In this document: positions 1-64,000 of the stretch, piece after piece
Position numbering within the stretch: position 1 is the stretch's first letter
Layout of the letters: every line of letters starts with the position of its first letter
NCBI GenBank assembly: GCA_023249635.1
Contig: JAHFCH010000008.1
Location: forward strand, 2,810-66,809
DNA length: 64,000 bases
Reading direction: 5' to 3'
Origin: Fibrobacterota bacterium
GTDB lineage: Bacteria > Fibrobacterota > Fibrobacteria > UBA11236
Position numbers and translations under genes: made by a program
The notes under the pieces: generated by a model
Seen by the model: only the letters and a program-made list of their open reading frames with translations
What the model was told of the DNA's origin: nothing
The model's database searches: none

Positions 1-54
1 ATCGGGACCGCAGGTAAGGCTTCGAATCCGGCATAAAACCCCTATCAAACCCAA

Positions 55-1020
55 TTGTCCCATATTTTCCGTTGCCTGTCCTCCCCGGCGGGGGCTAAAA
101 TAAAGCGGCCTGCCCCTGCGGTTGGCGGAGGTCGGTTTTTGAGCCCCGAATCCACTGAATTGAAGGCATTGGTCCAGAAAATCACGGACCTGCCCACCTT
201 ACCGGCCATGATGGCGACGATAACGCGCCTCATGCAGGATCCCCGTACCTCGGCCGAAGAGCTGGGCCGGGCCATCGCCACCGATCCGGCCCTGGTCTCC
301 AAGGTCCTGAAATTGGTGAATTCCGCCTTCTACGGATTCCCCGGGCGCATCAGCACCATCACCCAGGCCATCGTGATCCTGGGATTCAGCACCATCCGCA
401 ACGTGGTGCTCACCACCTCGGTGCTCAAGGCATTCAATAAAAACGGATCCCATGCCTTCGACGTGGAGAAGTTCTGGGAGCATTCCCTGCTTACCGGCGC
501 CATCGCCCGCTCGCTCGCGGTGGAGCGCGAAGCCAATTTCATCGAAGAGACTTTCATCGCCGGCCTGTTGCACGACATGGGCCGTATCGTACTAAGCCAA
601 AAGCTCACCGCCGAATTCGATAAGGTCATCCTGGTCAAGGAGAAGGCCAACATCTCGCAATTGGCCGCCGAACAATCGGTGCTCAAGTTGACCCACGGCG
701 ATATCGGCGGCTGGCTGGCGCGCAAGTGGAACCTACCGATCCCTTTCGTCGAGGTGATGCGCCTGCATCATTCCCCGCTGGAGATACTGGCCCAGGAGCC
801 CCCCGCCCAACGCGATACCGCCAACCTGGTATTCCTGGTGCATGCCGCCGACGCGCTCTCCAAAGGGATCGTCGAAGGCAAGGTGCAATTCTCCGCCTGC
901 GCCGCCATCGATCCCAAGGTACGGGCCGATCTCAAACTGGAAGAAGCGGGCTGGGACAGGTTTCAACTGAGGACGGAAGAAGAGATCGGGAAGGCGCGCG
1001 CCTTCCTGGAAATCATCTGA
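55..1020 (+). CDS. HDOD-domain signal transduction protein
   Basis: Translation contains the HDOD signature (LPTLPAMMATITRLMQDP...ELGRAIATDPALVSKVLKLVNSAFYGFPGRISTITQAIVILGF...LLHDMGRIVL). The true start may be an internal Met near 208. Stop TGA at 1018-1020. Confidence 0.7.
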   Translation: MSHIFRCLSSPAGAKIKRPAPAVGGGRFLSPESTELKALVQKITDLPTLPAMMATITRLMQDPRTSAEELGRAIATDPALVSKVLKLVNSAFYGFPGRISTITQAIVILGFSTIRNVVLTTSVLKAFNKNGSHAFDVEKFWEHSLLTGAIARSLAVEREANFIEETFIAGLLHDMGRIVLSQKLTAEFDKVILVKEKANISQLAAEQSVLKLTHGDIGGWLARKWNLPIPFVEVMRLHHSPLEILAQEPPAQRDTANLVFLVHAADALSKGIVEGKVQFSACAAIDPKVRADLKLEEAGWDRFQLRTEEEIGKARAFLEII

Positions 1021-1031
1021 AGGGAACGACC

Positions 1032-1322
1032 ATGCCTACCGAATACAAACGCTCGTCCAAGAAGAAGCTCGCCATGGAGCAACTGCAGGACATCTCGTTG
1101 CCGGTGAGCCTGGAACTGGGGCACAAGCTGCTGCGCGTCAAGGAACTGCTCGAGTTGTCTCCCGGACGCATCGTCAAGCTGGATAGGTTGGCGGGCGAAC
1201 CCGTCGACCTGGTCATCAACGGCAAGACCATCGCCAAGGGCGAGGTTGCCGTCATCGACGAAAACTTCGCGGTGCGCATCGTGACCTTGCTCAGCCCCGA
1301 AGAGCGCCTCAAGCTTTTGTAG
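1032..1322 (+). CDS. fliN: FliN/SpoA-domain flagellar motor switch family protein (~96 aa)
   Basis: ATG at 1032 lies 11 nt after the HDOD stop, downstream of an AGGGA Shine-Dalgarno. The C-terminus PVDLVINGKTIAKGEVAVIDENFAVRIVTLL matches the FliN/SpoA surface-presentation-of-antigens fold. It is the in-frame internal start of the ORF listed at 726. Confidence 0.55.
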   Translation: MPTEYKRSSKKKLAMEQLQDISLPVSLELGHKLLRVKELLELSPGRIVKLDRLAGEPVDLVINGKTIAKGEVAVIDENFAVRIVTLLSPEERLKLL

Positions 1323-1325
1323 ACG

Positions 1326-2504
1326 TCAAGCTACCGGCGATTCCGGCGGCTGCGGTGTTGATGGCCGCGTAGGCACCAGCCAGTCCTCATCCACCAGATG
1401 AGGATGACTCAATCCCAGGTTCGCCAAATCCTCCCGCGCCGCCTGGCTCAGGTGCTGTGAATCCGGATCCCGATCGATACGCCCCAACTCCTCGCGCAAT
1501 TCGCGCCGCTTGGTCTCGGTGTCCGACATGGGATTGGCCACTATATCGTTGAAGAATCTCTGCTGTTCGGCGCGCTCCACGTGGACGGTATCGTAATTGG
1601 CGCGTACCATGTCCGAAAGTTCGGTGTTATGCGTCCCGTTCCAGGTCGGCGGCGGTTGCGGGGGCGGAGTCTCGGCCCCGGCGGGAATGCGTTCTCCCGC
1701 CGGGCCCGTGAAACCTACGCGCGTATGCTTCTCAGGCAGCGGATCCCGGTAGTCATGGTTCCATTGGGAATTCACCGCGTCCATCCTGGGGTTGGGCGGG
1801 GCGGGCGGCCGGTAATGGCTGAAATCCAGGGGCGGGAGGACCCGGCCGCCGCCGGCGATCCCGAACGGCTGCGGTAGAAATGCGGTGAACGGCGAGGACG
1901 GTGGGATATCCGGCCAGGACGAGGGACCGGGAAATCCCTCCCCGAGCAACATGGAACCGTGTCCTGCGATAGGCGTGGGCGAAGTAGGCCCAGGGCTTTC
2001 CTCGCGAACCGGATCGTAAGGGCGGCCGGATGTGGACGGCGAAGCCGGTAAGGATCGGTGGGCAGGCCGGGGAGAAGCGGGCGGCGCATGCAACTCCGCA
2101 TGCGCGGGGCGGGGAGAGGCCGGCGGGGTAAGGCGAGCCGGCTCCCTATCCGGAGGCAAGGAGGGAAGGCGATGCCCCAAGGGCGAAGGTCCATCCGCGA
2201 GATTCAGGGGAGCGAGTTCAATCGGGGCCTGGGGCGGGAAATGGGTTGATGGGCCTCCGCTCGCGCCTGGAGGCGGAGGCAAGGTGGGACGCTCGCCGGG
2301 AAACAGAGAGGGCGTTCCCGATCCTACCCGGGGCGGCTGCGGGGAATTCCTCCCCTCCTGGGAGATAGGATTGAATCGTTGGGTGTGACGGGCGGGATCG
2401 GTATTCCCTGGGCCCAGGGCTTTCGGCATGGCTTCTTTCGACCCCGGGGCAAAAGGCCCGGCAGGCATGTTCCCATAGTAACCGAACCGGGCGCGTGTCG
2501 CCAT
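1326..2504 (-). CDS. proline/glycine-rich hypothetical protein with a non-repetitive C-terminal domain
   Basis: The minus-strand ORF runs 433 codons, which is long for a spurious ORF. The N-terminal two thirds are Pro/Gly/Arg-rich; the last ~110 aa have normal composition (DMVRANYDTVHVERAEQQRFFNDIVANPMSDTETKRRELREELGRIDRD). The start was placed at an internal Met to avoid overlap with lptD, but the true start is uncertain. Confidence 0.3.
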   Translation of the reverse strand: MATRARFGYYGNMPAGPFAPGSKEAMPKALGPGNTDPARHTQRFNPISQEGRNSPQPPRVGSGTPSLFPGERPTLPPPPGASGGPSTHFPPQAPIELAPLNLADGPSPLGHRLPSLPPDREPARLTPPASPRPAHAELHAPPASPRPAHRSLPASPSTSGRPYDPVREESPGPTSPTPIAGHGSMLLGEGFPGPSSWPDIPPSSPFTAFLPQPFGIAGGGRVLPPLDFSHYRPPAPPNPRMDAVNSQWNHDYRDPLPEKHTRVGFTGPAGERIPAGAETPPPQPPPTWNGTHNTELSDMVRANYDTVHVERAEQQRFFNDIVANPMSDTETKRRELREELGRIDRDPDSQHLSQAAREDLANLGLSHPHLVDEDWLVPTRPSTPQPPESPVA

Positions 2505-5185
2505 ATGCCGCAACCGCTTCGGAGGCGGCTGGTTACGGCGGCCTTTTTCTATTTTTTGAGGCAATGCCGGATTCCTCGCAGCGCGAACGCCCGAATCGCT
2601 CCGGCTTTTCCGCGTCCCTACCCGCAAGCCTGTTCCCGGCGATCCTTTTCGCGGCCCTGGTTACGCTTTTTGCTCCCGCTCCCGCCCAGGAATTGCATTC
2701 CCTCTCCCATGCCTCCCAGGACAGCCTGGCAGCCAAGGCGAAAGCCGACTCCACGCAAGCGCATGCCGATTCCCTCAAAGCCGATTCGCTGGGCACGCGC
2801 GCCGATACCGTGAACTACTCCGCCAAGCGCATCCGCTATCGCAGCGATCGCTTCTCGCTCTCGGATAAAGCCCTGCTTACCTACCGGGGATCATCATTGG
2901 TGGCCGACTCCATCATCTATTACAGCCAGGACAATATGGTCGAGGCCATGGGCGCTCCGCTCATCACCGATCCCGTGCAGCCGCCCATCCAAGGCTACAA
3001 GATGCGTTACAATCTCAAGACCCGCGTGGGTGAGATTTACTACGGCTCTTCCAAGAAGGGGAACCAGACCTTCAACGGGGTAGAAGTGCGCCGCCAAAAG
3101 GACGGCGACATTCTCATCGCCCGCGGCGATTTCTCCACCTGCGACATCCCCCTGGACAAGCATTATTTCTTCTACAGCCGCCGCATGATCCTGGAGCCCA
3201 AGTCCAAGGTGCTTTCCGGGCCCATCGTCATGAACGTGGGCGACGTACCGGTTGCCATCCTGCCCATGATGGTGATGCCGTTGGGCAGCGGCCGGCGTTC
3301 CGGATTATTGCAGCCCAAATTCGGCGGCGATCAGACCCAAGGCTTCTACCTCACCGGGCTGGGATATTACTGGGCCATCAACGATTATACCGATTTCATG
3401 GTGGCGGGGGATCTCATCGAAGGCGAAAGCGGCACCTTCGATCGCACCAACCTCAATTCCACCTTCCGGTACAACAAGCGTTACGCCTACAGCGGCAGCA
3501 TCGGGGGCAAATACTACGTGAGCGAGTTCGACCCCCAGAACGCGGGCTGGAGCGCGGACTACGCCCATGATCAGAACATCACGCCCGATGCCAAGCAGAC
3601 CCTGAAGGGCTCCGGGCGTTTCCAATCCGATCCCAATATCGTGGATCGCAATGCGCTGAACGTCGAGGACAAGAGCAAGCAGACCGCCAACGCCACCTTG
3701 GGATACCGTCGCCAGTTCGATTGGAATCAAGCCACCTTCAACGCCGATTTCACCCAGGACAATAATCTTACCGACGACCTGGTCGATCGCAGCCTGCCTG
3801 ATCTCCGCTTCCGCGTGAGCGCGCCTTTGTTCCCCAAAGCGGACGACGAAGGCTCGGCCTTGCTGGCCGGGGACGATCCCTGGTACCGCAAGATCACGTA
3901 CAGCTACGACAACCGGTTCAACCTCAACCAGACCAGCCATCCCACCACCGCTACGGCCGCCGGATACGACTACACCTACTCCGGCTACCTCGATCATCTC
4001 GGGCTTTCCGCGAAGTATCCCTTGCTGCAGTATTTCAACGTAACGCCCTCGGCCAACGTGAGCCAGATGTGGACCTCGACCCAGCGCGGGCCTGCGGGCG
4101 ATCCCGTGCTGAATGCCTGGGACCCGAGCAACGGCGAGACAGGAGAATACTTCGCGTTCTTCAATACCGGCGCCTCCCTGGATACGCGCATCTACGGCAT
4201 CGCCCAACCCGAGAACGGTCCCTGGTTCGGTAAGCTCGGAGGCATCCGGCATACCATCATACCCAGCATGAGTTATACCTACGCGCCCAAGATCGATTCC
4301 AACCCGCGCTTCCTTCCCGACCCCAAGATCGGCGGGACGGCCTTCCAGGCTCGGCAGCAGACGGTGGGCTTCGTATTGGGAAACGACGTGGACTTGAAGC
4401 TGGCACCGGAACAGGGAGCGGCTTCGGCGAATGGGCAGCCTTCAGCAACAGCAACGGCGCCGACTGCGGCAGGAGCGGCGGCCAAGCCTCCCAAGGGGGA
4501 AACCTACAAGTTGCTCTCCTCCTCTTCCTCGATCAATTACAACTTCGCGAAGGACGTACGGGAATGGTCCGATATCCCCAGCACCTTCAGCCTGTACCTT
4601 ACCCGGAACGTCGCCTTCACCATCAGTACCGTGCACACGTTGTATGACGATTTCGCCACGGGTGGCGAGAAGGACGTGCTGGTTTCCCCCATCCTCTCCT
4701 CTTACAGCTTCGGCTGGCGCAAAGGCGTCTCCGTGGCGGGAACCTTCAACGACGGCGTGCGCCTGCGGGATACGCGCGGATTCCCCACCGATCGCTTCGA
4801 CACCACGCCCTGGTCCATGGACCTCAACTACAGCTTCGACTTCAATTCCACCCGCGTGGGCGGGGACGACGCCTCTTCATTCGAACGGATGTTCGGGACC
4901 GGCGGAACCTTCCGGCGCACGCGCACCCACAACGCCAGCGGCAGCCTCAAGCTCAATCCCACTGCGGGATGGCAAATGGCTTACGATACCGACTACAACT
5001 TTTCCGAAGGGAAATTCTCCAAGCATTCCTTTTCCTTCCACCGCGTGCTGCATTGCTGGGAAATGGATTTCCGCTGGACCCCTCAGGGCATTTCGGAAGG
5101 GTGGAACTTCAACATCCGCATCACCGAATTGCCGGACGTGAAGCTGGAAACCAGCGATACGCGCTCGCGCAGCCTGAAACGCTGA
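2495..5185 (+). CDS. lptD: LptD/OstA-family outer-membrane LPS-assembly protein
   Basis: The N-terminus has a signal peptide. An OstA-like domain follows (ADTVNYSAKRIRYRSDRFSLSDKALLTYRGSSLVADSIIYY...GYKMRYNLKTRVGEIYYG...ARGDFSTCD). The C-terminal ~600 aa are beta-barrel-like with alternating aromatic-rich strands. The start may be at the downstream Met near 2564. Confidence 0.65.
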   Translation: MSPYAATASEAAGYGGLFLFFEAMPDSSQRERPNRSGFSASLPASLFPAILFAALVTLFAPAPAQELHSLSHASQDSLAAKAKADSTQAHADSLKADSLGTRADTVNYSAKRIRYRSDRFSLSDKALLTYRGSSLVADSIIYYSQDNMVEAMGAPLITDPVQPPIQGYKMRYNLKTRVGEIYYGSSKKGNQTFNGVEVRRQKDGDILIARGDFSTCDIPLDKHYFFYSRRMILEPKSKVLSGPIVMNVGDVPVAILPMMVMPLGSGRRSGLLQPKFGGDQTQGFYLTGLGYYWAINDYTDFMVAGDLIEGESGTFDRTNLNSTFRYNKRYAYSGSIGGKYYVSEFDPQNAGWSADYAHDQNITPDAKQTLKGSGRFQSDPNIVDRNALNVEDKSKQTANATLGYRRQFDWNQATFNADFTQDNNLTDDLVDRSLPDLRFRVSAPLFPKADDEGSALLAGDDPWYRKITYSYDNRFNLNQTSHPTTATAAGYDYTYSGYLDHLGLSAKYPLLQYFNVTPSANVSQMWTSTQRGPAGDPVLNAWDPSNGETGEYFAFFNTGASLDTRIYGIAQPENGPWFGKLGGIRHTIIPSMSYTYAPKIDSNPRFLPDPKIGGTAFQARQQTVGFVLGNDVDLKLAPEQGAASANGQPSATATAPTAAGAAAKPPKGETYKLLSSSSSINYNFAKDVREWSDIPSTFSLYLTRNVAFTISTVHTLYDDFATGGEKDVLVSPILSSYSFGWRKGVSVAGTFNDGVRLRDTRGFPTDRFDTTPWSMDLNYSFDFNSTRVGGDDASSFERMFGTGGTFRRTRTHNASGSLKLNPTAGWQMAYDTDYNFSEGKFSKHSFSFHRVLHCWEMDFRWTPQGISEGWNFNIRITELPDVKLETSDTRSRSLKR

Positions 5186-5255
5186 CGCATCCCGCCTCGA
5201 TAAACTAAATTAAGGGCTATGCTTACGCCTTCCGCGCGCCTTTCAAGCCCTTGGT

Positions 5256-5843
5256 TTGAAAGGATTTATGCAGAAACCTAGGCTGGTCCTGGCCAGCCGT
5301 TCGCCGCGGCGGGAACAGATCCTGCGGATGCTGGGTCTGGACTTCACGGTACAAGTGCCGGACTACGAGGAAATCAACCCTCCGGGGATGGATCCGCACC
5401 GGATCCCGGAACACCTGGCCCGCGGCAAGGCCTCGGCCCTGCGCGGTATCGCGGCGGGTACCCTGGTGCTCGGATCGGATACGCTGGTGTTACTGGGGGA
5501 TCGCATCCTCGGTAAACCGGATGGCGCGACGGGCGCATTGGAAATGCTCACCGCCCTCAATGGCCGCACCCATCAGGTGGTGACGGGAGTGGCCGTGGCG
5601 CAGGACGGCGAAGTGCTGGATTCCGGCGCGACCGTCACCCAAGTGACCTTCGCGCGGTTGTCCGACGCCGAGATCCGGGATTACGCCGCCAGCGAAGAAC
5701 CGCTGGACAAGGCCGGGGCCTACGCCATCCAGGGCTATGGCGCCCGGTTGGTGGACAAGGTGGATGGATGCTTTTACAACGTCATGGGCCTGCCTATCCA
5801 GCTGACTTTGCGGATGCTGGCCCCATACTTGAATAGGGATTAG
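5256..5843 (+). CDS. maf: Maf-like nucleoside triphosphate pyrophosphatase (septum formation protein)
   Basis: LVLASRSPRREQILRMLGLDF...VLGSDTLVLLGDRILGKP...AYAIQGYGARLVDKVDGCFYNVMGLP matches the Maf family along its whole length. Confidence 0.85.
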   Translation: MKGFMQKPRLVLASRSPRREQILRMLGLDFTVQVPDYEEINPPGMDPHRIPEHLARGKASALRGIAAGTLVLGSDTLVLLGDRILGKPDGATGALEMLTALNGRTHQVVTGVAVAQDGEVLDSGATVTQVTFARLSDAEIRDYAASEEPLDKAGAYAIQGYGARLVDKVDGCFYNVMGLPIQLTLRMLAPYLNRD

Positions 5844-5850
5844 GAGCGAC

Positions 5851-6795
5851 ATGAACGAGGAAAGCAACGCCGGAGCCCAAGCAGCCGGAGAGAGCGTAGG
5901 TTCGATACTGCGCAAGGCCCGCTTGGCGGCCAAGATCGACATCAACAAGATCTGCACCGATTTGCGCATTTCGCCCCAGGCCCTGGAAGCCTTGGAAGAA
6001 GGCAATCACCACCTGTTGCCGGGCGATCCCTACATCCGCGCCCTGCTGGGGTCACTGGGACGTTACCTCAACGTCGATCCCAAGGCCCTGGTGCAGAATT
6101 ACAACCAGGACATCGGCGCCGTGCACGCCGCGCCCTCCATCGCGCCCTACAAGGACCGCGCTTCCACGCATACCGCCGCGCACAAGCAGATCTTTTTCGT
6201 AATCTTCGCCGTGCTCATCGTGGTACTGGTGGTGCTCATCAACCAGTTGAAGAAGGGCGATTCGTCTTCGGGAGCCCCGCCGGCCCCCGCCTCCACGGGT
6301 TCCGCCGACAGCCTGTCCCCTCCCCTGGATACCCTGGAAAGCAAATCCCTGGCGCCCGACTCGGGCATGGCCAAGGGTTCGCCCGATTCCGGGGAAACCC
6401 ACGGGCTGGGTACTGCCGGGCCTGCCGCGCTCCACCCGGCCGCGCGCATGGACAGCCTGAAGACCGCCGCTTCGGCCGGTTCCTCCGCCCCCCCCGTGGC
6501 CGCCGTCCCGGCCGCCACCGCCGTAGTCCCCGCCCCCGCGGTGGAAACCGCCGGCCTCAATTCCGCCGTCATCAAGCCCCTCATCGACAGCGTGGGGATC
6601 AAGGTGGTCCGCTCCGGCAAAGAGGATTTCGGCACGGTTTTGCGCCTGGGCAAGCAAATGCAGGTTAGCCATACCGATACCATCGTGGTCATGATTTCCA
6701 AGCGGAAAGCCGTAGAAGTGACCTTGGCCGGCAAGACCGTGATCCCGGAGCGGAAAAGGTTTAAAATATTCGGGACCACCCTGAAAACGTTCTGA
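5851..6795 (+). CDS. rodZ: RodZ-like cytoskeleton protein (XRE-type HTH, one TM helix, C-terminal domain)
   Basis: N-terminal HTH (GSILRKARLAAKIDINKICTDLRISPQALEALEEGNHHLLPGDPYIRALLGSLGRYL). A single TM segment (IFFVIFAVLIVVLVVLI) follows. Then a Pro/Ala-rich linker and a C-terminal DUF4115-like domain. Confidence 0.6.
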   Translation: MNEESNAGAQAAGESVGSILRKARLAAKIDINKICTDLRISPQALEALEEGNHHLLPGDPYIRALLGSLGRYLNVDPKALVQNYNQDIGAVHAAPSIAPYKDRASTHTAAHKQIFFVIFAVLIVVLVVLINQLKKGDSSSGAPPAPASTGSADSLSPPLDTLESKSLAPDSGMAKGSPDSGETHGLGTAGPAALHPAARMDSLKTAASAGSSAPPVAAVPAATAVVPAPAVETAGLNSAVIKPLIDSVGIKVVRSGKEDFGTVLRLGKQMQVSHTDTIVVMISKRKAVEVTLAGKTVIPERKRFKIFGTTLKTF

Positions 6796-6992
6796 TGACC
6801 ATAGCCATACTTCTCCTATCCGCCCTGGTGCTGCCGCTGGCCCTGGTCTACCTGACCCTGGCCGTGAACGATTTCGAGAAGAATACCAAGGCGCTGGGCG
6901 CGCTTTTGCAGAAGCGGTATCACATCGAGCCGCCCAAGAAGGCCACCAACGCGACCGCCATGCAATCCATGGTGAAACCAGGCAAGGCCTAA
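6795..6992 (+). CDS. small hydrophobic protein (65 aa) translationally coupled to rodZ
   Basis: ATG at 6795 overlaps the rodZ TGA (6793-6795). The predicted TM helix is MTIAILLLSALVLPLALVYLTLAV. Confidence 0.35.
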   Translation: MTIAILLLSALVLPLALVYLTLAVNDFEKNTKALGALLQKRYHIEPPKKATNATAMQSMVKPGKA

Positions 6993-7031
6993 CCGGCCCG
7001 TCCCACACACCAGCAGAACCAGGCGGACCAT

Positions 7032-7625
7032 TTGACTCGCAAGGCCGAAATCAAGCGCAAGACCAAAGAGACCGACATCAAGCTGTCGTTGGATCTCGAC
7101 GACGCCTTCGATGGACCCATCAGCACCGGCTCCGCCTTTTTGGATCACATGCTGGATTTGCTGCGCAAGCACGGCGGCTTCGGACTTTCGGTGGAATGCA
7201 AAGGCGATACCGACATCGACATGCACCACTCCTGCGAGGACATCGCCATTTGCCTGGGTGAAGCGCTACTCAAGGCCGTGGGCGACAAAAAAGGCATCGA
7301 ACGCTACGGGTTCTATTATGTGACCATGGACGAGGCCCTGGCGCGCTGCTGCCTGGACCTCTCGGGCCGCATCGGCTTCGTCTACAACGCGGCCATCCCC
7401 ACCGCCCGCATCGGCAACCTGGATACCGAGCTGATAGAGCATTTCTTCCAAAGCGTCGCCGAGAACGCCAAGATGAACCTGCATCTCGATCTGCTGCGCG
7501 GGACCAATACCCATCATTGCATCGAAGGCATGTTCAAGGCATTCGCCCGCGCCCTGTCGATGGCCATTTCGCCTTCGCGCCGCGTGGCCGGCGTGCCCTC
7601 CACCAAAGGCACGCTCAATGCGTGA
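7032..7625 (+). CDS. hisB: imidazoleglycerol-phosphate dehydratase
   Basis: Full-length match to IGPD, including the Mn-binding histidine motifs (FLDHMLDLL, DMHHSCEDIAICLG, NTHHCIEGMFKAFARAL). TTG start at 7032. Confidence 0.9.
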   Translation: MTRKAEIKRKTKETDIKLSLDLDDAFDGPISTGSAFLDHMLDLLRKHGGFGLSVECKGDTDIDMHHSCEDIAICLGEALLKAVGDKKGIERYGFYYVTMDEALARCCLDLSGRIGFVYNAAIPTARIGNLDTELIEHFFQSVAENAKMNLHLDLLRGTNTHHCIEGMFKAFARALSMAISPSRRVAGVPSTKGTLNA

Positions 7626-7643
7626 CTCAGGTACGCTCAATGC

Positions 7644-8525
7644 GTGACGCGGGTGCTTTGCACGCGTAACGCGCTGCTGAGCCTGGCGCTCGCGTTGGCC
7701 GGCGCCGCCAACGCCGCGGTCGCTCCCGACTGGACCCCCGCCGATTCCCTGGCCGCCGCGCGTATCGTCGCGGTACTGGCGCACCATCCCGAATCCATCG
7801 ACTCGCTTACCGCCGGTTCCATCACCCGGGATCATCCCTTGGGTTTCGGCCGCCGCCTGCGCGAGGCTTGGGTCAATCCCGCCGGCAAGCTGGGTTTCGC
7901 CTTCAAGATCGTTTACGCAGGCACCCGACCGCTGGGCTTCGAAGCCCGGCCGGTAATGAATTACGGCGGCCTGCGCGACCGGCAATGGCCCGCGTTGGCG
8001 CCGGTATTCGCGCGTCCCAAGCGGGACGGGGCCAATCCAGAGCCCTTCCATTGGAACCTGGCGGAGGCCTCGGCCCCGCTGCCCGCCGATTCCTTGCTGC
8101 TCCCGGAAGATTCCCTGCCCTCGCCCGCCATCCGCCAGGCCCTGGCCTATTACATGTCGCCCTACTCCGGCACCCTGTACGGGCTGCGCGGAGGGGAAGC
8201 CGGGCAATTGCTGGAAAACCGGGATCGCTTCCTGGACGTGGGCGGGATCATAGCGGCGGACCGGAAACTCGCGCGTTACCTGCTGCGCAGCCCCAATCCC
8301 GCGACGCGGCTGACCGCGGTGGAATTCATCATCCGCAACCAGGCCGGCTACGCCGATTTCGACAAGCTACAGGGGACGGCCTTTCGGGCCGCTTACGCGA
8401 ATCCCCCCAAGGCCGCCACCCTGCGCGGCAGCTCGGTAAGCGAAGAGGACCCCCGCAAGCTGGTGGCCGAGTGCGCGCGCCAGGACGCCTATCGCGACGG
8501 CCGTGGCGTGCTGCGCATGTTCTGA
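7644..8525 (+). CDS. hypothetical secreted protein
   Basis: GTG start followed by a signal peptide (LLSLALALAGAANAAVA). Composition is normal throughout. The overlapping ORF 7868-8683 in another frame is Arg/Gly-rich and judged spurious. Confidence 0.45.
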   Translation: MTRVLCTRNALLSLALALAGAANAAVAPDWTPADSLAAARIVAVLAHHPESIDSLTAGSITRDHPLGFGRRLREAWVNPAGKLGFAFKIVYAGTRPLGFEARPVMNYGGLRDRQWPALAPVFARPKRDGANPEPFHWNLAEASAPLPADSLLLPEDSLPSPAIRQALAYYMSPYSGTLYGLRGGEAGQLLENRDRFLDVGGIIAADRKLARYLLRSPNPATRLTAVEFIIRNQAGYADFDKLQGTAFRAAYANPPKAATLRGSSVSEEDPRKLVAECARQDAYRDGRGVLRMF

Positions 8526-8535
8526 AGCACGCGCT

Positions 8536-8928
8536 TCAGGTTTGGGGCTGCCCTGCGCCCGCCATGACCCGCGCCACGCGCGCCAGCAGATCCGAAGGCG
8601 AGAAGGGCTTGCGCAGGAAATCGGCCTGCCCCGTGCGCACTTCCTGGAACACCCGATCATCGTCGGTAAATGCCGACATGTAGAGCACGCGGATCCCGGG
8701 CCGCAACTTGCGCATGGCATCCGCCAGATCGCAACCGTTCAGCTTGGGGCCCATGCGGATATCCGTCAGCAAAAGGTGGATGGGGAATGGATGGTTGTCG
8801 TTGACGTACAGCGCATCCTCGCCGCTGGCCCCGAAGATGACCGTATAGCCCTCCATGTAGAGCACGGTCTTGGCGAATTGGACGATGGACGCGTTATCGT
8901 CAACAACAAGTATGGTCTTGCCTTCCAT
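8536..8928 (-). CDS. stand-alone response regulator, CheY-like receiver domain
   Basis: ILVVDDNASIVQFAKTVL...LLLTDIRMGPKLNGCDLADAMRKLRPGIRVLYMSAFTDDD...DFLRKPF carries the DD pair, the phosphoacceptor D, and the T/S and K positions of a receiver domain. Confidence 0.8.
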   Translation of the reverse strand: MEGKTILVVDDNASIVQFAKTVLYMEGYTVIFGASGEDALYVNDNHPFPIHLLLTDIRMGPKLNGCDLADAMRKLRPGIRVLYMSAFTDDDRVFQEVRTGQADFLRKPFSPSDLLARVARVMAGAGQPQT

Positions 8929-9088
8929 GGGCCCTCCCCCGATTGATCCATTCTAGGGGCAACCGGGCACTCGCTTCCATTAGCTAGAATCGCGACCGAT
9001 TACACCCAAGGAAATAGGCCCGGGACGGGGGAAAGCGCGCAAATCCGGCTGAAGAAGCGCGTAATACGCCGAGGTTTTTTTGGGAGCT

Positions 9089-10213
9089 TTAGGAGTTGAG
9101 GGCCAGCTGGTAGAGGGCCTCGTACTGGGGGACGATGCGGTCGGGGTGGAAGAGTTCCTTGGCGGCCTTGCGGCCCGCCTTCCCCATGACGACACGCAGT
9201 TCCTTGGAGCGCCCCAACTCCACGGCATGCGTGGCCATGCTATCGACGTCCCCGACGTCGGCCAGGAAGCCGCTGACGCCGTGGGCCACCACTTCGGGGA
9301 TGCCGCCCGAACGGGAGGCTATCACCGGCACCTCGCAGGCCATGGCCTCCAAAGGCGCCAGGCCGAAGCTTTCCACTTCGGAGGGGAACAGGAGCACGTC
9401 GGCGCAACCCAGTATGCTTACGATGTCGAGCTGCTTGCCCAGGTAACGTACGTGTTTCTGCACTCCCAGCTGGGCGGCCAATTCCTTGGCTTCGCGCAGC
9501 ATGGGGCCTTCTCCCACCAGCACCAGTACGGCATCGATCTGCTCCCGCACCTTGGCGAAGATGCGGATCACGTCCGGGATGCGTTTCACCGGGCGGAAAT
9601 TGGAGATGTGGATATACACGATTTGATCCGGGGTCGCGAAATTGGAGCGATGGCAGCCGAAAGCCGGATGGCGGAATAGATCCAGGTCCACGAAATTATG
9701 CACGCGGTGGATGGGTTTGCTCGGGCTGAACACGCTCTCGGTGCGTTCCTTGAGGTAATCGGAGACCGCGGTGACCACGGTGCTCTCGTTGATCCCGAAG
9801 CGGGTGATATCGAAAAAGCTTTTCTCCTGCCCTACCAGGGTGATATCCGTGCCATGCAAGGTGGTAACGATGGGGACCCGTTGCGGCTTGAGCAACTGGG
9901 CAGCCAAGTAGGCGCTGATGGCATGGGGGATGGCGTAATGCACGTGCAGCAAGTCCAGGCCTTCGGAAACGAATACGTCCCTCATCTTGGCGGCCAGGGC
10001 CAGATCGTAAGGCGGATGCTCGAAGAGCGGATAGGGCTCCATGTCCACGGTGTGGAAGTAGATGCGCTCCTGGAAATCCCGCTGCAAGCGGTACGGGATG
10101 GTGGAGGTGATGAAATGGATCTCGTGACCGCGCTTGGCCAGGAACTTCCCCAATTCCGAGGCGAGCACGCCGCTGCCGCCATAGGTGGGATAACAGGTAA
10201 TTCCGATTTTCAT
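9089..10213 (-). CDS. bshA: N-acetyl-alpha-D-glucosaminyl L-malate synthase (GT4 glycosyltransferase)
   Basis: MKIGITCYPTYGGSGVLASELGKFLAKRGHEIHFIT...FPSEVESFGLAPLEAMACEVPVIASRSGGIPEVV is the BshA-type GT4 signature. The start is the internal Met of the ORF listed at 10312 and overlaps the bshB stop. Confidence 0.8.
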   Translation of the reverse strand: MKIGITCYPTYGGSGVLASELGKFLAKRGHEIHFITSTIPYRLQRDFQERIYFHTVDMEPYPLFEHPPYDLALAAKMRDVFVSEGLDLLHVHYAIPHAISAYLAAQLLKPQRVPIVTTLHGTDITLVGQEKSFFDITRFGINESTVVTAVSDYLKERTESVFSPSKPIHRVHNFVDLDLFRHPAFGCHRSNFATPDQIVYIHISNFRPVKRIPDVIRIFAKVREQIDAVLVLVGEGPMLREAKELAAQLGVQKHVRYLGKQLDIVSILGCADVLLFPSEVESFGLAPLEAMACEVPVIASRSGGIPEVVAHGVSGFLADVGDVDSMATHAVELGRSKELRVVMGKAGRKAAKELFHPDRIVPQYEALYQLALNS

Positions 10214-10914
10214 GCGAATCTCCCCGCGCCCAGCGCGGTAATGTCCCCGACCTCCGGCAACTCGGCGCAGGTGAATGCTTCCGCGTAGCGGCGCTTGATG
10301 CGCGTTCCCCAATAGCGATTGCGGACGGTAAGGAAATCCAGGAAGGCCGGGCTGGCCAAATCCGTCTTACCCTTGAAAGCGCGCGCGTCCGGATTATGGA
10401 ACTGGCTCTTATAGCACATGATGGCTTTGAGCTTGGCTTCCCAGTGTTCGCTGATATCGACGCAGAACGAAGGCGTATGCGCTTCCATGCCGATGAAATG
10501 GAACACCCGTCCGGGACGGTACGCTTGGCCCGCGCAATCGAGCTTGGCAAGTCCCGCCTTGTACGCGGCCTGCTTGACGATGCGCGCCGTCACCTCATGG
10601 TCGGGATGCTCTTCGCTGGCATGATGGGTGATGACGACTTTGGGCCGCCATGCGCGGATGGCGTCGATGACGAGTTTCTGGGCATCCCATCCGTCGGCCA
10701 GCCGCCCGTCGGGCAGGCCCAGGTTCACGCGGCTTACCCCCATGAGTTTGGCGGCGGCCTTGGCTTCGCGGGCCCGGATCTCCGGAGTGCCGCGGGTGCC
10801 CATGGAAGCGTCGGTCATATCCACGATCACGCCTTTGCGGCCCATGGCGGCCAGCTTGAGCACGGTGCCTCCGCAACCGAGTTCGATGTCGTCCGGATGG
10901 GCGCCGATGGCCAT
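10210..10914 (-). CDS. bshB: N-acetylglucosaminyl-malate deacetylase (LmbE/PIG-L family)
   Basis: MAIGAHPDDIELGCGGTVLK...ITHHASEEHPDHEVTARIV is the PIG-L/LmbE zinc deacetylase motif. The start is an internal Met; the upstream 44 codons of the listed ORF lie inside the repeat element. Confidence 0.75.
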   Translation of the reverse strand: MAIGAHPDDIELGCGGTVLKLAAMGRKGVIVDMTDASMGTRGTPEIRAREAKAAAKLMGVSRVNLGLPDGRLADGWDAQKLVIDAIRAWRPKVVITHHASEEHPDHEVTARIVKQAAYKAGLAKLDCAGQAYRPGRVFHFIGMEAHTPSFCVDISEHWEAKLKAIMCYKSQFHNPDARAFKGKTDLASPAFLDFLTVRNRYWGTRIKRRYAEAFTCAELPEVGDITALGAGRFA

Positions 10915-10984
10915 GAAGTCAAGGGAAGAGGAAGCCTTTGGAGAACGGGTGAGATTAACCAATCGATGGCCCTCCCAGAAGCAT

Positions 10985-11106
10985 ATCGTCGGGCGTTGGG
11001 CGTCGGGCGTCGGGCGAGAAGAAATTCGGCGAAAATTTCCGCCCAAGCAGGAAAATACGCTTCGCGCATTTTACGCCCGACGCCCGACGCCCGACGCCCG
11101 ACGATG
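10985..11106. repeat. structured intergenic element: (CGTCGGG)x4 arm, ~57-bp hairpin-forming core, inverted (CCCGACG)x4 arm
   Basis: Left arm 10987-11016 is tcgtcgggcgttgggcgtcgggcgtcgggcg. Right arm 11074-11104 is cgcccgacgcccgacgcccgacgcccgacga. The core contains GAAATTcggcgAAAATTTC. A second copy lies at 58758-58865. Confidence 0.6.
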
Positions 11107-11145
11107 CATTGATAAAATGTTCCACTCTCGCTCCCCTCACCACGC

Positions 11146-12795
11146 TTATTTCCTCGGCTCTTCGTATTTCATCAATTGCACATCCGTCGCCAATGGATCC
11201 ACCGCGTTCCGCAAGTCCACGAAACCATCGCGGCCGATGGCCTGCAACAGCGAACCCAGGCAGAGATGGCGATCCTGGCCCATGCCGTTGCCGAGCCAAC
11301 GCAGGTGTGCGAATAGTCCCGCGTGGCTTTGCGCCGTGGGCGCGTAGGCGGCTTTTTCCAGGCTGCGCTGGTAGCGCTTCCAGGCGGCCCCCACGGTTCT
11401 TTCCAGTCGGGCCAATGGGCCTTCATCGCGAAAATGGCGCGCGTGGGACTTGCGCAAACCTTCCAGCCAGCGATCCGAAGTCGTGGATGCGATTACGTTG
11501 GCGGCCGGGTGCGTGCGCCAGAGCGTATCGGCGAGGCGGGAACGTAACGCGCCGGGACCGAAGCGCATGACCTCGGCCAGGTCGATGCCTTCCGCCTGGA
11601 ACGCGTCCCAGGCGGAGCCGGGGGCCAAGGCCGCGGTCATGCGCGGATGCAAGAGCGGCATATCCCCCGTGGACTTGAGGAACAGCGGGGAGAGCTGGGC
11701 GAAGTAGCGCAGCTCGGCCGGCCCCAGCACGTGGCCCAACACCGGAAAAATCGCGTCCGCGGCCAAGGGGCGACTGAACACGTCATGGGTCGGTTCCGCG
11801 CCCGCCATGGCCTCGCGGGCATCGGCATTGGGCCTGTCGGCGGTGTAGAGCCGATCCCCGGCGGGCAAGCGTTGCGCGAAGAGGCGCTGGCGTTCGCCGT
11901 TCCGGAGCAGAAAGGCATGGGCGATGCCGGGGCGCGCGTCCACCTGGATGGGAATGCCCGCGGCGGCGGCGGCGGTAGTACCCGCGGCCAGCAGGGACTG
12001 CCACTCCTCCCAACCCGCAATGGCCTGCTCGAGCACGGGGCGCGCGCGGGCGCGCAGGTTGCGGGAATACCCATCGACGAACAGAATGCCTTCGCGGCCC
12101 AATTGGGCCTGGGCCAGGCGGAGGAATCCCGAGGCCAGGGTGCTGGGGGCGGGATAGGCGCGGCGCATCAGCTCCACCGTCTCCGGATTCCAGACCACTC
12201 CCAGCCGCTTGAGCAAACCCTTGAGGGCATCGGGTTCGACCCGGCGCTCGCCCATGGCCAGCATGCGGCCATCGGCGGGATACGGCAGGCGGAGATCGCC
12301 ATGTACCTCGCCGGCGTCGCGCTCCAGCAATTCCACGTGATTGCATTCGGCCAGATCGGAATCGTCCCCGGCCACCCAGAATATGGGGATCACGGGGCGC
12401 GAGAGCTTGATCGACCATTCCCGCGCCAGGGCCGCGCAGGTGAGGGCCTTGTAGTACCAGAGGATGGGCCCGCCCAAGAGGCCGGGTTGCTGTCCCGTGA
12501 GCACGTAGACCGCGGCCGGAGAGCCGGCGGCCTCCAGGTTCGCGCGCTGCTCCGGGGCCAAGGGCGCGAAAGCATTCTCGTGGCGGAGGAATTCCTGCAG
12601 ATCCTTCCGCGGCGCGCCGCCGTCCAACCAGGCCAATCGCCGCGCGACATGGCTTTCGGATCGGAAATGGCCGCCGGGATAGATGGCAGCGCTCAGGGAG
12701 GTATCACCCAGGGTACCTGCGCCCTCGTCCATGGCGTAAAGCACCCGCTGGGCGGCATCGGCGGCGGGAAGGATGGCATGCGGGGTTACGCGCAT
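11146..12795 (-). CDS. bshC: bacillithiol biosynthesis cysteine-adding enzyme
   Basis: Protein is 549 aa. The N-terminal region VYVLTGQQPGLLGGPILWYYKALTCAALAREWSIKLSRPVIPIFWVAGDDSD matches the conserved BshC (DUF1079) core (VTGQQ...GGP...K...PVFWIAGEDHD). Confidence 0.75.
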   Translation of the reverse strand: MRVTPHAILPAADAAQRVLYAMDEGAGTLGDTSLSAAIYPGGHFRSESHVARRLAWLDGGAPRKDLQEFLRHENAFAPLAPEQRANLEAAGSPAAVYVLTGQQPGLLGGPILWYYKALTCAALAREWSIKLSRPVIPIFWVAGDDSDLAECNHVELLERDAGEVHGDLRLPYPADGRMLAMGERRVEPDALKGLLKRLGVVWNPETVELMRRAYPAPSTLASGFLRLAQAQLGREGILFVDGYSRNLRARARPVLEQAIAGWEEWQSLLAAGTTAAAAAGIPIQVDARPGIAHAFLLRNGERQRLFAQRLPAGDRLYTADRPNADAREAMAGAEPTHDVFSRPLAADAIFPVLGHVLGPAELRYFAQLSPLFLKSTGDMPLLHPRMTAALAPGSAWDAFQAEGIDLAEVMRFGPGALRSRLADTLWRTHPAANVIASTTSDRWLEGLRKSHARHFRDEGPLARLERTVGAAWKRYQRSLEKAAYAPTAQSHAGLFAHLRWLGNGMGQDRHLCLGSLLQAIGRDGFVDLRNAVDPLATDVQLMKYEEPRK

Positions 12796-12814
12796 GGATT
12801 TTCCGGGGAGGCCT

Positions 12815-13597
12815 TTAAGGCCTTGCGGCCTCTAAGGTCTTCGCTAAGCCCGCTCCGGCCCGGAACAGCAGGGCCATGCGCGGGGATTCGTCGCCGCGGT
12901 AGGCGCAACCGGCCTCGTCCCCGAAGGTGGCCTCATGGGAAAGGGAAAAGCGCGCGGCCAGCGCGAGTATGTCCGCCGATTCGTACAGGCGCACGCGCTC
13001 CTGGTACTGTTCGCGTGAGCCGTCGGGCCGCAGGATATCGATCTCCTTGACCACCATGCTGGAAGGGCCTTCGGACTGGGGTTCGAGGCGGCGGCGCTGT
13101 TCCACGACGGCGCCATCCACTTCGCGCCTATCGGAGGAGACCAGGTGCTTCACGAGGTGGCCTTTGTTGATCAAATCCAGGAACAGGTAGCCGCCGGGCT
13201 TGAGCAGGGAAACCATTTGCGCCAGCGCTTCCACGTCCTCGGCGAAGGTAGCAAAGTACCCGAAGGAAGTAAAAAACGAGGTTACCAGATCGAAACCGCC
13301 CGCGCGGAACGGAAGCCAACGCATGTCGCCGCGCGCCACCGCCTGGCCCGCCGCGCGCGCGTCGCGCAACAGGGGCATGCTCAAATCCAATCCCAGGCAA
13401 TGCGGGAAGCCATGCGCGCGCAACCATTCCAGGTGCCGGCCCGCGCCGCATCCCACGTCGAGTATCCGCCACTCCGGTGTTACGGGTAACTGGCGCGTTA
13501 CGAAGCGGGCCTGTACCGCGGCCTGGCGCGTGTCGCGGTGCGGGTAGAGTTTCTTGTAGCTGTCGCCGAACCAACGGCGGAACCAGGCGTCAGCCAT
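12815..13597 (-). CDS. class I SAM-dependent methyltransferase
   Basis: ILDVGCGAGRHLEWL (motif I), then GFDLVTSFFTSFGYF and LLKPGGYLFLDLIN. Confidence 0.8.
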   Translation of the reverse strand: MADAWFRRWFGDSYKKLYPHRDTRQAAVQARFVTRQLPVTPEWRILDVGCGAGRHLEWLRAHGFPHCLGLDLSMPLLRDARAAGQAVARGDMRWLPFRAGGFDLVTSFFTSFGYFATFAEDVEALAQMVSLLKPGGYLFLDLINKGHLVKHLVSSDRREVDGAVVEQRRRLEPQSEGPSSMVVKEIDILRPDGSREQYQERVRLYESADILALAARFSLSHEATFGDEAGCAYRGDESPRMALLFRAGAGLAKTLEAARP

Positions 13598-13696
13598 GGA
13601 GGCCGACGCGGGAGGAAGGGGAAGATTCGGGTAGTGCTTGGGCGCGGGACCGCGCGGAGAAGGCCGAGATTACGCTCGGCCGCAGGGGGAGCTGCT

Positions 13697-14065
13697 TTAC
13701 GCCGGAACCAGCGCCGCAGACATCTGCTGCAGGGCGGCATAGAAGTCTTCGGTCTGGGGCGGTACGGAGCAATGGGCGGTGAGCGCCTTGGCATTGCGGA
13801 ACTTCAGCGGCGGCAGCTTCTTGCTCTTGCTGAAGACGATGATGGGCTTGGGATTGATGTCTTCCAGCACGCCGAAGTATTTCAGCAGGGAGACGCAGCG
13901 CTGCCAGCTCTGGTGATCGACCAGCATGCCGTCGAAGGCGCCGAGACGGCCGCGCGAGAGCACGGCGGCCAGATCGAAGGTCTGGAAATTGTGGGGCGTG
14001 GAGGTCAGAAGATCCTCCAGATGCTTGCGGAGGCTGCTGTTTTCGGAAAACACCACTAACTTCAT
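13697..14065 (-). CDS. hypothetical protein with an atypical receiver-like fold
   Basis: MKLVVFSEN...GMLVDHQSW...PIIVFSKSK follows a receiver beta-alpha periodicity, but the acidic-pair residues are replaced. Start is the internal Met of the ORF listed at 14089. Confidence 0.3.
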   Translation of the reverse strand: MKLVVFSENSSLRKHLEDLLTSTPHNFQTFDLAAVLSRGRLGAFDGMLVDHQSWQRCVSLLKYFGVLEDINPKPIIVFSKSKKLPPLKFRNAKALTAHCSVPPQTEDFYAALQQMSAALVPA

Positions 14066-14199
14066 GGCCTGGGATTCCTTTCGGCCCACGGGGAGGAATT
14101 GATCCTGCCTTCGGAGCCAAGGTGAAATGAGGGGATAAAGCTAGCAAGATTGCCCAAAAATTAAAAATATCGGGGGCTAAGGGGGCCTAGGAATCGGTG

Positions 14200-15525
14200 C
14201 TAAGCCTTCAAAACGGCCTGAATCGCCTGGGTGGTGATGCCCTCCAGCTCGGCCAACACCCCGGATTCGGCGTTCAGGGGCAGCAACCAGTACACCGTAT
14301 CACCCAAGGTACGCAGCAAGGCCCCCCTCGCCACCGCCTCTTGATAGACCCGGAATCCGGCCCGCTTCCCCTGTCCCGTGCCCGGTCCCGTCAGCTCCGC
14401 CGCCGCCACCGCGCCCAGGCAGCGAACGTTTTTCAAGCAGCCGGTCGCCGCCGCGACGCGCTCCATGGCCGCCCGCAATTCCGGTTGCCCGCGGTGCACT
14501 TGCCCCAGGATATCCTCGTCGCGGTATACGTTCAGGGTCTCAAGAGCCACCGCGGCCGCGAGCGCGTTGCCGGCGTAGGTATTGGAATGCAGGAAGTCCC
14601 GTCCCTCGCCGTATCCCGCGTAGAAAAGATCGTAGATGGCATCGGGAACCAACACCGCGGACATGGCGAGCCATCCCGCGGTAAGCCCCTTGGAGACGCA
14701 GACCAGATCGGGAACGATGCCGGCATGTTCGCAGGCCAGCATGGTGCCGGTGCGGCCGAAGCCGGAGAGGATTTCGTCCGCGATCAGGTAAACGCCGTGT
14801 TGCTTGGTCCAGGCGCGCAGGCGGCGCAGAAAATCGGCGCTGTAGAAGCGCATGCCGCCGGCCCCTTGCAGGATGGGTTCCACCACGACGGCGCACAGGC
14901 CGGCGAGATTCGCTTGCAACTGGCGCTCCAAAGCGGGCCAGGCTTCGGAGCAATCGCTCCACAGCGGATGCGTATCCGAATCCACGTAGGGAAGACCGCG
15001 CAGGAATGAAACCGGAGGCAGTATCTCGCGATAGGCTTCGCGGTAGAGGCCCAAATCCCCCAGCGCCAGCGTCAGGGCCGTCTCGCCATGATAGCCGTTC
15101 TCCAGCGCCAGAAAGCGGCTCTCACCGCCACCCTGGATCTTTTTCGCGTGCAGGGCCATTTTGGCCGCCACCTCCACCGCGGTGGAACCGTCGCCGGCGT
15201 AGAAAACGTGGTTGAGCCCGGGAGCCAGGGCCGCGAGCCTTTCGGAAAGGGAAACGATCACTTCGTTGGTGGTATTGGCGAGGATCACGTGTTCGAAACG
15301 ATCCATCTGCCGCGAAAGCGCCGCGCGCAGCCGGGGATGGCCGTGTCCCAGGTTCTTGCACCACCAGCTGGAGATGGCGTCGATGAGGGTGCGGCCGCCG
15401 GCCAGGTGCAGGCGGGACCCCTGGGCCGCGATCACTTCCAAAGGCGGAAAGGATTCGTAGTCCCGCATTTGCGAGCAAGGATGCCAAACATGCCGCAGAT
15501 CGCGGGCGCCGAGATCGGACATCAC
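14200..15525 (-). CDS. bioA: adenosylmethionine-8-amino-7-oxononanoate aminotransferase
   Basis: Class-III aminotransferase with BioA features (HVWHPCSQM, WWCKNLGHGHPRL, YLIADEILSGFGRTG, PDLVCVSKGLTAG). Confidence 0.85.
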   Translation of the reverse strand: MMSDLGARDLRHVWHPCSQMRDYESFPPLEVIAAQGSRLHLAGGRTLIDAISSWWCKNLGHGHPRLRAALSRQMDRFEHVILANTTNEVIVSLSERLAALAPGLNHVFYAGDGSTAVEVAAKMALHAKKIQGGGESRFLALENGYHGETALTLALGDLGLYREAYREILPPVSFLRGLPYVDSDTHPLWSDCSEAWPALERQLQANLAGLCAVVVEPILQGAGGMRFYSADFLRRLRAWTKQHGVYLIADEILSGFGRTGTMLACEHAGIVPDLVCVSKGLTAGWLAMSAVLVPDAIYDLFYAGYGEGRDFLHSNTYAGNALAAAVALETLNVYRDEDILGQVHRGQPELRAAMERVAAATGCLKNVRCLGAVAAAELTGPGTGQGKRAGFRVYQEAVARGALLRTLGDTVYWLLPLNAESGVLAELEGITTQAIQAVLKA

Positions 15526-15526
15526 G

Positions 15527-16069
15527 CTACAGGGGAGGAGTCAGGAATGCCCCCCGCGGGGCCGCGGGGTCTTGCGTTTGCGAGGAATCGGCGGCGGCCT
15601 TCTCCAGCACCCACTCGGGCTGGCCCTTGCCGCGTTCGCTGTCTTCGATCTTCATGCGCAAGGCGCGTAATTGCGGACCGGTGCGCAGCAATACGGTATA
15701 CAGGCCCGGCGCGAGATTGCGCGGCCGCAAGGTCCAATCGCCGGCCTGCAAAGTGTAGACGGTACGCGCCAAGGTGCGGCCGGCGCCGTTGCGGATCTCC
15801 GCCGTAACATCCTGGTTACTGATCATGCGCAGGGAGAATCCGTCGCGGGCCGAGAAGGAGAGATGCTTGAGCGCGGCGGGAGGCCGTACCAGCTTGCGCG
15901 AACCGGGCGCCGCTCCCGGGGCGGTGCGGGCCGCAGGGGATGCGTCATCGGGGCCGCGGGTCGAGCCGGGAGAAAGGGATGCGGGGGCTTGCGAAGGGTC
16001 GGCCGCGAACCCCCCGACGGCGAAGGCCAACAGCAGGGTGATCGGCGCGAATCCAATCGGCTGGGTCAT
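15527..16069 (-). CDS. hypothetical secreted protein
   Basis: Signal peptide (ITLLLAFAVGGFAADP). The C-terminal region is beta-rich (YTLQAGDWTLRPRNLAPGLYTVLLRTG) and reminiscent of a T9SS CTD. Stop abuts the bioA start. Confidence 0.35.
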   Translation of the reverse strand: MTQPIGFAPITLLLAFAVGGFAADPSQAPASLSPGSTRGPDDASPAARTAPGAAPGSRKLVRPPAALKHLSFSARDGFSLRMISNQDVTAEIRNGAGRTLARTVYTLQAGDWTLRPRNLAPGLYTVLLRTGPQLRALRMKIEDSERGKGQPEWVLEKAAADSSQTQDPAAPRGAFLTPPL

Positions 16070-16156
16070 CTCGAATCCCTTCCTGGCCCGGCGTGCGGGC
16101 GCCGGAAAAGCTAGTCATCGCGGGAATCGCCCGCAACGATGCCAAAGGATAGCGTA

Positions 16157-18280
16157 TCAACGTCCCGTTTTCCAGTTTCCCGCGCTCCCGAATACGGCCA
16201 ATTCCACCGCATGCATGGGCGCGGCGGCTTTCAGCATGGCTTCCGCGAATTCCGCTTCCGGATCCGACTCCGACAGTATGGCGCCGCCGCAACCAACGCG
16301 ATATTCCCCATTCACATGCACCAAGGTACGGATCACCATGCCCAGATCCATGGCTCCATCGAAACCCAGATATCCCATTGCTCCCGAAAAGATACCGCGT
16401 GGGCGGCGTTCCGCAGCCGCGAGCAATTCCATGGTCCGTTTCTTCGGCGCTCCCGTCATGGAGCCTCCCGGGAAGCAGGCGCGCACCGCCGAGAGGGCGG
16501 TTTCGCCCTCGGCCAGCCGCCCGGTCACGGTGGAGACCAATTGCAGCACGTTGGGATGCGTTTCCACTTTCATCATCTCGGGCGCGGCCACGGTGCCCAG
16601 GGCGCATACCTTGCCGAAATCATTGCGCACCAGATCCACGATCATAAGGTTTTCCGATCGATCCTTGGCGTTGCCCGCCAGTTCGGCGCGCAAAGCCGCA
16701 TCGGCTTCGGCATCCGCGCCCCGGGGACGGGTCCCTTTGATGGGCCGGCTGGCGAGGTTGCCGCGCGCGTCCAACTTGAGGAAGCGCTCCGGCGAGGCGG
16801 ACAGCACTTCCATTCCCGGAAAGCGCAGATAGGCGGCGTACGGCGCGGGATTGGTACGCCGCAGCAGTCGATAGACATCGAAAGGATCCGCCTCGCATTC
16901 GGCGCGCAGCTCATTGGTCAGGCAGGCTTCGTATGTCTCGCCCCGCAGGATGGCTTGTTGCAATTCCCGGATGCGATCCAGGTATTCCGGTCGGGAAGCC
17001 GAGAGGGACCAGGAAAGGCGCAAACCCGCCAGGGGATCGTCCGACGCCGGCGCCGGTGCCGTCACGTTGACGCGTCCAAGCTCCAAGGGCATGGGTAGCA
17101 AGGATTCCCATTCCCGTTCCACCTCGTCCAACCAGGCCGTGCCCGCGGCCGCCTCGCCTGCGGTAGAACCCGATTGCGGTACTGCCGTTCCCCGGGGCAG
17201 GCACGCATAGACGCGGCCCGCGGCCTGATCGAAGGCCAGCATGCGATCGGGCTCCAGGAACAAGGCGTCCGGTAAATCCGGATCCGCGGCCTGCTCGGGC
17301 CCGCCGCCCGCGAAGCGCTTGAGACCGTAGCCGAACCAACCCAGCAAACCGCCCGTGAAAGAGCCGGTGAATCCCGTTTCCGAAGGTAACCTACAGGCTA
17401 CCCCGGCGCTGAGCCGCGCCTCGATGCGGGCGAAGGCATCCGCCTCCCCGCGAACTTCCAGCAGGCGCGTACCCGAACCCATATAGGACACCCGCGCTTC
17501 GCCCGGCACCGGTTCCGCGAGGGAATCCAGCCAGAAGGCGGCGGGCGACTTACGGAACCAGCGATCGAACGCGGCTTCGGGATCGCGCCAGGGCAGGCTG
17601 CGGAATTCCATTTCGGCAATCGGCGGCGCGGTTTTCCGCGCGGAAGGAATGTGCACGGTAGCATTGACCGCGGCGGCAGCGCCGGGGCCGAGCAGGCGCG
17701 CGGAGAGGTCGCGGAAATTGGCCAGCAGGGCTTTGCCATGTTCCGTGCCGATGGATTCGGGATGGAATTGCACCCCGAAAGCGGGACGATCGCCAAGCTT
17801 GATCCCCATGATCTGCCCGTCGTCGGCGGCCGTGGCGGTAACCACCAGGCCGGGCGGCGCCGTGGCGGGATCGATGACGAGAGAATGGTAACGGACGGCC
17901 TGGAAGCCTTGCGGCACTCCTGCGAACAGATCCTTGCCGTCATGCCGGATCGGGGAAGGTTTGCCGTGGCGCACCGCCGGAGCGGGACCGACACGCCCGC
18001 CTGCGGCCAGACCCAAACCCTGCAGCCCCAGGCACACTCCCAAAAGCGGTTTATGGGCGCAGGCACGGATGGCTTCGGCGCAAATCCCGAAATCGCGCTC
18101 GCTACCGGGATGTCCGGGCCCCGGCGAGATCACCAGGTTGTCGAAGCGCGCCGCCAGGATCTGCGCGAGGGTCCATTCATCGTTGCGGATGAACAGCGGC
18201 TTTTCCCCATTCACCTCCCATAGGTATTGGAAGAGGATATGGCTGAAGGAGTCGTAATTGTCGATGAGGAGGGTCTTCAT
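16157..18280 (-). CDS. pabAB: fused glutamine amidotransferase and chorismate-binding component (aminodeoxychorismate or anthranilate synthase, PabA-PabB type)
   Basis: The N-terminus is a class-I GATase (LLIDNYDSFSHIL...GVCLGLQGL...YHSL). The C-terminus is a chorismate-utilising domain (LMIVDLVRNDFGKV...PGGSMTGAPKKRTMELL...GMVIRT). Start is the internal Met MKTLLIDNYD. Confidence 0.8.
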   Translation of the reverse strand: MKTLLIDNYDSFSHILFQYLWEVNGEKPLFIRNDEWTLAQILAARFDNLVISPGPGHPGSERDFGICAEAIRACAHKPLLGVCLGLQGLGLAAGGRVGPAPAVRHGKPSPIRHDGKDLFAGVPQGFQAVRYHSLVIDPATAPPGLVVTATAADDGQIMGIKLGDRPAFGVQFHPESIGTEHGKALLANFRDLSARLLGPGAAAAVNATVHIPSARKTAPPIAEMEFRSLPWRDPEAAFDRWFRKSPAAFWLDSLAEPVPGEARVSYMGSGTRLLEVRGEADAFARIEARLSAGVACRLPSETGFTGSFTGGLLGWFGYGLKRFAGGGPEQAADPDLPDALFLEPDRMLAFDQAAGRVYACLPRGTAVPQSGSTAGEAAAGTAWLDEVEREWESLLPMPLELGRVNVTAPAPASDDPLAGLRLSWSLSASRPEYLDRIRELQQAILRGETYEACLTNELRAECEADPFDVYRLLRRTNPAPYAAYLRFPGMEVLSASPERFLKLDARGNLASRPIKGTRPRGADAEADAALRAELAGNAKDRSENLMIVDLVRNDFGKVCALGTVAAPEMMKVETHPNVLQLVSTVTGRLAEGETALSAVRACFPGGSMTGAPKKRTMELLAAAERRPRGIFSGAMGYLGFDGAMDLGMVIRTLVHVNGEYRVGCGGAILSESDPEAEFAEAMLKAAAPMHAVELAVFGSAGNWKTGR

Positions 18281-18326
18281 GGCGGATACGCTTTTGCTAC
18301 GGGAAAACATAGATTTCCCTACACCT

Positions 18327-19172
18327 ATGCGCATACTCCCGCTTCCTAACGCCCTCGCGCTGATGACGGCCCTGCTGGCGGCCCCGATGCAACGGGCCTG
18401 GGGAGCCGATGCCTCCCGGCCCTCGGATATCTACTCCCTGTCTGGTCGGGACTATGCTCTGGTCCCGGTTTCCCTGGCCATCGGCATCGCCGGGCAATTG
18501 GCCTATCGCGGCATGACCCCGGCCGATACCGGCGCTCTGGACAAGCAAAAGGATCTCTGGGCCATGGACAGGTGGGCCGCCGGATACCATTCCCATCTGG
18601 CCGACCTCTCCAGCGACCTGGCCATCTATCCGCTGGTATGCCTTCCGGGCCTGGTCAGCGCCTGGGAGCTGGCCCAGGGCCGCCAGAGCTGGGGCGGCGC
18701 CATCGCCGATGCCGTGGTCTTCACCGAAGCCATGTCGCTTTCCTCCGGGCTCGATCTGTGGGTGCGCTCATTGCAAGTGCATCCCCGCCCCCTGGTTTAC
18801 GATCGCAAGGTACCCGCCTCGGAACGCCTTAGCCCGGAAGCCTCGGGAAGCTTCTATTCAGGCCATTCCAACGCCGCTTTCCTCTCCGCCGTATATTTCG
18901 CCTACTCCTGGACGCTGCGCAATCCGGGTTCGGACAAGCAGGGTTGGGTCTGGGCGGGCAGCCTGGGGGCCGCCTCCATCGTGGCGGGCTTGCGTATCGG
19001 GGCCGGCAAGCATTACCTGTCCGACGTGTTGGTTGGGGCCGCGGCGGGCTCGTTCTTCGGATTCGCCTTCCCCTGGCTGCATCGGCACGGGGGCGAAGGC
19101 GGCGGGATGCCCGCCGTAGGCGTAGGCATGGCGGGCCCGCGGCCCTATCCCATGCTGGCCTGGACCTTCTGA
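18327..19172 (+). CDS. PAP2-family membrane phosphatase
   Basis: Carries the PAP2 motifs SGHS (FYSGHSNAAF) and R...H..D (GLRIGAGKHYLSDVLVGA). The protein is hydrophobic. Start chosen at MRILPLP. Confidence 0.65.
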   Translation: MRILPLPNALALMTALLAAPMQRAWGADASRPSDIYSLSGRDYALVPVSLAIGIAGQLAYRGMTPADTGALDKQKDLWAMDRWAAGYHSHLADLSSDLAIYPLVCLPGLVSAWELAQGRQSWGGAIADAVVFTEAMSLSSGLDLWVRSLQVHPRPLVYDRKVPASERLSPEASGSFYSGHSNAAFLSAVYFAYSWTLRNPGSDKQGWVWAGSLGAASIVAGLRIGAGKHYLSDVLVGAAAGSFFGFAFPWLHRHGGEGGGMPAVGVGMAGPRPYPMLAWTF

Positions 19173-19177
19173 AAAAA

Positions 19178-21928
19178 TTATTTGAGGTTTGAAGAAGGAC
19201 CGCGCACGGCGAAACCGCCGGTCTCGATCAGCTTACGGGCCGCGGTATCTTCCAGAGGCCTGGAGAAATAGTAACCCTGGCCGTATTGGCAGGAAAGCTG
19301 GTGCAGCAGGGCCCATTGCTCCGCCGTTTCGATGCCTTCCGCCACCACATCCATACCCAGGTTCTTCGCCAGGGAATTGATCACCTTCACGATTTCCGCG
19401 TCCTTATCCCCGTCTTCCATCTTCATGACGAAGGAACGATCGATCTTCAGATTATGGAACGGGAAGCGGTGCAGATAGCTGAGGGATGAATAGCCCGTGC
19501 CGAAATCGTCCAGGCTCAGGTGGATGCCCATGGCGCGCAACTGGTTGAGGATGGCCGCGGCCTTATCGGGATTCTCCATGATGGCGCTCTCGGTCACTTC
19601 CAGCTTCAAGGAAGCGGGCGCCACGCCGGCCTCCTGGAGGATGGCGCCGATCTGCCGCACGATATCCATATCCTGCAATTGCTTGCCGGAAAGGTTCACG
19701 CTCATGGTCAGGTCCTTCCCGCCCTCGAACAGGCGCTGCCATTCGGCCAACTGCTTGCAGGATTGCCATAGCACCCAGCGGCCGATGGGGACGATATGCC
19801 CGGTATCTTCGGCCAGGGGAATGAAGTCGGCGGGGGAAACCAGGCCCAGCTTGGGATGATGCCAGCGGATCAACGCTTCGAAACCCATCAGTCGGCTGTC
19901 GGTAAGGGAAACGATGGGCTGGTAATTGAGGCGGAATTCCATCCGCTCCAGAGCCCGGCGCAAGTCGGTCTCCAAGGTCAGCCGATGCACGGCCTTGGCG
20001 TGCATGGAGGAGTCGAACATCTCGTAACGGCCCTTGCCGGCCGATTTCGCGCGGTGCATGGCGGTATCGCCTTCGCGCAACAGGTCCTCGGGGCTCGTGG
20101 TCTGGGCGCCGCCTACGGCGATGCCTATGCTCGCTCCCGCGAAAATCTCCTGGCCATCGAGATCGAATCCCAGGGAAAGCGCCTCTTGCATCCGCTCCGC
20201 CAAGGTGGTGGCGTGCCCGAAATCCTTAAGCTCATCCACCAAGATGCAGAATTCGTCGCCCGACAGGCGCGCCAGCGTGGTGCCCGCCGGCAGAAAGGCC
20301 AACAGCCGCCGCGCGAAAGCCACCAACATGTGATCGCCATGGGCATGGCCCAGGCTGTCGTTGATGGTCTTGAAGCGATCCAGATCCATGACCATGACCG
20401 CGCACATGGTGCCGGGCTTGCGGCGTACGCGCTCCAGGGTGCGTCCCAGCCGCTCGATGAGCAGGGTGCGGTTGGGCAGGCCAGTCAGGGCATCGTGGAG
20501 CGAGCCGTGGATCAGCTGCTCCTCCATACGCTTACGCTGGGTCACGTCGACCACGGTGCCTTCGCAATAATCCAGGCTACCGTCCGGCTTGAGCACCGCG
20601 CGCGCATTCTCCGAAATCATGATCAGGGAACCGTCCTTGCGACGCACCTGGGACTCGAATTCCGTCACCCGTCCGCGTTCGCGCAGGCCGCTTACGAACT
20701 CGGCGCGGCGTTGGGGCTCGGTATACAGCACGGTTCCGATATCGCCTACGGCGGCCATCATCTCGCGCGGATCGACGAAGCCGAAAATGCGCGCCAGGGC
20801 GGGATTCACGCCCAGGAAGCGTCCGTCGGGGGTGGATTGGAAGATACCTTCCACCGCATTCTCGAAAATGTTCAGGTACTTGGCCTTGGCATCGGTCAGC
20901 GCCTGGTCGACCTTCTTGCGCTCCAGGGCGTTGATGAAGATCTCCCCCGCCATCTTGAGCACCTGGATATTGTCTTCCGACCAGTTTTTCTGGCGGTGTA
21001 CCGAGTCGAAGCCCAGGTAACCCCGGATGGCGCCGCGGTGGACCATGGGCACGATGACCAACGATTGGATCCCCTCGCGTTCGAATTCTTCGCGCTCGGC
21101 CGCCGCTTCCGGAGGCAGCTCCGAAACCCGGGGCACGTGGATGGTCTGGAAGGAGCGGATCTTTTCCATGAACCAGGGATAGCGGGAGACCCGCAAGCCT
21201 TTGAGGCTGTCGATTTGGGGCTCAACGCCGCGTGAACACCATTCGTGGGTATTGTCCACCATGCCCTGGTCGGCCGAGAACATGAAAATATAGCAGCGAT
21301 CCACGGCCGCGAATTCGCCCAAGGCATGCAAGGCGTAATTTACCCCCATGTCGATGCGATCGCTGGGAAGGTGGATGAAATGCGTGGAGATGGAAGTGAT
21401 CAGGTTCTCGAAGCGGATGCGCGACTGCAGTTCATCCTGCGCCGTGCGGTGCCGGGCTTCGCTCTCGCGCAAGGCCAGGTCCGAATCGCGCCGCGAGGAA
21501 AGATCGCGCGCCATGATCAGGCGCAAGCCCCCGGCATGGGCGGCGAAAGCCCCGGAGGAGAATTCCACCGGCACGCGAGAACCGTCGGGGCGCTGGGCCT
21601 CGGTTTCATGGCGGCGGGCGGCAAGGTCGTCGGTGGCCGAAGCGAAAGGCCATTCGCAGGAGAGCAAGGCGGGGGCGGTCGCGCCTACGGCCTTGGCGGC
21701 AGGAATCCCGAACAGCGCCTCGGCGCCGTCATTCCAAAAACGGATGGCTCCCGAGCCATCGCAAATGAACATGGCTTCCTGGGACGTGAGGAAAAGATCA
21801 AGCAGGCCCGCCGGTTCAGCGGTACCGGGACGCCAATCAGCGGACGCGGAGCCGTTTGCCGGCGCGGCGGATGCGGGGCGATCTTCCGTCTGCGCCTGCT
21901 GGCGCCTTTTCCCTGGCGTGCGTTCCAA
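19178..21928 (-). CDS. PAS-GAF-PAS-GGDEF-EAL c-di-GMP signalling protein
   Basis: The GGDEF-type domain has the variant motif RLSGDEFCILV. The EAL domain contains FEALIRWHHP...DDFGTGYSSLSYL. PAS and GAF regions lie upstream. Confidence 0.85.
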   Translation of the reverse strand: MERTPGKRRQQAQTEDRPASAAPANGSASADWRPGTAEPAGLLDLFLTSQEAMFICDGSGAIRFWNDGAEALFGIPAAKAVGATAPALLSCEWPFASATDDLAARRHETEAQRPDGSRVPVEFSSGAFAAHAGGLRLIMARDLSSRRDSDLALRESEARHRTAQDELQSRIRFENLITSISTHFIHLPSDRIDMGVNYALHALGEFAAVDRCYIFMFSADQGMVDNTHEWCSRGVEPQIDSLKGLRVSRYPWFMEKIRSFQTIHVPRVSELPPEAAAEREEFEREGIQSLVIVPMVHRGAIRGYLGFDSVHRQKNWSEDNIQVLKMAGEIFINALERKKVDQALTDAKAKYLNIFENAVEGIFQSTPDGRFLGVNPALARIFGFVDPREMMAAVGDIGTVLYTEPQRRAEFVSGLRERGRVTEFESQVRRKDGSLIMISENARAVLKPDGSLDYCEGTVVDVTQRKRMEEQLIHGSLHDALTGLPNRTLLIERLGRTLERVRRKPGTMCAVMVMDLDRFKTINDSLGHAHGDHMLVAFARRLLAFLPAGTTLARLSGDEFCILVDELKDFGHATTLAERMQEALSLGFDLDGQEIFAGASIGIAVGGAQTTSPEDLLREGDTAMHRAKSAGKGRYEMFDSSMHAKAVHRLTLETDLRRALERMEFRLNYQPIVSLTDSRLMGFEALIRWHHPKLGLVSPADFIPLAEDTGHIVPIGRWVLWQSCKQLAEWQRLFEGGKDLTMSVNLSGKQLQDMDIVRQIGAILQEAGVAPASLKLEVTESAIMENPDKAAAILNQLRAMGIHLSLDDFGTGYSSLSYLHRFPFHNLKIDRSFVMKMEDGDKDAEIVKVINSLAKNLGMDVVAEGIETAEQWALLHQLSCQYGQGYYFSRPLEDTAARKLIETGGFAVRGPSSNLK

Positions 21929-22151
21929 AGTGCTCCCCGGCGGGCCGAAGCCCGTTCCCCGCGTGTTACCCGTGGTCGTTTATCCTCAACAACTATACGG
22001 GGGGGAAGCGGAACGCGGCAAGCCGGAGAGCACGGGAGCGCCCCCCGGCCATCCCGGGAAGGCCCGGGATTTGGGGAATTAGAGGATGTCCGCGGCACCG
22101 GACGGGGAGTATGGGAGGGAGGGCCGTCAAGCCCGGCCCGGATCACCAGGA

Positions 22152-23009
22152 TTAATGGCCGCCGATGAGGCTGAGCACGCCCTGCGGGATCTGGTTGGCC
22201 TGCGCCAACATCGAGGTCGCGCTCTGCATCAGGATCTGGGCTCGGGTAAACTCGGTGGTTTCCTGCGCGAAATCCACGTCGCGGATGCGGCTTTCCGCGT
22301 CCTGCGTATTGTAGAGCTGGTTGCCCAGGTTGCTGATGGCGAACTCCAGGCGATTTACGTAGGCGCCCATATCGGCGCGCATGGTGTTCACCGAACGGAC
22401 CGCGTTATCGATGATCGAGAGCGCCGCCAGCGCCGAGGACGAAGTGCTCACCGCCGTGGTCGTCGGGCTCATGCCCAACGCGCCCAGGGTCATGGCCGTG
22501 ATGGTGATGCTGATGCGATCCACGGTCGTGCTCGAGCCCGAACCGATATGCAACACCGAGGCCGCTCCGCCCATCACGCCGAATGATCCAGCCGCTCCGT
22601 CCAACAAGGTCATGCCGTTGTACGAGGCCGAAGTCGAGATGCGGGTGATTTCCGACATCAACTGCCCGAATTCCTTATCCGTATACGCGCGTTCCGTGGT
22701 CGTCATCGTATCCGTGGAACTCTGGATGGCGAGCTCGCGCAAGCGCTGGAGGATGTTGTTCACCTCTCCGGTCGCGCCTTCCGCTATCTGCAGCAGAGCG
22801 ATCCCGTCTTCGGCATTGCTCTTGGCGCGTCCGAGGCCGCGGATCTTGCTCCGCAGCGATTCGGACACCGACAAGCCGGCGGCATCATCGGATGCGCGGT
22901 TGATGCGCATGCCGGTCGAAAGTTTCTCAAGGGACTTCTGCAGGGACTTCGTCTGGTTAGTCAGCGAACCCTGCCCGATCATCGAGGAAATATTGTGATT
23001 AATACGCAT
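22152..23009 (-). CDS. flagellin, paralog 1 (subfamily A)
   Basis: MRINHNISSMIGQGSL...RINRASDDAAGLSVSESLRSKIRGL at the N-terminus and ...QSATSMLAQANQIPQGVLSLIGGH at the C-terminus are flagellin D0/D1 ends. Length 285 aa. Confidence 0.9.
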   Translation of the reverse strand: MRINHNISSMIGQGSLTNQTKSLQKSLEKLSTGMRINRASDDAAGLSVSESLRSKIRGLGRAKSNAEDGIALLQIAEGATGEVNNILQRLRELAIQSSTDTMTTTERAYTDKEFGQLMSEITRISTSASYNGMTLLDGAAGSFGVMGGAASVLHIGSGSSTTVDRISITITAMTLGALGMSPTTTAVSTSSSALAALSIIDNAVRSVNTMRADMGAYVNRLEFAISNLGNQLYNTQDAESRIRDVDFAQETTEFTRAQILMQSATSMLAQANQIPQGVLSLIGGH

Positions 23010-23048
23010 TAGGCTAAGCCTCCCGTTCTTCTCCTCAGTTCATCGGGG

Positions 23049-23080
23049 GCTTATGCAAACGGCATTAAGAGCCTTTAGAG
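23049..23080 (-). promoter_or_regulatory. putative sigma-28 (FliA)-type promoter for flagellin 1
   Basis: The minus strand reads CTAAAG-N16-GCATAAG, with GGAGG about 60 nt downstream before the ATG. The -10 is weaker than for paralogs 3 to 6. Confidence 0.3.
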
Positions 23081-23258
23081 GGGTCTCTTGCGTTACTGCG
23101 GGAGTTGCAGGCAGAATCTGCCGGAGGCTGTGATCCTGGACACACTCGGAGGCGAGGGCCCGGGAAACCGTCGGGCCGGGAGGGCGAATCCTCCCGGCCG
23201 TTCAGTTGGGGTTGTAGCGGAAAGCCTTAAAAGACTTAAGGCCCGCCGGCTGCGCCTA

Positions 23259-24110
23259 TTAGCGGAGCAGCGACAACACGCCCTGAGGGACCTGGTTGGC
23301 TTGCGCCAACATCGAGGTCGCGCTCTGCGTCAGGATCTGCGCGCGGGTAAACTCGGTAGTTTCCTTGGCGAAGTCCACGTCGCGGATGCGGCTCTCGGCG
23401 TCCTGCGTGTTGTAAATCTGGTTGCCCAGATTGCTGATCGCGAACTCAAGACGGTTCACGTACGCGCCCATATCGGAACGCATGGTGTTCACAGACTTGA
23501 TGGCTGTGTCGATCAAGGACAGCGAGGACAGGGCCCCGGCCGAGGTCGAAACCGTGGTGGTGGTCGCGTTCAGGCCCAAAGCGCCCAGGGTCATGGCGTT
23601 CACCGTGATCGAGAGACGATCCGTGCTCGCGCTGGAGCCGGCACCGATGTGCAGCACCGAAGCCGAGCCGCCGGAAACGCCGAACGAAGCCGATCCGCCG
23701 TCCAACAGCGTCATGCCGTTGTACGAGGCCGAGTTCGAAATACGGGTGATTTCAGACATCAACTGTCCGAATTCCTTATCCGTATACGACCGTTCCGTGG
23801 TGGTCATGGTATCCGTGGAGCTCTGGATGGAGAGTTCGCGCATACGTTGCAGGATGTTGTTGATTTCGCCAGTGGCGCCTTCAGCAATCTGCACGAGCGC
23901 GATGCCGTCTTCGGCATTGCCCTTGGCGCGGCCCATGCCGCGGATCTTGGAGCGCAGCGATTCCGACACCGAAAGGCCGGCGGCGTCATCCGAAGCGCGG
24001 TTGATCCGCAAGCCGGTCGACAGTTTCTCAAGGGATTTGCCCAGCGAGGTCTGCTGAGTATTCAGCGACCCCTGGCCGATCATCGAGGAAATATTATGAT
24101 TGATTCTCAT
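23259..24110 (-). CDS. flagellin, paralog 2 (subfamily B)
   Basis: Same flagellin termini as paralog 1. Start at the MRINHNISSM Met; the 13 upstream in-frame codons lack a ribosome-binding site. Confidence 0.9.
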   Translation of the reverse strand: MRINHNISSMIGQGSLNTQQTSLGKSLEKLSTGLRINRASDDAAGLSVSESLRSKIRGMGRAKGNAEDGIALVQIAEGATGEINNILQRMRELSIQSSTDTMTTTERSYTDKEFGQLMSEITRISNSASYNGMTLLDGGSASFGVSGGSASVLHIGAGSSASTDRLSITVNAMTLGALGLNATTTTVSTSAGALSSLSLIDTAIKSVNTMRSDMGAYVNRLEFAISNLGNQIYNTQDAESRIRDVDFAKETTEFTRAQILTQSATSMLAQANQVPQGVLSLLR

Positions 24111-24354
24111 CGAAAAAACCTCCGTGTTAATTTGAACCGGAGCATCCATGCTCCAGTGGCCCGATCATGCCGGGACCTATTTAGTTGTCGGTATCCTTAG
24201 ACCGGAACATGAGGGTTTACTGGAATTTTTTTCTCACTTCCACGGCAGGTTTTGCCCCGATCGGCCCGGGCGCGCCGGAATCGCCATCCCCCCTCAAACG
24301 CACCCGGCAATACTTGCAGCGCAACTTGAAGCGAAGCTTGAACTTTTCCCCAGC

Positions 24355-24388
24355 AACGCGAAAAGCCGGGAGGCGATCCTCCCGGCTT
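24355..24388 (-). terminator. rho-independent terminator after flagellin 3
   Basis: Hairpin GCCGGGAGG-cgat-CCTCCCGGC, followed on the minus strand by TTTTCG. Confidence 0.45.
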
Positions 24389-24426
24389 GCGATTGTTGCG
24401 TTGCTTGCGCCGGCTTAAGCTTGCGC

Positions 24427-25281
24427 TTAGCGGGCGAGCAGGGACAGAACGCCTTGCGGTACCTGGTTGGCCTGGGCCAACATCGAGGTCGCGCTCTGCG
24501 TCAGGATCTGCGCGCGGGTAAACTCGGTGGTTTCCTTTGCGAAGTCCACGTCCCGGATACGGCTTTCCGCATCCTGCGTATTATAGATCTGGTTGCCCAG
24601 ATTGCTGATGGCGAACTCGAGACGGTTCACGTACGCGCCCATATCGGAACGCATGGTGTTCACAGACTTGATGGCTGTGTCGATCAAGGACAGCGAGGAC
24701 AGGGCCCCGGCCGAGGTCGAAACCGTGGTCGTGGTCGCGTTGAGGCCCAAGGCGCCCAAGGTCATGGCATTCACCGTAATCGACAAGCGATCGGTGGAGG
24801 TGCTTGAACCCGAACCGATATGGAGCACCGAAGCGCCGCCGCCGGATACGCCGAACGAAGCCGAGCCGCCGTCCAACAGCGTCATGCCGTTGTACGAGGC
24901 CGAGTTCGAAATACGGGTGATTTCGGACATCAACTGCCCGAATTCCTTGTCCGTATACGACCGTTCCGTGGTGGTCATGGTATCCGTCGAGCTCTGGATG
25001 GAGAGTTCGCGCATACGTTGCAGGATATTGTTGATTTCTCCGGTGGCGCCTTCCGCGATCTGAACCAGGGCGATACCGTCTTCGGCGTTGCTCTTGGCGC
25101 GGCCCATGCCGCGGATCTTGGAACGAAGCGATTCCGACACCGAAAGGCCGGCGGCGTCATCCGACGCGCGGTTGATCCGCAAGCCCGTACTCAGCTTCTC
25201 CAACGATTTGCCGAGGGAGGTTTGCTGCGTTGACAGCGACCCCTGGCCAATCATGGAAGAAATATTATGGTTGATTCTCAT
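24427..25281 (-). CDS. flagellin, paralog 3 (subfamily B)
   Basis: 284-aa flagellin, about 95% identical in protein sequence to paralog 2. Confidence 0.9.
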   Translation of the reverse strand: MRINHNISSMIGQGSLSTQQTSLGKSLEKLSTGLRINRASDDAAGLSVSESLRSKIRGMGRAKSNAEDGIALVQIAEGATGEINNILQRMRELSIQSSTDTMTTTERSYTDKEFGQLMSEITRISNSASYNGMTLLDGGSASFGVSGGGASVLHIGSGSSTSTDRLSITVNAMTLGALGLNATTTTVSTSAGALSSLSLIDTAIKSVNTMRSDMGAYVNRLEFAISNLGNQIYNTQDAESRIRDVDFAKETTEFTRAQILTQSATSMLAQANQVPQGVLSLLAR

Positions 25282-25354
25282 TAGGAAAGACCTCCATGTG
25301 TTCCCGTTCCGAGGACATCCTTGCCTCGTGGGCCCGGTATGCTGGGCCCTGTTA

Positions 25355-25386
25355 ACTTATCGGAGGCCTTTAAGTTGTCCTTTAAC
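25355..25386 (-). promoter_or_regulatory. sigma-28-type promoter for flagellin 3
   Basis: The minus strand reads TAAAGG-N15/16-CCGATAAG, a near-consensus FliA promoter (TAAA-N15-GCCGATAA). It sits about 70 nt upstream of GGAGG and the ATG. Confidence 0.5.
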
Positions 25387-25479
25387 TTTTTCCGCAGGTA
25401 TTTTTTCGGTGAATACCCAGAGATCGCAAATAACGCGATGCGCCGCCCCCCGACGCCCCACCCCGATCGGCTTTATTGG

Positions 25480-25562
25480 CAATACCAAAAACACCGAAGC
25501 CTGGCTGCTTACGCAACCAGGCTCCGGTTTTCGGGGACTAGCGTCCGGTATGACCGGACACG
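25480..25562 (-). terminator. hairpin terminator region after flagellin 4
   Basis: Two hairpins: GTCCGGTatgACCGGAC, and GCCTGGttgcgtaagcaGCCAGGC followed by TTCGGTGTTTTTGG on the minus strand. Confidence 0.4.
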
Positions 25563-25577
25563 AGGGCTAAGCTAGGC

Positions 25578-26429
25578 TTAGCGGAGCAGCGACAGAACCC
25601 CCTGCGGGATCTGGTTGGCTTGCGACAACATCGAGGTCGCGCTCTGCGTCAGGATTTGCGAACGGGTAAACTCGGTGGTTTCCTTCGCAAAGTCCACGTC
25701 GCGGATGCGGCTCTCGGCGTCCTGCGTGTTGTAAATCTGGTTGCCCAGATTGCTGATCGCGAACTCCAGACGGTTCACGTAGGCGCCCATGTCCGAACGC
25801 ATCGTGTTCACCGACTTGATGGCGGTATCGATGAGGGACAGGGACGACAGCGCGCCGGCAGAGGTCGAAACCGTGCTGGTGGTGGAGTTTAGGCCAAGGG
25901 CGCCCAACGTCATGGCGTTCACGGTGATGGAAAGGCGATCCACCGAGGCGTTCGAACCGGCGCCGATATGCAGCACCGAGGAGCCGCCGCCGGAAACGCC
26001 GAAGGAGGCCGAACCACCGTCCAACAGCGTCATGCCGTTGTACGAAGCGGAACTGGAGATACGGGTGATTTCGGACATCAGCTGCCCGAATTCCTTGTCC
26101 GTATAGGACCTTTCCGTGGTGGTCATGGTATCCGTGGAGCTCTGGATGGCGAGTTCGCGCATACGCTGCAGGATGTTGTTGATTTCGCCGGTGGCGCCTT
26201 CAGCAATCTGCACGAGCGCGATGCCGTCTTCGGCGTTGCCCTTGGCGCGGCCCATGCCGCGGATCTTGGAACGAAGGGACTCGGACACCGAAAGGCCGGC
26301 GGCGTCATCCGAAGCGCGGTTGATCCGCAAACCGGTGGACAGCTTTTCCAGGGACTTGCCGAGAGAAGTCTGCTGGGTGGCCAAGGAACCCTGGCCGATC
26401 ATGGACGAAATATTATGGTTAATGCGCAT
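25578..26429 (-). CDS. flagellin, paralog 4 (subfamily B)
   Basis: 283-aa flagellin, nearly identical to paralog 5. Confidence 0.9.
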   Translation of the reverse strand: MRINHNISSMIGQGSLATQQTSLGKSLEKLSTGLRINRASDDAAGLSVSESLRSKIRGMGRAKGNAEDGIALVQIAEGATGEINNILQRMRELAIQSSTDTMTTTERSYTDKEFGQLMSEITRISSSASYNGMTLLDGGSASFGVSGGGSSVLHIGAGSNASVDRLSITVNAMTLGALGLNSTTSTVSTSAGALSSLSLIDTAIKSVNTMRSDMGAYVNRLEFAISNLGNQIYNTQDAESRIRDVDFAKETTEFTRSQILTQSATSMLSQANQIPQGVLSLLR

Positions 26430-26504
26430 GGGGAAAACCTCCGTGTTTTTTTTACTTGGCCCGAAGCGTCCTTGCTTCGAGGTCCCGAATTCGCCGGGAC
26501 ATTA

Positions 26505-26537
26505 GTTTCATCGGAAGGGTTCGAAAAATCCTTTAAC
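26505..26537 (-). promoter_or_regulatory. sigma-28-type promoter for flagellin 4
   Basis: The minus strand reads TAAAGG-N16-CCGATGAA. Confidence 0.45.
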
Positions 26538-26675
26538 ATTTTCGCGAACTTTAATTCCTTCGGGAACTATTTTGACGTCGCCTTCCCGTACGTGCCGTAC
26601 AGCGCCGCGCAAGCGCCAGTCCGCTTGAAGTTGATGTTAATCCATGAAGTGCGCGTTGAAGCGGCGCCCAGGCTT

Positions 26676-26718
26676 TGAAAAGGGGAAACGGAAAAGACCG
26701 CGCCTTGCGGCGCGGCCT
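26676..26718 (-). terminator. rho-independent terminator after flagellin 5
   Basis: Hairpin CCGCGCC-ttg-CGGCGCGG, followed on the minus strand by TCTTTTCCGTTTCCCCTTTT. Confidence 0.5.
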
Positions 26719-26752
26719 AATCACCCGACGGGAAAACCGGGATTTATCCGAC

Positions 26753-27607
26753 TTAGTGGCCCAGCAGGCTGAGCACGCCCTGAGGGATTTGGTTCGCTTG
26801 CGACAACATCGAGGTCGCGCTCTGCGTCAGGATTTGCGAACGGGTAAACTCGGTGGTTTCCTTCGCAAAGTCCACGTCGCGGATGCGGCTCTCGGCGTCC
26901 TGCGTGTTGTAAATCTGGTTGCCCAGATTGCTGATCGCGAACTCCAGACGGTTCACGTAGGCGCCCATGTCCGAACGCATCGTGTTCACCGACTTGATGG
27001 CGGTATCGATGAGGGACAGGGACGACAGCGCGCCGGCAGAGGTCGAAACCGTGCTGGTGGTGGAGTTTAGGCCAAGGGCGCCCAACGTCATGGCGTTCAC
27101 GGTGATGGAAAGGCGATCCACCGAGGCGTTCGAACCGGCGCCGATATGCAGCACCGAGGAGCCGCCGCCGGAAACGCCGAAGGAGGCCGAACCACCGTCC
27201 AACAGCGTCATGCCGTTGTACGAAGCGGAACTGGAGATACGGGTGATTTCGGACATCAGCTGCCCGAATTCCTTGTCCGTATAGGACCTTTCCGTGGTGG
27301 TCATGGTATCCGTGGAGCTCTGGATGGCGAGTTCGCGCATACGCTGCAGGATGTTGTTGATTTCGCCGGTGGCGCCTTCAGCAATCTGCACGAGCGCGAT
27401 GCCGTCTTCGGCATTGCCCTTGGCGCGGCCCATGCCGCGGATCTTGGAACGCAGGGATTCCGACACCGAAAGGCCGGCGGCGTCATCCGAGGCGCGGTTG
27501 ATCCGCAAACCGGTGGACAGCTTTTCCAGTGATTTGCCGAGAGAACCCTGTTGGGTGGCCAAGGAACCCTGGCCAATCATGGACGAAATATTATGGTTAA
27601 TGCGCAT
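26753..27607 (-). CDS. flagellin, paralog 5 (subfamily B)
   Basis: 284-aa flagellin. Confidence 0.9.
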   Translation of the reverse strand: MRINHNISSMIGQGSLATQQGSLGKSLEKLSTGLRINRASDDAAGLSVSESLRSKIRGMGRAKGNAEDGIALVQIAEGATGEINNILQRMRELAIQSSTDTMTTTERSYTDKEFGQLMSEITRISSSASYNGMTLLDGGSASFGVSGGGSSVLHIGAGSNASVDRLSITVNAMTLGALGLNSTTSTVSTSAGALSSLSLIDTAIKSVNTMRSDMGAYVNRLEFAISNLGNQIYNTQDAESRIRDVDFAKETTEFTRSQILTQSATSMLSQANQIPQGVLSLLGH

Positions 27608-27679
27608 GGGGAAAACCTCCGTGTTTTTTTATCTCCCGTCGCTTCCTTGCTCCGGGATCCCGTATTCCACGGGACACTC

Positions 27680-27712
27680 CATTAATCGGCGCGGGTGAAA
27701 AATTCCTTTAGC
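27680..27712 (-). promoter_or_regulatory. sigma-28-type promoter for flagellin 5
   Basis: The minus strand reads TAAAGG-N16-CCGATTAA. Confidence 0.45.
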
Positions 27713-27960
27713 TTTTTCCTCAACTTCAATTTTCCCGGTAAGAATTGTGTTTGCGGTTCTTGCGGCAAGACCCCGAATCCGGCCTGGAATCGGCGGTAAA
27801 ATCAAAGTCCGGACTTAAACCATTGAGCCTATCATGCAGCCCGCCTTCAAGGGGGACTGGAGGGAACGCATTAAGCAGGGTACGCAGCCGCGGGAATAGG
27901 GAAAAACTGTTCCTCGGGAAAACGGAAAAGACCTCGCTGGGTGAGCGCGGTCTTTTTGCA

Positions 27961-27999
27961 CGGAAAATGGAAGAGGCCGCGTCCATGGGACGCGGCCTC
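27961..27999 (-). terminator. rho-independent terminator after flagellin 6
   Basis: An 11-bp perfect stem (GAGGCCGCGTC-catgg-GACGCGGCCTC), followed on the minus strand by TTCCATTTTCC. Confidence 0.5.
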
Positions 28000-28032
28000 T
28001 TCACCCGACGGGAGGTTCGGGATTTAGTGCTC

Positions 28033-28887
28033 TTAGTGACCCAGCAGGCTGAGTACGCCCTGCGGGACCTGATTCGCCTGAGCCAACATCGAGGTTGCGC
28101 TCTGCGAGAGGATTTGCGCTCTCGTGAATTCCGTCGTCTCCTGGGCGAAGTCCACGTCGCGGATGCGGCTTTCCGCGTCCTGAGTGTTATACACCTGGTT
28201 GGACAGATTGCTGATGGCGAACTCGAGGCGGTTCACGTAGGCGCCCATGTCCGAACGCATGGTGTTCACCGACTTGATGGCCATATCGATGATGGACAGG
28301 GCGGAGAGGGCCGTGGCCGAGGTCGAAACGGCAGTGGTCACCGAGCTCATGCCCAAAGCGCCCAGGGTCATCGCCGTAATGGTGATGCTGATGCGGTCGA
28401 TGGACTGGCTGGAGCCCGCGCCGATGTGAAGAACCGAAGCCGCGCCGCCGGACACGCCGAACGAGCTCGACTGGCCGTCCAACAGGGTCATGCCGTTATA
28501 GCTGGCCGAGTTGGAGATTCGGGTGATTTCAGACATCAGCTGCCCGAATTCCTTGTCGATATAGGCGCGCTCCGTGGTGGTCATGGTATCCGTGGAGCTC
28601 TGGATGGAGAGTTCGCGCATGCGCTGGAGGATGTTATTGACTTCCCCGGTGGCGCCTTCCGCGATTTGGATGAGCGCGATGCCGTCTTCTGCGTTGCTCT
28701 TGGCCCGGCCCATTCCGCGGATTTTGCTCCGCAGGGACTCGGACACCGACAGGCCCGCAGCGTCGTCCGACGCACGGTTGATCCGCATGCCGGTGGACAG
28801 TTTTTCAAGGGACTTGGTCAGCGAGTTCTGCTGGGTGGCGAGAGCGCCCTGACCGATCATCGAGGAAATGTTGTGATTGATGCGCAT
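28033..28887 (-). CDS. flagellin, paralog 6 (subfamily A)
   Basis: 284-aa flagellin. It shares the subfamily-A signatures (ERAYIDKEF, RISITITAMTLGALGMS) with paralog 1. Confidence 0.9.
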   Translation of the reverse strand: MRINHNISSMIGQGALATQQNSLTKSLEKLSTGMRINRASDDAAGLSVSESLRSKIRGMGRAKSNAEDGIALIQIAEGATGEVNNILQRMRELSIQSSTDTMTTTERAYIDKEFGQLMSEITRISNSASYNGMTLLDGQSSSFGVSGGAASVLHIGAGSSQSIDRISITITAMTLGALGMSSVTTAVSTSATALSALSIIDMAIKSVNTMRSDMGAYVNRLEFAISNLSNQVYNTQDAESRIRDVDFAQETTEFTRAQILSQSATSMLAQANQVPQGVLSLLGH

Positions 28888-28989
28888 GGTAAGTAACCTC
28901 CGTGTTGTTTTATTTCGCTCGGCAGCTTCCTTGCTGCTTCGCGGTTCCGCCCTTTCGAGGCGAACCGGGACTCCCTCCCGGCCTACACA

Positions 28990-29025
28990 AACTTCATCGG
29001 ACTATTTTTGCCCGGGGTTAAGGAC
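28990..29025 (-). promoter_or_regulatory. putative sigma-28-type promoter for flagellin 6
   Basis: The minus strand reads CTTAAC-N16-CCGATGAA. The -35 is degenerate. Confidence 0.35.
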
Positions 29026-29313
29026 TTTTTTTCCATAAGTCAAAGTGCCACCGCAACTTAACGCGATAGCTAAAGTGGCTTGCGATGGATTAGGCGAAGA
29101 AAAAACGGGGAAATGCCCGTATTTCCACAGTAACCCGGGTGATACGGTAACAGGCCTGTAGCGGAACTTGAAGTGGAATCTGCGGAGCGGCCGAAGCCGA
29201 AGGGGAAAAATATTCCGAGGAGGGGGGGCCGGAAGGGCCGGCGACCGGAATGGGGGCCGGTCGCGTAGCCCCCCGACCCCCTTATATAAGGGGAGCGGGG
29301 CGGGGAGCCCGGC

Positions 29314-30402
29314 TCAGAACCAGGCCAGTTTGCGCATCCGGATGCCCGCAGCCGTGATGATGGCGGCAAAATAGACTCCCGGCCGCGGGGGAGCGAACTC
29401 CCGCCCGCCCGCGGCCACGGGAACGCGCGCGCCGTCGGCGCCGCGGATCCATAGGAAGGCGCCGCCGCGCAGTACGAATGACCGGCCTTCGCGCGCCAGC
29501 GAGAAAACCTCCGCCTCGCCCGGTGCGATGGCGGTAGGCGTGTTGCAGTCCGCGGGATTGCTCTTTACGAAGAAGCTCCGGTACGCGGGCTTGCTCTTGT
29601 CCATGCAGCCTTCCAAATCAAGGATGGATAGTTCCTTGAACTGGGTGGAGGTGCCTTCCGCCTGCACGGAAAGGTATCCGTCCTTGAGAGGGGTGCCGTT
29701 ATCCTCGCGCAGACGGGTGTACTCGAAAACCTTGGCGCCATGGATGAAATGCTGCACCAGGGAATCGGAAAGGACGCGTACGGTAACGTCGGTCCAACCG
29801 GCGGGGTCCTCGAAGGGAATGGTCTTCTTCTTCCAGGCATCCGGATATTGCGAGGCGGTGCAATGCTGGGTATAGTCGGCGTTCCCATTGTAGGCCACGA
29901 AGGTGCTGGGAGTGCAGAGGTTGGCGGTATGCCCCGAGGGCCAATCGGCGCTGGCGGGCTCGGCCCCGTTCTTGGGTCCCAGCAACTGGACTTCGATGCT
30001 GGTGGGGAAATCCTTTCCCTTCATGGTCTTGGGATCCTGGCTATGCAGCATCAGGCCGTTGTTCTGCATGTTCCACCCCTGTCCCCAGTCGGGACCGTAG
30101 GTCGCGGTCTGGAAGCGGTATTGGGCGCGGACCATGTAAAAGGAGAATTTCCGCTTGGTGTAGAAAAGATGCCCGAAGCCGGTCGTGTTGAACGAGATGT
30201 GGATGTTGATGTCCAGGTACCCTTCCGGGGATACCCGGTAGGTACTGTCAGGATTGCCGATCCCGGTCTTCTGGAAATACGGCGTCCAGTCGCGTAGATC
30301 CTTTCCGTTGAGAAGCGAAACCCAGGTCGAATCTTCGGCGCGGGCGGCGCCCGCCAGCAGACATGCGAATGCCAATGGCTTCAAAGCGGATGTGCGAATC
30401 AT
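29314..30402 (-). CDS. DUF1080 (3-keto-disaccharide hydrolase-like) protein with T9SS C-terminal sorting domain
   Basis: Signal peptide. DUF1080-type N-terminus (WVSLLNGKDLRDWTPYF...FGHLFYTKRKFSFYMVRAQYRF). C-terminal Por-type CTD (FAPPRPGVYFAAIITAAGIRMRKLAWF). Confidence 0.6.
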   Translation of the reverse strand: MIRTSALKPLAFACLLAGAARAEDSTWVSLLNGKDLRDWTPYFQKTGIGNPDSTYRVSPEGYLDINIHISFNTTGFGHLFYTKRKFSFYMVRAQYRFQTATYGPDWGQGWNMQNNGLMLHSQDPKTMKGKDFPTSIEVQLLGPKNGAEPASADWPSGHTANLCTPSTFVAYNGNADYTQHCTASQYPDAWKKKTIPFEDPAGWTDVTVRVLSDSLVQHFIHGAKVFEYTRLREDNGTPLKDGYLSVQAEGTSTQFKELSILDLEGCMDKSKPAYRSFFVKSNPADCNTPTAIAPGEAEVFSLAREGRSFVLRGGAFLWIRGADGARVPVAAGGREFAPPRPGVYFAAIITAAGIRMRKLAWF

Positions 30403-30461
30403 CAGGTACCCCCGGAAATGGAAAAGAGCGCCCGCAGCCATACCGGATGCGGGCGCGGCTG

Positions 30462-31559
30462 TCAGTAGAAGGCGAACTTGCGAACGGCCGAACCCGCGGC
30501 GGTGCGCACGGTGGCGAAGTATAGGCCCGGCCTATCGGGCGCGAAGCCGGTGACGTTCGCCACGGAGGCGAAGGATGCGCACAGGCTGCCATCGGCACGA
30601 CGCACTTCGGAGAAGGCGGCTCCCTCACCGCTGACCCGCAGCATATCGCCGACGCGGGCGAGATCGAACCGAACGGGTCGCGGTGCGGCGCGAGCGGTCG
30701 TCACCTTGCAGGCTTCCGGATCATCCTTCACGAAATAGGTACGATAGGCCGCCTTGGTCTTATCCATGCAACCCACCAGATCCAAAAGGTCTATCTTGCG
30801 GAAGAGCACCGGGGCGCTTTCCGCCTGGATCACCACATAACCTTCCTTCAGCGCCTTGCCGTTCACGATTTGGACCGTGTTGCCCGATACGTTACCCCCG
30901 CCCATCTCGGGCTTGGTGAATTTGAATACCGTATCCTTGCCTACCATATGCTTGATGACGGAGTCGCCCAGCACCAAAGCCGAGACCGTGGTCCAGGCCG
31001 GGGTGGGTTGGCGGGTATTCGCGGTGGCATTCACGCAATGATCCGTGATCAGCTTGCCCGCCATGTCGTGGAAATTGGTTCCCGGAGTGCACAGGTTCAT
31101 GGTACCGCTCCCATTGGCCGGTCCCAGCAATTGCGCTTCCAGGCTGATGGGAAAATCCTGATCCAGACCCATGCTGGCGATGGATTGGGAATGCAACATG
31201 AAACCGTTATTCTCTTTGGCCCAGCCCGGACCGCCCGGCACCTGTTTGTCGGTGATGAACTGGTATTCCCCGCGCAGCAGATAATAGGAGAAGGGCCGCA
31301 GCTTGTAGCCCATGTGCCCGAAAGGTTCGCCGTCGAAGTTCTTGTACTCGGAGTAGTCGACGAACAGGTTGCCGTTCACCACCTTGAAGGTGTGCAGGGT
31401 ATCCTTGTTCAGGGCCTGGTGGCGGATCTTGAAATCCCAGTCCTTGAGATCCTTCCCGTTGAACAGGTGGATCCAGGCCGAATCCTCGGCGGCGCGCGCG
31501 GCCCCGGCCATGCAGAACGCGATCAGGAGCGGCAACGCCGCCCGGCGGAAAATGTCCAT
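30462..31559 (-). CDS. DUF1080 protein paralog with T9SS C-terminal sorting domain
   Basis: WIHLFNGKDLKDWDFKI...GHMGYKLRPFSYYLLRGEYQF resembles its neighbour. CTD is FAPDRPGLYFATVRTAAGSAVRKFAFY. Confidence 0.6.
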   Translation of the reverse strand: MDIFRRAALPLLIAFCMAGAARAAEDSAWIHLFNGKDLKDWDFKIRHQALNKDTLHTFKVVNGNLFVDYSEYKNFDGEPFGHMGYKLRPFSYYLLRGEYQFITDKQVPGGPGWAKENNGFMLHSQSIASMGLDQDFPISLEAQLLGPANGSGTMNLCTPGTNFHDMAGKLITDHCVNATANTRQPTPAWTTVSALVLGDSVIKHMVGKDTVFKFTKPEMGGGNVSGNTVQIVNGKALKEGYVVIQAESAPVLFRKIDLLDLVGCMDKTKAAYRTYFVKDDPEACKVTTARAAPRPVRFDLARVGDMLRVSGEGAAFSEVRRADGSLCASFASVANVTGFAPDRPGLYFATVRTAAGSAVRKFAFY

Positions 31560-31709
31560 GCGTGTATCCCCCACGAAATGTTTGCCGAAACCGTTCCCCC
31601 CCGGGGACGCGATGCCATGAACCCGGGAGGATGGGCGCCGGCCACTTGGCCTCCCGGCCGGCGCCTCCTACGGGAGTATTCTCCCGCCGGTCCCCCCCTG
31701 GGAATCCCT

Positions 31710-33524
31710 TTACAGGTAGCGCACCCGCAGCAGCCCACCGGCGATGGCGGCGGGTAATTCCACCCGCAGCTTGCCTTCGGCGCCCGCGCGTACGTAGGTC
31801 CAGACCTTGCGGCCCGACATGTCGAAGATCTCCAGCCCGTAAACCCCAATGGGCAGATCCACGGCCCGGAAGCCTGCCAGGAAGGCCATGGGCTTGGGAG
31901 CGGACATGGCCTTGATGGCGCGGATGGAAACCGTGGTCTTGCACGCCGCGGGGCTGTTCAGGTTGGCGGTTTTGTCATACTCCTGGTACTTGGTATCCAT
32001 GCAGCCTTCCTTGATGAAGCCGCAGGACTTGTAATCCTTCTGGGCGCCGGTGTATTGCAGGCTCAGCACCGCTCCGTTGTCGTAGTCCAGAAGGTAGAGC
32101 GAACCATCGGGCCCCATTTCCATATCCGTCATCGAGATGTTGGTGCGGATGCGCTCCAGGTTGGTCAGGGTCCCTTCGGCGTCCAGGCTCATGAGCCACA
32201 GGTAGTGCCGCGAGTAATCGCCCAGGATCACCTTGCGGTGGAAATAAGGCGGGAGTTTCACGGCCGAGGTGACCGCGGGATTGAAATCGTAGGTGGGGCC
32301 CATCATGGCGGTTTCGGAACCCCCGCCCAGCTTGGCCGGGATGCCCTTCTGCAAGCCGTTGGCGCAGTACCAGACCAACGGGGGCTTGACCGGAGGCAAA
32401 TCCACCAGGCCGGTATTGTAGGAGGAGAGATTCTTAAGCTTGGCAAGATCAAAGCTCTGGCCCACCTTCATGCCCGCGGCGATGTATTCCTTTTCGTAGT
32501 CGCGCACCTTGTACGGTTCCATGTTGCCGTTGCCGAAAGGCCAGCCGAAATTGGACGCCGACTTGGCGAGGTACACGTGATCGTAGCCGGGAGGCCCCTT
32601 GGCGCTGTCGTAATCGTTGGCATCCGCGCCGACTTCGCCGATGAAGGCCCAGCCGGTCACCGAGTCCACCTTGACGCGGTAGGCGTTGCGGGTGCCCATG
32701 GTATAGATCTCCGGGCGGGCCTTGTCCGTGCCCGGCGGGAACAGGTTACCGATGGGGATGGTATAGGTGGTGCCTACGCCCGGGGTCGGGGTCTGGGCAT
32801 CCGCGAAAGCAATAGGGTGGATACGCACGACCTTGCCCCGCAGATCGTTGGTGTTGCCCGCGGTGCGCAAGCCGTTGGAATAGGCGTTATCGGGATCGCG
32901 GGGACCGTAAACCGAGCGGTCTCCGAAGGGGTAGGTATCATCGCCGACCGAAAGGAACAGGTCGCCGGTACGTTCGTTCCACGAGAGGCCGCCGCCGGCA
33001 TGGCGTTCGTCATGGCCGCCGCCGACGCGGGTGCGGGGAATGGTCAGGATGATCTTCTGGTTGGTGAGCTTGCCCGCGGCCACCGTAAAGCGCGAGATTT
33101 GGGTGGTGCCCATGGTGCTGGGGGTGTGGTAGATGTACAGCCAGCCGGTCTTGGCGTAGTCGACGTCGGCGATGATGCCGAGCATACCGTCTTCGACCTT
33201 CAGGCCTTCGTTGGTGCCCACGGTTCCGGCCACTTCGGCGGCCTTGCCCGGGGTGTAATGCCACACCTTGCCCGACCATTGCTCCACGGCGAAGATCTCG
33301 CCGTTCTTGAGCACCGCCATATGGCTGGGATTGGACATGGTGTTCTTAGGGATGATCTCGACGGTCTTGAATTCCGACTCCGCCGGCATGGCGCAGGTCT
33401 GCGCCCGCGCCGTTCCGCTTAGAGTCAGGCAAGCGACGGTCGCCAGCGCAGCGTATGCGAAGGCCCCCCCAACGTTCCCCCTATTGGCCTCCGGCCGCCG
33501 CTTGCCCGATAGTAGCTGTATCAT
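31710..33524 (-). CDS. soluble PQQ-dependent glucose/sorbosone dehydrogenase-like beta-propeller protein with T9SS CTD
   Basis: SGDH-family blocks (DGMLGIIADVDYAKTGWLYIYHT...ISRFT, HAGGGLSWNERTGDLFLSVGDD, LRGKVVRIHP). The C-terminal ~80 aa are Por-CTD-like (YGLEIFDMSGRKVWTY...LRVRYL). Confidence 0.6.
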   Translation of the reverse strand: MIQLLSGKRRPEANRGNVGGAFAYAALATVACLTLSGTARAQTCAMPAESEFKTVEIIPKNTMSNPSHMAVLKNGEIFAVEQWSGKVWHYTPGKAAEVAGTVGTNEGLKVEDGMLGIIADVDYAKTGWLYIYHTPSTMGTTQISRFTVAAGKLTNQKIILTIPRTRVGGGHDERHAGGGLSWNERTGDLFLSVGDDTYPFGDRSVYGPRDPDNAYSNGLRTAGNTNDLRGKVVRIHPIAFADAQTPTPGVGTTYTIPIGNLFPPGTDKARPEIYTMGTRNAYRVKVDSVTGWAFIGEVGADANDYDSAKGPPGYDHVYLAKSASNFGWPFGNGNMEPYKVRDYEKEYIAAGMKVGQSFDLAKLKNLSSYNTGLVDLPPVKPPLVWYCANGLQKGIPAKLGGGSETAMMGPTYDFNPAVTSAVKLPPYFHRKVILGDYSRHYLWLMSLDAEGTLTNLERIRTNISMTDMEMGPDGSLYLLDYDNGAVLSLQYTGAQKDYKSCGFIKEGCMDTKYQEYDKTANLNSPAACKTTVSIRAIKAMSAPKPMAFLAGFRAVDLPIGVYGLEIFDMSGRKVWTYVRAGAEGKLRVELPAAIAGGLLRVRYL

Positions 33525-33549
33525 GCATCCCCCCTTTTGCGTTCCGTCG

Positions 33550-35226
33550 CTATGGCCCGAACGCGGGGAATGCCGCGCCGGGCTTCTGGTTCTCGAAGCT
33601 CAATTTCGCCCAGTCCGCATCGCGGGACCGGGAATGGATCTGCGCCTCATCGAGATCCCCGTCGAATTCGAAGAAAGGCTTGCCGTTGCCGTGCTTGCCC
33701 ATGGTGACGTTGAGCGGGAAAAGCAATCCCACCACATCGCCGGCGGGAGAGGATCCCACTTCCTTGCCGTCGCAGTACAGGTGCAGGGCGGTGCCGTCGA
33801 AGGTTCCCATGATCAGGTGCCAATTGCCGTCGAGCAGATTCTTCACGGGCGCGCTCACGTAATTCCACTCGGTTTTGGCGCCGGTAGGCGGCTTAGGCGG
33901 CCAATACCACATGTGCAACCCGGAGTCCCTGAATACGCGCATACCGTAATTGTCGCCCACGTTGAGCACCTCGCCGCCAGCCGAGCCTAGGCGTTTGCCG
34001 TTGCTGCGGAACCAGATGGATAGGGTGAAGGCGGAAGTGAGCTTGACGCCGTTGGCGGGCTTGGAAGCCACGATGTAATCGCCGGAGTCGATGCCGTGGC
34101 CGCGGCCCACCACGCCTTCCCGGTCGGTGTTGCGGATACGATCATCCCCGTCGCTGCCCGCGCCGGTGGCATCCTTGTAAAGGCTATCGGTGGTGGTGTC
34201 GGCAGCCTCCTCTTCCAGGTGCCAGACGCCGGCGAAACCGGTCGCGGTATCGAATACGGGACGGGCTTTGGGTCCCGCCTTGGTCGTCGCGCCCCAATGC
34301 ATGGTAAACGCTTGGCCGGATTCACGGGCGTGCAGGGTATCGATGCGCAGCCAGAGGTCGGCATGCCCGGCGGCGGAATCCCAATCCTGGACCACATAAG
34401 GCAAGGGCATGCCGCCCGGCGATGAGAAACGTACGTCGGCGCCGCGGGCGATGGACTGGGAGAAGTCGAAAGCGGGAGCCTGCAGCCGCACCAGCATGGG
34501 GAAATCGATCATGTCCTTGGAGATGAGGGTGACTCCCGAACCGGTATTGGCGATCAGCTTACGCGCATGCGGCCAGGCCGCGTAGGCATCCACATGGGTA
34601 ACCTCGCCTTTGCGTACCTGCACGTCCCGGGCCAGCACCATGGGCGCGGAGGCCGAATCGGCTTTCTTGTACTCGATGCGCGGCACCAGCCCGGCGGGGA
34701 CGGAATCGAGGGTGATGGCTCCGGCTATGCGCACTTCGGAATCGACGCGGCCGCGGATCTGGGTGCCCGGGATATAGATCCAGCCGAGGCCGGAATCGGC
34801 GGTCTCGGGCAGCGGCACCACCACGGCTCCCGGCGCGTGCAAGGTATCGGCGGGCAGGATAACCGAATCCTGGGCGACGCGGATGCCGTAGATGGAGAGC
34901 CGCGTATGCTCGTCATCGTTGCGGACCAGCACATCGTACTCGCCGTCGGCCAGGCGCGTGAAACGGTAGCGACCGTTGGCGTCGGTGGTATCCAGCAAGG
35001 TATCCGGCACCGCTTTGCCGGCGGAGGGATCGTAGTCGGCGGGCAGGATGGTCACCTGGGCGCCATGGGAAGGGACACCGCCCTCGGTCATCACCACTCC
35101 CGCAACCCGCGCGTTACCCGTCTCTGTGGCGTCGCCCCCCGATGCCATGCGGTTGCTGCAGGCCAGCAGGACGGCGCTCCCCACGAGCGCCGCCGCGGCC
35201 CCGAACCCTACCCACGCCCGCGTCAT
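33550..35226 (-). CDS. lipoprotein with carboxypeptidase-regulatory-like, DUF2341-like and LamG (concanavalin-like) domains (MshQ-like architecture)
   Basis: Lipobox LLACS. A CarbopepD_reg-like beta-sandwich (VVMTEGGVPSHGAQVTI...DANGRYRF..GEYDVLV). A C-terminal LamG-type region (VKLTSAFTLSIWFRS...GNWHLIMGTFDGTALHLYCDGKEVG). Confidence 0.5.
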   Translation of the reverse strand: MTRAWVGFGAAAALVGSAVLLACSNRMASGGDATETGNARVAGVVMTEGGVPSHGAQVTILPADYDPSAGKAVPDTLLDTTDANGRYRFTRLADGEYDVLVRNDDEHTRLSIYGIRVAQDSVILPADTLHAPGAVVVPLPETADSGLGWIYIPGTQIRGRVDSEVRIAGAITLDSVPAGLVPRIEYKKADSASAPMVLARDVQVRKGEVTHVDAYAAWPHARKLIANTGSGVTLISKDMIDFPMLVRLQAPAFDFSQSIARGADVRFSSPGGMPLPYVVQDWDSAAGHADLWLRIDTLHARESGQAFTMHWGATTKAGPKARPVFDTATGFAGVWHLEEEAADTTTDSLYKDATGAGSDGDDRIRNTDREGVVGRGHGIDSGDYIVASKPANGVKLTSAFTLSIWFRSNGKRLGSAGGEVLNVGDNYGMRVFRDSGLHMWYWPPKPPTGAKTEWNYVSAPVKNLLDGNWHLIMGTFDGTALHLYCDGKEVGSSPAGDVVGLLFPLNVTMGKHGNGKPFFEFDGDLDEAQIHSRSRDADWAKLSFENQKPGAAFPAFGP

Positions 35227-36065
35227 GGCTTGGCCGCCTTGCCCACGGGGAATAATTGGAAGTTGAGCTGGTAAACGCGATCGGGCGATTCCGCGGCCAT
35301 GGCCATATCCATGATTTCCTTGCGGAAGGCCTGGATGCGCGTCTTGATGCGGAGGAAATCCTCTTCGCCGATACCCAGGGTGAGCGCCGAGATGTCGCGT
35401 TCTTCCTTGGTGGAGATGTCATGGGCGCCTTCGGCGAGGCGCGAAACCTGCTTATGGTAATTGATGACGCTGAGGGAAGCCACTTCGTCGCCGGTGGAGA
35501 TGACGGCGCTGTTCTGGATGAAGACGCCGTCCTTGCCGCGGCTGATCAGGCCGAGCTTCTCGAGCAGGCGCACCGATTTCTTGGCCTCGCGGGCCGGGAT
35601 GGGCGGCATCAGGCATCGGGCGAGCAACGCGTAGTCGGGGGCCCCGTGGGGCCCCTTCCCGAAGTCTACCTTGGAAACCATGGACCGTATCACCGGATGG
35701 TACCACTTGGTGTAGTAATCGTACTGCTCCTCGCCTATCTTCGCGATCTTGAGCTTGCGTTTCAAGCCCAACATCCGCTGGTAATAATGGTCTTTGACCC
35801 CGTTGGTACGCGCCTGGGTGAAAGGCACCATTATCTCGAAATATTCCGTCTCCGCCTTGTTGAGTTTGAGGGCCTTGGCCACCCGCAGCACCGATTCCGC
35901 CGAAAGGTTCTTGCTGCCCTTGATGAGGTGCAGCAGCCAGGAGGTGGAATTCATGCCGGTGAGCTTGGAGAAATCCCGGTAGGTAAAGCCTTCCTGCTCC
36001 TTACGCTCCTCGTAGAAATCCTTCAGGAAGAGGCGGTAGTTGGTGTATTCGTAAACGCTTTTCAT
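35223..36065 (-). CDS. TIGR02147-like (Fibrobacter paralogous family) putative HTH regulator
   Basis: MKSVYEYTNYRLFLKDFYEERKEQEGFTYRDFSKLTGMNSTSWLLHLIKG has the N-terminal pattern I recall for TIGR02147. Start is an internal Met. Confidence 0.45.
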   Translation of the reverse strand: MKSVYEYTNYRLFLKDFYEERKEQEGFTYRDFSKLTGMNSTSWLLHLIKGSKNLSAESVLRVAKALKLNKAETEYFEIMVPFTQARTNGVKDHYYQRMLGLKRKLKIAKIGEEQYDYYTKWYHPVIRSMVSKVDFGKGPHGAPDYALLARCLMPPIPAREAKKSVRLLEKLGLISRGKDGVFIQNSAVISTGDEVASLSVINYHKQVSRLAEGAHDISTKEERDISALTLGIGEEDFLRIKTRIQAFRKEIMDMAMAAESPDRVYQLNFQLFPVGKAAKP

Positions 36066-36393
36066 ACTTTTGCACGAACTCGGTAAACAAGTCCGACGCA
36101 TTCCAAGATAGCGGGAAAGCTTTGAAAGTCAAGCCGTTCCCGCCGAATTCGACCTTAATCCCTCACCTTTTCGCGGTTTTTACTTCGCCCCGAAGCGAAT
36201 TCAGGTCGATTTTGAGTTATTTTCGATTTGGCCCTGGTCCAGGATTTGCCCTGATTAAAGCCGGACGACTCCATCTTTTGTAAAAATCTGGTAAACAGAA
36301 AAGCTCCCTTCGGCCAGCAGTCTTGGTCGCTTCCGGTCTGAAAGAAGTAAGCTTTCACGAAGTCACTCCACCCCCAGCCCTCCGGAGCCGTTC

Positions 36394-38682
36394 ATGCTCA
36401 AGCCTCCGTATTCTTTGGCCGTAGCCCTGATCCTGGCGACCACGTTTCCCATTCTGGCCCAAACCAACGACCCACTGTCCAACATGGCACTCTCCCTTGT
36501 CGGCGAATACGATGCCGGTCGGCAATACGGAGATGCTAAGTCCGGGGACGCCAACTACAATTTCAACCTGCAATTCACCGATAAGCTTCTCACCATCCGG
36601 AAGGTTCGCCCTGGCCTCGGCGATTCCGTCATGATCGAATACCGTCCGCCAGGCGACCTGAAAATCCTCACGGCTGCATTCAAAGCGGACAATGCGAACC
36701 TTGTCCTCATGTCCCTATCCGATGGATCGGTTCTCTACCTCTACGCACTTTACCCGAAATCCATTCCCATCTGGTCTAATTCGGGACGCGTCAAAACGAC
36801 TTTGTCGAACCTCGCAGAATTGTTGGGGGATGCCCTCTACGCCCGCCAGTCCGGCAAAGTGTGGGCGAGCATCGATTCGGGCAAAACCTGGAAACTCGAC
36901 ACCGTCGGGATTTTCTCGGAATCCGTCACCGACCTGGCCCTCGACCCCAAGTTCAATATCTGGGCCGTGACCCAAAGCCGGAAGCTCTATTCGCAACACA
37001 AGGATTCCAGCGCGGGCCGATGGCAGGCGCATCCGGCATTTACCAGCGGCGGATTCCCTAGCGCGCTATTCATCGATAGGCTGGGACGCATTTTCGTGGG
37101 CGCCTCCGCGGGCGGGGGACGCGCCCAGGTTTCCACGGATACCGGTGCCACCTGGACCGATATTTCCGTCGGCCTCAATGAAACCATCGGCTCATTCGCC
37201 GACGACGACAAGGGTAACGTGTACGCCGTCGGCCTGGTCTCTGGGGCATACCGCCTCTCCGGATTAACGCCACCCTGGATCCCGATCCAGGCAGGTATCG
37301 CCTCGCAGGCCCAGATTCCCGCGGTTGAGAAAATCATTTCCTCCTTGAGTTTCAAGGATCTTTTGTATGCGACCACGCGCTACGGCGTCTTCTCCAGCAG
37401 CGATTCCGGATCGCATTGGACCCATGTGGAAGACGCGGCCCAGACCCGCGCCACCGCCTTCTATACGCCGCTGATCCGGGCCGGGGGCAAATCGTTCCTT
37501 TCCTCCAACCTCGGCATCTTCCGAGCCAAGCCAGACGGCAAGGCCTGGGATAAGGTTTTCCCCCAGGGCAAATACTGCTGGGGCATCAACGCCCTCGCCG
37601 CGGACGACGCGGGAAATCTTTACGGCAACGTTCCCATTCAAATCGATACCGCAGTTTCGCGCTTCTTCCCCGTCAAATCCACCGACCAAGGGGATCACTG
37701 GGACCTGGATACGGCCGGGCACGGCAACTTCAATTTCAACTCGCAATCCCTTGATCATTTCGTCGATCGGCAAGGCAATCAGTGGCTGGGCGGCGACGCG
37801 GCTTTGTACTGCAAAAAGTCCGGTGACTCCTGGAAGCGCGACACCGCGGGCCTCAGCATCAAGCCTGGCGAGTTCATCCGGCAGGTTTCCCGCAACAACA
37901 AGAAAGGCGTGGTCTATGCCAGCCTGCGCCGGGCACCCAAATACCTGATCTACAAGCGCGCCATTGCCGATGCCGCCTGGCAACCCGTGAACGCGGATAC
38001 CTTATCGGCCAGCGACGGGATACTGCAAAGCGACCAGGACGGGAACCTCGTGGTCAAAGTGCTTTCCTTCCCCGGTAAGTTCTGGAAGTACGATGGAAGC
38101 GCATGGTCGACTGTCGGCGCGCCGCCCGCGAATCCGGATCAATTCATCGTGGATGCGGAGGGCACTCTCTGGGCCACCATGCTCAACAGCAACGGTCAAT
38201 CCATGGGCCTGCACCGCACCACGGACAACGGCGCCACCTGGAAGCTCGCGGGCTTGGATAGCATTCCCATCAAATTCTTATCTACGGAAAAGGATTCCGT
38301 TTACGCGGTAACCGTCGGCTCCGGGGTTTACGCGTTCACGAAAGAGTCGGTGCCGGTCGCGTTACGGCTCCAGGGCGCGATCGCGCCGCGACTGGCCTTG
38401 CTGCAAAACCACCCGAATCCCTTCAAACCCATGACGCGGATCCGCTTCGAACTGCCGGCTGCGGGCGTGGTGCGGTTGGAGATCCTGGATCTGCGGGGCC
38501 AAGTGGTCGCCCTGCTGGATCAGGGCCCACGCACCCAAGGCGCGCACCAGGTAGCGTGGGACGCGCACGGGAGGGCGGGGGGCATGTACGTGTGCCGGCT
38601 CACGTATCGGGCCGGGGCGGGCGCTTCCAGCGGAAGGCCGGGAACGCTTACTGCGACGCGCAAGCTGCTCTTGTTGGACTAA
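36394..38682 (+). CDS. BNR/Asp-box repeat beta-propeller protein with T9SS C-terminal sorting domain
   Basis: Four Asp-box motifs (SIDSGKTWK, STDTGATWT, SSDSGSHWT, TTDNGATWK). Signal peptide. C-terminal CTD (LLQNHPNPFKPMTRIRFELPAAGVVRLEILDLRGQVVALL...YVCRLTYRAG). Confidence 0.65.
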   Translation: MLKPPYSLAVALILATTFPILAQTNDPLSNMALSLVGEYDAGRQYGDAKSGDANYNFNLQFTDKLLTIRKVRPGLGDSVMIEYRPPGDLKILTAAFKADNANLVLMSLSDGSVLYLYALYPKSIPIWSNSGRVKTTLSNLAELLGDALYARQSGKVWASIDSGKTWKLDTVGIFSESVTDLALDPKFNIWAVTQSRKLYSQHKDSSAGRWQAHPAFTSGGFPSALFIDRLGRIFVGASAGGGRAQVSTDTGATWTDISVGLNETIGSFADDDKGNVYAVGLVSGAYRLSGLTPPWIPIQAGIASQAQIPAVEKIISSLSFKDLLYATTRYGVFSSSDSGSHWTHVEDAAQTRATAFYTPLIRAGGKSFLSSNLGIFRAKPDGKAWDKVFPQGKYCWGINALAADDAGNLYGNVPIQIDTAVSRFFPVKSTDQGDHWDLDTAGHGNFNFNSQSLDHFVDRQGNQWLGGDAALYCKKSGDSWKRDTAGLSIKPGEFIRQVSRNNKKGVVYASLRRAPKYLIYKRAIADAAWQPVNADTLSASDGILQSDQDGNLVVKVLSFPGKFWKYDGSAWSTVGAPPANPDQFIVDAEGTLWATMLNSNGQSMGLHRTTDNGATWKLAGLDSIPIKFLSTEKDSVYAVTVGSGVYAFTKESVPVALRLQGAIAPRLALLQNHPNPFKPMTRIRFELPAAGVVRLEILDLRGQVVALLDQGPRTQGAHQVAWDAHGRAGGMYVCRLTYRAGAGASSGRPGTLTATRKLLLLD

Positions 38683-38714
38683 TCGGAACGCTGTGCTTTC
38701 CCGGGTCCGGTCGG

Positions 38715-40646
38715 TTATTCCGCCGGACCGGCCTTTTCCCGCGCCCGTTCCAGCAAGGCCGAAGCCGCCGCCGCATACGCGTTCGAGAGCCCGTCGGCAT
38801 CCGCCAGTTCGCTCTCGCCCACCACCTCGAAATAATAACGGAACTTCGGCTCGGTGCCCGAGGGCCGTAGCAGGATCCAGCTTCTGTCGGCGAAGACCAC
38901 CTTCAGGCCGTCGGCGGTATTGATGCGCAGGATTTTCTTTTCCGCGCCGCCCACCTGCAGGGAATCGCCGGTCTTGACCAATCCGCCGACCAGCACATGC
39001 ATCACCGCGTCCTTGTAGCGCTGCCAGGCCTCGACGGAAACGCCCTTCACGTCGGCGCCGCCCTTGCCGGGGTAGAACCAGCCGTATTGCTTTCGCAGAT
39101 CCCGATAAAGCGCGGAAAGGTTCTGGCCCGAGGAGGCCATGGCATCCAGGGCGCACAGGAAACCCGCCAGGGCGCATTTCTCCAGGGTGTGGCCCATGAA
39201 CGAGATGCCATCGCTCTCTTCGTACGCCATCATGGCCTGGCCCGAGGAAAGCGGGCCGCGGAAATTCTTGAAGCCAACGGCCGTCTCGTAGATGTTACGT
39301 CCTTGCCGGCCCGCGATCTCGGTAGCGAAACCGGAAGAAGGCACCGTGGTGGCCAACCCGTCCTTGAGCCCGCGGCGCAGTAGGGCCGCATAGCCGATGG
39401 CGCCGAAGCGGTTCATGTCGATATCCAGCTCCGCGTCGGCGAAGCGGATACGATCGGCGTCCGGATCCAGGGCCACCGCCAGGGTCAGCTTGCGCCCGGC
39501 TTTTTTGAGCTCGACCATGAGGATGGCCTGGTTCTTGGCATTCGGCTCGGGCTTGACCCCGTGGAAGGAGTAATCGTCCTCGGTGTTGTAGAAGCGGATG
39601 GAATCGGACTTCTCGAGCGCGGCCATGGTCGCGGCCCCGAGCAGATCCTGGATATACCCGCGGGAGGAGCCATGCATATTGTCGACGGCGATGAAAAGCT
39701 CGGGAGCGAGGTCGCACAGCCAGCGCCGCAGGGCGTTGAGGTCGAAGACTTTGGATTTTTTTTCCACGAAGGCCGTGAACATGGGGGCCGCGTCGATGCG
39801 GGTGCGCAGGGGGCGGAAATCGGCCAAGGAGCGGGCGAAAGGGACGCCTGGGACCATGAGCGCGTTGGCATGCTCTTCGATTAGGGAAGTGAGCTCGACA
39901 TCGGCCGGTCCGCCGTCGGCGGGATTGAACTTGATGCCGGCGTATTCCATGGGATTATGCGAGGGGGTGAAGTTGATCGACCCCGCGGCCTTGAGTTCGG
40001 TGAGGATGGCCGAACCCACGCCGGTGGGGCATTCCCCCGCGTCGTGGATCTTGACGCCTTCGGCGGCAAGTTCGCGCATGGCGCAAGCCATGAACTCGTC
40101 GCCCATGAAGCGGTTGTCCCGGAAAACCAGCACGCCCGCCGCTTGCACCCGCGCGAATCCCTCGTACCCGTTGGTTTGGAGGAAGACCGGAGTCTTCATC
40201 ATCTGGATGATGCCGCGCACCACCTTGTGCACGTTCTCGATGGTGAAGCCTTCGCCGATGGCTTCGCGCCAGCCCGAGGTCCCGAAAACCACCGTGGTGG
40301 TGGCGGAGGATTCCCGCGCCAGGCGGCCTTGCAGCTCGCGGATTCGGGTGATGAAGCCGAAGCAGGCGGAGCGGGTGTCCGCTGGCAGGGGCTGGGCGTT
40401 GCAGCACGCGCCGATGATGTTGGCGGCTTCCCAAAGGTTGGGGCCGCGTTCGGAGGCGAGATCGAAGTTGGCCTTGATCTTCGTGGCCCAAACCCCCGGT
40501 AAAGATGCCAGGGTGCTCGCCATATCCTCGCCCAACGCGCGCGCGAAGTCGCGCTTCGCCTTCATTAGGGCTTCCTGGGCTTTATTGCTTAGCGCCTTGC
40601 CACCGAGGGCCTGGTTCCCGAAATCACCGTCCTTGCCGACCATCAA
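38715..40646 (-). CDS. pgm: phosphoglucomutase/phosphomannomutase family protein
   Basis: Alpha-D-phosphohexomutase blocks (TSGWREAIGEGFT, GIKFNPADGGPA, FIAVDNMHGSSRG). The start may be a downstream Met, since the N-terminal 30-40 aa look atypical. Confidence 0.75.
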   Translation of the reverse strand: MMVGKDGDFGNQALGGKALSNKAQEALMKAKRDFARALGEDMASTLASLPGVWATKIKANFDLASERGPNLWEAANIIGACCNAQPLPADTRSACFGFITRIRELQGRLARESSATTTVVFGTSGWREAIGEGFTIENVHKVVRGIIQMMKTPVFLQTNGYEGFARVQAAGVLVFRDNRFMGDEFMACAMRELAAEGVKIHDAGECPTGVGSAILTELKAAGSINFTPSHNPMEYAGIKFNPADGGPADVELTSLIEEHANALMVPGVPFARSLADFRPLRTRIDAAPMFTAFVEKKSKVFDLNALRRWLCDLAPELFIAVDNMHGSSRGYIQDLLGAATMAALEKSDSIRFYNTEDDYSFHGVKPEPNAKNQAILMVELKKAGRKLTLAVALDPDADRIRFADAELDIDMNRFGAIGYAALLRRGLKDGLATTVPSSGFATEIAGRQGRNIYETAVGFKNFRGPLSSGQAMMAYEESDGISFMGHTLEKCALAGFLCALDAMASSGQNLSALYRDLRKQYGWFYPGKGGADVKGVSVEAWQRYKDAVMHVLVGGLVKTGDSLQVGGAEKKILRINTADGLKVVFADRSWILLRPSGTEPKFRYYFEVVGESELADADGLSNAYAAAASALLERAREKAGPAE

Positions 40647-40699
40647 TCGCCTCCACGTCGTACTTTCAATGCGACCCGATCAAAATTAACTTATCGTCC

Positions 40700-42001
40700 A
40701 TGGAACCGAGGGTAGTCATCATCGGCGGGGGTTTCGGAGGCCTCCGGGCCGCCCAGGCCCTGGGCCGCTCGGGGCAGGCCCAGGTTACCCTGATTGACAA
40801 GCGCAACCACCACCTCTTCCAGCCCCTGTTATACCAAGTGGCCACGGCATCGCTCAATCCCTCCGATATCGCCGTGCCCATCCGCCAGGTCCTCGCGCAT
40901 TACCGCAAGGTCTCGGTGCGCATGGAAGCGGCCGTCTCCATCGATCTCGCGGGGAAGGTGGTGGTCACCGATGCCGGCCGCCACCCCTACGAATACCTGA
41001 TCCTGGCCGCGGGCGCGTCGCATTCCTATTTCGGCCATCCGGAATGGGAGGAATTGGCCCCGGGGCTCAAGACCGTCGAGCAGGCGTTGGAGATCCGGCG
41101 TCGGGCGCTGACGGCTTTCGAGCAGGCGGAAAAGGAATCCGATCCGCACATCCAGGCGCGGCTGTTGACTTTCGTCGTCATCGGCGGCGGGCCCACGGGC
41201 GTGGAGATGGCGGGCGCCCTCGCCGAGCTGGCGCATGCCATCGCGGCCAGCGATTTCCGCAACATCAATCCCGCCATGCCGCGCGTAATCTTATTGCAAG
41301 GCGGCGATCGCGTGCTTCCCCAATTCGCCCCCGACCTTTCCGCCAAGGCCAAGGCCGCCTTGGAGCGGAAGGGCGTGGAGGTGCGCCTGGACAAGCTCGC
41401 CAAGGATATCACGCCCGAAGGCGTTCGCCTCGATGATGCCTTCATTCCCGCGGCCAACGTGATTTGGGCCGCCGGCGTCAAGCCCGCCGCCATCAACAAG
41501 GGCCTGGGGGTTCCACTCGATCGCGAGGGGCGCGTCATCGTGGGCCCGGACATGAGCCTGCCGGGCCATCCCGATGCCTTCGTGATCGGGGATCAGGCGC
41601 ATTTCGATACGCCGACGGGGCCCTTGCCCGGTCTGGCGCCCGTGGCCATGCAGCAAGGCGTGCACGTGGCTGCGAATATCCTGCGCGAGATCGACGGGAA
41701 AGCGCGCAAGCATTTCAAGTACCTGGACAAAGGGACCATGGCGGTAATCGGCCGTTCCTTCGCGGTTACCGATTTCCACGGCATCCGCATCGGCGGCTAC
41801 TTCGCGTGGCTGATGTGGCTGTTCGTGCACATCATGTATCTGGTGGGCCACCGCAACCGCATTATCGTATTGATTAATTGGGCCTGGTCGTACCTGACCT
41901 TCAAGCGCGGAGCGCGCCTGATCACGAGCAAAGGTTGGAAGGAAAACGAGCCGGTCCCGGCCCCCAAACCCGCCACCGCGCCGGTGACGGCTTCCGCCTG
42001 A
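40700..42001 (+). CDS. ndh: type II NADH dehydrogenase (NDH-2), FAD-dependent pyridine nucleotide-disulfide oxidoreductase
   Basis: MEPRVVIIGGGFGGLRAAQAL...HHLFQPLLYQVAT. A second dinucleotide fold is FVVIGGGPTGVEMAGAL. Start is the internal ATG at 40700. Confidence 0.8.
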   Translation: MEPRVVIIGGGFGGLRAAQALGRSGQAQVTLIDKRNHHLFQPLLYQVATASLNPSDIAVPIRQVLAHYRKVSVRMEAAVSIDLAGKVVVTDAGRHPYEYLILAAGASHSYFGHPEWEELAPGLKTVEQALEIRRRALTAFEQAEKESDPHIQARLLTFVVIGGGPTGVEMAGALAELAHAIAASDFRNINPAMPRVILLQGGDRVLPQFAPDLSAKAKAALERKGVEVRLDKLAKDITPEGVRLDDAFIPAANVIWAAGVKPAAINKGLGVPLDREGRVIVGPDMSLPGHPDAFVIGDQAHFDTPTGPLPGLAPVAMQQGVHVAANILREIDGKARKHFKYLDKGTMAVIGRSFAVTDFHGIRIGGYFAWLMWLFVHIMYLVGHRNRIIVLINWAWSYLTFKRGARLITSKGWKENEPVPAPKPATAPVTASA

Positions 42002-42019
42002 ATAGCCTGCGGATCGGCT

Positions 42020-42478
42020 TCAGATATCCTTGGCGAGAATGCCCAATTCTTTGCCGCCATATTGCACGGTCTGGAGTACGGACCATCCCAGTTTCTCGAA
42101 GATGCCCTGGGTAATGGGGTTGAAAACGTAAAGCTTCGAGTAGCCCTGTTGCTTCGCGATTTTCTCGATCTCGGAAACCAGCGCACCGGCCACGCCCTGG
42201 CCGCGGTATTCCGGATGCACATATACGGATGAGAGCCAGGGCGCCAGTTCCTGGAGGATTTCCATATCCGAGGCTTTGATGGAGGCCGTGCCCAGCACGC
42301 CGCGCTCATCGTGGGCGATGAGGGTGATGGGCATTTCGTTCTCGTTCATCCGGCCGAACAGGCCTTTCTGGATATCCTGAAGCGTGCGCAGCGGGAACGC
42401 GTACGACCACTCCTCGTAAATCCACTTCGCGATGATCGGGATCCAGTTTTGGAAGTATTTGACGTGGCTCACCTGCAT
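42020..42478 (-). CDS. GNAT-family N-acetyltransferase
   Basis: VHPEYRGQGVAGALVSEIEKIAKQQGYSKLYV is the acetyl-CoA binding motif A. Confidence 0.8.
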   Translation of the reverse strand: MQVSHVKYFQNWIPIIAKWIYEEWSYAFPLRTLQDIQKGLFGRMNENEMPITLIAHDERGVLGTASIKASDMEILQELAPWLSSVYVHPEYRGQGVAGALVSEIEKIAKQQGYSKLYVFNPITQGIFEKLGWSVLQTVQYGGKELGILAKDI

Positions 42479-42538
42479 GCGCCGACCCCCGCGGGCCGCG
42501 GAAGGAATGGATCCGGGCCCAGGATCACAAGATACATC

Positions 42539-44242
42539 CTAAGGCGCCCTTCGGGTTCGGGACGGGACCGCCCGCGGGGCCTGCCTGCCATCGGATTGGA
42601 ATACCCTGCCTCCGCGGCGGAACGAGCCTCCCATCGCGCCCGATCGCGCCGGCTTGGCGATCTTTGGGACCCGGATGGCGATACCGGATCCCAGGTTCGC
42701 GCGGATGGCGCGCACGAATTCATCCGGCGCCACCACGCGCACGTCCGGTCCCAACAGGGCCGCGCATGCCTCCACATCGGCCAGGGTCCGGCTCCAGGCA
42801 TGCACGGGAATGAGGCTGTAGCCCTCCGCTGAGCGCGGATCCTTGGGCCGCGCATTAAGCCTGACCGCGAGGGAGGCCGGGGTCTCCATGCCTTCCCAAA
42901 GGTTGGCGAAACCGCCGATCACGGGTTTGCCGTCCAGGAAGCGGATGCTCCCCCGCAAGCCGGAGTAGTCGGAATAGGGATAGAACAGAATGGCGTCGAT
43001 GCCGGGAAGTTTCAGGAACGGATGCAGGTATTTATCCGCGGGATCGTTTCCGAGCACGTTCAGGATGCGCATGTCGGCCTTGGCCATGCAACGGGCGGTA
43101 AGGACCGCGGCCGAGTCCAAGGCCGCGAAGGCTTCCGGGAAGATGTACCCGGCGCCGGAGGGCCCCGCCACGAAATGATCCCGGGCCCCCGGGGTAACCG
43201 AGGCGGTACGGTAGAGGCGCGCCAAGGCGGTGGGAGCCAGCTCGGCCAGCGAGGGCGCCATGGTCCAACCCATGGCAAGCTTGCCGCGCGACGGGTTGCC
43301 GTACCATTTGCCCCCGGGTGCGGCGAATCCACCCAGGGCCCATTGCAGGTTGTCGCCGTCGCTCATGAGGAAGCACACGGTATGCTTGCCCGCGCCTACG
43401 GAATCGGCCGCGGGCATGGGGACCTGGACCGTGGCCGCGGCGAAGCGCGACAGGGTGGAAAGATTGAGAACCCAATCCGCCGCATGCACCTGCACGGAGG
43501 CTTTCGAGGCGGAGGCCACCAGGTTGAACTCGTCGTCGCCCCAGCCCAGCAAAACCGCCTGGCCCCGCATGCGGCCCAAAGCGGCGGCCAGCAAGGGCGA
43601 TCCCAAAGACGCGGAAAAATGCAACGCTCCGGCGAACACGGAGTAATCCCCCAGGAACAAATCCTTGCCCGTATCCTGGTACACCACGATATGGTGATTG
43701 AAGGCCTCAGGGTAGGCGGCGAGGGCCCAGGCTTCATCGTGGCCGCGCGCGTCGGCCAGGCGCGGCAAGCCCAATCCGTCGAGGAGCGCGGCGTCCGTCG
43801 TCGTCGCCGCGATCACGCCACCCGCCGGGGTCCGCATGGTACCGCACAGGGAGATGGCAGCGTTGGCCGAGGGCGTATGTAAATCGCACAGCACGTAGCC
43901 CCGCAGCGAGGTTCGATAGTGGCGCAACAGTCCGGGAAAATCCCGTTGGAAATCCTTCGCTATCACGGGACCGCCGGGACGGCTGAATTCCTCCTGCCAA
44001 AGCGCGTAGCCTCCTGTCCGCGTCCGGTAGATCGCCGAGCTTCCGGAGAGGGATCCTTGCAGGGATTCCACGATCAAGCGCTGGGCTTCCGGAAAGCCGT
44101 CATCGGCGACCAGGAATACGGTATCGGGGATGGGGGCCGTAGGGTATGGGCTGCCGGGTACCCTGGGGGCGTCGGCGCCGCGGAGCGGGAGGGCGGCCAG
44201 CAGGCCGGCCAGCAATGGCGCGGAAAAAGCGGTTGTCCCCAA
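42539..44242 (-). CDS. secreted GxGYxYP-family protein (putative glycoside hydrolase)
   Basis: Signal peptide. An internal GPSGAGYIFPEAF matches the GxGYxYP motif. Otherwise not assignable. Confidence 0.45.
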   Translation of the reverse strand: MGTTAFSAPLLAGLLAALPLRGADAPRVPGSPYPTAPIPDTVFLVADDGFPEAQRLIVESLQGSLSGSSAIYRTRTGGYALWQEEFSRPGGPVIAKDFQRDFPGLLRHYRTSLRGYVLCDLHTPSANAAISLCGTMRTPAGGVIAATTTDAALLDGLGLPRLADARGHDEAWALAAYPEAFNHHIVVYQDTGKDLFLGDYSVFAGALHFSASLGSPLLAAALGRMRGQAVLLGWGDDEFNLVASASKASVQVHAADWVLNLSTLSRFAAATVQVPMPAADSVGAGKHTVCFLMSDGDNLQWALGGFAAPGGKWYGNPSRGKLAMGWTMAPSLAELAPTALARLYRTASVTPGARDHFVAGPSGAGYIFPEAFAALDSAAVLTARCMAKADMRILNVLGNDPADKYLHPFLKLPGIDAILFYPYSDYSGLRGSIRFLDGKPVIGGFANLWEGMETPASLAVRLNARPKDPRSAEGYSLIPVHAWSRTLADVEACAALLGPDVRVVAPDEFVRAIRANLGSGIAIRVPKIAKPARSGAMGGSFRRGGRVFQSDGRQAPRAVPSRTRRAP

Positions 44243-44390
44243 ATTCCCCCAAGGACTGCGGAACCCTTCCTAATACTAGGGCCGCATACGCGTGTGCGCC
44301 GGGGAAAATGCGCCTGAACCTGGGATAACGGAAGAACCATGTCCCGCCGGGTAATGGCGCGGTCGGCCTATTTTTGGGTGCGGGGGTGAA

Positions 44391-45659
44391 ATGGGGGTTC
44401 CAATGCATAACCGTATCATTGCCGTTACCGCTGCCGCGTTGCTCGCCGCCGCGGGAGCTTTCGCCTTGCCCGTCGACTTCGAGCGCAAGGATTGGGTCAC
44501 CGGCTTTACCTCACCCTTGGCCATGCACTTCGCGCCGGACGGCCGACTGTTCGTGATGGAGCAGACCGGCAAGGTGCGCATCGTCAAGAACGGCGCCCTG
44601 CTGCCCACCCCGTTCACCACCTTTACCTTATGGGGCCATCGCGAGAACATGCTCGGGGTCGCCTTCGATCCCAAATTCGCCGACAACGGCTACGTCTATT
44701 TCTATTACGCCAGCCCCAAGATGAAGAACCGCATCGTGCGCATGACCGCAGCCAAGGATAATCCCGATGTCGCCGTGCCCGGAAGCGAAGCCATCCTGCT
44801 CGACGATATCGGCGACGGCGGATACGTGGGCGGCGCCTTCTTCTTCGGCAAGGACGGCATGCTCTACGCGGGCTCGGCGCATCCCGGCTCCCAGGTCGGA
44901 GACAACCTTTCCGGCAAGGCGCTGCGCCTCGATCCCTCCAAGTACCCGGCCAGCGTGGTTCCGGCCGATAATCCGTTCGTGAACAAGGCCGGCTACCGGC
45001 CCGAGATCTTCGCCATGGGATTCCGGGAGCCCTTCACGGGCGCCGCCGATCCCGTCACCGGCGACATGGTCTTCTTCGACGTGGGCGAAGGCGGCGCGGA
45101 AGAGATCGATCTGCTCAAGCCGGGACTCAACTACGGTTATGAAGGCGGCTGCGAGGGGACTTGCACCAAGGTCGGCATGGAGAATCCGCTCTTCGGGTAC
45201 GCGCACAGCGTGGGCAATTGCATCACGGGCGGCACCTTCTACCGCGGCAATGCCTTCCCGGCCGAGTATCAGGGGAATATTCTCTGGGCCGATTACGGCG
45301 GCTCCTGGATCAAGCGTCGGGATAAGGACGGAAAGATTACCGATTTCGACAATACCTCGGGCCGCATCATCGGAGTCGAAGTCGGGCCGGACGGCAGTCT
45401 GTACCTGCTGAAAATAAATGGCGAGAACCCGCCCTGGACCGGATCGGTATCGCAAGTGCGGTATACCAAGGCCGTATCCAATATGTCGCCTTCGGGGCCG
45501 CGCGTCGCGGCGGAGCCCGGTCGCGGCATGTTGGTAGGCACCGGATCCCTTTCGGGCGTGCGTTACACGCGGGGTAGCAAAGGTGTTACGGGGGCCAGCC
45601 TGGAAGTCTTTGACGCCAAGGGCGCCCACATGCGCGCCGTGGCCCTACCGCTCCGCTGA
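44391..45659 (+). CDS. soluble PQQ-dependent sugar dehydrogenase-like protein
   Basis: FAPDGRLFVMEQTGKVRIV...NMLGVAFDPKFADNGYVYFYY...IVRMT...YVGGAFFFGKDGMLY matches SGDH-family blocks. Signal peptide present. Confidence 0.6.
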   Translation: MGVPMHNRIIAVTAAALLAAAGAFALPVDFERKDWVTGFTSPLAMHFAPDGRLFVMEQTGKVRIVKNGALLPTPFTTFTLWGHRENMLGVAFDPKFADNGYVYFYYASPKMKNRIVRMTAAKDNPDVAVPGSEAILLDDIGDGGYVGGAFFFGKDGMLYAGSAHPGSQVGDNLSGKALRLDPSKYPASVVPADNPFVNKAGYRPEIFAMGFREPFTGAADPVTGDMVFFDVGEGGAEEIDLLKPGLNYGYEGGCEGTCTKVGMENPLFGYAHSVGNCITGGTFYRGNAFPAEYQGNILWADYGGSWIKRRDKDGKITDFDNTSGRIIGVEVGPDGSLYLLKINGENPPWTGSVSQVRYTKAVSNMSPSGPRVAAEPGRGMLVGTGSLSGVRYTRGSKGVTGASLEVFDAKGAHMRAVALPLR

Positions 45660-45695
45660 TCAAACAGGGCCGGGAGGGCTAAGGCCCGGGCCTAC

Positions 45696-46271
45696 CTAGT
45701 CGCAAAGCCCATGCAGGAAACGTTCCTGCGATTCCCAATAGAATTTCCGGAACGCCGCTTCGTCCATCGCCCATTTGCCGGAAAAGAATAGCGCCATCAG
45801 CCCCAGGTTATGGGCCCAGATGCTCAAGGCCAGGGAGCGGGGGTTGGCCTTGCGCAGGTAGCCGCTATCGACGCATTCCTGCACGCGGTCGACCAGGAAT
45901 TGGAAATTCGCCAGGCCTTTCTGCTGCGACTCTTCGGGCGCATCGGCCCCTTGCCCATGGGGCTCGAGGAAGATCACCTCGTAATACTTTTCCTGTCCCA
46001 AGGCGAAATCCAGGTAAGCCTGATTGCACATGCGGAAGCGTTCTTCCGCGGTCTGCCCGGAGAGCGCGCTGAACAGGTAGCCGGCGAAAATCTTCACCGC
46101 CTCGGCGACGATGGTATCGACCAATTCCTGCTTGTTCCGGTAATGGCGGTAGATGGCGGTCGCGGAGATATCCAGCTTGGCCGCGATCTGCCGCATCGAC
46201 AATCCGTGGATGCCTTTTTCCAAGTACAGATCCAATGCGCAGGAGAGGATCCTGCCCTGGAGTTGGGACAT
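45696..46271 (-). CDS. TetR-family transcriptional regulator
   Basis: ILSCALDLYLEKGIHGLSMRQIAAKLDISATAIYRHYRNKQEL is a TetR HTH. Divergent from the aryl-polyene cluster. Confidence 0.8.
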   Translation of the reverse strand: MSQLQGRILSCALDLYLEKGIHGLSMRQIAAKLDISATAIYRHYRNKQELVDTIVAEAVKIFAGYLFSALSGQTAEERFRMCNQAYLDFALGQEKYYEVIFLEPHGQGADAPEESQQKGLANFQFLVDRVQECVDSGYLRKANPRSLALSIWAHNLGLMALFFSGKWAMDEAAFRKFYWESQERFLHGLCD

Positions 46272-46477
46272 GTTAACAGTGTAAACAAAATTCCGGGGCC
46301 TGTCAAAACGGCGATTGCGATTGGGCATGGCGGCTCACGCGGGCTTACGCGTAATTACAACGCCATGACGAACGGAAGCCACCCCTACCATCCATACGCG
46401 GGGCAAGTAACTATATTCCATCGTCGCAACAGACAAGCCTTCCCGACAGTCAACAAGCCAATGGAATCCGTGGTTTT

Positions 46478-47290
46478 ATGAACGACCTCCTCCCCCAGGT
46501 TGCCGCGCTGAAGGACGACGCCGTATTCCGGCTCGGGTTCCGCGTATTGGACTGGGAAGCATTCGCGGGACCGGGGCTGTCCTCCAAGGCGGAATGGAAA
46601 ACCTGGGCCCACCGGGAATCCGCTGATTGGTCATCCTCGGCAACCCCCACGGCTCCCGTCCAGGGTATGGCTCCGATTCTCCGCCGCCGCGCCGATGCCG
46701 CCGATCGCTTGGCCCTGGAAATCGCATTCCGGCTTTCCCCCCAAGCGGGAGTCCCCACGGTATTCTCCAGCCGTCACGGCCAGGTTACCCGGTCCGCCGC
46801 CATGTTGCGGGCCCAGGCCTTGGGCGAACCGGCTTCGCCCATGGACTTCAGCCTCTCGGTGCACAACGCCACTGCGGGGCAATATTCCATCGCTTCCGGG
46901 GATAAGCATGCGAGTTCCTCGCTTTCCTCCCGGCATGAATGCTTCGCCGCGGGGTTGCTGGAAGCCATGGGTATGCTCGCCGAAGGCGCGCACCAGGTCC
47001 TCCTGGTCAGCAGCGATCCCGTGATGCCGGAAATCTACGGGGATGCGGAGCAGGGGGAACCTGCGGGTTACTCCTTTGGTCTGCTCCTGGGTTGCGAAGG
47101 CGGTGAAGCGTTTTCCCTTGCGCTTAGGACTCGGGAAGCCCATGCCACGGCGGCCGACGCGAATCCGGATCGATTTCCCCAGGCCTTGGCCTTCCTGCGT
47201 ATGCTGGCCGGCGAAAAGCCCTCCTGCGCCTGGCTGCGAAGCGGCCGCGGCTGGACCTGGTCCCGCGACGCGGCGGATGCGGGCGTATGA
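46478..47290 (+). CDS. beta-ketoacyl-synthase N-terminal-like / chain-length-factor-type protein (aryl-polyene cluster)
   Basis: About 270 aa, with no catalytic Cys. PTVFSSRHGQVTRSAAMLRAQ...FSLSVHNATAGQYSIASG is typical of the KS-CLF-like family found at the head of aryl-polyene clusters. Confidence 0.55.
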   Translation: MNDLLPQVAALKDDAVFRLGFRVLDWEAFAGPGLSSKAEWKTWAHRESADWSSSATPTAPVQGMAPILRRRADAADRLALEIAFRLSPQAGVPTVFSSRHGQVTRSAAMLRAQALGEPASPMDFSLSVHNATAGQYSIASGDKHASSSLSSRHECFAAGLLEAMGMLAEGAHQVLLVSSDPVMPEIYGDAEQGEPAGYSFGLLLGCEGGEAFSLALRTREAHATAADANPDRFPQALAFLRMLAGEKPSCAWLRSGRGWTWSRDAADAGV

Positions 47291-48063
47291 AATTCCTATG
47301 GCGCGTCTGGCGCACCCTGGCCACCCTGTGGTGCTTCTTCACCTTCGCCGTGGGCGGCGCCGTGTTGGGGACAACCATCATTCCCCTGGTCTGGCTCCGC
47401 TGGCGCAAACAAGAGGATCGCCACCGCGTAGGCCGCAACATAGTCCGCTGGTCTTTTTTCCTTTTCGTGTGGATGATGCGCATCACCGGCGTGTTGAAGT
47501 TGCGCATCGAAGGCAGGGAAACCCTGCTGCGTTCCGGCAATCTGGTGCTTGCCAACCACCCCACCCTGATCGATTTCGTGATCCTGGCCTCGGTGGTTCC
47601 GCAAGCCGATTGCGTGGTCAAAGGCGAGCTGGAACGCGATTGGTTCAAGCGTTGGGGAGTGAAGCTGGCGGGATACATTCCCAACCATGACGGCGAATCC
47701 ACCGTGGCGCAAGCGCGCCGCAGCCTCGACTCGGGCAATAACATGATCATTTTCCCGGAAGGGACGCGCACGCTTCCCGGAATGCCCGTGAAGTTCCAAA
47801 AAGGCGCGGCCCAGGTGGCCGTACGCATCAAGCAGGACATCACCCCCGTTTTCATCCAGAGCACGCCTTCCAATCTGGAAAAAGGCGGCGCCTGGTACCT
47901 GGCCCCCAAGCATCCCATCCGCATCGTCATGCGCGTGAAAGCAGGCATCCCGGTGAAGCCGTTCCTCAGCGCGCGGCCGGATCAACCCGCCTTGGCGGCG
48001 CGGGATCTGAACGAGCATCTTCAGCAATTCTTCAATAAGGAAGTCGCCCATGCCCGAGCTTGA
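47287..48063 (+). CDS. lysophospholipid/glycerol-phosphate acyltransferase (PlsC-like)
   Basis: HxxxxD motif (NHPTLIDFVIL) and FPEGTRT motif. Overlaps the upstream stop by 4 nt. Confidence 0.75.
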   Translation: MKFLWRVWRTLATLWCFFTFAVGGAVLGTTIIPLVWLRWRKQEDRHRVGRNIVRWSFFLFVWMMRITGVLKLRIEGRETLLRSGNLVLANHPTLIDFVILASVVPQADCVVKGELERDWFKRWGVKLAGYIPNHDGESTVAQARRSLDSGNNMIIFPEGTRTLPGMPVKFQKGAAQVAVRIKQDITPVFIQSTPSNLEKGGAWYLAPKHPIRIVMRVKAGIPVKPFLSARPDQPALAARDLNEHLQQFFNKEVAHARA

Positions 48064-48322
48064 GGCAGAGATCAAGGATCTCATAATCCAAAGCCTCCGC
48101 CTGGAGGATATCACGCCGGCTTCCATCGACGCCGAAGCCGCGATTTTCGGGGAAGGCCTCGGGCTCGATTCCATCGACGCCTTGGAACTGGGCATCGCCG
48201 TGCAGAAGAAGTACGGCATCAAGATGAGCGCGGATGCGGCCGAAAATAAGCTGCATTTCGCCAGCGTCCGCAACCTTGCGCGTTTCGTGGAAAGCCGCCG
48301 CGCGGCTACGGAGCGGACATGA
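48050..48322 (+). CDS. acyl carrier protein 1
   Basis: About 90 aa, with the phosphopantetheine site LGLDSIDALEL. Confidence 0.75.
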   Translation: MPELEAEIKDLIIQSLRLEDITPASIDAEAAIFGEGLGLDSIDALELGIAVQKKYGIKMSADAAENKLHFASVRNLARFVESRRAATERT

Positions 48323-48573
48323 GCCTCAAGACCAAGCCGGAAATCATGGCGGCGGTGATCGCCTCGCTCCACGAGACCTTCGGCATCGAGATGGAGCGCC
48401 TCAAACCGGAGGCGCAATTGTACCAGGACCTGGAGATCGACAGCATCGATGCCATTGATCTCATGGTTAAGCTGCAAAAGCTGATCGGGAAGCGTATGCA
48501 GCCCGAAGCCTTCAAGACCGTGCGTACCATCGACGACGTGGTCAACGTGATCGAGAAGCTGGTCAACGAGTAA
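48319..48573 (+). CDS. acyl carrier protein 2
   Basis: 84 aa, with LEIDSIDAIDLM. Overlaps ACP1 stop. Confidence 0.75.
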   Translation: MSLKTKPEIMAAVIASLHETFGIEMERLKPEAQLYQDLEIDSIDAIDLMVKLQKLIGKRMQPEAFKTVRTIDDVVNVIEKLVNE

Positions 48574-48576
48574 ATC

Positions 48577-49134
48577 GTGGCCTCGTTCGGGATGACCGCC
48601 CTGACCGCGGCGGTGACGGCAGCCTATCCCGTCCTTATCTACTTCGGATTGCGCCAAGGCGTACCGACCCGCTGGTTCGCTTTGGGTCTGCTGGCCCTTG
48701 CGGCACTTCGCTGGGGACGCCCGCTCGCGCGCAAGCTCCCCATCCCCTTGCTCTTGGCCATCGCGGCCGCGGTGGCCGCCCTGGCCTGGTTCCGCAGCGC
48801 GGCGTCGGTTCTGTATTATCCCGTCGCCGTGAACCTGGCGTTGCTCGTCGTGTTCGCCGCCAGCCTGGCTTCGCCGCCAACAGTCATAGAGCGCTTGGCG
48901 CGATTGCGGCATCCCGATCTGGATGCGCATGGCGTACGTTATACCCGCAAGGTTACCGTGGTCTGGTGCGGATTCTTCCTCCTGAATGCCGCGGCGGCCG
49001 CGGCCACGGCGCTCGCCGGGAATCAGGCGGTCTGGGCCTTGTATAACGGATTCCTGGCCTACTTGCTGATGGGCGCGTTGTTCCTGGGGGAATGGCTGGT
49101 GCGCCGTAAGGTAATGGCGGCGAGGCAGGCATGA
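48577..49134 (+). CDS. integral membrane protein of aryl-polyene cluster
   Basis: GTG start. 4-5 predicted TM helices and no recognisable motif. Its position matches the membrane protein of E. coli-type aryl-polyene clusters. Confidence 0.45.
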   Translation: MASFGMTALTAAVTAAYPVLIYFGLRQGVPTRWFALGLLALAALRWGRPLARKLPIPLLLAIAAAVAALAWFRSAASVLYYPVAVNLALLVVFAASLASPPTVIERLARLRHPDLDAHGVRYTRKVTVVWCGFFLLNAAAAAATALAGNQAVWALYNGFLAYLLMGALFLGEWLVRRKVMAARQA

Positions 49135-50849
49135 CGCCCTGGATGGATCTCGCGAAGCTGGCCCAGGGAAACGGGCAACGCGGCCTGGTTGGGCTGGCCC
49201 CCGGCCAGGATTGGGCTGCCTTGATGCGTGCGCGGGAAGCTTGGAGCGCCGCCGTCATGGCTGCGGGCGCGCGCCGTGTGGCGCTGTACTGTACCGATAC
49301 CTTCGAATTCGCCGGGGCCTTGCTGGGAATCTGGAGCGCGGGTGCCACCGCGGTTTTGCCGGGAGACGCTACGGAAATAACCACCGCCGGCTTGCGGAGC
49401 CAGGTGGACGCATTCGTGGGGGAGTTCCCCGCATCCGTCGCCCCGGGTCTGATCGCCGCGGCGAGTTCCCATCGGGCTGCCGCAACCAGCGGGAGCACGC
49501 AGCCGGCGCGCCCCTTCCCGGAATTGCCGCTGGTCCTCTTTACCTCCGGTTCCACCGGCGTTCCCATCGCGGTCTCCAAGACCCGCTCCGATCTGGAGAA
49601 CGAATTGCGCGGACTGCAAGCCGCGCTGGGAGCGGATCTCCGCGCCGAGCGCGTTTTGTCCACCGTGAGCCATCAGCATATCTATGGTCTTCTCTTCCGC
49701 TGCTTATGGCCGTTGGCTTGCGGCCGGCCTTTCGCCGCCGATCTCATCCGCTTTCCCGAAGAGCTTGCCGATCGGTTGGGGAATCCCGGGACCGCCTTGC
49801 TGGTCGCCTCGCCGGCTTTCCTCAAGCGCATGCACCAGGCCCGGTCTCTCGAGCAGCTGCCGCATCCCCCGGAAACCGTATTCTCCTCCGGAGGCCCGCT
49901 GGCCTGGGACGCCGCCGAGGCCTGCGCTCGCATGTTCGCATCGTATCCCATCGAGATCTACGGGAGCACGGAAACGGGCGGCATCGCCTGGCGCCGCCGC
50001 AACCGGGAAGACCAGGCCTGGACGCCCTTTTCCGGAGTGGTTCCCGCCATCGCGGAAGATGGGACGCTCTCCCTGACCGCATCGCCCTATGTATCCTCCC
50101 CGTTACCCATGGCGACCGGCGACCTGGCCCGCATGGAAGGCGGGTCTCTCCGGTTGCTGGGCCGCGCGGATCGCATCGTGAAACTCGAGGAGAAGCGCCT
50201 CTCGCTGACCGCCATGGAAGCACTCCTGGCGCGGCATCCGCGCATGGCGGAAGCGCGCCTGCTGGTGCTCCCGGGCGAACGCGAAACTTTGGCCGCCGTC
50301 CTGCGCCTTGACGATGGCAGCGTCCCGTTGCGCGGGAGCGCGGAGCGCGAAGCGCTGGTGCGGGAACTGCGCGAGCACCTGGCGCAAGGGTTCGAGCGCG
50401 TGCTGTTGCCCCGGCGTTGGCGCATCGTCGCCGCCCTGCCGGTGAACGCGGCCGGAAAAACCACCCAAGCGCTCTTGGCGGAATTGTTCCGACCTTTGTT
50501 GGGACCCTGCATCACCGCGGAACGACGGGGAGAATCGGGCGCAACGCTCCTGGATTTGGATATCCATCCGGAACTCGAGCATTTCCGCGGCCATTTCCCG
50601 GAAGGGGCTTTATTGCCCGGCGTGGTGCAATTGGATTGGGCCATCCGCGAGGGTCAAAGGCGATTCGGCCCTTTCGGCGCCTTCCGCGGATTACGGGTGC
50701 TTAAATTCCAACGCCCCATCACGCCCGGTATGCGAGTGACCCTGGAGTTGACCCATCTGCCCGCCAAAGGCGCGATCGCCTTCGCATACGATTCCGCCGC
50801 CGGCCGCCATGCCGCCGGTCAAGCGATATTCGCTCCGGTGGCAGCGTGA
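49131..50849 (+). CDS. AMP-dependent synthetase/ligase fused to C-terminal hotdog (FabA/FabZ-like) dehydratase domain
   Basis: AMP-binding motifs (LFTSGSTGVPIAV, EIYGSTETGGIAW). The C-terminal ~130 aa (IHPELEHFRGHFPEGALLPGVVQLDWAI) are a hotdog dehydratase. Confidence 0.7.
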   Translation: MTPWMDLAKLAQGNGQRGLVGLAPGQDWAALMRAREAWSAAVMAAGARRVALYCTDTFEFAGALLGIWSAGATAVLPGDATEITTAGLRSQVDAFVGEFPASVAPGLIAAASSHRAAATSGSTQPARPFPELPLVLFTSGSTGVPIAVSKTRSDLENELRGLQAALGADLRAERVLSTVSHQHIYGLLFRCLWPLACGRPFAADLIRFPEELADRLGNPGTALLVASPAFLKRMHQARSLEQLPHPPETVFSSGGPLAWDAAEACARMFASYPIEIYGSTETGGIAWRRRNREDQAWTPFSGVVPAIAEDGTLSLTASPYVSSPLPMATGDLARMEGGSLRLLGRADRIVKLEEKRLSLTAMEALLARHPRMAEARLLVLPGERETLAAVLRLDDGSVPLRGSAEREALVRELREHLAQGFERVLLPRRWRIVAALPVNAAGKTTQALLAELFRPLLGPCITAERRGESGATLLDLDIHPELEHFRGHFPEGALLPGVVQLDWAIREGQRRFGPFGAFRGLRVLKFQRPITPGMRVTLELTHLPAKGAIAFAYDSAAGRHAAGQAIFAPVAA

Positions 50850-51583
50850 GCTTCAAACCCTGCATCGTGATTCCCGTCTATGAGCATTCCAAGCCCTTGG
50901 CTGCGGTGCTGGAACGCCTGTCCCCGGCGGGGATTCACTGCATCGTGGTGGACGACGGATCCGGCGCCGCTTGCCGTTCGGAACTCGCGGCCCTGGCATC
51001 CCTACGTACCACCCAGGTTACCCTGGTCCGCAGGCCCGCCAATGGCGGAAAGGGCGCGGCGGTCAAGACCGGTCTCCGGCACGCGGGGGAAGCCGGATAC
51101 ACCCATGCGCTGCAGGTGGATGCGGACGGGCAGCATGATCTGGACGCCTTGCCCCGCCTGTTGGCCGCGGCGGAAGCGGAGCCGTTGGCGGTAATCTGCG
51201 GCGCGCCCAGCTTCGATGCCACCGTGCCGGCATCGCGGCTGTACGGCAGACGGCTCACCAATTTCTGGATCCGCGTGAATACCTTGTCGGGAGCCATTCC
51301 CGACGGTATGTGCGGCCTGCGCGTCTATCCTCTCGCGTCCACCTTGCGTACGCTCGCGTCCGCGCGCACCGGCGACCGGATGGATTTCGATCCGGAGGTG
51401 CTGGTGCGCCTCAAATGGGCCGGCGTGCCCATGCGCTTCCTGCCCGTCGCTGTGCACTATCCCGTGGACGGCGTTTCCCATTTCCGCATGGGCAAGGACA
51501 ATGCGCTCATCTCATGGATGCATACGCGCCTGTTTTTTGGGATGCTGCTGCGCGCGGTACCCATGCTGTTGGAGCGCGCATGA
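50846..51583 (+). CDS. family-2 glycosyltransferase
   Basis: CIVIPVYEHSKPLAAVLERL...IVVDDGSGA...GKGAAVKTGL...VDADGQHD. Confidence 0.75.
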   Translation: MSFKPCIVIPVYEHSKPLAAVLERLSPAGIHCIVVDDGSGAACRSELAALASLRTTQVTLVRRPANGGKGAAVKTGLRHAGEAGYTHALQVDADGQHDLDALPRLLAAAEAEPLAVICGAPSFDATVPASRLYGRRLTNFWIRVNTLSGAIPDGMCGLRVYPLASTLRTLASARTGDRMDFDPEVLVRLKWAGVPMRFLPVAVHYPVDGVSHFRMGKDNALISWMHTRLFFGMLLRAVPMLLERA

Positions 51584-52533
51584 AGACGCCCGCCAGCCCT
51601 ACTGCGGTGGGCCATTGGGCCAATCGGGCGGAAATCGGCACCGCTACGGGATTGCGCTTCCTCTTCGAAGTGAGCCGCCGCCTGGGCCGCTGGCCTTTCC
51701 GAATCGTGCTGTTCCCGGTGGTTTTATACTTTTTCCTCTCCCAAAGGACCAAGCGCGCCGACTCCCGCCTCTATCTGGAACGGGTGCGGGCCGCCATGGG
51801 TCGGCCAGGCAAGCCATCGCGGCTGCTCGTGTTCCGGCACTTTCTGGTCCTGGGGGAAGGCATCCTCGATCGGATCCTCGCTTGGGATCCCCGCTCCAAG
51901 TCTCCGCGCATCACGCGCCATGGGCGCGAGGCGGTGGCCCGGCATCTTGATCAAGGCAAAGGCGTGCTCCTGATCGGATCCCATCTCGGGAACCTGGAAG
52001 CGGCCCGCCACCTGGCCCTGACCGAGAGGAAAGTCCGGGTGAACGTGTTGGTGCATACGCGCCATAACCCGGGATTCATTGGACTGATGAAACGCATCAA
52101 CCCCGACAGCCAGCTTTCCCTGATCCAGGTGACGGAGATGAATCCCGCTACGGCCATGCTGCTCAAGGACAAGGTGGATGCGGGCGAGGTCGTCCTCATC
52201 GCGGGGGATCGCGTACCTCTCGACGGCAAAGGCATCGCTTGGGCGCCTTTCCTGGGGCATGACGCTCCCTGGCCCATCGGGCCCTACGTACTCGCCTCCC
52301 TGCTCGACTGCCCCGTGTTCCTCATCTTCTGCCTGGGCTCCGCCGACGCATACGACATCCATTACGAACCCTTCGCGGAACGGCTGACCCTGGAAAGGGC
52401 CAACCGCCGCGAGGTCCTGGCGGGCTGGGTCCGGCGCTACGCGGATCGGCTCGCGCATTATTGCACCTTGGCGCCCCTGCTTTGGAGCAATGTCTACGAT
52501 TTCTGGGGCGCACCGGAGGCCGCACGCCAATGA
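51580..52533 (+). CDS. LpxL/HtrB-family (lipid A late) acyltransferase-like protein
   Basis: N-terminal membrane anchor, then HtrB-family blocks (GKGVLLIGSHLGNLE, VLIAGDRVP). ATG at 51580 overlaps the GT2 stop. Confidence 0.65.
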   Translation: MKTPASPTAVGHWANRAEIGTATGLRFLFEVSRRLGRWPFRIVLFPVVLYFFLSQRTKRADSRLYLERVRAAMGRPGKPSRLLVFRHFLVLGEGILDRILAWDPRSKSPRITRHGREAVARHLDQGKGVLLIGSHLGNLEAARHLALTERKVRVNVLVHTRHNPGFIGLMKRINPDSQLSLIQVTEMNPATAMLLKDKVDAGEVVLIAGDRVPLDGKGIAWAPFLGHDAPWPIGPYVLASLLDCPVFLIFCLGSADAYDIHYEPFAERLTLERANRREVLAGWVRRYADRLAHYCTLAPLLWSNVYDFWGAPEAARQ

Positions 52534-54122
52534 CCGCAAATCCCGTTTCCCCCACCGTGGCCTTCGACGGCGGGCGCCTGCATATCGAAGACGTGGTGCG
52601 CTTGGCCGAGCGCAAGGCAGTCGCGCGTCTGGGCGCCGACGCGGGCTTCCGCGCCCGCATCGAAAAGGGAGCCGACTTCATCGACGCCGTCATCGCCAGC
52701 GAAGGCGTCGTCTATGGCGTGACCACCGGCTATGGCGAGAACGTAAGCGTTCCCATTTCCCGCAACCTGGCGGCGCTCTTGCCGGCGAAACTCGTACGTT
52801 ACCATGGCGCCGGCCTGGGCGACCCGTTTTCCGAAACCGAAACCCGCGCCATCCTGGCGGCCCGGTTGGCTTCCCTGGCCCGCGGATATTCCGGCGTCAG
52901 CTTCGCATTGCTCGAAGGCCTGCAATCCCTGCTCGAAAAGGACATCCTGCCGATCATCCCCGAAGAGGGATCGGTGGGGGCCAGCGGCGATCTCACGCCT
53001 TTGTCGTACGTGGCGGCGGTACTCTGCGGTGATCGGGAAGCGCGCCAGCGCGGCGAAACCGTGCCCGCCTCCCAAGCCCTGCGCGCCGCAGGGCTCAAGC
53101 CATATACCTTGCGGCCCAAGGAAGCCCTGGCGCTGATGAACGGCACCGCAGTGATGACGGCGCTGGCCTGCCTCAATTTTTCCCGGGCCGAATGGCTCAC
53201 CCGCGTCTGCACCCGCATCACCTCCCTGGCGGTGCTGGCCCTGGACGGCAACGCGGGGCATTTCGCCGCGGGCCTTTTCGCCGTAAAACCTTTCGCGGGC
53301 ATGGGCATGGCCGCCGGCCGCATCCGCGACGATCTCGCCCGCGCCGGGCACGGCTCCAATACGGGCGCCCTGCAGGATCGGTATTCCATCCGTTGCGCCC
53401 CGCACGTGATCGGGGTGCTGGAAGACAGCCTCCCCTGGTATCGCGACTTCCTGGAATGCGAGCTGAACAGCTCCAATGACAATCCCATCATCGACGCGGA
53501 GCGCGGCGTGGTGCACCATGGCGGCCATTTCTACGGCGGGCATATCTGCATGGCCATGGACGCCATGAAGACGGCAGTCGCCAACCTGGCCGATCTCGTC
53601 GACCGCCAGATAGCCTTGCTGGTCGATCCCAAGGTGAATGCGGGATTGCCCGCCAACCTCAGCGGCGCGAACGGACCCGAGGCCGCCACCGACCACGGCC
53701 TAAAAGCCTTGCAGATAACCGCCTCGGCGTGTACGGCGGAAGCCTTGAAGCTGTGCATACCCGCCAGCATCTTTTCCCGATCCACGGAAAGCCACAACCA
53801 GGACAAGGTAAGCCTGGGAACCATAGCGGCCCGCGATTGCCGGCGCATCCTGGAGTTGGCCGAACAAGTGGCCGCCTGCGGCCTGTTGGCGGCGGCCCAA
53901 GGCGCGGAATTGCGGCTGCGGGCCGAAGGCCGCGCGCCCGATTCCCTACAGGGACCCGCGGGGGAAACCCTGGCCTGGGTGCGCCGACACAGCGCCTTGG
54001 TGGAATCGGATCGCGCCCTGGAAGGCGATCTGCGCGCCCTGATCGCGGGATTGCGTGAACGCGATGCGGGCCTGGCCGGCTCCGGCCCCGCCGATCCCAT
54101 GCGGGAGCCTTCCCAATCATGA
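52530..54122 (+). CDS. MIO-dependent aromatic amino-acid ammonia-lyase (HAL/TAL/PAL family)
   Basis: The GASGDL triad that forms the MIO cofactor is present (GSVGASGDLTPLSYVA). Full-length HAL/PAL architecture (NGTAVMTALA, SNDNPII). Within an aryl-polyene cluster this is most likely tyrosine ammonia-lyase. Confidence 0.8.
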   Translation: MTANPVSPTVAFDGGRLHIEDVVRLAERKAVARLGADAGFRARIEKGADFIDAVIASEGVVYGVTTGYGENVSVPISRNLAALLPAKLVRYHGAGLGDPFSETETRAILAARLASLARGYSGVSFALLEGLQSLLEKDILPIIPEEGSVGASGDLTPLSYVAAVLCGDREARQRGETVPASQALRAAGLKPYTLRPKEALALMNGTAVMTALACLNFSRAEWLTRVCTRITSLAVLALDGNAGHFAAGLFAVKPFAGMGMAAGRIRDDLARAGHGSNTGALQDRYSIRCAPHVIGVLEDSLPWYRDFLECELNSSNDNPIIDAERGVVHHGGHFYGGHICMAMDAMKTAVANLADLVDRQIALLVDPKVNAGLPANLSGANGPEAATDHGLKALQITASACTAEALKLCIPASIFSRSTESHNQDKVSLGTIAARDCRRILELAEQVAACGLLAAAQGAELRLRAEGRAPDSLQGPAGETLAWVRRHSALVESDRALEGDLRALIAGLRERDAGLAGSGPADPMREPSQS

Positions 54123-54538
54123 GCCCCACGATCTCGGCTTCCGTCGACTTCCAGGTGGAGTTCTACGACGTTGACGCCATGAAAGTGGTCTGGCACGGGA
54201 ACTACGCGCGTTACTTCGAGATCGGCCGCATGGCCCTCTTCGATAAGCTCGGCTACGGTTATCTCGAAATGGAGGCCAGCGGATTCGCCTGGCCCGTGGT
54301 CGATTTGCATATCCGTTACGTACGGCCGGCCCGGCTGGGCCAGAAACTGCGCGTGACAGCCGAGCTCATGGAGTGGGAAAACCGCGTGGTGATGGAGTTC
54401 GCCATCCTCGACGTCGCCACGGGAGAACGCCTGACCAAAGGCGACAGCGTGCAAGTGGCGGTGGAAGCGAAAAGCGGCGAATTGCTTTTCCTGACGCCGG
54501 AAATCTTCCAGGCCAAGGTGCGTAAGGCCATGGCATGA
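54119..54538 (+). CDS. 4HBT/YbgC-type hotdog acyl-CoA/ACP thioesterase
   Basis: About 139 aa. FQVEFYDVDAMKVVWHGNYARYFEIGR is the 4-hydroxybenzoyl-CoA thioesterase fold signature. Confidence 0.7.
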   Translation: MSPTISASVDFQVEFYDVDAMKVVWHGNYARYFEIGRMALFDKLGYGYLEMEASGFAWPVVDLHIRYVRPARLGQKLRVTAELMEWENRVVMEFAILDVATGERLTKGDSVQVAVEAKSGELLFLTPEIFQAKVRKAMA

Positions 54539-55161
54539 AGGCCCTGCTGCTATCCGCATGCCTCGCCCTGTACTCGCTCAGCGCGCTCGCGTTCAGTGCG
54601 CCCGTCCCCCGGCAGTTGTCCACCGCGCCCCTGCTGTACGGGCTTTTCGTCCAGGAGAAATCAATCCAGGGGATCAAAAAGCCACTGGTATCCCGGGGCG
54701 ATTTCCTGGTGGCCAAGGACAAAGGGGTCATCTGGCGCACCCAGAAACCCTTCTCCGCCGCCGTGGCCGTGACCGGCAAAGGCATCTGGGCCGTGCAAGG
54801 CGGCTCGGGTACCGATCCCAAAGAAACGGCGGCCGCGCCCAAGCGGACCCCCATCCACCAGGGTAACCTGGGCGCTACTATGGGGATGATCCAGAAGATC
54901 CTGGCCGGTGATGCCTCCTCCCTGGAGAAGGCCTTTCAGGTGGAGGCCTCCGGTAACGACAGCGCCTGGGGCCTGTCCCTGAAGCCCAAGGATGCGGTGT
55001 TGGCGCGCTTCGTGGCCCGGGTTTCCCTAAAGGGTGGCGCCCATGTGGATGAAGTGGAATACCTGGAAGCCAACGGCGACAAGACGCATATCGCTTTTTC
55101 CGAAGTAATCGAATCGGGGGGAGCGCTTTCCTCCTGGCCCGCTCTCGTCCTGCAGGACTAG
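54535..55161 (+). CDS. LolA-like outer-membrane lipoprotein carrier protein
   Basis: Signal peptide. Size (~208 aa) and beta-rich pattern are typical of the LolA-like protein of aryl-polyene/flexirubin clusters. Confidence 0.55.
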   Translation: MKALLLSACLALYSLSALAFSAPVPRQLSTAPLLYGLFVQEKSIQGIKKPLVSRGDFLVAKDKGVIWRTQKPFSAAVAVTGKGIWAVQGGSGTDPKETAAAPKRTPIHQGNLGATMGMIQKILAGDASSLEKAFQVEASGNDSAWGLSLKPKDAVLARFVARVSLKGGAHVDEVEYLEANGDKTHIAFSEVIESGGALSSWPALVLQD

Positions 55162-55180
55162 GGACGCGGGACGACCGGAC

Positions 55181-57496
55181 ATGTTTCGCAAAACCCTCGC
55201 CCTGGGATGGGCCCTGGCGCTGGCAGCCTGCGCGATCTGGCTCGCGTTGCGCCTGCCCAAGGCTTCCCTGGAATCGAGCATCTTCGCCTTGCTGCCCGAA
55301 CGCGCCGGGGATGCCGCCGTACGTTCCGCCTCCCAAGCCTTGCGCGCCGAAGCCGAGAAACGCTTTCTGATACTGTTCGCGGACCAAGACCCGGAGCGGG
55401 CCACCCGCGCCGCCGAGGCATACGCCGCTCGCCTCAAGACCTCGAAGGCCGTGGCCGAAGCGATATGCGCGATTCCCCCCGCGGGCGCCGGCCGCATGCT
55501 GGATTTCTTTTCTCCCCATCGTTACCGCCTGCTGAGCGCGCAGGATCGCGCCGCCTTGCGGCAGGATGGCGGCGCCCTCAAGGATATGATCCAACGCGGA
55601 CTTTACCTGCCCCCCGGGGTTTCCGGCGGTTTGGGTTTCGCGCAGGATCCCTTCGGCGTATTCGGCCGCTGGTTGGCCTCGAAGGGTTCGGCAGCGGGTG
55701 GCCTCACCCTCCAGGATGGGCATCTGATCGCCATGGTGGACGGCAAGACCGCCGTGGCCGTGCTCGGGGTTTTGGGGCCACGGGGCCGGGGCATGGAAGC
55801 GCAGTCCGCACTGGCCGCCGATTTCGCGGCCGCCGCGGAGGCAGCCCGCAAAGCCGGGCCCGTGGAAATCATCCGCTCGGGATTCGTGTTCCATGAATTG
55901 GTGGCCGCGCGCCAAGCCAACCGGGAAATGACTTCCATCGGATCGGTATCGGCGGTGCTGTTGCTGATCTTGATGCTGGCCGTTTTCCGCGGCATCCGCC
56001 CCACCCTGCTCGGCTTTCTGCCGGTCGCGGTAGGTTGCCTGGCCGCTACGGCGGTGTTGCTGCTGGCTTGGAGCGGCAAGGTCCATCTCATCGCCATGGT
56101 ATTCGGATCCACCATCGTAGGCGTGGCCGAGGATTACGGAATGCTGTTCATCGCCGGGTTGTACGAAGAAGGCCCATGGGATCCGGCCAAACGCATGGCC
56201 GAAGTCGGCCGCAGCATATTCCTGGGCATGCTCACCTCCGTGGCCGGGTATGTCGCTTTGTTCTTCGTGCCCATCCCAGGGCTGCGGCAGATCGGGGTTT
56301 TCTCCATCGCCGGGCTCGTCGCGTCTTGGATCAGCGTGGCCCTCTGGTATCCTTGGCTATCCAAAGGACTCAAGCCGGTAGGCCCGGCCTCCCGCCGCGC
56401 CGCTGCCTCCCTCGCCGCCCGCTGGCCCAAAGTCTCGCGGGGATACCTCGCCGCCGCGACCCTGGCCCTGCTTGCCGCAATCTCGCTGTGGGGCTGCTTG
56501 CGGCTATCCGTCGACGACGACGTGCGGCTGCTGTACGCGCAGGATCCGGTCCTGAAAAAGGAACAGGATCGGGCCTCGGCGGTTCTGAAAATGCCCGGTA
56601 CCGGCCGCTTCTTTCTGGTAAAGGGAGCGGATCGGGAAAGCATCCTTGCCTCCGAGGAAAAGCTCTTGGACACCCTGGCACAGGCGGATCCTGCGGGTAA
56701 CGGTATCTTGGGTGTTACCTCGTTCGTCCCCAGCGCGGCACGCCAATCCGCGGATCTGGAATCGCTGCGCAAGGCCCTGGCGGGCGGTGCCGCCGCCGGG
56801 CTGGCGCGGGAATTGGAGACTCCGGAGCTCGCCGCCCGCATGACGACGGCCCTCGATGGCGGCTCCCAGCCCTTGGCGCTGGACGCCTGGCTGGCCGATC
56901 CGGTCTCCCTGCCTTTCCGCCAGCTCTGGCGCGATAGCGCATCGGTCATTCCCCTGCCCGCCGATCTCGCCCTTTCCGCCCAGGCCCTGCGCGCCCTCGC
57001 CGGCGCGATCGGTCCCGGAGTCATCCTGGTCGATCAATTGCAGGATGTCACGGATACCCTGGCCTTCCTGCGCCGGCACCTGGTCTGGGTGCTCGCCGTC
57101 GGAGCGGGCCTGGTGGCGCTCGCCCTCATTCCCATGCTGCGCCTGCGTACGCCGGCCGCCATCGCACCGGCCGCCCTGGGCGTGGCCGCGGGACTGGGTG
57201 CGCTCGGCTTAAGCGGACTGCCTCTGAACCTTTTCGCGCTGTTGGCCCTGGCCCTGATCCTGGGGATGGGGATCGACTACGGCATCTTCATCCAGGAAAG
57301 CCGCCGCCATCGCGCCTCGGCATTGGTGGCCATCAACTTGGGGGCCTTGACCAACATGATCGCCTTCGGCATGCTCGCCTTCAGCACCACCCCGGCCCTT
57401 CAGGCATTCGGGTTGGTGCTCGGGGCCGGCCTGGGCGTGGCCTGGCTCACCGCCCCTTGTTTCTCGCCTTCGGAAGGAAATCCCCATGCATCATGA
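55181..57496 (+). CDS. MMPL/RND-superfamily predicted exporter
   Basis: 771 aa. Two 6-TM bundles separated by periplasmic domains (e.g. LFIAGLYEEG...MLTSVAGYVALFFVPIPGLRQIGVFSIAGL, LVLGMGIDYGIFIQES). Confidence 0.7.
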   Translation: MFRKTLALGWALALAACAIWLALRLPKASLESSIFALLPERAGDAAVRSASQALRAEAEKRFLILFADQDPERATRAAEAYAARLKTSKAVAEAICAIPPAGAGRMLDFFSPHRYRLLSAQDRAALRQDGGALKDMIQRGLYLPPGVSGGLGFAQDPFGVFGRWLASKGSAAGGLTLQDGHLIAMVDGKTAVAVLGVLGPRGRGMEAQSALAADFAAAAEAARKAGPVEIIRSGFVFHELVAARQANREMTSIGSVSAVLLLILMLAVFRGIRPTLLGFLPVAVGCLAATAVLLLAWSGKVHLIAMVFGSTIVGVAEDYGMLFIAGLYEEGPWDPAKRMAEVGRSIFLGMLTSVAGYVALFFVPIPGLRQIGVFSIAGLVASWISVALWYPWLSKGLKPVGPASRRAAASLAARWPKVSRGYLAAATLALLAAISLWGCLRLSVDDDVRLLYAQDPVLKKEQDRASAVLKMPGTGRFFLVKGADRESILASEEKLLDTLAQADPAGNGILGVTSFVPSAARQSADLESLRKALAGGAAAGLARELETPELAARMTTALDGGSQPLALDAWLADPVSLPFRQLWRDSASVIPLPADLALSAQALRALAGAIGPGVILVDQLQDVTDTLAFLRRHLVWVLAVGAGLVALALIPMLRLRTPAAIAPAALGVAAGLGALGLSGLPLNLFALLALALILGMGIDYGIFIQESRRHRASALVAINLGALTNMIAFGMLAFSTTPALQAFGLVLGAGLGVAWLTAPCFSPSEGNPHAS

Positions 57497-58721
57497 AACC
57501 GACGTCGCCATATTGGGCGCCGGCCCCTCGGGCAGCCTGGCCGCCGCCCTGCTGCATAAGCGCGGCATCAAAACCGCCGTGTTCGAACGGGAAACCTTCC
57601 CGCGTTTTTCCATCGGCGAAAGCATGCTGCCCCAGACCATGGAAATCCTGGAAGAGGCCGGGCTGTTGCGGCCGGTGGTGGAAGCGGGCTTCCAGTACAA
57701 GAACGGCGCGGCCTTCTGCCGCGGCAACCGTAGTTCGGTTTTCGATTTCCGCGAGAAAAGCACTCCGGGCTGGTCGACCACCTACCAGGTGGTGCGCGCG
57801 GATTTCGACAAGGTGCTCATCGACGCCGTGGCGGCCAGGGGCGTGCCCGTGCATTACCGTCACGAGGTGGCCCAAGTGGAGCCGGAGGAAAAGGGTGTGG
57901 CCATCCGCGGGAAATCCCCGGAGGGCGATTTCACCGTTCAGGCGAAATTCGCGTTGGATGCCACCGGGTTCGGACGCCTGCTGCCGCGCCTGCTTAAGCT
58001 GGAAACCCCCTCGCAATTCCCCACCCGCATGGCACTCTTCACGCATATCCAGGACGGCATTCCTGCGGGCGGTATGGATCGGCAAAAGATCCTGGTGAGC
58101 GTGCACCCGACCGACAAAGCCATCTGGTACTGGCTGATCCCGTTTTCGAACGGCCGTTGTTCCATCGGCGTGGTGGCGGAACCGCGCCTCATCGAGCACG
58201 TAAAGGCGGCCAATCCCGAAGGCGGTGAAACCGCCTGGCTCAAAGCCCTCGTTGCCGAGACCCCTTCCCTGGCGGGCATGCTCGGGAACGCGGTATGGGA
58301 TACCCCCGCCCGCTCCCTGCGTGGCTACGCAGCCGACGTAAAAGCCCTACACGGCCCTTCCTTCGCCCTGCTCGGGAACGCGGGTGAATTCCTGGATCCG
58401 GTTTTCAGCTCCGGCGTCACCATCGCCATGCGCTCGGCCAGTCTCATCGCGCCTCTGGTACAGCGGCATCTGGCGGGCGGCAAGGTGGATTGGGCCAAGG
58501 AGTACGATCAACCCCTGCGCAGAGGCGTCGATGCCTTCCGGTCCTTCGTGGATTCCTGGTACCGCGGCGGATTCCAGGACGTGATCTTTTACGAAAATCC
58601 CCAGCCTCAGGTAAAAGCGATGATCTGCTCCATCCTGGCGGGCTACGCCTGGGATCTCTCCAACCCGTACGTGGCGGATCCGAAGCGGCTCAAAGTTTTG
58701 GAGGAGCTATGCGCGGAATGA
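57486..58721 (+). CDS. flavin-dependent halogenase
   Basis: GxGxxG motif (DVAILGAGPSGS). Both halogenase signature motifs are present: IGESMLPQT (GxSxxP-like) and WYWLIPF (WxWxIP). Confidence 0.7.
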   Translation: MHHETDVAILGAGPSGSLAAALLHKRGIKTAVFERETFPRFSIGESMLPQTMEILEEAGLLRPVVEAGFQYKNGAAFCRGNRSSVFDFREKSTPGWSTTYQVVRADFDKVLIDAVAARGVPVHYRHEVAQVEPEEKGVAIRGKSPEGDFTVQAKFALDATGFGRLLPRLLKLETPSQFPTRMALFTHIQDGIPAGGMDRQKILVSVHPTDKAIWYWLIPFSNGRCSIGVVAEPRLIEHVKAANPEGGETAWLKALVAETPSLAGMLGNAVWDTPARSLRGYAADVKALHGPSFALLGNAGEFLDPVFSSGVTIAMRSASLIAPLVQRHLAGGKVDWAKEYDQPLRRGVDAFRSFVDSWYRGGFQDVIFYENPQPQVKAMICSILAGYAWDLSNPYVADPKRLKVLEELCAE

Positions 58722-58757
58722 TCGGTTGGGAATTAAGAGTATTCCCTATAATCGGCG

Positions 58758-58865
58758 CATCGTCGGGCGTCGGGCGTCGGGCGTCGGGCGCAAAGAGCGC
58801 TCTTGCAAGCATGCAATGCGCTCGCCTGCTTTTTCTTAACGCCCGACGCCCGACGCCCGACGAAA
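58758..58865. repeat. second copy of the (CGTCGGG)x4 / (CCCGACG)x3 inverted-arm element
   Basis: Left arm 58760-58790 and right arm 58840-58863. The ~49-bp core contains the palindromes AGAGCGCTCT and GCATGC and is related to the core of the copy at 10985-11106. Confidence 0.6.
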
Positions 58866-59434
58866 TCCTACCGGTACGCATCCATTCCCTGATCCGCACC
58901 GTTGTCGCGGGTACCATTCTTCTCCTTACCGACTGCTGCTTCCATCCCCATCCCCCCGCGCCCTGGCCATTGCCCAAGGTGGCGGAGGCGCCGTTCCGCG
59001 GGAACTGGGTGCAGACCTTGCGGCTGGAGCGAGGCGACCGCGAGGCGCGCTTTCTGGCAGTCATCGAAACCGACGGCGACAGCCTGACCCTGGCCGGGCT
59101 CTCGCCCATGGGACAAAGGATCATCCGCATCCTCTGGCGCGACGGCAAAGTGATACAGGAAGTGGACGCCAACCTGCCGGTGAAAATCGATGGGGAAGCC
59201 ATCCTGCGCGATGTGGTATTCGCCAACTGGCCACCCGAAGCGCTGCAGGCGATCCTGGCGGGCACCGCCTGGAAGGCGGAATTCTCCGGAGCGCAACGTA
59301 AGCTCATGCTCGGCAAACGGGTCTGGATGACGACCGCGCCCGAGACGACTCCGGACGGCGAAGGCTTGCTGGTCGACCATGTCGCGGAAAAATACCGCGT
59401 GCATGTCGCCACCGTGGAGAAGAACGCTCCGTGA
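58811..59434 (+). CDS. hypothetical (lipo)protein of aryl-polyene cluster
   Basis: The only in-frame ATG (58811) lies inside the repeat element. A hydrophobic stretch (TILLLTDCC) follows. The position corresponds to the DUF3261-type lipoprotein of E. coli-type aryl-polyene clusters. Start is uncertain. Confidence 0.35.
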   Translation: MQCARLLFLNARRPTPDEILPVRIHSLIRTVVAGTILLLTDCCFHPHPPAPWPLPKVAEAPFRGNWVQTLRLERGDREARFLAVIETDGDSLTLAGLSPMGQRIIRILWRDGKVIQEVDANLPVKIDGEAILRDVVFANWPPEALQAILAGTAWKAEFSGAQRKLMLGKRVWMTTAPETTPDGEGLLVDHVAEKYRVHVATVEKNAP

Positions 59435-60612
59435 ACGCCTACCTCTCCGACCTGGGTCTCACCTGCGCCGCCGGGGACGGGTTGGAAGCCTGCCTGGTCA
59501 ATCTGCGCGCGGGGCGCTCGCCGGGGATGCTCGCCACCGATCGTTATACCCCCGGGTCGCCGTTAACCGTCGGCGAGGTATCCGCCCAGCTACCGTCCCT
59601 GGAAGGTTACCCTGAGACCATGCGTAGCCGCAACAACGCTTTGGCCCTGCACGCCTGCGCGCAAATCCGCCCCGCCATCGAATCGGCCTTGGCCCGCTTC
59701 GGCGCCCGGCGTTTCGCCGTGGTGGCGGCCAGCAGCACCTCCGGCATCGCCGAGGCGGAGCGGGCGTTCGCGGCGGCGCGCGAAACCGGCGTACTGCCTC
59801 CCGATTTCGCCTACGCCCAACAGGAACTCGGTTCCCCCGCGGAATTCCTGGCCCGGGCCTTCGGTCTCATGGGGCCGGCCTTTACGGTATCTACCGCCTG
59901 TTCCTCTTCGGCCAAGGCCTTGGCGGCGGCCCGTCGCTTATTGCGCCTGGGCGCATGCGATGCGGTGCTGGTCGGCGGAGCCGATACCCTGTGCGCCTTC
60001 ACCTTGCGCGGGTTCTCCTCCTTGGGGCTGCTTTCCCCGGAAACCACCAATCCCTTCAGCCGCAACCGCAAGGGAATCAATATCGGGGAGGCCGCGGCCT
60101 TCTTCGTCATGCGTCGCGATCAAGGTCCGGTGCGGTTGGCGGGCGCGGGCGAGACCTGCGATGCCCATAATATCTCGGCACCGTTGCCGGGAGGCGAAGG
60201 CGCGCGGGACGCGATGCAGGCTGCCTTGCGCGATGCCGGCGCGCCGCCGCAACATATCGGTTACGTTAACCTGCATGGTACGGGTACGCCCCAGAACGAC
60301 GCCATGGAGGCCAGGGCCATGGCCGCGGTTTTCCCCCAGGGCGTCCCCTGTTCCTCCACCAAACCCCTGACCGGGCATACCCTGGGGGCCGCCGGGGCCC
60401 TGGAGGCCGGGTTCTGCTGGGCCTTATTGGCGGGACGCGCCGCAGACGGCTGGTTGCCGCAGCACGTGAACGACGGCATGGCGGATCCGGAGCTGCCGCG
60501 CGTGGATCTGGCGCCGCCCGGATTCCTGGCCGCGCAACCGCCGAAGCTGGCCATGAGCAACGTGTTCGGATTCGGCGGCACCAACGTTTCCCTAATCCTG
60601 GGCGCCGCATGA
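59431..60612 (+). CDS. beta-ketoacyl-ACP synthase (FabB/FabF-like)
   Basis: Active-site Cys (TVSTACSSSAKAL) and the two His (NLHGTGTPQND, GHTLGAAGALEA). Confidence 0.8.
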   Translation: MNAYLSDLGLTCAAGDGLEACLVNLRAGRSPGMLATDRYTPGSPLTVGEVSAQLPSLEGYPETMRSRNNALALHACAQIRPAIESALARFGARRFAVVAASSTSGIAEAERAFAAARETGVLPPDFAYAQQELGSPAEFLARAFGLMGPAFTVSTACSSSAKALAAARRLLRLGACDAVLVGGADTLCAFTLRGFSSLGLLSPETTNPFSRNRKGINIGEAAAFFVMRRDQGPVRLAGAGETCDAHNISAPLPGGEGARDAMQAALRDAGAPPQHIGYVNLHGTGTPQNDAMEARAMAAVFPQGVPCSSTKPLTGHTLGAAGALEAGFCWALLAGRAADGWLPQHVNDGMADPELPRVDLAPPGFLAAQPPKLAMSNVFGFGGTNVSLILGAA

Positions 60613-61142
60613 CCTATCCTGCCGAACTCGCCGCCGCCATCGACGCCCAATGCCGGCGGCCTATCATCGAGCTCATCCCCCATCGCCCGCCCATGGCCCT
60701 GCTTGATGAGGCCTGCGGTATGGAAGGCGATTTCTTCAAGGCCAAGGTGCGCATCCGCCCGGGAATCCCATTTTTCGCGGAGCGCGGGGAACCGGACGGG
60801 CTCCCGAGCGGAGTACCCGCTTGGGTGGGCCTGGAATACATGGCCCAGACGGTGGCGGCCTATTCAGGCGCCCTGGGGCTGGCCAAGGGCGGGACCATCA
60901 AGCCAGGTATGCTGCTGGGAACGCGTGAATACGCCGCCTCCATGCCCGTGTTCGCCGAGGGCAGGGAATTGGAAGTGCTGGTACGCATAGATATCTTTCA
61001 GGAGCGTGGCGTAAGCAGCATGGAATGCCGCATCCGATCATCCGGCGATGGCGGCGCGGAAGCGGCGGTAGAGCTCGCCCGCGCCCAGATAACCGTCATC
61101 GAAGTGCCTGACATCCGCACCCTATTGAAGGAACGATCCTGA
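60609..61142 (+). CDS. hotdog-fold 3-hydroxyacyl-ACP dehydratase (aryl-polyene type)
   Basis: 177 aa. HRPPMALLDE...WVGLEYMAQTVAAYSG is the FabA/FabZ-like hotdog core. Confidence 0.55.
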   Translation: MTYPAELAAAIDAQCRRPIIELIPHRPPMALLDEACGMEGDFFKAKVRIRPGIPFFAERGEPDGLPSGVPAWVGLEYMAQTVAAYSGALGLAKGGTIKPGMLLGTREYAASMPVFAEGRELEVLVRIDIFQERGVSSMECRIRSSGDGGAEAAVELARAQITVIEVPDIRTLLKERS

Positions 61143-61876
61143 TGAACGCCACCAAGACCGTATTGGTCACGGGCAGCAGCCGCGGTATCGGCCGCGCGGT
61201 CGCGTTGCGCCTGGCGAAAGCAGGCTATGGCCTGGTGGCCCACGGCCGCGCGCCCGGAGGCGCCCTGGAGGAAACCGTTTCCGCTTTGCACGCCGCGGGC
61301 GCGGCAGTCCGCACGCTTTGTTTCGACGTGGCCGATCGCGCGGGCGCCGCGGCCGCCCTGGAGGCTGACGTGGAAGCCCATGGCGCCTATTACGGAGTCG
61401 TCTGCAATGCCGGCATCACCCGCGACGCCCCCTTCCCCGGGATGACCGGCGAGGATTGGGATCTGGTGCTGCGCACCGATCTGGACTCCTTCTACAACGT
61501 GCTTCGGCCCATCGTGATGCCCATGATCCAGCGGCGGGCGCCGGGACGCATCGTCACCATCGCATCGGTATCGGGCCTGATGGGCAACCGCGGTCAGGCC
61601 AATTACGCGGCGGCCAAGGCCGGCGTCATCGCGGCGACGAAATCCCTGGCGCTGGAACTGGCCAAGCGCCATATCACCGTAAACTGCGTGGCCCCGGGGC
61701 TGATCGGCACCGAGATGGTTCGCGAAGAAGTCCTGGAACAGCTCATGAACCTGATCCCTTTGAAGCGCGCGGGCAAACCCGAGGATGTCGCGGGCCTGGT
61801 GGCCTTCCTGCTATCCGACGAAGCCGAATATATCACGCGGCAGGTATTCGCCGTGGACGGGGGCTTGAGCACATGA
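61142..61876 (+). CDS. fabG: 3-oxoacyl-ACP reductase (SDR family)
   Basis: TGSSRGIGRAVALRLA (Rossmann fold), NAGITRD, and the catalytic S...YAAAK (SGLMGNRGQANYAAAKAG). Confidence 0.85.
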   Translation: MNATKTVLVTGSSRGIGRAVALRLAKAGYGLVAHGRAPGGALEETVSALHAAGAAVRTLCFDVADRAGAAAALEADVEAHGAYYGVVCNAGITRDAPFPGMTGEDWDLVLRTDLDSFYNVLRPIVMPMIQRRAPGRIVTIASVSGLMGNRGQANYAAAKAGVIAATKSLALELAKRHITVNCVAPGLIGTEMVREEVLEQLMNLIPLKRAGKPEDVAGLVAFLLSDEAEYITRQVFAVDGGLST

Positions 61877-63099
61877 AGCGCGTAGTGGTCACCGGCATGG
61901 CCGGCATCTCCCCCATCGGCAACGATTGGGATTCCGCCGCGGCCGCCTTGCGCGGCAAACTCAGCGCCGTCGTGCGTATGGACGATTGGGTCCAGTACAA
62001 GGGCTTGAATACCTTGCTGGCCGCGCCCGCCAAGCCTTTCGAACTGCCCGCCGCCATCTATACCCGCAAGGTCCTGCGCTCCATGGGTCCGGTGGCCCGC
62101 ATGGCCGTGCGGGTTGCCGAATTGGCGCTGCGCGACGCGGGCCTCCACGATCATGCGGTGCTCAAGAGCGGCCGCACCGGCGTGGCCTTCGGTTCGTCCA
62201 CGGGTTCGCCCGAGGCCATCGGCGACTTCGCCAACATGCTCATCAACAAGACCACCGAGGCGATAACCGCCACCACCTACATCCGCATGATGCCGCATAC
62301 CACTTCGGTGAATATCGCGGTGCATTTCGGGTTGCAGGGCCGCGTCTATACCACTTCCACGGCTTGCACCAGCGGCAGCCAATCCATCGGCCTGGCCTAC
62401 GAGGCCATCAAGGACGGCCGCCAGACGGTGATGATCGCCGGCGGCGCCGAGGAATTGACGCCCACCGAGGCCGCGGTCTTCGATACCCTGTTCGCCACCT
62501 CGGTGAAGAACAACGATCCCACCCATTCGCCCAGGCCATTCGACAAGGACCGCGACGGCCTGGTGGTGGGAGAAGGCGCCGGGGCCCTGATCCTGGAAGA
62601 ACGCGAGCATGCACTGGCCCGCGGCGCGCGCATCCACGCCGAGCTGGTAGGCTTCGGGACCAATTGCGACGGCAGCCACGTGACCCAGCCTTCGGCCGAA
62701 ACCATGGCCGAAGCCATGCGCCTGGCCCTGCGCGACGCCGACCTGCATCCGGACGCCATCGGCTACGTGAACGCCCACGGCACCGCCACCGAACACGGTG
62801 ACATCGCCGAATCCACCGCCACTCGCCGCGTTTTCGAGCGGCGCGTGCCCATCTCCTCGCTCAAGAGCTATTTCGGGCATACCCTGGGGGCATGCGGAGC
62901 CTTGGAGGCCTGGCTTACCATCGAGATGATGCGTAACGACTGGGTGTCCCCCACCCTGAACCTGGCCAATGTGGACCCGCGCTGCGGCGACCTGGACTAC
63001 GTGATGGGCGAGGCGCGCAGCCTGAAAACGGATCTGGCCATGTCAAACAACTTCGCTTTCGGCGGGATCAATACCTCGCTGATTTTCCGGCGCGCCTGA
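61873..63099 (+). CDS. beta-ketoacyl-ACP synthase II-like
   Basis: MKRVVVTGMAGISPIGN...TSTACTSGSQSIG...VNAHGTATEHGD...GHTLGACGALEA. ATG overlaps the fabG stop. Confidence 0.85.
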   Translation: MKRVVVTGMAGISPIGNDWDSAAAALRGKLSAVVRMDDWVQYKGLNTLLAAPAKPFELPAAIYTRKVLRSMGPVARMAVRVAELALRDAGLHDHAVLKSGRTGVAFGSSTGSPEAIGDFANMLINKTTEAITATTYIRMMPHTTSVNIAVHFGLQGRVYTTSTACTSGSQSIGLAYEAIKDGRQTVMIAGGAEELTPTEAAVFDTLFATSVKNNDPTHSPRPFDKDRDGLVVGEGAGALILEEREHALARGARIHAELVGFGTNCDGSHVTQPSAETMAEAMRLALRDADLHPDAIGYVNAHGTATEHGDIAESTATRRVFERRVPISSLKSYFGHTLGACGALEAWLTIEMMRNDWVSPTLNLANVDPRCGDLDYVMGEARSLKTDLAMSNNFAFGGINTSLIFRRA

Positions 63100-63117
63100 T
63101 TCCGTAAGCCCGTTCCG

Positions 63118-63582
63118 CTAGGCGGACAGGGCAATGATTTCCAGCAGCGATCCCCGCCAGGGCAACTTATCACCGGCATGCTTCCCCTTCAACGCCGCGC
63201 CGATGGGGCTGGCCAGGGAAGCCGTCTTGATGGTGATTCCGCCGTATTCGATTTCGCCGAAGCTGGTCCCCAACAGGAACCAGCCTTGCGAAGTTTCCAC
63301 CAGGGATCCGAAAGTGATGACCTTGCCGGCAGGGGCCGCGGCCATACGCTCCAAGGCTTCCAGGCCCGCCTTGGCTTCAACCAGGTTGGCATCCATCAGG
63401 CGGCGGGTCTGGGCGATCATCTCCCGCGCGGTTTCGTATTTGTCTCCCGCGCTGCTTTTGGTCTCGCTTGCGGCGGCGGCGTCCAATCCCGCGATCTCGC
63501 GGGCATACCCCGCGGCCTTTTCCGTCTGGCCGGCGCGCAAGAGGGCGATCAGGCCGGAACGATCGGGAACGCGCATCCCCAA
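63118..63582 (-). CDS. GreA/GreB-family protein (Rnk-like)
   Basis: The C-terminal FKBP-like domain (VITFGSLVETSQGWFLLGTSFGEIEYGGITIKTASLASPIGAALKGKHAGDKLPW) matches the Gre factor C-terminus. Confidence 0.5.
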   Translation of the reverse strand: MGMRVPDRSGLIALLRAGQTEKAAGYAREIAGLDAAAASETKSSAGDKYETAREMIAQTRRLMDANLVEAKAGLEALERMAAAPAGKVITFGSLVETSQGWFLLGTSFGEIEYGGITIKTASLASPIGAALKGKHAGDKLPWRGSLLEIIALSA

Positions 63583-63800
63583 ATGCTACTAATCGAGGTT
63601 CGCGGAAATGACCCGTTTTGGGGCAGGGTTTTCAAAATGGAAACCAGATTTACAAGAGTATGCGGGAATTGTACTCGCGAAATCGGGTTCCCGGGGTATT
63701 TTTGGGGTGTGTGGGGTGGGTTACGCCTTCCTTGATAAAAACATTCCGAAAACCTAGGTTCGGATTCCTCGGGGGATCCTAATTAAGGAAGTGGGGTAGA

Positions 63801-64000
63801 TATGAGATCTCGAATCGGTTTTGCATTTGTGTCCGTTTTTTCCGCAGGCATGCTTCTGGCGGGCCTGACCGCAACCCAGGCGCAAACGAAATGGAGCTAC
63901 CCCGGTTGCGATGACGTGACCGAGGCCAATTTCAAATACGATACGCTGGTGATCCACTCCAAGGACGCCACCTTCGGCGAACCCACCAAGATGGCGTTCG
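63801..64000 (+). CDS. secreted protein, N-terminal fragment (continues beyond window)
   Basis: ATG at 63801 is preceded by AGGAAGTGGGG. The signal peptide is FAFVSVFSAGMLLAGLTATQA. Confidence 0.4.

Follow-up and report, generated by a model that had tools for sequence, protein, structure and literature searches.

We propose, with a probability of roughly 55%, that the two hairpin-forming repeats found in a 64,000-nucleotide stretch of a metagenome contig from an uncultured Fibrobacterota bacterium (the window) belong to a palindromic repeat that arose by insertion and is dispersed in a soil lineage of this phylum, and that the repeat most likely acts once it has been transcribed. Comparison with copies in relatives shows, at the level of sequence, that the arm-bounded unit has spread both within and between related genomes.

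Each of the two repeats is 100 to 120 bases long, and both lie where a preliminary description of this DNA had placed them, copy 1 at 10985-11105 and copy 2 at 58760-58863. Gene coordinates together with Pfam located copy 1 in the intergenic region between bshC (11146-12795) and bshB (10210-10914), as described, and the element is read here on the minus strand that it shares with both genes. Copy 2, on the plus strand of the aryl-polyene operon, follows a Trp-halogenase-family gene (57486-58721, plus strand), again in line with the description, and the gene downstream of it proved to be a DUF3261 gene of the same aryl-polyene-type cluster. We delimited the two elements by their inverted arms, folding and core polarity, and the arms by array search, to which a G4 motif search was added for the 5' arms. 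On the minus strand, copy 1 opens with a G-arm, (CGTCGGG)4 (11076-11103), followed by an inner hairpin, T1, revealed by core folding (AAAAUGCGC-GAA-GCGUAUUUU, 11052-11072, with an A-run and a U-run on its sides), a second, terminator-like hairpin picked out by the terminator scan (GGCGGAAATTTTCGCC with the pyrimidine-rich tail GAATTTCTTC, 11018-11043), and a 3' C-arm of four CCCGACG units, one of which is CCCAACG (10987-11014). Read on the plus strand, the same arrays are four CGTCGGG units (the second being CGTTGGG) at 10987-11014 and four CCCGACG units at 11076-11103. In copy 2, the 5' G-arm (CGTCGGG)4 (58761-58788, plus strand) precedes a core hairpin, GAGCGC...GCGCTC (58795-58823), identified by folding and followed by the U-rich tract TGCTTTTTCTT (hairpin and tract spanning 58795-58837), and the 3' C-arm (CCCGACG)3 closes the element (58842-58862).

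The extended arms of copy 1 (10985-11016 and 11074-11105) are 32 nt each, 97% complementary and spaced by 57 nt; those of copy 2 (58760-58784 and 58839-58863) are 100% complementary, with 53 nt between its two arrays. The four direct and three to four inverted heptamers attributed to each copy were recovered (4+4 in copy 1, 4+3 in copy 2) and are far beyond chance: tandem two-unit arrays with at most one mismatch gave 11 matches in the window against 0.10 expected, and three-unit arrays with at most three mismatches gave 8 against 0.06. Since all of the latter fall within copies 1 and 2, the 64-kb window holds no degenerate relics of heptamer arrays at that threshold. The lone heptamer is not enriched in the window (29 versus 23). 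RNA folding of the plus strand gave -91 kcal/mol for copy 1 and -84 kcal/mol for copy 2 (z-scores of -12.5 and -9.2) with an outer stem of about 30 bp in each, which bears out the long stem-loop suggested before, and the opposite strands of both copies fold similarly. The hairpin-forming core was likewise confirmed, but the related core sequence was so only loosely: the two cores have the same polarity and share the short motifs CCTGCTT and TTTCTT, and what BLAST finds alike in copies 1 and 2 lies mostly in the arms. A search of the whole window against Rfam 15 at the gathering threshold returned no matches. The window matches an independent ENA contig at 100% identity along 5,409 nt that include copy 1, so this copy is not an artefact.

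A pattern count beyond the window disposed of the concern that only these two copies exist, because relatives carry more. The Fibrobacteres MAG RYN_348 (GCA_028287505.1) has at least seven elements (one each in contigs L001, L029, L053, L069 and L091, and two in L143), next to two in the 64-kb window, and one more lies in the related metagenome contig L135. In this sample of about 12 copies, mostly chosen through pattern match, the shared architecture consists of (CGTCGGG)4, a hairpin between an A-run and a T-run, a pyrimidine tract and (CCCGACG)2-4, often with a second hairpin. All Fibrobacterota copies seen are inverted pairs; four units make up the 5' arm in 11 of 11 copies, and the 3' arm, which ranges from two to four units, has four in 7 of 11. 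The arms measure 25 to 32 nt, the cores between the paired arrays 53 to 140 nt, and the whole elements 104 to 200 nt, without coding capacity, and the phase and boundary bases (TCG...CGA) are identical at every locus. The matches listed in a genome scan for three direct units are mostly actinobacterial coding sequences or direct arrays. Among the 117 genome loci listed, all six pairs have the order G-arm...C-arm and no pair has the C-arm first. The inverted arm pair was not found in viral contigs. The same arms enclosing unrelated cores also occur in Planctomycetota and high-GC soil bacteria, and protein similarity to the Fibrobacterota loci was absent from the high-GC metagenome contigs L119 to L140 (except L135). 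A literature search for the exact two-unit strings on both strands matched only an unrelated primer.

The dispersed unit seems to end at the arms. Copies 1 and 2 of the window have flanks whose similarity is at chance, and the elements of L001 and L143 (L143b) share 78% core identity with flanks again at chance level, so that paralogs with a common core stand in differing surroundings, which argues that the arm-bounded unit has spread. Shared flanks are confined to orthologous loci and thus lie outside this unit. At the bshC-bshB junction, which is occupied in both the window and RYN_348, the arms are identical, the core is 38% identical (33% when shuffled), and the right flank is 64% identical (49% when shuffled). 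In the loci compared, the arms evidently remain perfect while the core diverges or gets replaced.

Comparison of orthologous junctions revealed both occupied and empty sites. With an element in place, bshC and bshB are 231 nt apart in the window and 295 nt apart in RYN_348; in L141, L145, L147 and L150, where the junction is empty, the gene calls leave only 1 to 3 nt between them. The closest relative of the window has a bshC-bshB spacer of 134 nt. The HDOD and FliN genes are separated by 291 to 307 nt where an element is present, in RYN_348 (L143, 21140-21277) and in L135 (3454-3594), against 11 to 37 nt in L141, L145 and the window; the empty junction of the window is the 11 nt at 1021-1031 of the plus strand. 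Between the halogenase and DUF3261 genes, the element is present in the window only, and relatives with 91%, 86% and 82% halogenase identity have gaps of -4, +20 and -25 nt. The three closest relatives (P0001 and P0110 on JGI 3300048101 contigs, P0112 on an ERZ27296333 contig) were compared through gene coordinates. Judged by these gene calls, the three junctions show insertion in some genomes, and in relatives genes that overlap or are separated by no more than 37 nt. Because the co-directional genes are contiguous or overlapping in relatives, the element is secondary to the operon structure. In a BshC tree, the genomes with an occupied bshC-bshB junction are not monophyletic, indicating that this junction was hit twice or that the element was cleanly lost several times. 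Spacers at bshC-bshB and HDOD-FliN are too diverged to locate the insertion point, and an exact empty-site alignment was not obtained for these two junctions.

The empty junctions also bear on whether any DNA moved between loci at all. Slippage might have expanded heptamers locally around pre-existing terminator hairpins, and in many bacteria no repeat length is more prone to slippage than seven nucleotides (Mrazek 2007, cited in PMC4679880); the variation of cores among loci and of the 3' arm between two and four units would fit such growth. However, the relatives' empty junctions, where genes overlap or lie 1 to 3 nt apart, offer no spacer or hairpin to grow on, and hence the whole 160 to 300 nt must be new. 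Slippage also fails to account for the 78%-identical core at the unrelated loci of L001 and L143b and for the constant phase, boundary bases and four 5' units at every locus. We therefore regard local growth as already disfavoured and very unlikely.

Insertion by itself would agree equally with a selfish element. In this alternative, which we consider possible but doubtful, the arms serve as terminal inverted repeats for a transposase encoded elsewhere, and a MITE- or REPIN-like element without host function survives where harm is small, between co-directional genes. The presence/absence polymorphism at the three junctions, the unrelated flanks among paralogs, and the conservation of the arms, as expected of protein-binding ends, all suit it, as does the disruption of the DUF3261 N-terminus by the insert at copy 2. 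Two inserts, those of copy 2 (ATGCGC/GTACGC) and L143a (CATGGC/CATGTC), are bordered on the outside by short direct repeats, but these repeats match at 4 to 5 of 6 positions and sit 10 to 45 nt outside the arms, and no target duplication was found directly beside the arms. Pfam detected no transposase or RAYT-like gene among about 25 of the 49 window ORFs or in the annotations of the relatives' contigs, nor was an autonomous IS sharing these ends seen. Moreover, the cores of the two window copies are unrelated within one genome, unlike those of normal MITE families, the same arms surround unrelated cores in other phyla, and a polarity bias of 7 in 8 with a strict four-unit 5' arm would be unexpected in a neutral parasite.

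MITEs such as the Correia elements of Neisseria and Nezha of cyanobacteria are small (100 to 200 nt) and non-coding, with terminal inverted repeats and presence/absence polymorphism; their copies are homogeneous over the whole length, have defined target-site duplications, and derive from an IS with the same ends. They may carry terminators or promoters, and transcribed Correia elements are cut by RNase III. Our element resembles them in its small size, lack of coding capacity, terminal inverted repeats and polymorphism between relatives, but it differs in that only the arms are common to most Fibrobacterota copies, with cores shared by subfamilies only, while duplications are doubtful and no parent IS was seen. 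REP, BIME and REPIN sequences of Enterobacteria and Pseudomonas (studied by Higgins, Gilson, Bertels and Rainey, and Nunvar) are dispersed extragenic palindromes, present in tens to hundreds of copies per genome. Each unit is a single imperfect palindrome of 20 to 40 nt that bears a conserved GTAG head, and RAYT (Y1) transposases mobilise the units; their known effects are partial termination, stabilisation of the upstream cistron's 3' end, as in malE-malF, and unequal expression of the genes of one operon. Like them, our element is a dispersed palindromic unit often found between co-directional operon genes, with stable stem-loops that are known in REP mRNA and predicted here, and, like BIMEs, it is a mosaic of several modules. 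Unlike REP units, its arms are tandem heptamers without self-complementarity, each of which pairs only with its partner on the far side of a long variable core; a GTAG head is missing, and the DNA sampled yielded no RAYT gene. Thus, of the MITE- or REP-type family proposed in the preliminary description, the repeated, structured, inserted and dispersed family was upheld by the relatives' copies, the empty junctions and the core-sharing paralogs, and the MITE and REP labels were not. The anatomies of an integron attC site, a retron and a CRISPR-like array were also mismatched, with no integrase, reverse-transcriptase or cas genes nearby.

Copy 2 allows the consequences of an insertion to be followed into a reading frame. 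Comparison with relatives indicates that the stretch holding it (58709-58876, plus strand) runs from the inherited start ATG at 58709, equivalent to the GTG of L148, to the codon GTA at 58874, which matches the start position in relatives just 5' of the DUF3261 lipoprotein signal peptide. The insert has come to lie between the start codon of DUF3261 and the signal peptide, and the same stretch provides the present halogenase stop codon (58719-58721). From ATG 58709 to GTA 58874 there are 165 nt, an uninterrupted in-frame run of 55 codons, and the public gene call for DUF3261 (241 aa, starting at 58709) includes them. One might read these codons as an N-terminal extension that the DUF3261 protein has acquired in this lineage alone, with the residues GASSGVGRRASGAK among them. 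However, a stop codon is impossible within the arms in all six frames, since every T precedes C on the G-arm strand and the C-arm strand has no T, and open frames across the arms are therefore to be expected; translation through them gives ...ARRPTPDE... and ...SSGVGRRASG..., in line with the pseudo-peptide noted in the preliminary description. Homologues at 82 to 91% halogenase identity lack the segment, with DUF3261 beginning at the lipoprotein signal peptide, copy 1 and every other copy are non-coding, and a 55-residue leader before a lipobox signal peptide is implausible, which together leave the coding interpretation extremely unlikely. The insert at copy 2 looks more like tolerated damage than benefit. 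It follows for annotation that gene callers run ORFs through arms open in six frames, as in the spurious 55-residue leader called here, and the arms also act as break points of metagenome assemblies.

The organization of the core points to a role in the transcript. Relative to the flanking genes, the core is in the sense direction at 7 of 8 independent loci (one-sided binomial probability of 0.035), the exception being the antisense core of L069, upstream of sdhB; polarity was ambiguous at L143a and L138. Neighbors are co-directional for every copy with both neighbors resolved, and the distances from the upstream stop codon to the element are 40, 38, 27 and 79 nt. When folded alone, all eight cores formed a hairpin directly 3' of the G-arm, plus a predicted U-run, with shuffle z-scores of -3.1 to -4.9 in six relatives and about -2 in the two window copies, and two compensatory base pairs were observed among three members of one subfamily. 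The terminator scan flagged 11043-11028 within copy 1; this simple scan found no site in copy 2, and its site counts over the window equal those of shuffled sequence. Downstream of the flagellin genes of this genome are strong hairpin-plus-T sites, the classical intrinsic-terminator pattern. From the polar, terminator-like core we infer a transcript-level role, in which the element would terminate or stabilise transcripts.

According to this model, the inner hairpin and its U tract may cause partial termination in the sense direction, and a transcript that reads through would close the G+C-rich outer stem of about 30 bp. The outer stem could then block 3' exonucleases or become a target of a double-strand RNase, as REP/BIME sequences do in enterobacterial operons, and the net outcome would be that expression of the upstream and downstream cistrons is uncoupled. 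As an alternative fold, the four-tract G-arm might form a G-quadruplex before the C-arm is synthesized. A strong terminator within essential or co-regulated operons would be costly.

The arms may instead work at the DNA level, as a cruciform or paired G-quadruplexes under supercoiling. Such a site could be a barrier or bind gyrase or a nucleoid protein, as BIMEs do, and a template-strand block to RNA polymerase would make it a bidirectional insulator. The G3N4G3N4G3N4G3 motif, a formal G4 motif with 4-nt loops, occurs at 10991-11014 (plus strand), 11076-11099 (minus strand) and 58765-58788 (plus strand). It seems consistent with this that the arm order is constant in the six genome pairs mentioned above, that the 5' arm has exactly four sense-strand G-tracts in all 11 copies with at least four intact G-tracts on the opposite strand in 7, and that both observed arm point mutations, CGTTGGG in copy 1 and CATCGGG in L001, leave GGG intact; four-unit Xanthomonas and Nostoc DNA oligonucleotides do form G4 in vitro (PMC4692102). 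However, with a perfect complementary arm 50 to 140 nt away, a duplex or hairpin would be far stabler than a G4 of three tetrads whose 4-nt loops contain C, and the window as a whole shows no clear excess of G4 motifs (16 versus 10.9 ± 3.2). The core polarity bias also suggests a strand-specific, that is, transcript-level role, and we consider a DNA-level site distinctly unlikely.

A further possibility is that the (GGGCGTC)4/(GACGCCC)n arm pair is itself a portable, structure-defined module. It would be moved or copied without an element-encoded or classical transposase, for instance by a hairpin- or G-quadruplex-dependent process, would carry unrelated, mostly terminator cores as cargo, and would target the stop/start junctions between genes that are translationally coupled. 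Such a module would explain why the same arms enclose unrelated cores in Fibrobacterota, Planctomycetota and high-GC soil bacteria and why the bshC-bshB junction is occupied in two non-sister lineages, as well as the exclusive G-arm-first polarity and strict four-unit count. We nevertheless hold it to be unlikely.

Heptamer repeats have been recognized in several bacterial groups, and the cyanobacterial STRR sequences are one such family. The GGGACCG elements of Geobacter metallireducens have exactly four GGG-containing units in 49 copies (PMC2700814), and the TAACTGA repeats of Beggiatoaceae, cyanobacteria and Bacteroidetes form arrays just upstream of start codons (PMC4679880). Our element resembles these three families as a short intergenic tandem heptamer, sporadic across phyla; however, they are described as single direct arrays, with no inverted pair around a structured core.

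By analogy, the element fits better with the paired G-rich heptamer repeats described by Rehm et al. (2015, PLoS One), as the same kind of repeat but a separate sequence family. These G-quadruplex-type heptamers are GGGAATC in Xanthomonas and GGGGA[C/T]T in Nostoc (PMC4692102). In Xanthomonas, arrays of 2 to 26 units with a preference for four separate aligned ORFs and begin no more than about 50 nt (28 nt on average) after the upstream stop, 70 to 75 convergent inverted pairs per genome are capable of forming stem-loops, the repeats are mostly transcribed, and their positions are mostly conserved between two species; no associated transposable elements and no function are known (PMC4692102). 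The Fibrobacterota element has in common with them a GGG-tract tandem heptamer with a 4-nt loop, the preference for four units, the location between co-oriented ORFs near the upstream stop (27 to 80 nt here), and convergent arrays on opposite strands. Its unit is GGGCGTC, the GGGNATC motif being absent, and its phylum is Fibrobacterota, which makes it the same kind of repeat without belonging to the same sequence family. It further differs in that every Fibrobacterota copy seen is paired, whereas Xanthomonas has single arrays as well as pairs, in the strictly four-unit 5' array, in the 53- to 140-nt core with terminator-like hairpins and fixed polarity, and in the documented insertion into formerly contiguous junctions. 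To the paired G-rich heptamer repeats already on record from Xanthomonas, Nostoc and Geobacter, the present family adds insertion evidence at three orthologous junctions, a polar terminator-like core, and perfect arms amid divergence, so that simple reporters and end mapping could distinguish selected from selfish elements and hairpin from G-quadruplex.

Two copies of an inverted heptamer element, each able to fold into a long stem-loop, had been proposed in the preliminary description, and both arrays were located (10987-11103 and 58761-58862). In copy 1 (10985-11105), one arm reads CGTCGGG-CGTTGGG-CGTCGGG-CGTCGGG (10987-11014) and the opposite arm consists of four CCCGACG units (11076-11103); including boundary bases (10985-11016 and 11074-11105), the arms span 32 nt each with 97% complementarity. 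In copy 2 (58760-58863), the G-arm (tandem CGTCGGG) has four units (58761-58788) and the C-arm (tandem CCCGACG) three (58842-58862), with perfect complementarity between 58760-58784 and 58839-58863; the 4+4 and 4+3 compositions agree with the four direct and three to four inverted units described. The heptamer arms are far beyond chance: tandem pairs of units with at most one mismatch gave 11 matches in the window versus 0.10 expected, and triple units with at most three mismatches gave 8 versus 0.06, all within the two copies, while the lone heptamer showed no enrichment in the window. The proposed fold was also borne out computationally, as both copies on either strand are predicted to form a long stem-loop of -84 to -91 kcal/mol (z -9 to -12.5), indicating a structure-forming potential; Rfam families gave zero matches across the whole window. 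Since an independent ENA contig shares 5.4 kb of identity with the copy 1 region, element included, copy 1 is not an assembly artefact. The repeat feature is real and non-random.

As previously placed, copy 1 occupies the bshC-bshB intergenic region, 40 nt 3' of the bshC stop and 70 nt 5' of the bshB start. The genes bshC, bshB and then bshA all lie on the minus strand. The window derives from a Fibrobacterota metagenome-assembled genome (MAG), and BshC homologues with 65-76% identity are labeled Fibrobacteres or Fibrobacteria. Copy 2 indeed separates the halogenase from the next polyene-operon gene, DUF3261, starting 38 nt 3' of the stop codon of this tryptophan-halogenase-family gene, in the MMPL, halogenase, DUF3261, KS, ApeP and KR part of an aryl-polyene-type biosynthetic cluster (46478-63099, plus strand). 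The whole cluster encodes an acyltransferase, ACPs, an ApeI-like protein, an aromatic ammonia-lyase, a LolA-like protein, MMPL, the halogenase, DUF3261, KS, ApeP, KR and KS, with a 4-nt start/stop overlap at nearly all junctions except that of copy 2.

The evidence for secondary insertion into operon junctions is unusually clear. The bshC and bshB genes are separated by 231 nt in the window and by 295 nt in RYN_348 (a Fibrobacteres MAG, GCA_028287505.1), whose copy at this site (contig L143, 11673-11868) has perfect 4+4 arms, and four relatives' contigs (L141, L145, L147, L150) lack arrays, with 1-3 nt between the gene calls. In the BshC tree, the window clusters with L141 and L147, both empty, and RYN_348 with the likewise empty L145 (82% identity); because these groupings mix occupied with empty sites, bshC|bshB occupancy is not monophyletic. 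The arms are conserved while the cores diverge: at the two occupied sites, the right flanks are still homologous (64% identity versus 49 +/- 3% shuffled) and the arms identical, but the cores are essentially unalignable (38% versus 33 +/- 2%). At HDOD|FliN, an orthologous element with homologous flanks is present in RYN_348 (L143 21140-21277) and in the related metagenome contig L135, and the junction is empty in the window (11 nt, 1021-1031), L141 (27 nt) and L145 (37 nt). The halogenase|DUF3261 junction is occupied only in the window; the spacing in relatives with 91%, 86% and 82% halogenase identity is -4, +20 and -25 nt, and copy 2 is therefore recent. The element has also dispersed within one genome, as two RYN_348 paralogs (L001 and L143b) have cores with 78% identity and flanks that match at chance level, which defines the spreading unit as bounded by the arms.

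Orienting all related copies by their asymmetric core, we found a common 5'-to-3' layout of (CGTCGGG)4, CG, a hairpin between an A-run and a T-run (AAAATGCGC-GAA-GCGTATTTT in copy 1, AAAAGCCAA...TTGGCTTTT in L001), often a second hairpin, a pyrimidine tract (for example CTGCTTTTTCTTAACG) and (CCCGACG)2-4. In 11/11 copies the 5' arm consists of exactly four units (with one extra T in L135), and the 3' arms have 4, 3, 4, 4, 2+1, 1+1, 4, 4, 4, 4 and 3. The layout polarity is fixed: it runs on the minus strand in copy 1 and on the plus strand in copy 2, so both are sense to their own operons, and the core is sense to its neighbours in 7/8 independent loci with resolved neighbours (one-sided probability 0.035), the exception being L069, upstream of sdhB. 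In two RYN_348 copies (L029 1113-1152, L053 3469-3508), a 38-40-nt segment (GAGGGGCGAAGCGGCCGAACCAGAGGGAGGCCCGTACG and a variant) splits the C-arm, possibly as another small repeat nested in the element; all other loci compared lacked the exact motif. Just upstream of the L029 element and rsmG (gidB), at about 890-960, the perfect palindrome GTTTCACGTGAAAC occurs twice, about 40 nt apart, which looks like a paired operator site.

Stop codons are impossible in the arms in any frame, as every T on the G-arm strand is followed by C and the C-arm strand lacks T altogether; this accounts for the long ORFs and for the RRPTPDARR pseudo-peptide noticed earlier. It also bears on DUF3261. In the relative's contig L148, this gene has a GTG start 25 nt before the halogenase stop and directly encodes a lipoprotein signal peptide (MRAFRSLLIAAALPLSGAVLDGC), while in the window the equivalent ATG (58709) is separated by 165 nt, in frame and stop-free, from position 58874, where the matching codons (GTA CGC ... 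SLIRTVVAGTILLLTDC) resume. The insert also gives the halogenase a new earlier stop (...CAE* versus ...CAPSEAS*). The public DUF3261 call (58709-59434, plus strand, 241 aa) runs through copy 2, and homologues have 175-210 aa, beginning directly at the lipoprotein signal peptide. The public start codon is probably mis-annotated owing to the stop-free arms.

The suggested pattern search, run on other genomes (three direct units, one genome per species), revealed further copies. Among the 117 stretches in the matches listed, the inverted architecture occurred in RYN_348 (at least five copies: L001, L029, L053, L069, L091) and one Phycisphaeraceae MAG (L104), and none had C-arm-first order. The L104 pair (5805-5926; 5 + 3 units, partly degenerate, with a hairpin in the core) begins 9 nt past a stop codon, and the same kind of element is thus present in Planctomycetota. 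Arrays of CGTCGGG/CGTCAGG opposite GCCTGTC/GCCCGTC across a short spacer, forming a quasi-palindrome in which each unit carries one systematic mismatch, were seen in Bacteroidota MAGs of 40-51% G+C (L020 7310-7370, L088 3320-3400, L111 4080-4140) and may constitute a related family of low-GC genomes. JGI metagenomes, scanned in full for the inverted pattern, returned 22 contigs; L135 comes from a close relative of RYN_348, and the other 21 (20 with 70-76% G+C, L138 with 65%) had zero protein similarity to the Fibrobacterota loci, many carrying more mosaic arrays (e.g., L119, L127, L133). These 21 (L119-L140 minus L135) derive from soil metagenomes (Ga0268241, Ga03074xx). In many contigs from a single sample, the same heptamer arms are arranged in mosaic arrays of higher order (for instance, 21-nt units built from CGCACGG and two heptamers), and GC-rich core subfamilies recur in both orientations. 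Viral contigs contained no inverted-pair pattern. Several contigs start or end within heptamer arms (L069 position 1, L144 2358-2381, L084 5-39), indicating that the repeats break short-read assemblies and, therefore, that MAG-based copy counts are underestimates.

It seems that the element acts at the transcript level. The inner hairpins, with their U tracts, look like the strong terminator-like sites (hairpin plus T) located 3' of flagellin genes; a terminator scanner, whose site counts in the window equal those of shuffled sequence, flagged one such site within copy 1 and none in copy 2; and the L001/L135/L143b subfamily keeps both hairpins with two compensatory pairs. Together with the 7/8 sense bias, these features suggest a transcript-level role. 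The flagellin sites (27970-28002, 25493-25528, 26695-26718) follow several of six tandem paralogs of 283-296 aa each (22152-28887, minus strand), Flagellin_N and Flagellin_C being confirmed in the first and last. Transcription would partially terminate at the inner hairpin, and in read-through transcripts the outer stem of about 30 bp would close, either protecting the upstream 3' end or inviting cleavage by a double-strand RNase. In REP/BIME and Correia elements, stems likewise protect upstream 3' ends or undergo double-strand RNase cleavage. The arms might alternatively act as G-quadruplexes, a reading that draws just on the formal motif of four GGG tracts with 4-nt separations, the strict count of four units and the intact GGG tracts in both arm substitutions seen.

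The earlier assignment to a MITE- or REP-type mobile family was reasonable as a broad idea, and its mobile part is supported by insertion at three junctions and by dispersed paralogs. MITEs are marked by a fixed target duplication, whole-length homogeneity and a parent IS, and REPs by a self-palindromic unit, a GTAG head and a RAYT gene; here, whole-length homogeneity, a self-palindromic unit and a GTAG head are absent, and the DNA sampled showed no clear target duplication, parent IS or RAYT gene. The present heptamer string had no match in the searchable literature. Among known repeats, Geobacter metallireducens has 49 elements of four GGGACCG units each (PMC2700814), and Beggiatoaceae, cyanobacteria and Bacteroidetes carry arrays of the heptamer TAACTGA (PMC4679880). 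The closest description is that of the G-rich heptamers of Rehm et al. 2015 (PMC4692102), which prefer four units, lie between aligned ORFs near the upstream stop codon, form 70-75 convergent pairs per genome in Xanthomonas and are mostly transcribed, without known function. The element is best filed with paired G-rich heptamer repeats, from whose known members it differs by its unit, its new phylum and its polar terminator-like core.

Follow-up and report, generated by a model that had tools for sequence, protein, structure and literature searches.

The MAG of an uncultured Fibrobacterota bacterium (class Fibrobacteria) carries six flagellin genes in a genuine tandem array, and they encode only the D0/D1 core. 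We propose that the array consists of a head gene, an interior block and a tail gene, that every gene is a transcription unit of its own, five of them with a sigma-28-type promoter, and that the head and interior genes are subject to CsrA-type leader control, and we consider this account as a whole likely, if short of assured. The six open reading frames (283–285 aa) lie head-to-tail on the minus strand at 22152–28887 of the window, that is, of the whole 64-kb stretch of DNA that was analysed. Pfam assigns all six proteins a Flagellin_N domain (E 1e-41 to 1e-42) and a Flagellin_C domain (E 1e-27 to 1e-29), in agreement with an earlier sequence-only reading that had described six flagellins of about 284 aa in this arrangement. 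Assigned from reading frames and Pfam domains and, for the interior, from sequence identity, they are the ‘head’ gene fla6 (28033–28887, 284 aa), transcribed first, the interior genes fla5 (26753–27607, 284 aa), fla4 (25578–26429, 283 aa), fla3 (24427–25281, 284 aa) and fla2 (23259–24110, 283 aa), and the ‘tail’ gene fla1 (22152–23009, 285 aa), transcribed last. The mechanical reading frame of fla2 runs to 24149, but the true start is 24110: this MRINHN start lies 8 nt past ACACGGAGG, a spacing common to the other fla genes, the spurious upstream ATG sits in the leader hairpin loop, and an independent gene call on an ENA contig gives a 283-aa protein equal to database protein P0001. Full-length alignment to solved flagellin chains of 281–286 aa bears out that the D2/D3 insert is absent.

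Probable transcription units and putative CsrA sites

To judge from five sigma-28-type promoters and from terminator-like hairpins after fla3–6, the fla genes seem to be transcribed one by one, as separate late-flagellar units. A pattern scan placed sigma-28-like promoters on the minus strand upstream of fla6 (TTAAC-N17-CCGATGA, 28994–29021, conserved in relatives), fla5 (TAAAG-N16-CCGATTA, 27683–27710), fla4 (TTAAAG-N16-CCGATGA, 26508–26536), fla3 (TTAAAG-N16-CCGATAA, 25357–25385) and fla1 (TTAATG-N16-CCGATGA, 23040–23068, followed by a leader of ~25 nt). These are the five sites found on both strands of the 64 kb, where 0.84 would be expected, and every one lies upstream of a fla gene; the motif occurs at a similar upstream distance in relatives. 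The scan gave no good match for fla2, which has a degenerate -10-like element (CCGACAA, 24185–24191, minus strand) without a TAAA at the proper spacing, a variant that recurs upstream of flagellin genes in L008 and L015. Terminator-like hairpins on the minus strand follow fla6 (27970–28002), fla5 (26695–26718), fla4 (25493–25528) and fla3 (24361–24387, with UUUU, read in the sequence). The hairpin after fla2 lacks a T-run, and none was found after fla1.

In each of the fla2–6 leaders a hairpin with a CANGGANG loop precedes, by about 29 nt, a Shine-Dalgarno that itself contains GGA; we infer a CsrA/FliW architecture with two putative CsrA-type sites per leader. All of these elements are on the minus strand. 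Putative site 1 is the hairpin: GCAGC[AAGGAA]GCUGC in fla6, with GGA in the loop (28922–28937), a loop AAGGAA on an imperfect stem in fla5 (27635–27656), CUCGAAGC[AAGGAC]GCUUCGGG in fla4 (26460–26481), CGAGG[CAAGGAUGU]CCUCG in fla3 (25310–25328), whose stem was read by eye and whose minimum-free-energy fold pairs the region differently, and ACUGGAGCA[UGGA]UGCUCCGGU in fla2 (24136–24157). Putative site 2 is the Shine-Dalgarno itself, ACACGGAGG at 28897–28905 in fla6, with counterparts at 27616–27624, 26438–26446, 25291–25299 (ACAUGGAGG) and 24119–24127. The Shine-Dalgarno context of fla1, ACGGGAGGCUUAGCC (23012–23026), has no upstream GGA hairpin. Among 141 unique Fibrobacterota flagellin leaders, 82 have a GGA hairpin in fixed register, compared with 3.1% for random windows, and 138 of the 141 examined contain GGAGG. 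The loop consensus is CA[A/U/C]GGA[U/A/C]G, and the hairpin, in sequences pre-selected for four inner pairs, has a covariation score of 0.75 against 0.21 in shuffles (0/500 shuffles reach 0.75). The genes fliA, fliW and csrA are absent from the 64-kb window and were seen only in related MAGs: a FliA homologue adjoins a flagellin gene in L045, and L039, which also has flagellins 85–88% identical to those of the array, contains a flagellin-fliW-csrA operon.

What would such leaders imply for the array? In flaA, high-affinity binding by CsrA has been described for CANGGANG-type hexaloops and for paired GGA sites (PMC4894983), and a Hag-FliW-CsrA partner-switch model is also on record (PMC6529632). 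CsrA would repress translation of fla2–6 and, as happens in Bacillus and Campylobacter, FliW would lift the repression after export of flagellin. Lacking the hairpin, the tail gene would probably escape CsrA control or experience it in weakened form, and the six copies would jointly supply, and may spatially pattern, an external filament.

Head, interior and tail genes

The earlier reading had placed fla1 and fla6 together in a ‘subfamily A’. The motifs that it quoted (ERAY vs ERSY and RISITITAMTLGALGMS vs RLSITVNAMTLGALGLN) are correct and the end copies are indeed the divergent ones, but the common subfamily is not upheld. In the NJ tree fla2–5 form a clade with 100% bootstrap, against 29% for fla1 with fla6. 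These two genes (87.7% aa, 79.9% nt identity) are not closer than fla6 and fla2 (88.7% aa), have in common only a short central patch (92% identity, nt 489–538), and each possesses its own conserved promoter and leader, common to its positional orthologues. ‘Subfamily A’ was rejected, and the scheme adopted instead is head fla6, tail fla1 and interior fla2–5.

Support for this scheme comes from relatives in which the locus has the order DUF4423-LamG-GSDH-DUF1080-[fla xN]-PAS/GGDEF/EAL-PAP2-PabB, with three (L017), four (L002, L004) or five (L006, L080) fla copies; the L017 array is on a complete chromosome and that of L080 on a 1.32-Mb contig. The downstream neighbour in the window is a PAS-GAF-PAS-GGDEF(SGDEF)-EAL protein gene (19178–21928, minus strand), whose Pfam domains bear out the PAS-GAF-GGDEF-EAL protein noted earlier. 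It is of c-di-GMP type, and the NCBIfam models that match it best, none of which reaches the cut-off, are c-di-GMP phosphodiesterases. A PAS-GGDEF-EAL gene also lies downstream of the array in L002, L003, L004, L006, L008, L011, L012, L013, L017 and L080. A scan of the genes to either side of the array (about 8.5–47 kb of the window) turned up no fliD, fliS or flaG, as had been stated. Nine related arrays have a first gene whose upstream region is conserved with that of fla6, and six (L006, L008, L011, L012, L014, L080) a last gene whose promoter and short leader are conserved with those of fla1. Relatives hence possess positional orthologues of head and tail whose promoters and leaders match, and these two genes flank the interior block; the orthology rests on position and upstream sequence, because the coding-sequence tree supports the tail-gene clade weakly (18–45% bootstrap). 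The interior varies in copy number between relatives and its copies form genome-specific clades (100% NJ bootstraps within genome for L006_2-4, all four L004 genes and all three L017 genes). This pattern fits unequal crossing-over and gene conversion, or lineage-specific duplication, and the clades could also reflect independent duplications rather than homogenisation.

Interior genes are 94.0–99.3% identical pairwise in protein, but only 85.3–97.2% in DNA. The near-identity and recent duplication or conversion proposed earlier apply only to fla4 and fla5, which differ in two aligned residues plus the C-terminal tail, have a dS of 0.077 and are identical over 617 nt (fla4 nt 196–812; P<1e-6 under uniformly placed differences). 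Gene conversion or unequal exchange has left visible marks in the array, and this tract is the youngest of them. Recency does not extend to the other pairs, whose dS is 0.4–1.0 with purifying selection (0.42 for fla2/fla3, about 0.7–1.0 for the end genes vs the rest). All six genes are under purifying selection, with dN/dS of 0.05–0.17 in every pair. Similarly, the claim that identity reaches into the 3' flanks is true of fla5 and fla6, where the 3' end of fla5 is 84% identical to fla6, the flanks are 76–80% identical and the motif tcacccgacggga follows these two genes only, but not of the other flanks, which are about 30–50% identical.

A simpler proposal is pure dosage amplification, in which six interchangeable copies raise output and the head and tail differences are neutral edge effects of concerted evolution, devoid of specialisation. 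The proteins are 83–99% identical, with differences mostly within a central S/T-rich stretch, interior copy number varies freely among relatives (3–6 total copies), and homogenisation is expected to pass over the copies at either end of a tandem array. We deem this proposal a serious one, but rather unlikely, given that distinct head and tail promoters and leaders are conserved across seven to nine genomes and that a dS of 0.7–1.0 with dN/dS about 0.1 indicates long-term separate maintenance. Moreover, tail-gene leaders are far shorter and, consistently, have no GGA hairpin, which suggests a maintained regulatory difference.

Copy number, exchange and filament type

The worry of an assembly artefact, voiced with the earlier reading, is legitimate for the fla4/fla5 junction, but not for the multi-copy array itself, as three to five copies are present at the same locus in relatives, on long contigs and a complete chromosome. 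In ENA assembly ERZ27296333 the locus is broken in two: one contig, of 47,716 nt, ends 336 nt into fla5, and another, of 12,733 nt, opens with the last 234 nt of fla4, followed by fla3, fla2, fla1 and the PAS-GGDEF-EAL gene. The independent ENA contig L079, from a second assembly, is 100% identical over window positions 27456–31842 and ends 152 nt into fla5; both assemblies that break inside this gene are short-read. Exact full-length fla4 and fla5 proteins are confined to the NCBI 70,872-nt contig, and an exact-match scan of JGI metagenomes returned no match to the fla5–fla4 spacer. A single assembly underlies both the junction and the figure of six genes, and the perfect 617-nt identity could partly be assembler consensus. 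Even so, we find it improbable that fla4/fla5 was mis-resolved in a real array, the tract being a collapsed consensus and the interior count wrong (5, or 7 or more). The 3' end of fla5, the 323-nt fla5–fla4 spacer and the 5' region of fla4 are unique, unlike every other copy, so that any path through them needs at least two repeat copies and the array at least six genes; both break points also agree with the window sequence.

Mosaic ends and conversion tracts show exchange between copies, variable residues are grouped in the central stretch (aa 139–205) and the proteins are S/T-rich, features that would suit alternative filament surfaces for phage or grazer evasion or glycan display, with recombination making new variants. 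We give this idea very little credence. A sigma-28-type match in 5/6 copies and a Shine-Dalgarno in 6/6 mean that no copy is evidently a silent cassette, protein divergence is low, dN/dS is well below 1 everywhere and diversifying selection was not seen; nor does an invertible element or recombinase adjoin the array among the scanned neighbours.

The MRINHN start and small size had been taken to resemble spirochaete FlaB. On sequence grounds we read this resemblance as just that of a minimal flagellin, because fla6 shares 45% of its residues with the best-matching FlaB-like chain of known structure, hardly more than the 43% shared with B. subtilis Hag, and because MRINHN is the start of Hag, not the MIINHN of the best-matching FlaB-like chains. 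An endoflagellum of spirochaete type, with FlaB-type core flagellins in a periplasmic, sheathed filament, is scarcely credible: FlaB-like chains are among the best-scoring (9pim, starting MIINHN, 225 bits; Leptospira FlaB1 6pwb, 199 bits) and length, absence of D2/D3 and several paralogues recall FlaB1-3, but the genome belongs to the Fibrobacterota, another minimal flagellin scores alike (6t17, 205 bits), the scanned neighbours of the array include no FlaA-like gene, and a polar flagellum has been observed in Chitinivibrio, a cultured member of this phylum, in which flagellar motility is inferred to be ancestral (PMC4704652).

Comparison with known flagellin systems

Like the array flagellins, spirochaete FlaB1-3 are multiple D0/D1-only paralogues of about 285 aa; taxon and N-terminus differ, the array proteins match FlaB no better than they match the minimal flagellins of Firmicutes, and nothing found for the array points to sheath proteins of the FlaA/Fcp kind or to a location in the periplasm. 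B. subtilis hag likewise encodes a minimal flagellin with the MRINHN start and has a sigma-28 (sigD)-type promoter, and fliW-csrA lie beside the flagellin gene, as in the Fibrobacterota relative L039. In the hag leader CsrA occludes the Shine-Dalgarno and has a second site in an upstream hairpin (PMC6529632), an arrangement that is putative here. B. subtilis belongs to a different phylum and has a single major flagellin gene, in contrast to the six copies in tandem here, all of which have separate leaders and of which the tail copy lacks the hairpin site.

The flaA-flaB genes of C. jejuni are also tandem and highly similar, and Campylobacter flaA-flaB are known to exchange sequence by recombination. 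The flaA leader displays GGA in CANGGANG-type hairpin loops, with one site at the ribosome-binding site (PMC4894983), and the two paralogues differ in CsrA sensitivity, as the leaders suggest for the array. C. jejuni differs in having two genes, under sigma-28 and sigma-54, and large glycosylated outer flagellin domains, whereas the array comprises six genes with five sigma-28-type sites and outer domains are absent. Multi-flagellin loci are found in Caulobacter crescentus (six flagellins), Sinorhizobium/Agrobacterium (flaA-D) and Vibrio (flaA-E), where several small or medium flagellins from tandem clusters are co-assembled in one filament and are partially redundant, with one or few specialised members. 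These are Proteobacteria whose regulatory circuits are of another kind (FlbT/FlaF in Caulobacter, tiers of sigma-54 and sigma-28 in Vibrio, for example), and to our knowledge none has been described in which head and tail genes flank a variable number of interior copies and every copy carries a CsrA-type leader. Multi-flagellin arrays are already well known, and the six-gene array of the Fibrobacterota is a fresh example of them rather than a new type of system.

Six minimal flagellins at a recurring locus

The region from 22152 to 28887 contains six open reading frames of 283-285 aa, all on the minus strand and head to tail: fla1 (22152-23009), fla2 (23259-24110), fla3 (24427-25281), fla4 (25578-26429), fla5 (26753-27607) and fla6 (28033-28887). 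Transcription runs from fla6, the head of the array, through the interior copies fla5-fla2 to fla1, the tail. All six products are bacterial flagellins of the FliC/Hag/FlaB superfamily with N- and C-terminal helical D0/D1 regions. Each matches PF00669 (Flagellin_N, 140-146 bits) and PF00700 (Flagellin_C, 96-103 bits) far above the cut-offs, which bears out the arrangement described in an earlier sequence-only reading of this DNA; every motif quoted there is present. Only ~57 residues separate the two domains, and residues 1-282 align to 1-285 of PDB chain 9pim, 1-281 of 10ll and 1-280 of 9lrz, and also to 6t17 (276 aa). Because the alignment with solved flagellin chains of 281-286 aa runs end to end, the proteins are minimal flagellins, consisting of D0/D1 without a D2/D3 insert. 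For fla2, a mechanical ORF call begins at 24149, at an in-frame ATG inside a leader hairpin loop (AUGGA); the conserved MRINHN start lies at 24110, after a Shine-Dalgarno sequence as in the other fla genes, and a separate gene call likewise arrives at a 283-aa protein. This ATG makes ORF callers lengthen fla2 by 13 codons (24111-24149), and the 295-aa database relatives P0014 and P0029 may be over-extended in the same way. The Ser+Thr content of the six proteins is unusually high (22.5-25% overall, 32-35% in residues 136-200, compared with ~14% in Bacillus subtilis Hag and a FlaB-like chain), and could reflect O-glycosylation of the exposed D1 surface.

Are these flagellins of the spirochaete type? 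The small size, the lack of D2/D3 and the MRINHN start had been likened to FlaB. In a PDB search the top chains are spirochaete FlaB-like and begin with MIINHN (225-222 bits; 9pim, 225), and other minimal flagellins follow close behind (6t17, 205 bits; B. subtilis Hag, 5wjt, 187 bits). Compared directly, fla6 shares 45% identity with the 9pim chain (232 bits) and 43% with Hag (208 bits; the Hag sequence gave the expected strong match). The margin is small, and Hag shares the MRINHN N-terminus. As the identities are nearly equal and Hag starts in the same way, the resemblance is probably that of minimal flagellins generally: the likeness in size and domain content stands, and any specific closeness to FlaB would be slight. 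The FlaB-like scores are no argument for an endoflagellum, and no FlaA/Fcp sheath gene was found near the array in Pfam scans of the neighbouring genes. Nor does the resemblance extend to the organism. The genome is that of a member of the Fibrobacterota, and the nearest proteins and loci all belong to soil, permafrost and glacier-fed-stream MAGs of uncultured Fibrobacterota, most of which carry the label Fibrobacteria; the neighbouring DUF4423 gene and 62% G+C fit this phylum.

Could the array be an assembly artefact, as the sequence-only reading cautioned? Tandem flagellin arrays are common among the Fibrobacterota loci that were fetched, and a syntenic locus, DUF4423-LamG-GSDH-DUF1080-(flagellins)-PAS/GGDEF/EAL-PAP2-PabB, recurs with three copies in the complete chromosome L017, four in L002 and L004, and five in L006 and L080, the latter a 1.32-Mb ENA contig ('contig_197'). 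The lineage therefore genuinely has a multi-copy array at this locus. Both flanks of the array recur in independent ENA assemblies: one part comprises fla6 and its upstream genes, where contig L079 matches window 27456-31842 at 100% identity, and the other comprises fla3-fla2-fla1 together with the genes downstream. The same assemblies are interrupted within the array: one contig stops 336 nt and another 152 nt into fla5, and a third starts with the last 234 nt of fla4. These breaks flank a 617-nt stretch that is identical between fla4 and fla5, and both genes are on record in full length only from the NCBI contig of 70,872 nt, evidently the source of the window. The 3' end of fla5, the fla5-fla4 spacer and the 5' region of fla4 are unique sequence, so that at least six genes are required if this segment is genuine. 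The fla5-fla4 junction is without independent confirmation, since an exact-match scan of JGI metagenome contigs with the spacer gave no match; an exact look-up of fla5 in an assembly index gave none either. The concern thus falls away for the array as a feature of the lineage and persists for the fla4/fla5 junction, the exact count and the perfect fla4/fla5 identity, which come from a single contig. As flagellin arrays fragment short-read assemblies, flagellin counts in such MAGs are probably too low. The termite-associated Fibrobacterales MAG tPB_Fibr2 (locus L023, 7475-17036) has at least eight or nine tandem flagellin matches, extending to the end of the fetched stretch; in one copy the N- and C-terminal matches are separated by ~770 nt, suggesting that this copy carries an insertion or is otherwise disrupted.

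Head, interior and tail of the array

The sequence-only reading had divided the genes into two subfamilies, with the outer pair as A and paralogs 2-5 as B. The interior copies do form a clade in a neighbour-joining (NJ) tree (100% bootstrap), with identities of 94.0-99.3% in protein and 85.3-97.2% in DNA; pairwise, fla4 and fla5 are 99.3% identical in protein and 97.2% in DNA, and fla2 and fla3 97.9% and 89.8%. Subfamily A did not survive. The two end genes are only 87.7% identical in protein and 79.9% in DNA, and their grouping has a bootstrap of only 29%; against fla2-5, fla6 shows 86.6-88.7% and fla1 83.4-84.9% protein identity. The sequence that precedes fla6, with its promoter, 5' hairpin, GGA hairpin and Shine-Dalgarno sequence, can be aligned to its counterpart before the first array gene of eight other genomes. 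The short promoter-leader of fla1, CTCTTAAAGTCTTTTCCGG..CCCCGATGAA...GGAGGCTT.AGCC-ATG, can likewise be aligned to the one before the last gene in six genomes besides this one. This makes head and tail separate positional orthologues. For the tail, orthology rests on position and upstream sequence because coding-sequence support is weak; the NJ tree of coding sequences, in which the tail clade has a bootstrap of 18-45%, was dropped as proof. What gave rise to the impression of a subfamily A is a 92%-identical patch of 50 nt shared by fla1 and fla6 (nt 489-538; window 22470-22520 and 28349-28398). The patch encodes RISITITAMTLGALGMS, which in other genomes is characteristic of head genes rather than tail genes, and suggests a short conversion event between the ends of the array.

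Interior copies of other genomes also group by genome, each with 100% bootstrap (copies 2-4 of L006, all four of L004 and all three of L017). The interior is a block that varies in number, and its members appear to be homogenised or re-amplified within each genome. Judged from the pattern of differences, sequence exchange between copies is directly visible: all 24 differences between fla4 and fla5 lie in nt 1-195 and 813-852, and the 617-nt identical tract between them has P<1e-6 under uniform placement of differences. The 3' end of fla4 is like that of fla2 (86%), and the 3' end and flank of fla5 are like those of fla6 (84% and 76-80%). The recent duplication or gene conversion that had been proposed for the whole array applies to fla4/fla5 (dS 0.077); the remaining copies are old, with dS of 0.42 for fla2/fla3 and 0.7-1.0 for the end genes. 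As dN/dS is 0.05-0.17 in every pair, all six copies have been kept by selection. The array is a clean natural case of concerted evolution, with conserved edge copies and a variable interior.

Promoters, leaders and neighbouring genes

Scanning both strands of the 64 kb for the sigma-28-type pattern T[AT]A[ATC]-N16-18-CCGAT[ATG]A gave five sites (0.84 expected; maximum of 4 in 200 simulations), and all five lie on the coding strand upstream of fla1, fla3, fla4, fla5 and fla6. These are candidate late-gene promoters of the sigma-28 (FliA) type, TAAA-N15/16-GCCGATAA, with a spacing 1 nt longer than the E. coli consensus. In close relatives, most flagellin genes are preceded, at a comparable distance, by the same motif. 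The element upstream of fla2 is degenerate (CCGACAA) and lacks a -35 partner at the right spacing. Specificity resides only in the full -35/-10 pattern, since the -10 element CCGATDA alone is not enriched in the window (27 matches, 28 expected). A sigma-70 scan showed no enrichment (2 found, 2.2 expected), and one sigma-70-like match lies in the gap upstream of the PAS-GGDEF-EAL gene. The window contains no fliA; a homologue that shares 45% identity with E. coli FliA adjoins a flagellin gene in another Fibrobacterota locus, L045. Terminator-like hairpins follow fla6, fla5, fla4 and fla3. The fla6-fla5 spacer is the longest in the array (425 nt); its stretch 27726-28004 (minus strand) stands out by a second hairpin and T-run 3' of the fla6 terminator and by a 92-codon ORF, called publicly as an 86-aa protein with no domain, which is probably not a gene.

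Folding places the elements of the fla2-6 leaders in one order: a 5' hairpin, a second hairpin, an A-rich spacer and ACA(C/U)GGAGG. Read by eye, the loop of the second hairpin is (C)AAGGA(N) or AUGGA; the fla3 stem CGAGG/CCUCG is also read by eye, and the minimum-free-energy fold pairs this region differently. Each leader has two GGA sites, one in the hairpin loop CANGGANG and one overlapping the Shine-Dalgarno sequence, with a GGA-to-GGA spacing of ~29 nt as read from the sequence; this corresponds to the two-site feature of CsrA/FliW-controlled flagellin mRNAs. In a fixed register and with at least 4 bp, the GGA hairpin was found in 82 of 141 unique Fibrobacterota flagellin leaders (58%) versus 3.1% of random windows, with the loop consensus CA[A/U/C]GGA[U/A/C]G. 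The stem has a covariation score of 0.75 versus 0.21 in shuffles, none of 500 reaching it, the four inner pairs having been a selection criterion; slid-register controls scored 0.12-0.19. The tail gene fla1 and its orthologues have no GGA hairpin, and their leader is only ~25 nt. An Rfam E-value scan of 21500-29500 returned no known RNA family, and the window contains neither fliW nor csrA. A flagellin-FliW(PF02623)-CsrA(PF02599) operon is present in loci L039 and L040, and in the MAG of L039 two more loci, L009 and L014, encode flagellins with 85-88% identity to fla6. In L039 (3160-4800; Fibrobacteria MAG cluster1_bin.300) a divergent 289-aa flagellin, 59% identical to fla6, directly precedes fliW and csrA, so besides the array the lineage encodes one or more additional flagellin types.

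Pfam scans of ~30 genes flanking the array on both sides, which span ~8.5-47 kb of the window, detected no other flagellar gene, in line with the earlier observation that fliD, fliS and flaG are not adjacent. The PAS, GAF, GGDEF and EAL protein placed immediately downstream is there, encoded by a PAS-GAF-PAS-GGDEF-EAL gene (19178-21928, minus strand) that is kept downstream of the array, down to 47% protein identity, in ten related loci (L002, L003, L004, L006, L008, L011, L012, L013, L017 and L080). By eye, its GGDEF motif is SGDEF and its EALxR, DDFGTGYSS, KID and EGIE motifs are intact; its best NCBIfam matches, all below cut-off, are phosphodiesterases, and the protein is probably a c-di-GMP phosphodiesterase. 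Low c-di-GMP favours motility, so such an enzyme would be physiologically sensible beside filament genes; the link between them is positional only. Directly upstream of the array lie two tandem DUF1080 (3-keto-disaccharide hydrolase) paralogues (29314-31574, minus strand), with one copy in L002, L006 and L007 and none in L080, so this neighbour also varies in copy number. GT4 glycosyltransferase and aminotransferase genes are located 12-14 kb from the array (9089-10312 and 14200-15525). Two ORFs at 40829-41851 (minus strand), picked by codon-position G+C, are Arg/His/Gly-rich without a Pfam or NCBIfam match and were rejected as probably spurious frames, lying antisense to a real gene or in the wrong frame of one.

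A working model for the filament

The Fibrobacterota were long held to be non-motile because of Fibrobacter itself, and to our knowledge their flagella are known almost only from genomes. Flagellar genes are widespread and probably ancestral in the phylum, with loss in Fibrobacter, and a polar flagellum has been observed in Chitinivibrio (PMC4704652). The locus and its relatives offer a concrete view of filament genetics for this phylum. Based on the promoters and leaders, we propose that late in flagellar assembly sigma-28 would transcribe each fla gene on its own, and that CsrA would restrain translation of the fla2-6 mRNAs until flagellin export frees FliW. The tail gene would be under different control, and the six products would co-assemble into an external filament.

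What might a fixed three-part array mean for the filament? One possibility, which we consider rather unlikely, is a compositionally ordered filament. The head and tail flagellins, conserved across genera and equipped respectively with a long CsrA-type leader and a short hairpin-less one, would differ in the stage at which they are produced and would each have a set place in the filament, hook-proximal or distal for instance, and the homogenised interior copies would supply bulk flagellin tunable by copy number. If true, it would amount to an 'edge-protected' genomic design of multi-flagellin filaments, of which we know of no description elsewhere.

Other bacteria already provide established cases of tandem multi-flagellin loci, of recombination between flagellin paralogues, of sigma-28 promoters and of CsrA/FliW control. 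Specific here are the phylum, the head-interior-tail order with an interior number that varies across genera, and the CsrA-type leader on five copies. Current concepts are unchanged, and the locus fills in a phylum: the sequence evidence suggests that sigma-28 and CsrA/FliW flagellin homeostasis, known from Firmicutes and Campylobacterota, reaches the Fibrobacterota. In Campylobacter flaA, CsrA binds an CANGGANG hexaloop and a GGA overlapping the Shine-Dalgarno sequence, the same arrangement as in the fla2-6 leaders (PMC4894983). The arrangement is likewise in keeping with the partner switch of Hag, FliW and CsrA in B. subtilis (PMC6529632).

Follow-up and report, generated by a model that had tools for sequence, protein, structure and literature searches.

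Aryl-polyene (APE) pigment-lipid clusters are very common among Gram-negative bacteria. The described system closest to the locus analysed here is the ape cluster (apeA-R) of E. coli CFT073 and X. doucetiae, which makes aryl-polyene lipids (APELs), and whose genes are co-directional with overlapping ORFs (PMC8253772). Lyase-containing ape clusters, with a lyase gene between apeJ and apeK, occur in Burkholderia, Paraburkholderia, Pandoraea, Vibrio, Shewanella and Halomonas and on the Ralstonia solanacearum megaplasmid. Flexirubin clusters (Chitinophaga pinensis, Flavobacterium johnsoniae) probably start from tyrosine by way of an ammonia-lyase and an aryl-acid ligase, and combine a type-II PKS-like polyene assembly with LolA, glycosyltransferase (GT) and exporter genes (PMC3992019). 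Xanthomonadin clusters of Xanthomonas are halogenase-bearing aryl-polyene type-II PKS clusters that make an outer-membrane pigment (PMC3691225).

The window is a 64-kb stretch of DNA from an uncultured lineage of Fibrobacterota, in the FCB group. Its region 46478-63099 is very probably an APE cluster of the E. coli/Xenorhabdus ape type, and probably a single operon. It holds 18 genes, all on the plus strand. An earlier note on this DNA had described these 18 co-directional genes, and an ORF check found each at the coordinates given there; an independent gene call on an identical public contig produced the same 18, and Pfam and NCBIfam recovered every domain that had been named. Four starts were refined (51580, 52530, 58709 and 61873), and that gene call supplied the start at 48592. 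The genes are as follows, with identities to the E. coli proteins.

46478..47290, +, ApeC-type chain-length factor (CLF), KS-like, 270 aa; Ketoacyl-synt_2 183 bits (Pfam)
47287..48063, +, ApeD-type lysophospholipid (PlsC-family) acyltransferase; Pfam Acyltransferase 65.7 bits; ApeD 41%, E=4e-43
48050..48322, +, ApeE-type ACP (starter carrier), PP-binding, DSI serine motif in the translation; PRK09184 99.7 bits, cut-off 70 (NCBIfam); ApeE 53%
48319..48573, +, ApeF-type ACP, PP-binding; PRK05350 112.4 bits, cut-off 65 (NCBIfam); ApeF 51%
48592..49134, +, ApeG-type membrane protein, COG4648 family, matching no curated Pfam family; ApeG 48%, E=6e-42
49131..50849, +, fusion of ApeH (predicted aryl-acid adenylation and ACP loading) and ApeI (hotdog dehydratase), 572 aa; Pfam AMP-binding and ApeI-like
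50846..51583, +, N-terminal half of ApeJ (GT2 glycosyltransferase) as its own gene; Glycos_transf_2; 53% to ApeJ residues 3-244
51580..52533, +, C-terminal half of ApeJ (LpxL-like acyltransferase) as its own gene; Lip_A_acyltrans; 37% to ApeJ residues 248-553, E=3e-62
52530..54122, +, MIO-dependent aromatic amino-acid ammonia-lyase, predicted tyrosine ammonia-lyase giving 4-coumarate; Lyase_aromatic 505 bits
54119..54538, +, ApeK-type 4HBT thioesterase; Pfam 4HBT_2 and 4HBT; ApeK 45%, E=2e-43
54535..55161, +, ApeL-type LolA-like periplasmic carrier, signal-peptide-like N-terminus in the translation; Pfam LolA_3 and LolA; ApeL 26%, E=9e-18
55181..57496, +, ApeM-type RND/MMPL exporter; Pfam MMPL, NCBIfam HAE3; ApeM 29% over the full length, E=4e-69
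57486..58721, +, predicted flavin-dependent tailoring halogenase, no E. coli counterpart; Pfam Trp_halogenase
58709..59434, +, ApeN-type DUF3261 (LolB-like) protein; DUF3261 83.9 bits; weak match to ApeN, 26%, E=2e-7
59431..60612, +, ApeO-type elongating ketosynthase (KS), partner of ApeC; PRK09185 478.9 bits, cut-off 407; ApeO 44%
60609..61142, +, ApeP-type dehydratase; ApeP-like 51.2 bits (Pfam); ApeP 34%
61142..61876, +, ApeQ-type ketoreductase (FabG2); TIGR01831 350.6 bits, cut-off 338.85; ApeQ 55%
61873..63099, +, ApeR-type FabB-like ketosynthase, the second KS; PRK09116 686 bits, cut-off 470; ApeR 59%

The genes had been described as joined by overlapping stop and start codons, which is the case at 15 of the 17 junctions, the other two being gaps of 18-19 nt (distances in order: -4, -14, -4, +18, -4, -4, -4, -4, -4, -4, +19, -11, -13, -4, -4, -1 and -4 nt).

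The order ApeC-D-E-F-G-H-I-J-K-L-M-N-O-P-Q-R is identical to that in E. coli and X. doucetiae. Each protein has a counterpart in the window, and the collinearity with E. coli ApeC-ApeR is one-to-one, with E-values from 2e-7 to 3e-180 and identities of 26-59%, which bears out the E. coli-type order proposed earlier. The shared set comprises the KS-CLF, the FabB-like KS, two ACPs, two dehydratases and FabG2, together with the attachment proteins ApeD/J/K and the export proteins ApeG/L/M/N. The cluster differs from that of E. coli in lacking ApeA and the methyltransferase ApeB, in having no adjoining AcpT, in fusing ApeH to ApeI and splitting ApeJ, and in adding a MIO lyase (between J and K) and a flavin halogenase (between M and N). 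The starter is probably tyrosine-derived 4-coumarate and the head group probably halogenated, whereas the E. coli type uses UbiC-derived 4-hydroxybenzoate and has a methylated head group.

The fusion of an AMP-ligase to a hotdog dehydratase, recognised in the earlier note, is confirmed by its Pfam domains: residues 49-453 are 36% identical to E. coli ApeH and residues 466-563 are 35% identical to ApeI, and in a PDB search the C-terminus matches 6QSR_A. Fused ApeH-ApeI also occurs in 47 of the 66 related loci that matched this gene. Among NCBIfam models, the ligase domain scores best with that for PYP-type 4-coumarate ligase (TIGR02372), though it stays under the cut-off; A. baumannii ApeH has been shown to charge ApeE with p-coumarate in vitro (PMC12624758). 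ApeJ is one protein in most proteobacterial loci, with GT2 and acyltransferase parts in E. coli, and is split in the window. The LpxL-like acyltransferase noted earlier is thus present, but as the C-terminal half of ApeJ and not as an additional function. Similarly, the gene described as a small lipoprotein is there, in the same position as apeN, but its lipoprotein nature is not confirmed: its start is uncertain (58709, 58718 or 58811) and the protein has no canonical lipobox.

The ammonia-lyase scores 396 bits against the hutH model, below the cut-off of 539 (NCBIfam). It has the ASG triad, and the motif TESHNQDKVS has Gln where bona fide HutH has Glu; Glu at this position is found in histidine ammonia-lyases (HAL), and Gln in tyrosine and phenylalanine ammonia-lyases (TAL and PAL; PMC3992019). 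Its identity to a HutH from a hut operon is 36%, against 54-78% to lyases of ape clusters, and it is not itself part of a hut operon. Judged by its sequence and gene context, it is therefore not a histidine-catabolic HAL/HutH, a grouping that the earlier note had considered would count against its interpretation. The lyase is 51-53% identical to lyases of pyp-pcl-lyase operons that have the same signatures, and members of its clade in Idiomarina and Aliidiomarina, which share motifs with it, lie within pyp/4-coumarate-ligase/lyase operons. The inclusion of members of pyp-pcl-tal operons in this clade supports 4-coumarate formation. The selectivity-switch residues are Tyr-His, unlike both His-Leu of characterised TALs and Phe-Leu of PALs, so that we infer tyrosine specificity from context. 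Both lyase and ligase fall below every NCBIfam equivalog cut-off. The lyase is predicted to be a tyrosine ammonia-lyase supplying 4-coumarate.

For the halogenase, the best NCBIfam match is CmlS halogenase, below cut-off. The closest solved relative is 3NIX (329 bits), a Cytophaga hutchinsonii protein without assigned function, followed by the halogenases 8ZOP, ChlB4, CmlS, CndH-type and PltA. The protein has the signature motifs of halogenases, namely GAGPSG (GxGxxG), the catalytic Lys in GFQYKNGAAF and IWYWLIPF (WxWxIP), and these are kept across 18 cluster-linked homologues, with substitutions in a few loci. Together with the Trp_halogenase domain, they uphold the earlier identification as a flavin halogenase, whose activity is predicted. 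The 64-kb window encodes no flavin reductase and no phosphopantetheinyl transferase, and both would thus have to come from elsewhere.

A halogenase gene is typical of Xanthomonas xanthomonadin clusters (PMC3691225), and the type-II PKS core with LolA, MMPL, acyltransferase and GT genes is common to APE clusters in general. These features would suit a xanthomonadin-type product, a brominated aryl polyene built on 3- or 4-hydroxybenzoate made by the chorismatase XanB2. We consider this very unlikely. There is no XanB2-type enzyme in the window, where the only chorismate user, encoded 28 kb away, is a PabA-PabB fusion that passes the pabB cut-off; in place of XanB2 there is a lyase from a clade linked to 4-coumarate formation; and the gene order is that of E. 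coli ape.

Less probable still is a flexirubin cluster proper, as in Chitinophaga and Flavobacterium, in which a TAL-started polyene acid is esterified to a DarA/DarB dialkylresorcinol. The presence of an ammonia-lyase, the Cytophaga origin of the halogenase's best solved relative and the position of the host in the FCB group agree with it, as do weak matches to flexirubin models (FlxA 289, FlxB 246 and LolA2_flexi 43 bits), but every flexirubin equivalog cut-off is missed (700, 340 and 125 bits respectively), including FlxA and FlxB by the lyase and the ketoreductase. A search of the window for darA/darB, as the earlier note had proposed for the flanking DNA, found no DarA/DarB-like gene among its roughly 50 ORFs. 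The ligase belongs to the ApeH type, which loads an ACP, and is joined to a dehydratase, whereas flexirubin FlxY is a CoA ligase. The genes for attachment and export run in the same order as ApeD/J/G/L/M/N of the E. coli/Xenorhabdus APE-lipid pathway, and the nearest relatives of every gene outside Fibrobacterota are in proteobacterial ape clusters. With neither DarA/DarB nor XanB2 in the window, the cluster is very probably neither flexirubin nor xanthomonadin proper, and the earlier label of flexirubin/xanthomonadin type is too strong.

The best solved match of the CLF is X. doucetiae ApeC (6QSP_B, 88.6 bits), and it is 29% identical to E. coli ApeC over its full length (E=5e-31). The ApeO-type KS, in which the Cys-His-His residues are seen in the translation, matches XdApeO (6QSP_A) with 329 bits and AbApeO (7F28_B) with 284 bits, while no FabF match exceeds 148 bits; it scores 187 bits with the fabF model, below the cut-off of 494. 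The ApeR-type KS matches 4EWG (528 bits) and AbApeR (7F27, 512 bits), the best FabF reaching 278 bits. Curated NCBIfam cut-offs are passed for PRK09185, PRK09116, TIGR01831, PRK09184 and PRK05350, and solved ApeO, ApeC, ApeR and ApeI chains are the top PDB matches, well above FabF/FabB. On these scores the KS/CLF set groups with APE families and not with type-II fatty-acid synthesis, the alternative named in the earlier note. It is thus scarcely credible that the locus is a duplicated type-II fatty-acid/lipid A-related set making an unusual membrane lipid and no pigment, with a catabolic HAL and a flavin monooxygenase there by chance: generic annotations (FabF/FabG/FabZ-like, LpxL-like, 'histidine ammonia-lyase') and the conjugated fatty acid also produced by the Xenorhabdus APE system (bioRxiv 10.1101/2020.12.19.423268) would fit, but the KS proteins miss the fabF cut-off and score roughly twice as high against ApeO/ApeR structures as against FabF, an enoyl reductase is lacking, the lyase has the non-HAL features given above in a position kept across phyla, and the oxidoreductase carries the WxWxIP and Lys motifs of halogenases.

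We therefore regard the locus as an ordinary APE pigment-lipid cluster with an extra ammonia-lyase and a halogenase, in an uncultured member of the Fibrobacterota. The following pathway is proposed from homology and context, with roles drawn from PMC8253772, bioRxiv 10.1101/2020.12.19.423268 and PMC8358021. The MIO lyase would deaminate tyrosine to 4-coumarate, and the ApeH domain would adenylate this aryl acid and load it onto the ApeE-type ACP. Malonyl extension would be carried out by the ApeO:ApeC KS-CLF heterodimer and the FabB-like ApeR, with the ApeQ ketoreductase and the ApeI/ApeP dehydratases finishing each round; since there is no enoyl reduction, a conjugated polyene would result. 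The halogenase would chlorinate or brominate the phenol ring, replacing the absent ApeB. ApeK, ApeD and the split ApeJ may then link the chromophore to an anchor of glycerophospholipid and sugar, like that of Xenorhabdus APE lipids, and ApeG, ApeM, ApeL and ApeN may export the lipid to the outer membrane; pigments of this kind protect against oxidative stress there. The halogenated hydroxyphenyl-polyene of the outer membrane suggested in the earlier note is thus a reasonable prediction, and that note's reading is essentially correct, though unsurprising: this is a known type of cluster, here found in Fibrobacterota.

Of 80 loci from many phyla, most have the complete gene set and carry the lyase at the corresponding position; the lyase lies between apeJ and apeK in Burkholderia, Paraburkholderia, Pandoraea, Vibrio, Shewanella, Halomonas and others, and a separately fetched Ralstonia megaplasmid locus has this architecture too. 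The lyase therefore does not mark out flexirubin and xanthomonadin pathways, as had been suggested. Compared with these lyase-type clusters, the window differs in its host phylum, and its best-conserved proteins (lyase and ApeR) are 49-64% identical to theirs. About a dozen other genomes combine the lyase with a halogenase of this family at the position seen here, among them Oleisolibacter albus, Halomonas spp. and MAGs of Marinicella, Lysobacterales and Alphaproteobacteria; in 11 loci the halogenase lies between apeM and apeN/apeO. Loci of Vibrio, Shewanella and Paraferrimonas have ApeB in place of the halogenase.

In neither of the two closest relatives does the divergent TetR gene, proposed as the likely regulator, adjoin the cluster, and this role is unsupported. 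The host had also been described as flagellated and T9SS-bearing. The T9SS is not confirmed: the 64-kb window has no gene for its machinery, the sole hint being a weak C-terminal match (26.5 bits, cut-off 600). Flagella are confirmed by six flagellin genes in tandem.

The region at 46478-63099 contains 18 open reading frames, all co-directional on the plus strand and closely packed: 15 of the 17 junctions between them overlap by 1-14 nt, and the other two are gaps of 18-19 nt. The overlap of reading frames, together with an independent gene call for the identical public contig, led to refined starts for four of the genes: 51580 for the second ApeJ half, 52530 for the lyase, 58709 for the DUF3261 gene and 61873 for the last ketosynthase. 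The 18 genes described in an earlier note, and every domain that it listed, were recovered using Pfam and NCBIfam. The GC content of the cluster is 62-66%, the same as that of the remainder of the window, and there is thus no compositional sign of a foreign origin.

The predicted proteins were compared by BLASTP with the E. coli ape proteins from a RefSeq genome (L081). The genes correspond one-to-one and the order is kept, as follows.

Genes of the cluster and their E. coli counterparts (percentages are identity to the E. coli protein)
46478-47290, plus strand, ApeC counterpart, 29%
47287-48063, plus strand, ApeD counterpart, 41%
48050-48322, plus strand, ApeE counterpart, 53%
48319-48573, plus strand, ApeF counterpart, 51%
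48592-49134, plus strand, ApeG counterpart, 48%
49131-50849, plus strand, ApeH and ApeI as one 572-aa protein, 36% and 35%
50846-51583 and 51580-52533, plus strand, ApeJ residues 3-244 and 248-553 as two genes, 53% and 37%
52530-54122, plus strand, MIO ammonia-lyase
54119-54538, plus strand, ApeK counterpart, 45%
54535-55161, plus strand, ApeL counterpart, 26%
55181-57496, plus strand, ApeM counterpart, 29%
57486-58721, plus strand, putative flavin-dependent halogenase
58709-59434, plus strand, ApeN counterpart, 26%
59431-60612, plus strand, ApeO counterpart, 44%
60609-61142, plus strand, ApeP counterpart, 34%
61142-61876, plus strand, ApeQ counterpart, 55%
61873-63099, plus strand, ApeR counterpart, 59%

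Compared with the E. coli cluster, there are two additions: the ammonia-lyase, in the gap between ApeJ and ApeK, and the halogenase, in that between ApeM and ApeN. Nothing in the window corresponds to ApeA, the ApeB methyltransferase or AcpT. All seven proteins of the lipid-attachment and export set (ApeD, ApeJ, ApeK, ApeG, ApeL, ApeM and ApeN) match E. coli proteins and are collinear with them; ApeN matches weakly (E=2e-7), with support from a Pfam DUF3261 match of 83.9 bits. The LpxL-like acyltransferase previously noted is indeed present, but it is the second half of a split ApeJ and not an addition to the set.

The enzymes predicted to assemble the polyene belong to aryl-polyene (APE) families and not to type-II fatty-acid synthesis. 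The ApeO-type ketosynthase scores 478.9 bits on PRK09185 (cut-off 407) and only 187 bits on fabF (cut-off 494) in NCBIfam, and among solved structures it matches Xenorhabdus doucetiae ApeO (6QSP_A, 329 bits) and Acinetobacter baumannii ApeO (284 bits) well ahead of the best FabF (148 bits). Similarly, the ApeR-type, FabB-like ketosynthase scores 686 bits on PRK09116 (cut-off 470), with 4EWG (528 bits) and A. baumannii ApeR (7F27, 512 bits) as its structural matches and the best FabF at 278 bits. The ApeC-type chain-length factor matches Pfam Ketoacyl-synt_2 at 183 bits; its only solved matches are the two ApeC chains (6QSP_B, 88.6 bits). Both ApeO and ApeC are reciprocal matches of their E. 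coli namesakes. There are two discrete acyl carrier proteins, each above its cut-off (PRK09184 for ApeE and PRK05350 for ApeF), an ApeQ ketoreductase (FabG2, TIGR01831, 350.6 bits against a cut-off of 338.85) and two dehydratases, with Pfam ApeI-like and ApeP-like matches. The ApeI-like one is the C-terminal hotdog domain of the ligase fusion, which matches a solved ApeI chain. In the same protein, residues 49-453 match E. coli ApeH (36% identity, E=4e-58), and are predicted to adenylate an aryl acid and load it onto a carrier protein. None of the 18 genes encodes a recognisable enoyl reductase (Pfam and NCBIfam). On the basis of the collinearity with E. coli and these family cut-offs, the recognition of an aryl-polyene cluster in the earlier note was correct. 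Judged by its sequence, the cluster is a member of a very common and well-described family, of a sub-type with both lyase and halogenase. APE clusters are described as the most widespread family of biosynthetic gene clusters in Gram-negative bacteria.

The first of the two additional genes encodes the lyase, which contains the ASG triad of MIO enzymes. It had to be distinguished from the histidine ammonia-lyases (HALs) of histidine catabolism. On the hutH model (NCBIfam) it reaches 396 bits where the cut-off is 539, and it is 36% identical to the HutH of a hutC-hutI-hutH-hutG-hutU operon (L082), against 54-78% to other ape-cluster lyases. HALs have Glu at a diagnostic position where tyrosine and phenylalanine ammonia-lyases (TAL and PAL) have Gln (PMC3992019). 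The lyase has Gln here (TESHNQDKVS), whereas the operon HutH has Glu (ANQEDHVS). There are also no hut genes near the lyase, and together these results mark it out as something other than HutH. The residues of the selectivity switch are Tyr-His (LVRYHG), as against the His-Leu of characterised TALs. A canonical TAL assignment was therefore rejected, and the motif alone assigns no substrate.

The genomic context is of more help. The lyase scan described below returned homologues, 51-53% identical, from an Idiomarina MAG (L045, 8371-11542) and Aliidiomarina sp. B3213 (L055, 8335-11518). Both lie directly downstream of genes for photoactive yellow protein (PYP; TIGR02373, 201 and 197 bits, cut-off 143) and a PYP-type 4-coumarate ligase. 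The chromophore of PYP is 4-coumarate. These homologues have a Phe-His switch (LTRFHG) and the same TESHNQDKVS sequence as the window lyase, from which we infer that the lyases of ape clusters and those making the PYP chromophore form one clade. Within the window, the best NCBIfam match of the ligase domain is the PYP-type 4-coumarate ligase, below its cut-off, and there is a precedent in A. baumannii, where ApeH served to load ApeE with p-coumarate (PMC12624758). Taken together, the PYP operons, the ligase match and the A. baumannii precedent make it likely that the lyase has tyrosine ammonia-lyase activity, a view that comes from context and not from a canonical motif.

The second additional gene encodes a 411-aa flavoprotein with a Pfam Trp_halogenase match. 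Its relatives of solved structure include the halogenases 8ZOP, ChlB4, CmlS, a CndH-type enzyme and PltA, and its best solved match is 3NIX from Cytophaga hutchinsonii, a protein with no assigned function. The protein contains GAGPSG (the GxGxxG motif), IWYWLIPF (WxWxIP) and a lysine within GFQYKNGAAF that aligns with the lysine of solved halogenases. All three motifs recur in 18 homologues from related ape loci, with substitutions in a few loci. The best reading of this product is thus as a flavin-dependent halogenase. No flavin reductase is encoded near it.

The distribution of this arrangement was analysed by a scan with the lyase as query, using one genome per species, which gave 80 loci that were then searched by tblastn with all 18 window proteins. 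In most of the 80, the whole ape set is present and the lyase has the position that it has here. Among the hosts are Burkholderia, Paraburkholderia, Pandoraea, Vibrio, Shewanella, Paraferrimonas and Halomonas, together with Paracaedibacteraceae, Elusimicrobia, Verrucomicrobia, Chlamydiales and Planctomycetes; plasmids were searched separately, and a Ralstonia solanacearum megaplasmid (L083) has this arrangement too. The fusion of ApeH to ApeI is present in 47 of the 66 loci that match the fusion gene. The halogenase family is found in about 20 loci. It lies in the slot between apeM and apeN or apeO in the two Fibrobacteria MAGs, in Oleisolibacter albus, in three Halomonas genomes and in MAGs of Marinicella, Lysobacterales, Halofilum and Alphaproteobacteria. 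The combination of lyase and halogenase is thus a recurrent sub-architecture that crosses phylum boundaries. The Vibrio, Shewanella and Paraferrimonas loci have ApeB in place of the halogenase, a sign that the head group may be tailored in either of two ways, by methylation or by halogenation. In one locus (L003, MAG SMAG_U12676, 5344-6564) the carrier protein genes are separated by the halogenase gene and the acyltransferase half of ApeJ, both on the opposite strand, implying that tailoring genes can move within otherwise collinear clusters. In the closest Fibrobacteria relative (L001, 20670-21029) apeR is followed shortly by a match to an AcpT-like phosphopantetheinyl transferase, as in E. 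coli; downstream of the window apeR, the open reading frames at 63118-63735 have no family matches, and a tblastn search using E. coli AcpT gave no match. Full-text searches of the aryl-polyene literature turned up nothing specific to this sub-architecture, its product or Fibrobacterota.

The roles assigned to the pathway enzymes follow studies of E. coli, Xenorhabdus and Acinetobacter (PMC8253772; bioRxiv 10.1101/2020.12.19.423268; PMC8358021). By analogy, the lyase would convert tyrosine to 4-coumarate, which the ApeH domain would load onto ApeE. Iterative elongation by ApeO:ApeC and ApeR, with ApeQ and ApeI/ApeP, would then proceed without enoyl reduction, and the ring would be halogenated. 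ApeK, ApeD and the split ApeJ would pass the chromophore on to an anchor of glycerophospholipid and sugar, and the resulting lipid would reach the outer membrane through export by ApeG, ApeM, ApeL and ApeN. We tentatively propose, giving it somewhat less than an even chance, that the product is a halogenated, tyrosine-derived aryl-polyene lipid (APEL) of Fibrobacterota, namely a chloro- or bromo-4-hydroxyphenyl polyene on an APEL-type glycolipid anchor, made via the Tyr/Phe-His lyase clade shared with the PYP operons.

The cluster had previously been described as of flexirubin or xanthomonadin type. A halogenase gene is a feature of xanthomonadin clusters (PMC3691225), and to that extent the second comparison holds; but a xanthomonadin cluster would need a XanB2-type synthase to supply 3- or 4-hydroxybenzoate, and no XanB2-type chorismatase domain is found in the open reading frames of the window. 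A flexirubin cluster proper would need DarA and DarB. The open reading frames of the 64-kb window encode neither DarA nor a DarB/StlD-type ketosynthase III, the sole DarB-family match being a negligible 22 bits within ApeR, and the flexirubin equivalog cut-offs are also missed (FlxA_rubin_TAL, 289 bits, cut-off 700; FlxB_rubin_SDR, 246 bits, cut-off 340), so that a flexirubin cluster proper is unlikely. A housekeeping fatty-acid or lipid A gene set is contradicted by the APE-type grouping of the ketosynthases and chain-length factor, the non-HutH lyase, the halogenase motifs and the recurrence across phyla.

The cluster adds a Fibrobacterota example to the APE family. We know of no tyrosine-derived and halogenated APE lipid described for ape-type clusters, nor of any characterised aryl polyene from this phylum. 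Only two prospects are mildly novel: a halogenated APE lipid from Fibrobacterota, and the Tyr/Phe-His lyase clade common to ape clusters and PYP operons, which is a candidate source of tyrosine ammonia-lyases. The practical value is modest, the cluster being a possible template for finding halogenated aryl-polyene lipids, and no long-standing question is opened or settled by it.

Divergent from the cluster is a TetR-family gene (45696-46328, minus strand), earlier taken as the likely regulator. In L001 and L002, the nearest relatives among the Fibrobacteria, the cluster has no such gene beside it, and the intergenic region 46230-46500 contains two short imperfect inverted repeats and no convincing operator. 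A regulatory role is thus a conjecture. The only promoter-like site, resembling sigma-70 (46306-46278), falls inside the longest TetR reading frame, so the true start may be 46271.

The closest ape loci are in Fibrobacteria/Fibrobacteres MAGs (51-84% identity per protein). Because the cluster could have been horizontally transferred, the LptD gene (2495-5185) was used as a second homology query. All named matches are Fibrobacteres, Fibrobacteria or Fibrobacterota, with identities from 73-76% at the top down to 38% (Fibrobacter sp.), which places the host in an uncultured Fibrobacterota lineage distant from Fibrobacter. No synteny matches to the nearest relatives were found in the flanks.

The organism had also been called flagellated and T9SS-bearing. 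The former is borne out by six tandem flagellin paralogues at 22152-28887 (minus strand), of 283-296 aa and 84-99.6% mutually identical (BLASTP, all six), two of which were confirmed by Pfam Flagellin_N/C; so large an array is unusual in a genome of the FCB group. The latter comes down to a single weak match, at the C-terminus of the 36394-38682 protein, to a model for a T9SS-dependent protein, and was not confirmed.

Other genes in the window deserve brief mention. Its only chorismate-using enzyme is a PabA-PabB fusion (16157-18334, minus strand), comprising a glutamine amidotransferase and a chorismate-binding protein, which passes the pabB (aminodeoxychorismate synthase) cut-off; lying 28 kb from the cluster, it is probably folate-related. 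A BshC-like protein with a bacillithiol cysteine-adding enzyme domain (11146-12795, minus strand; 199 bits, equivalog cut-off 266) is encoded near a GT4 glycosyltransferase (9089-10312), and the two could represent a low-molecular-weight thiol pathway in Fibrobacterota. Finally, 29314-35226 and 42539-45659 encode several secreted-looking, carbohydrate-related proteins: two tandem proteins with 3-keto-disaccharide hydrolase domains, two GSDH-type dehydrogenases, a Laminin_G_3 protein and a GxGYxYP glycoside-hydrolase-like protein.
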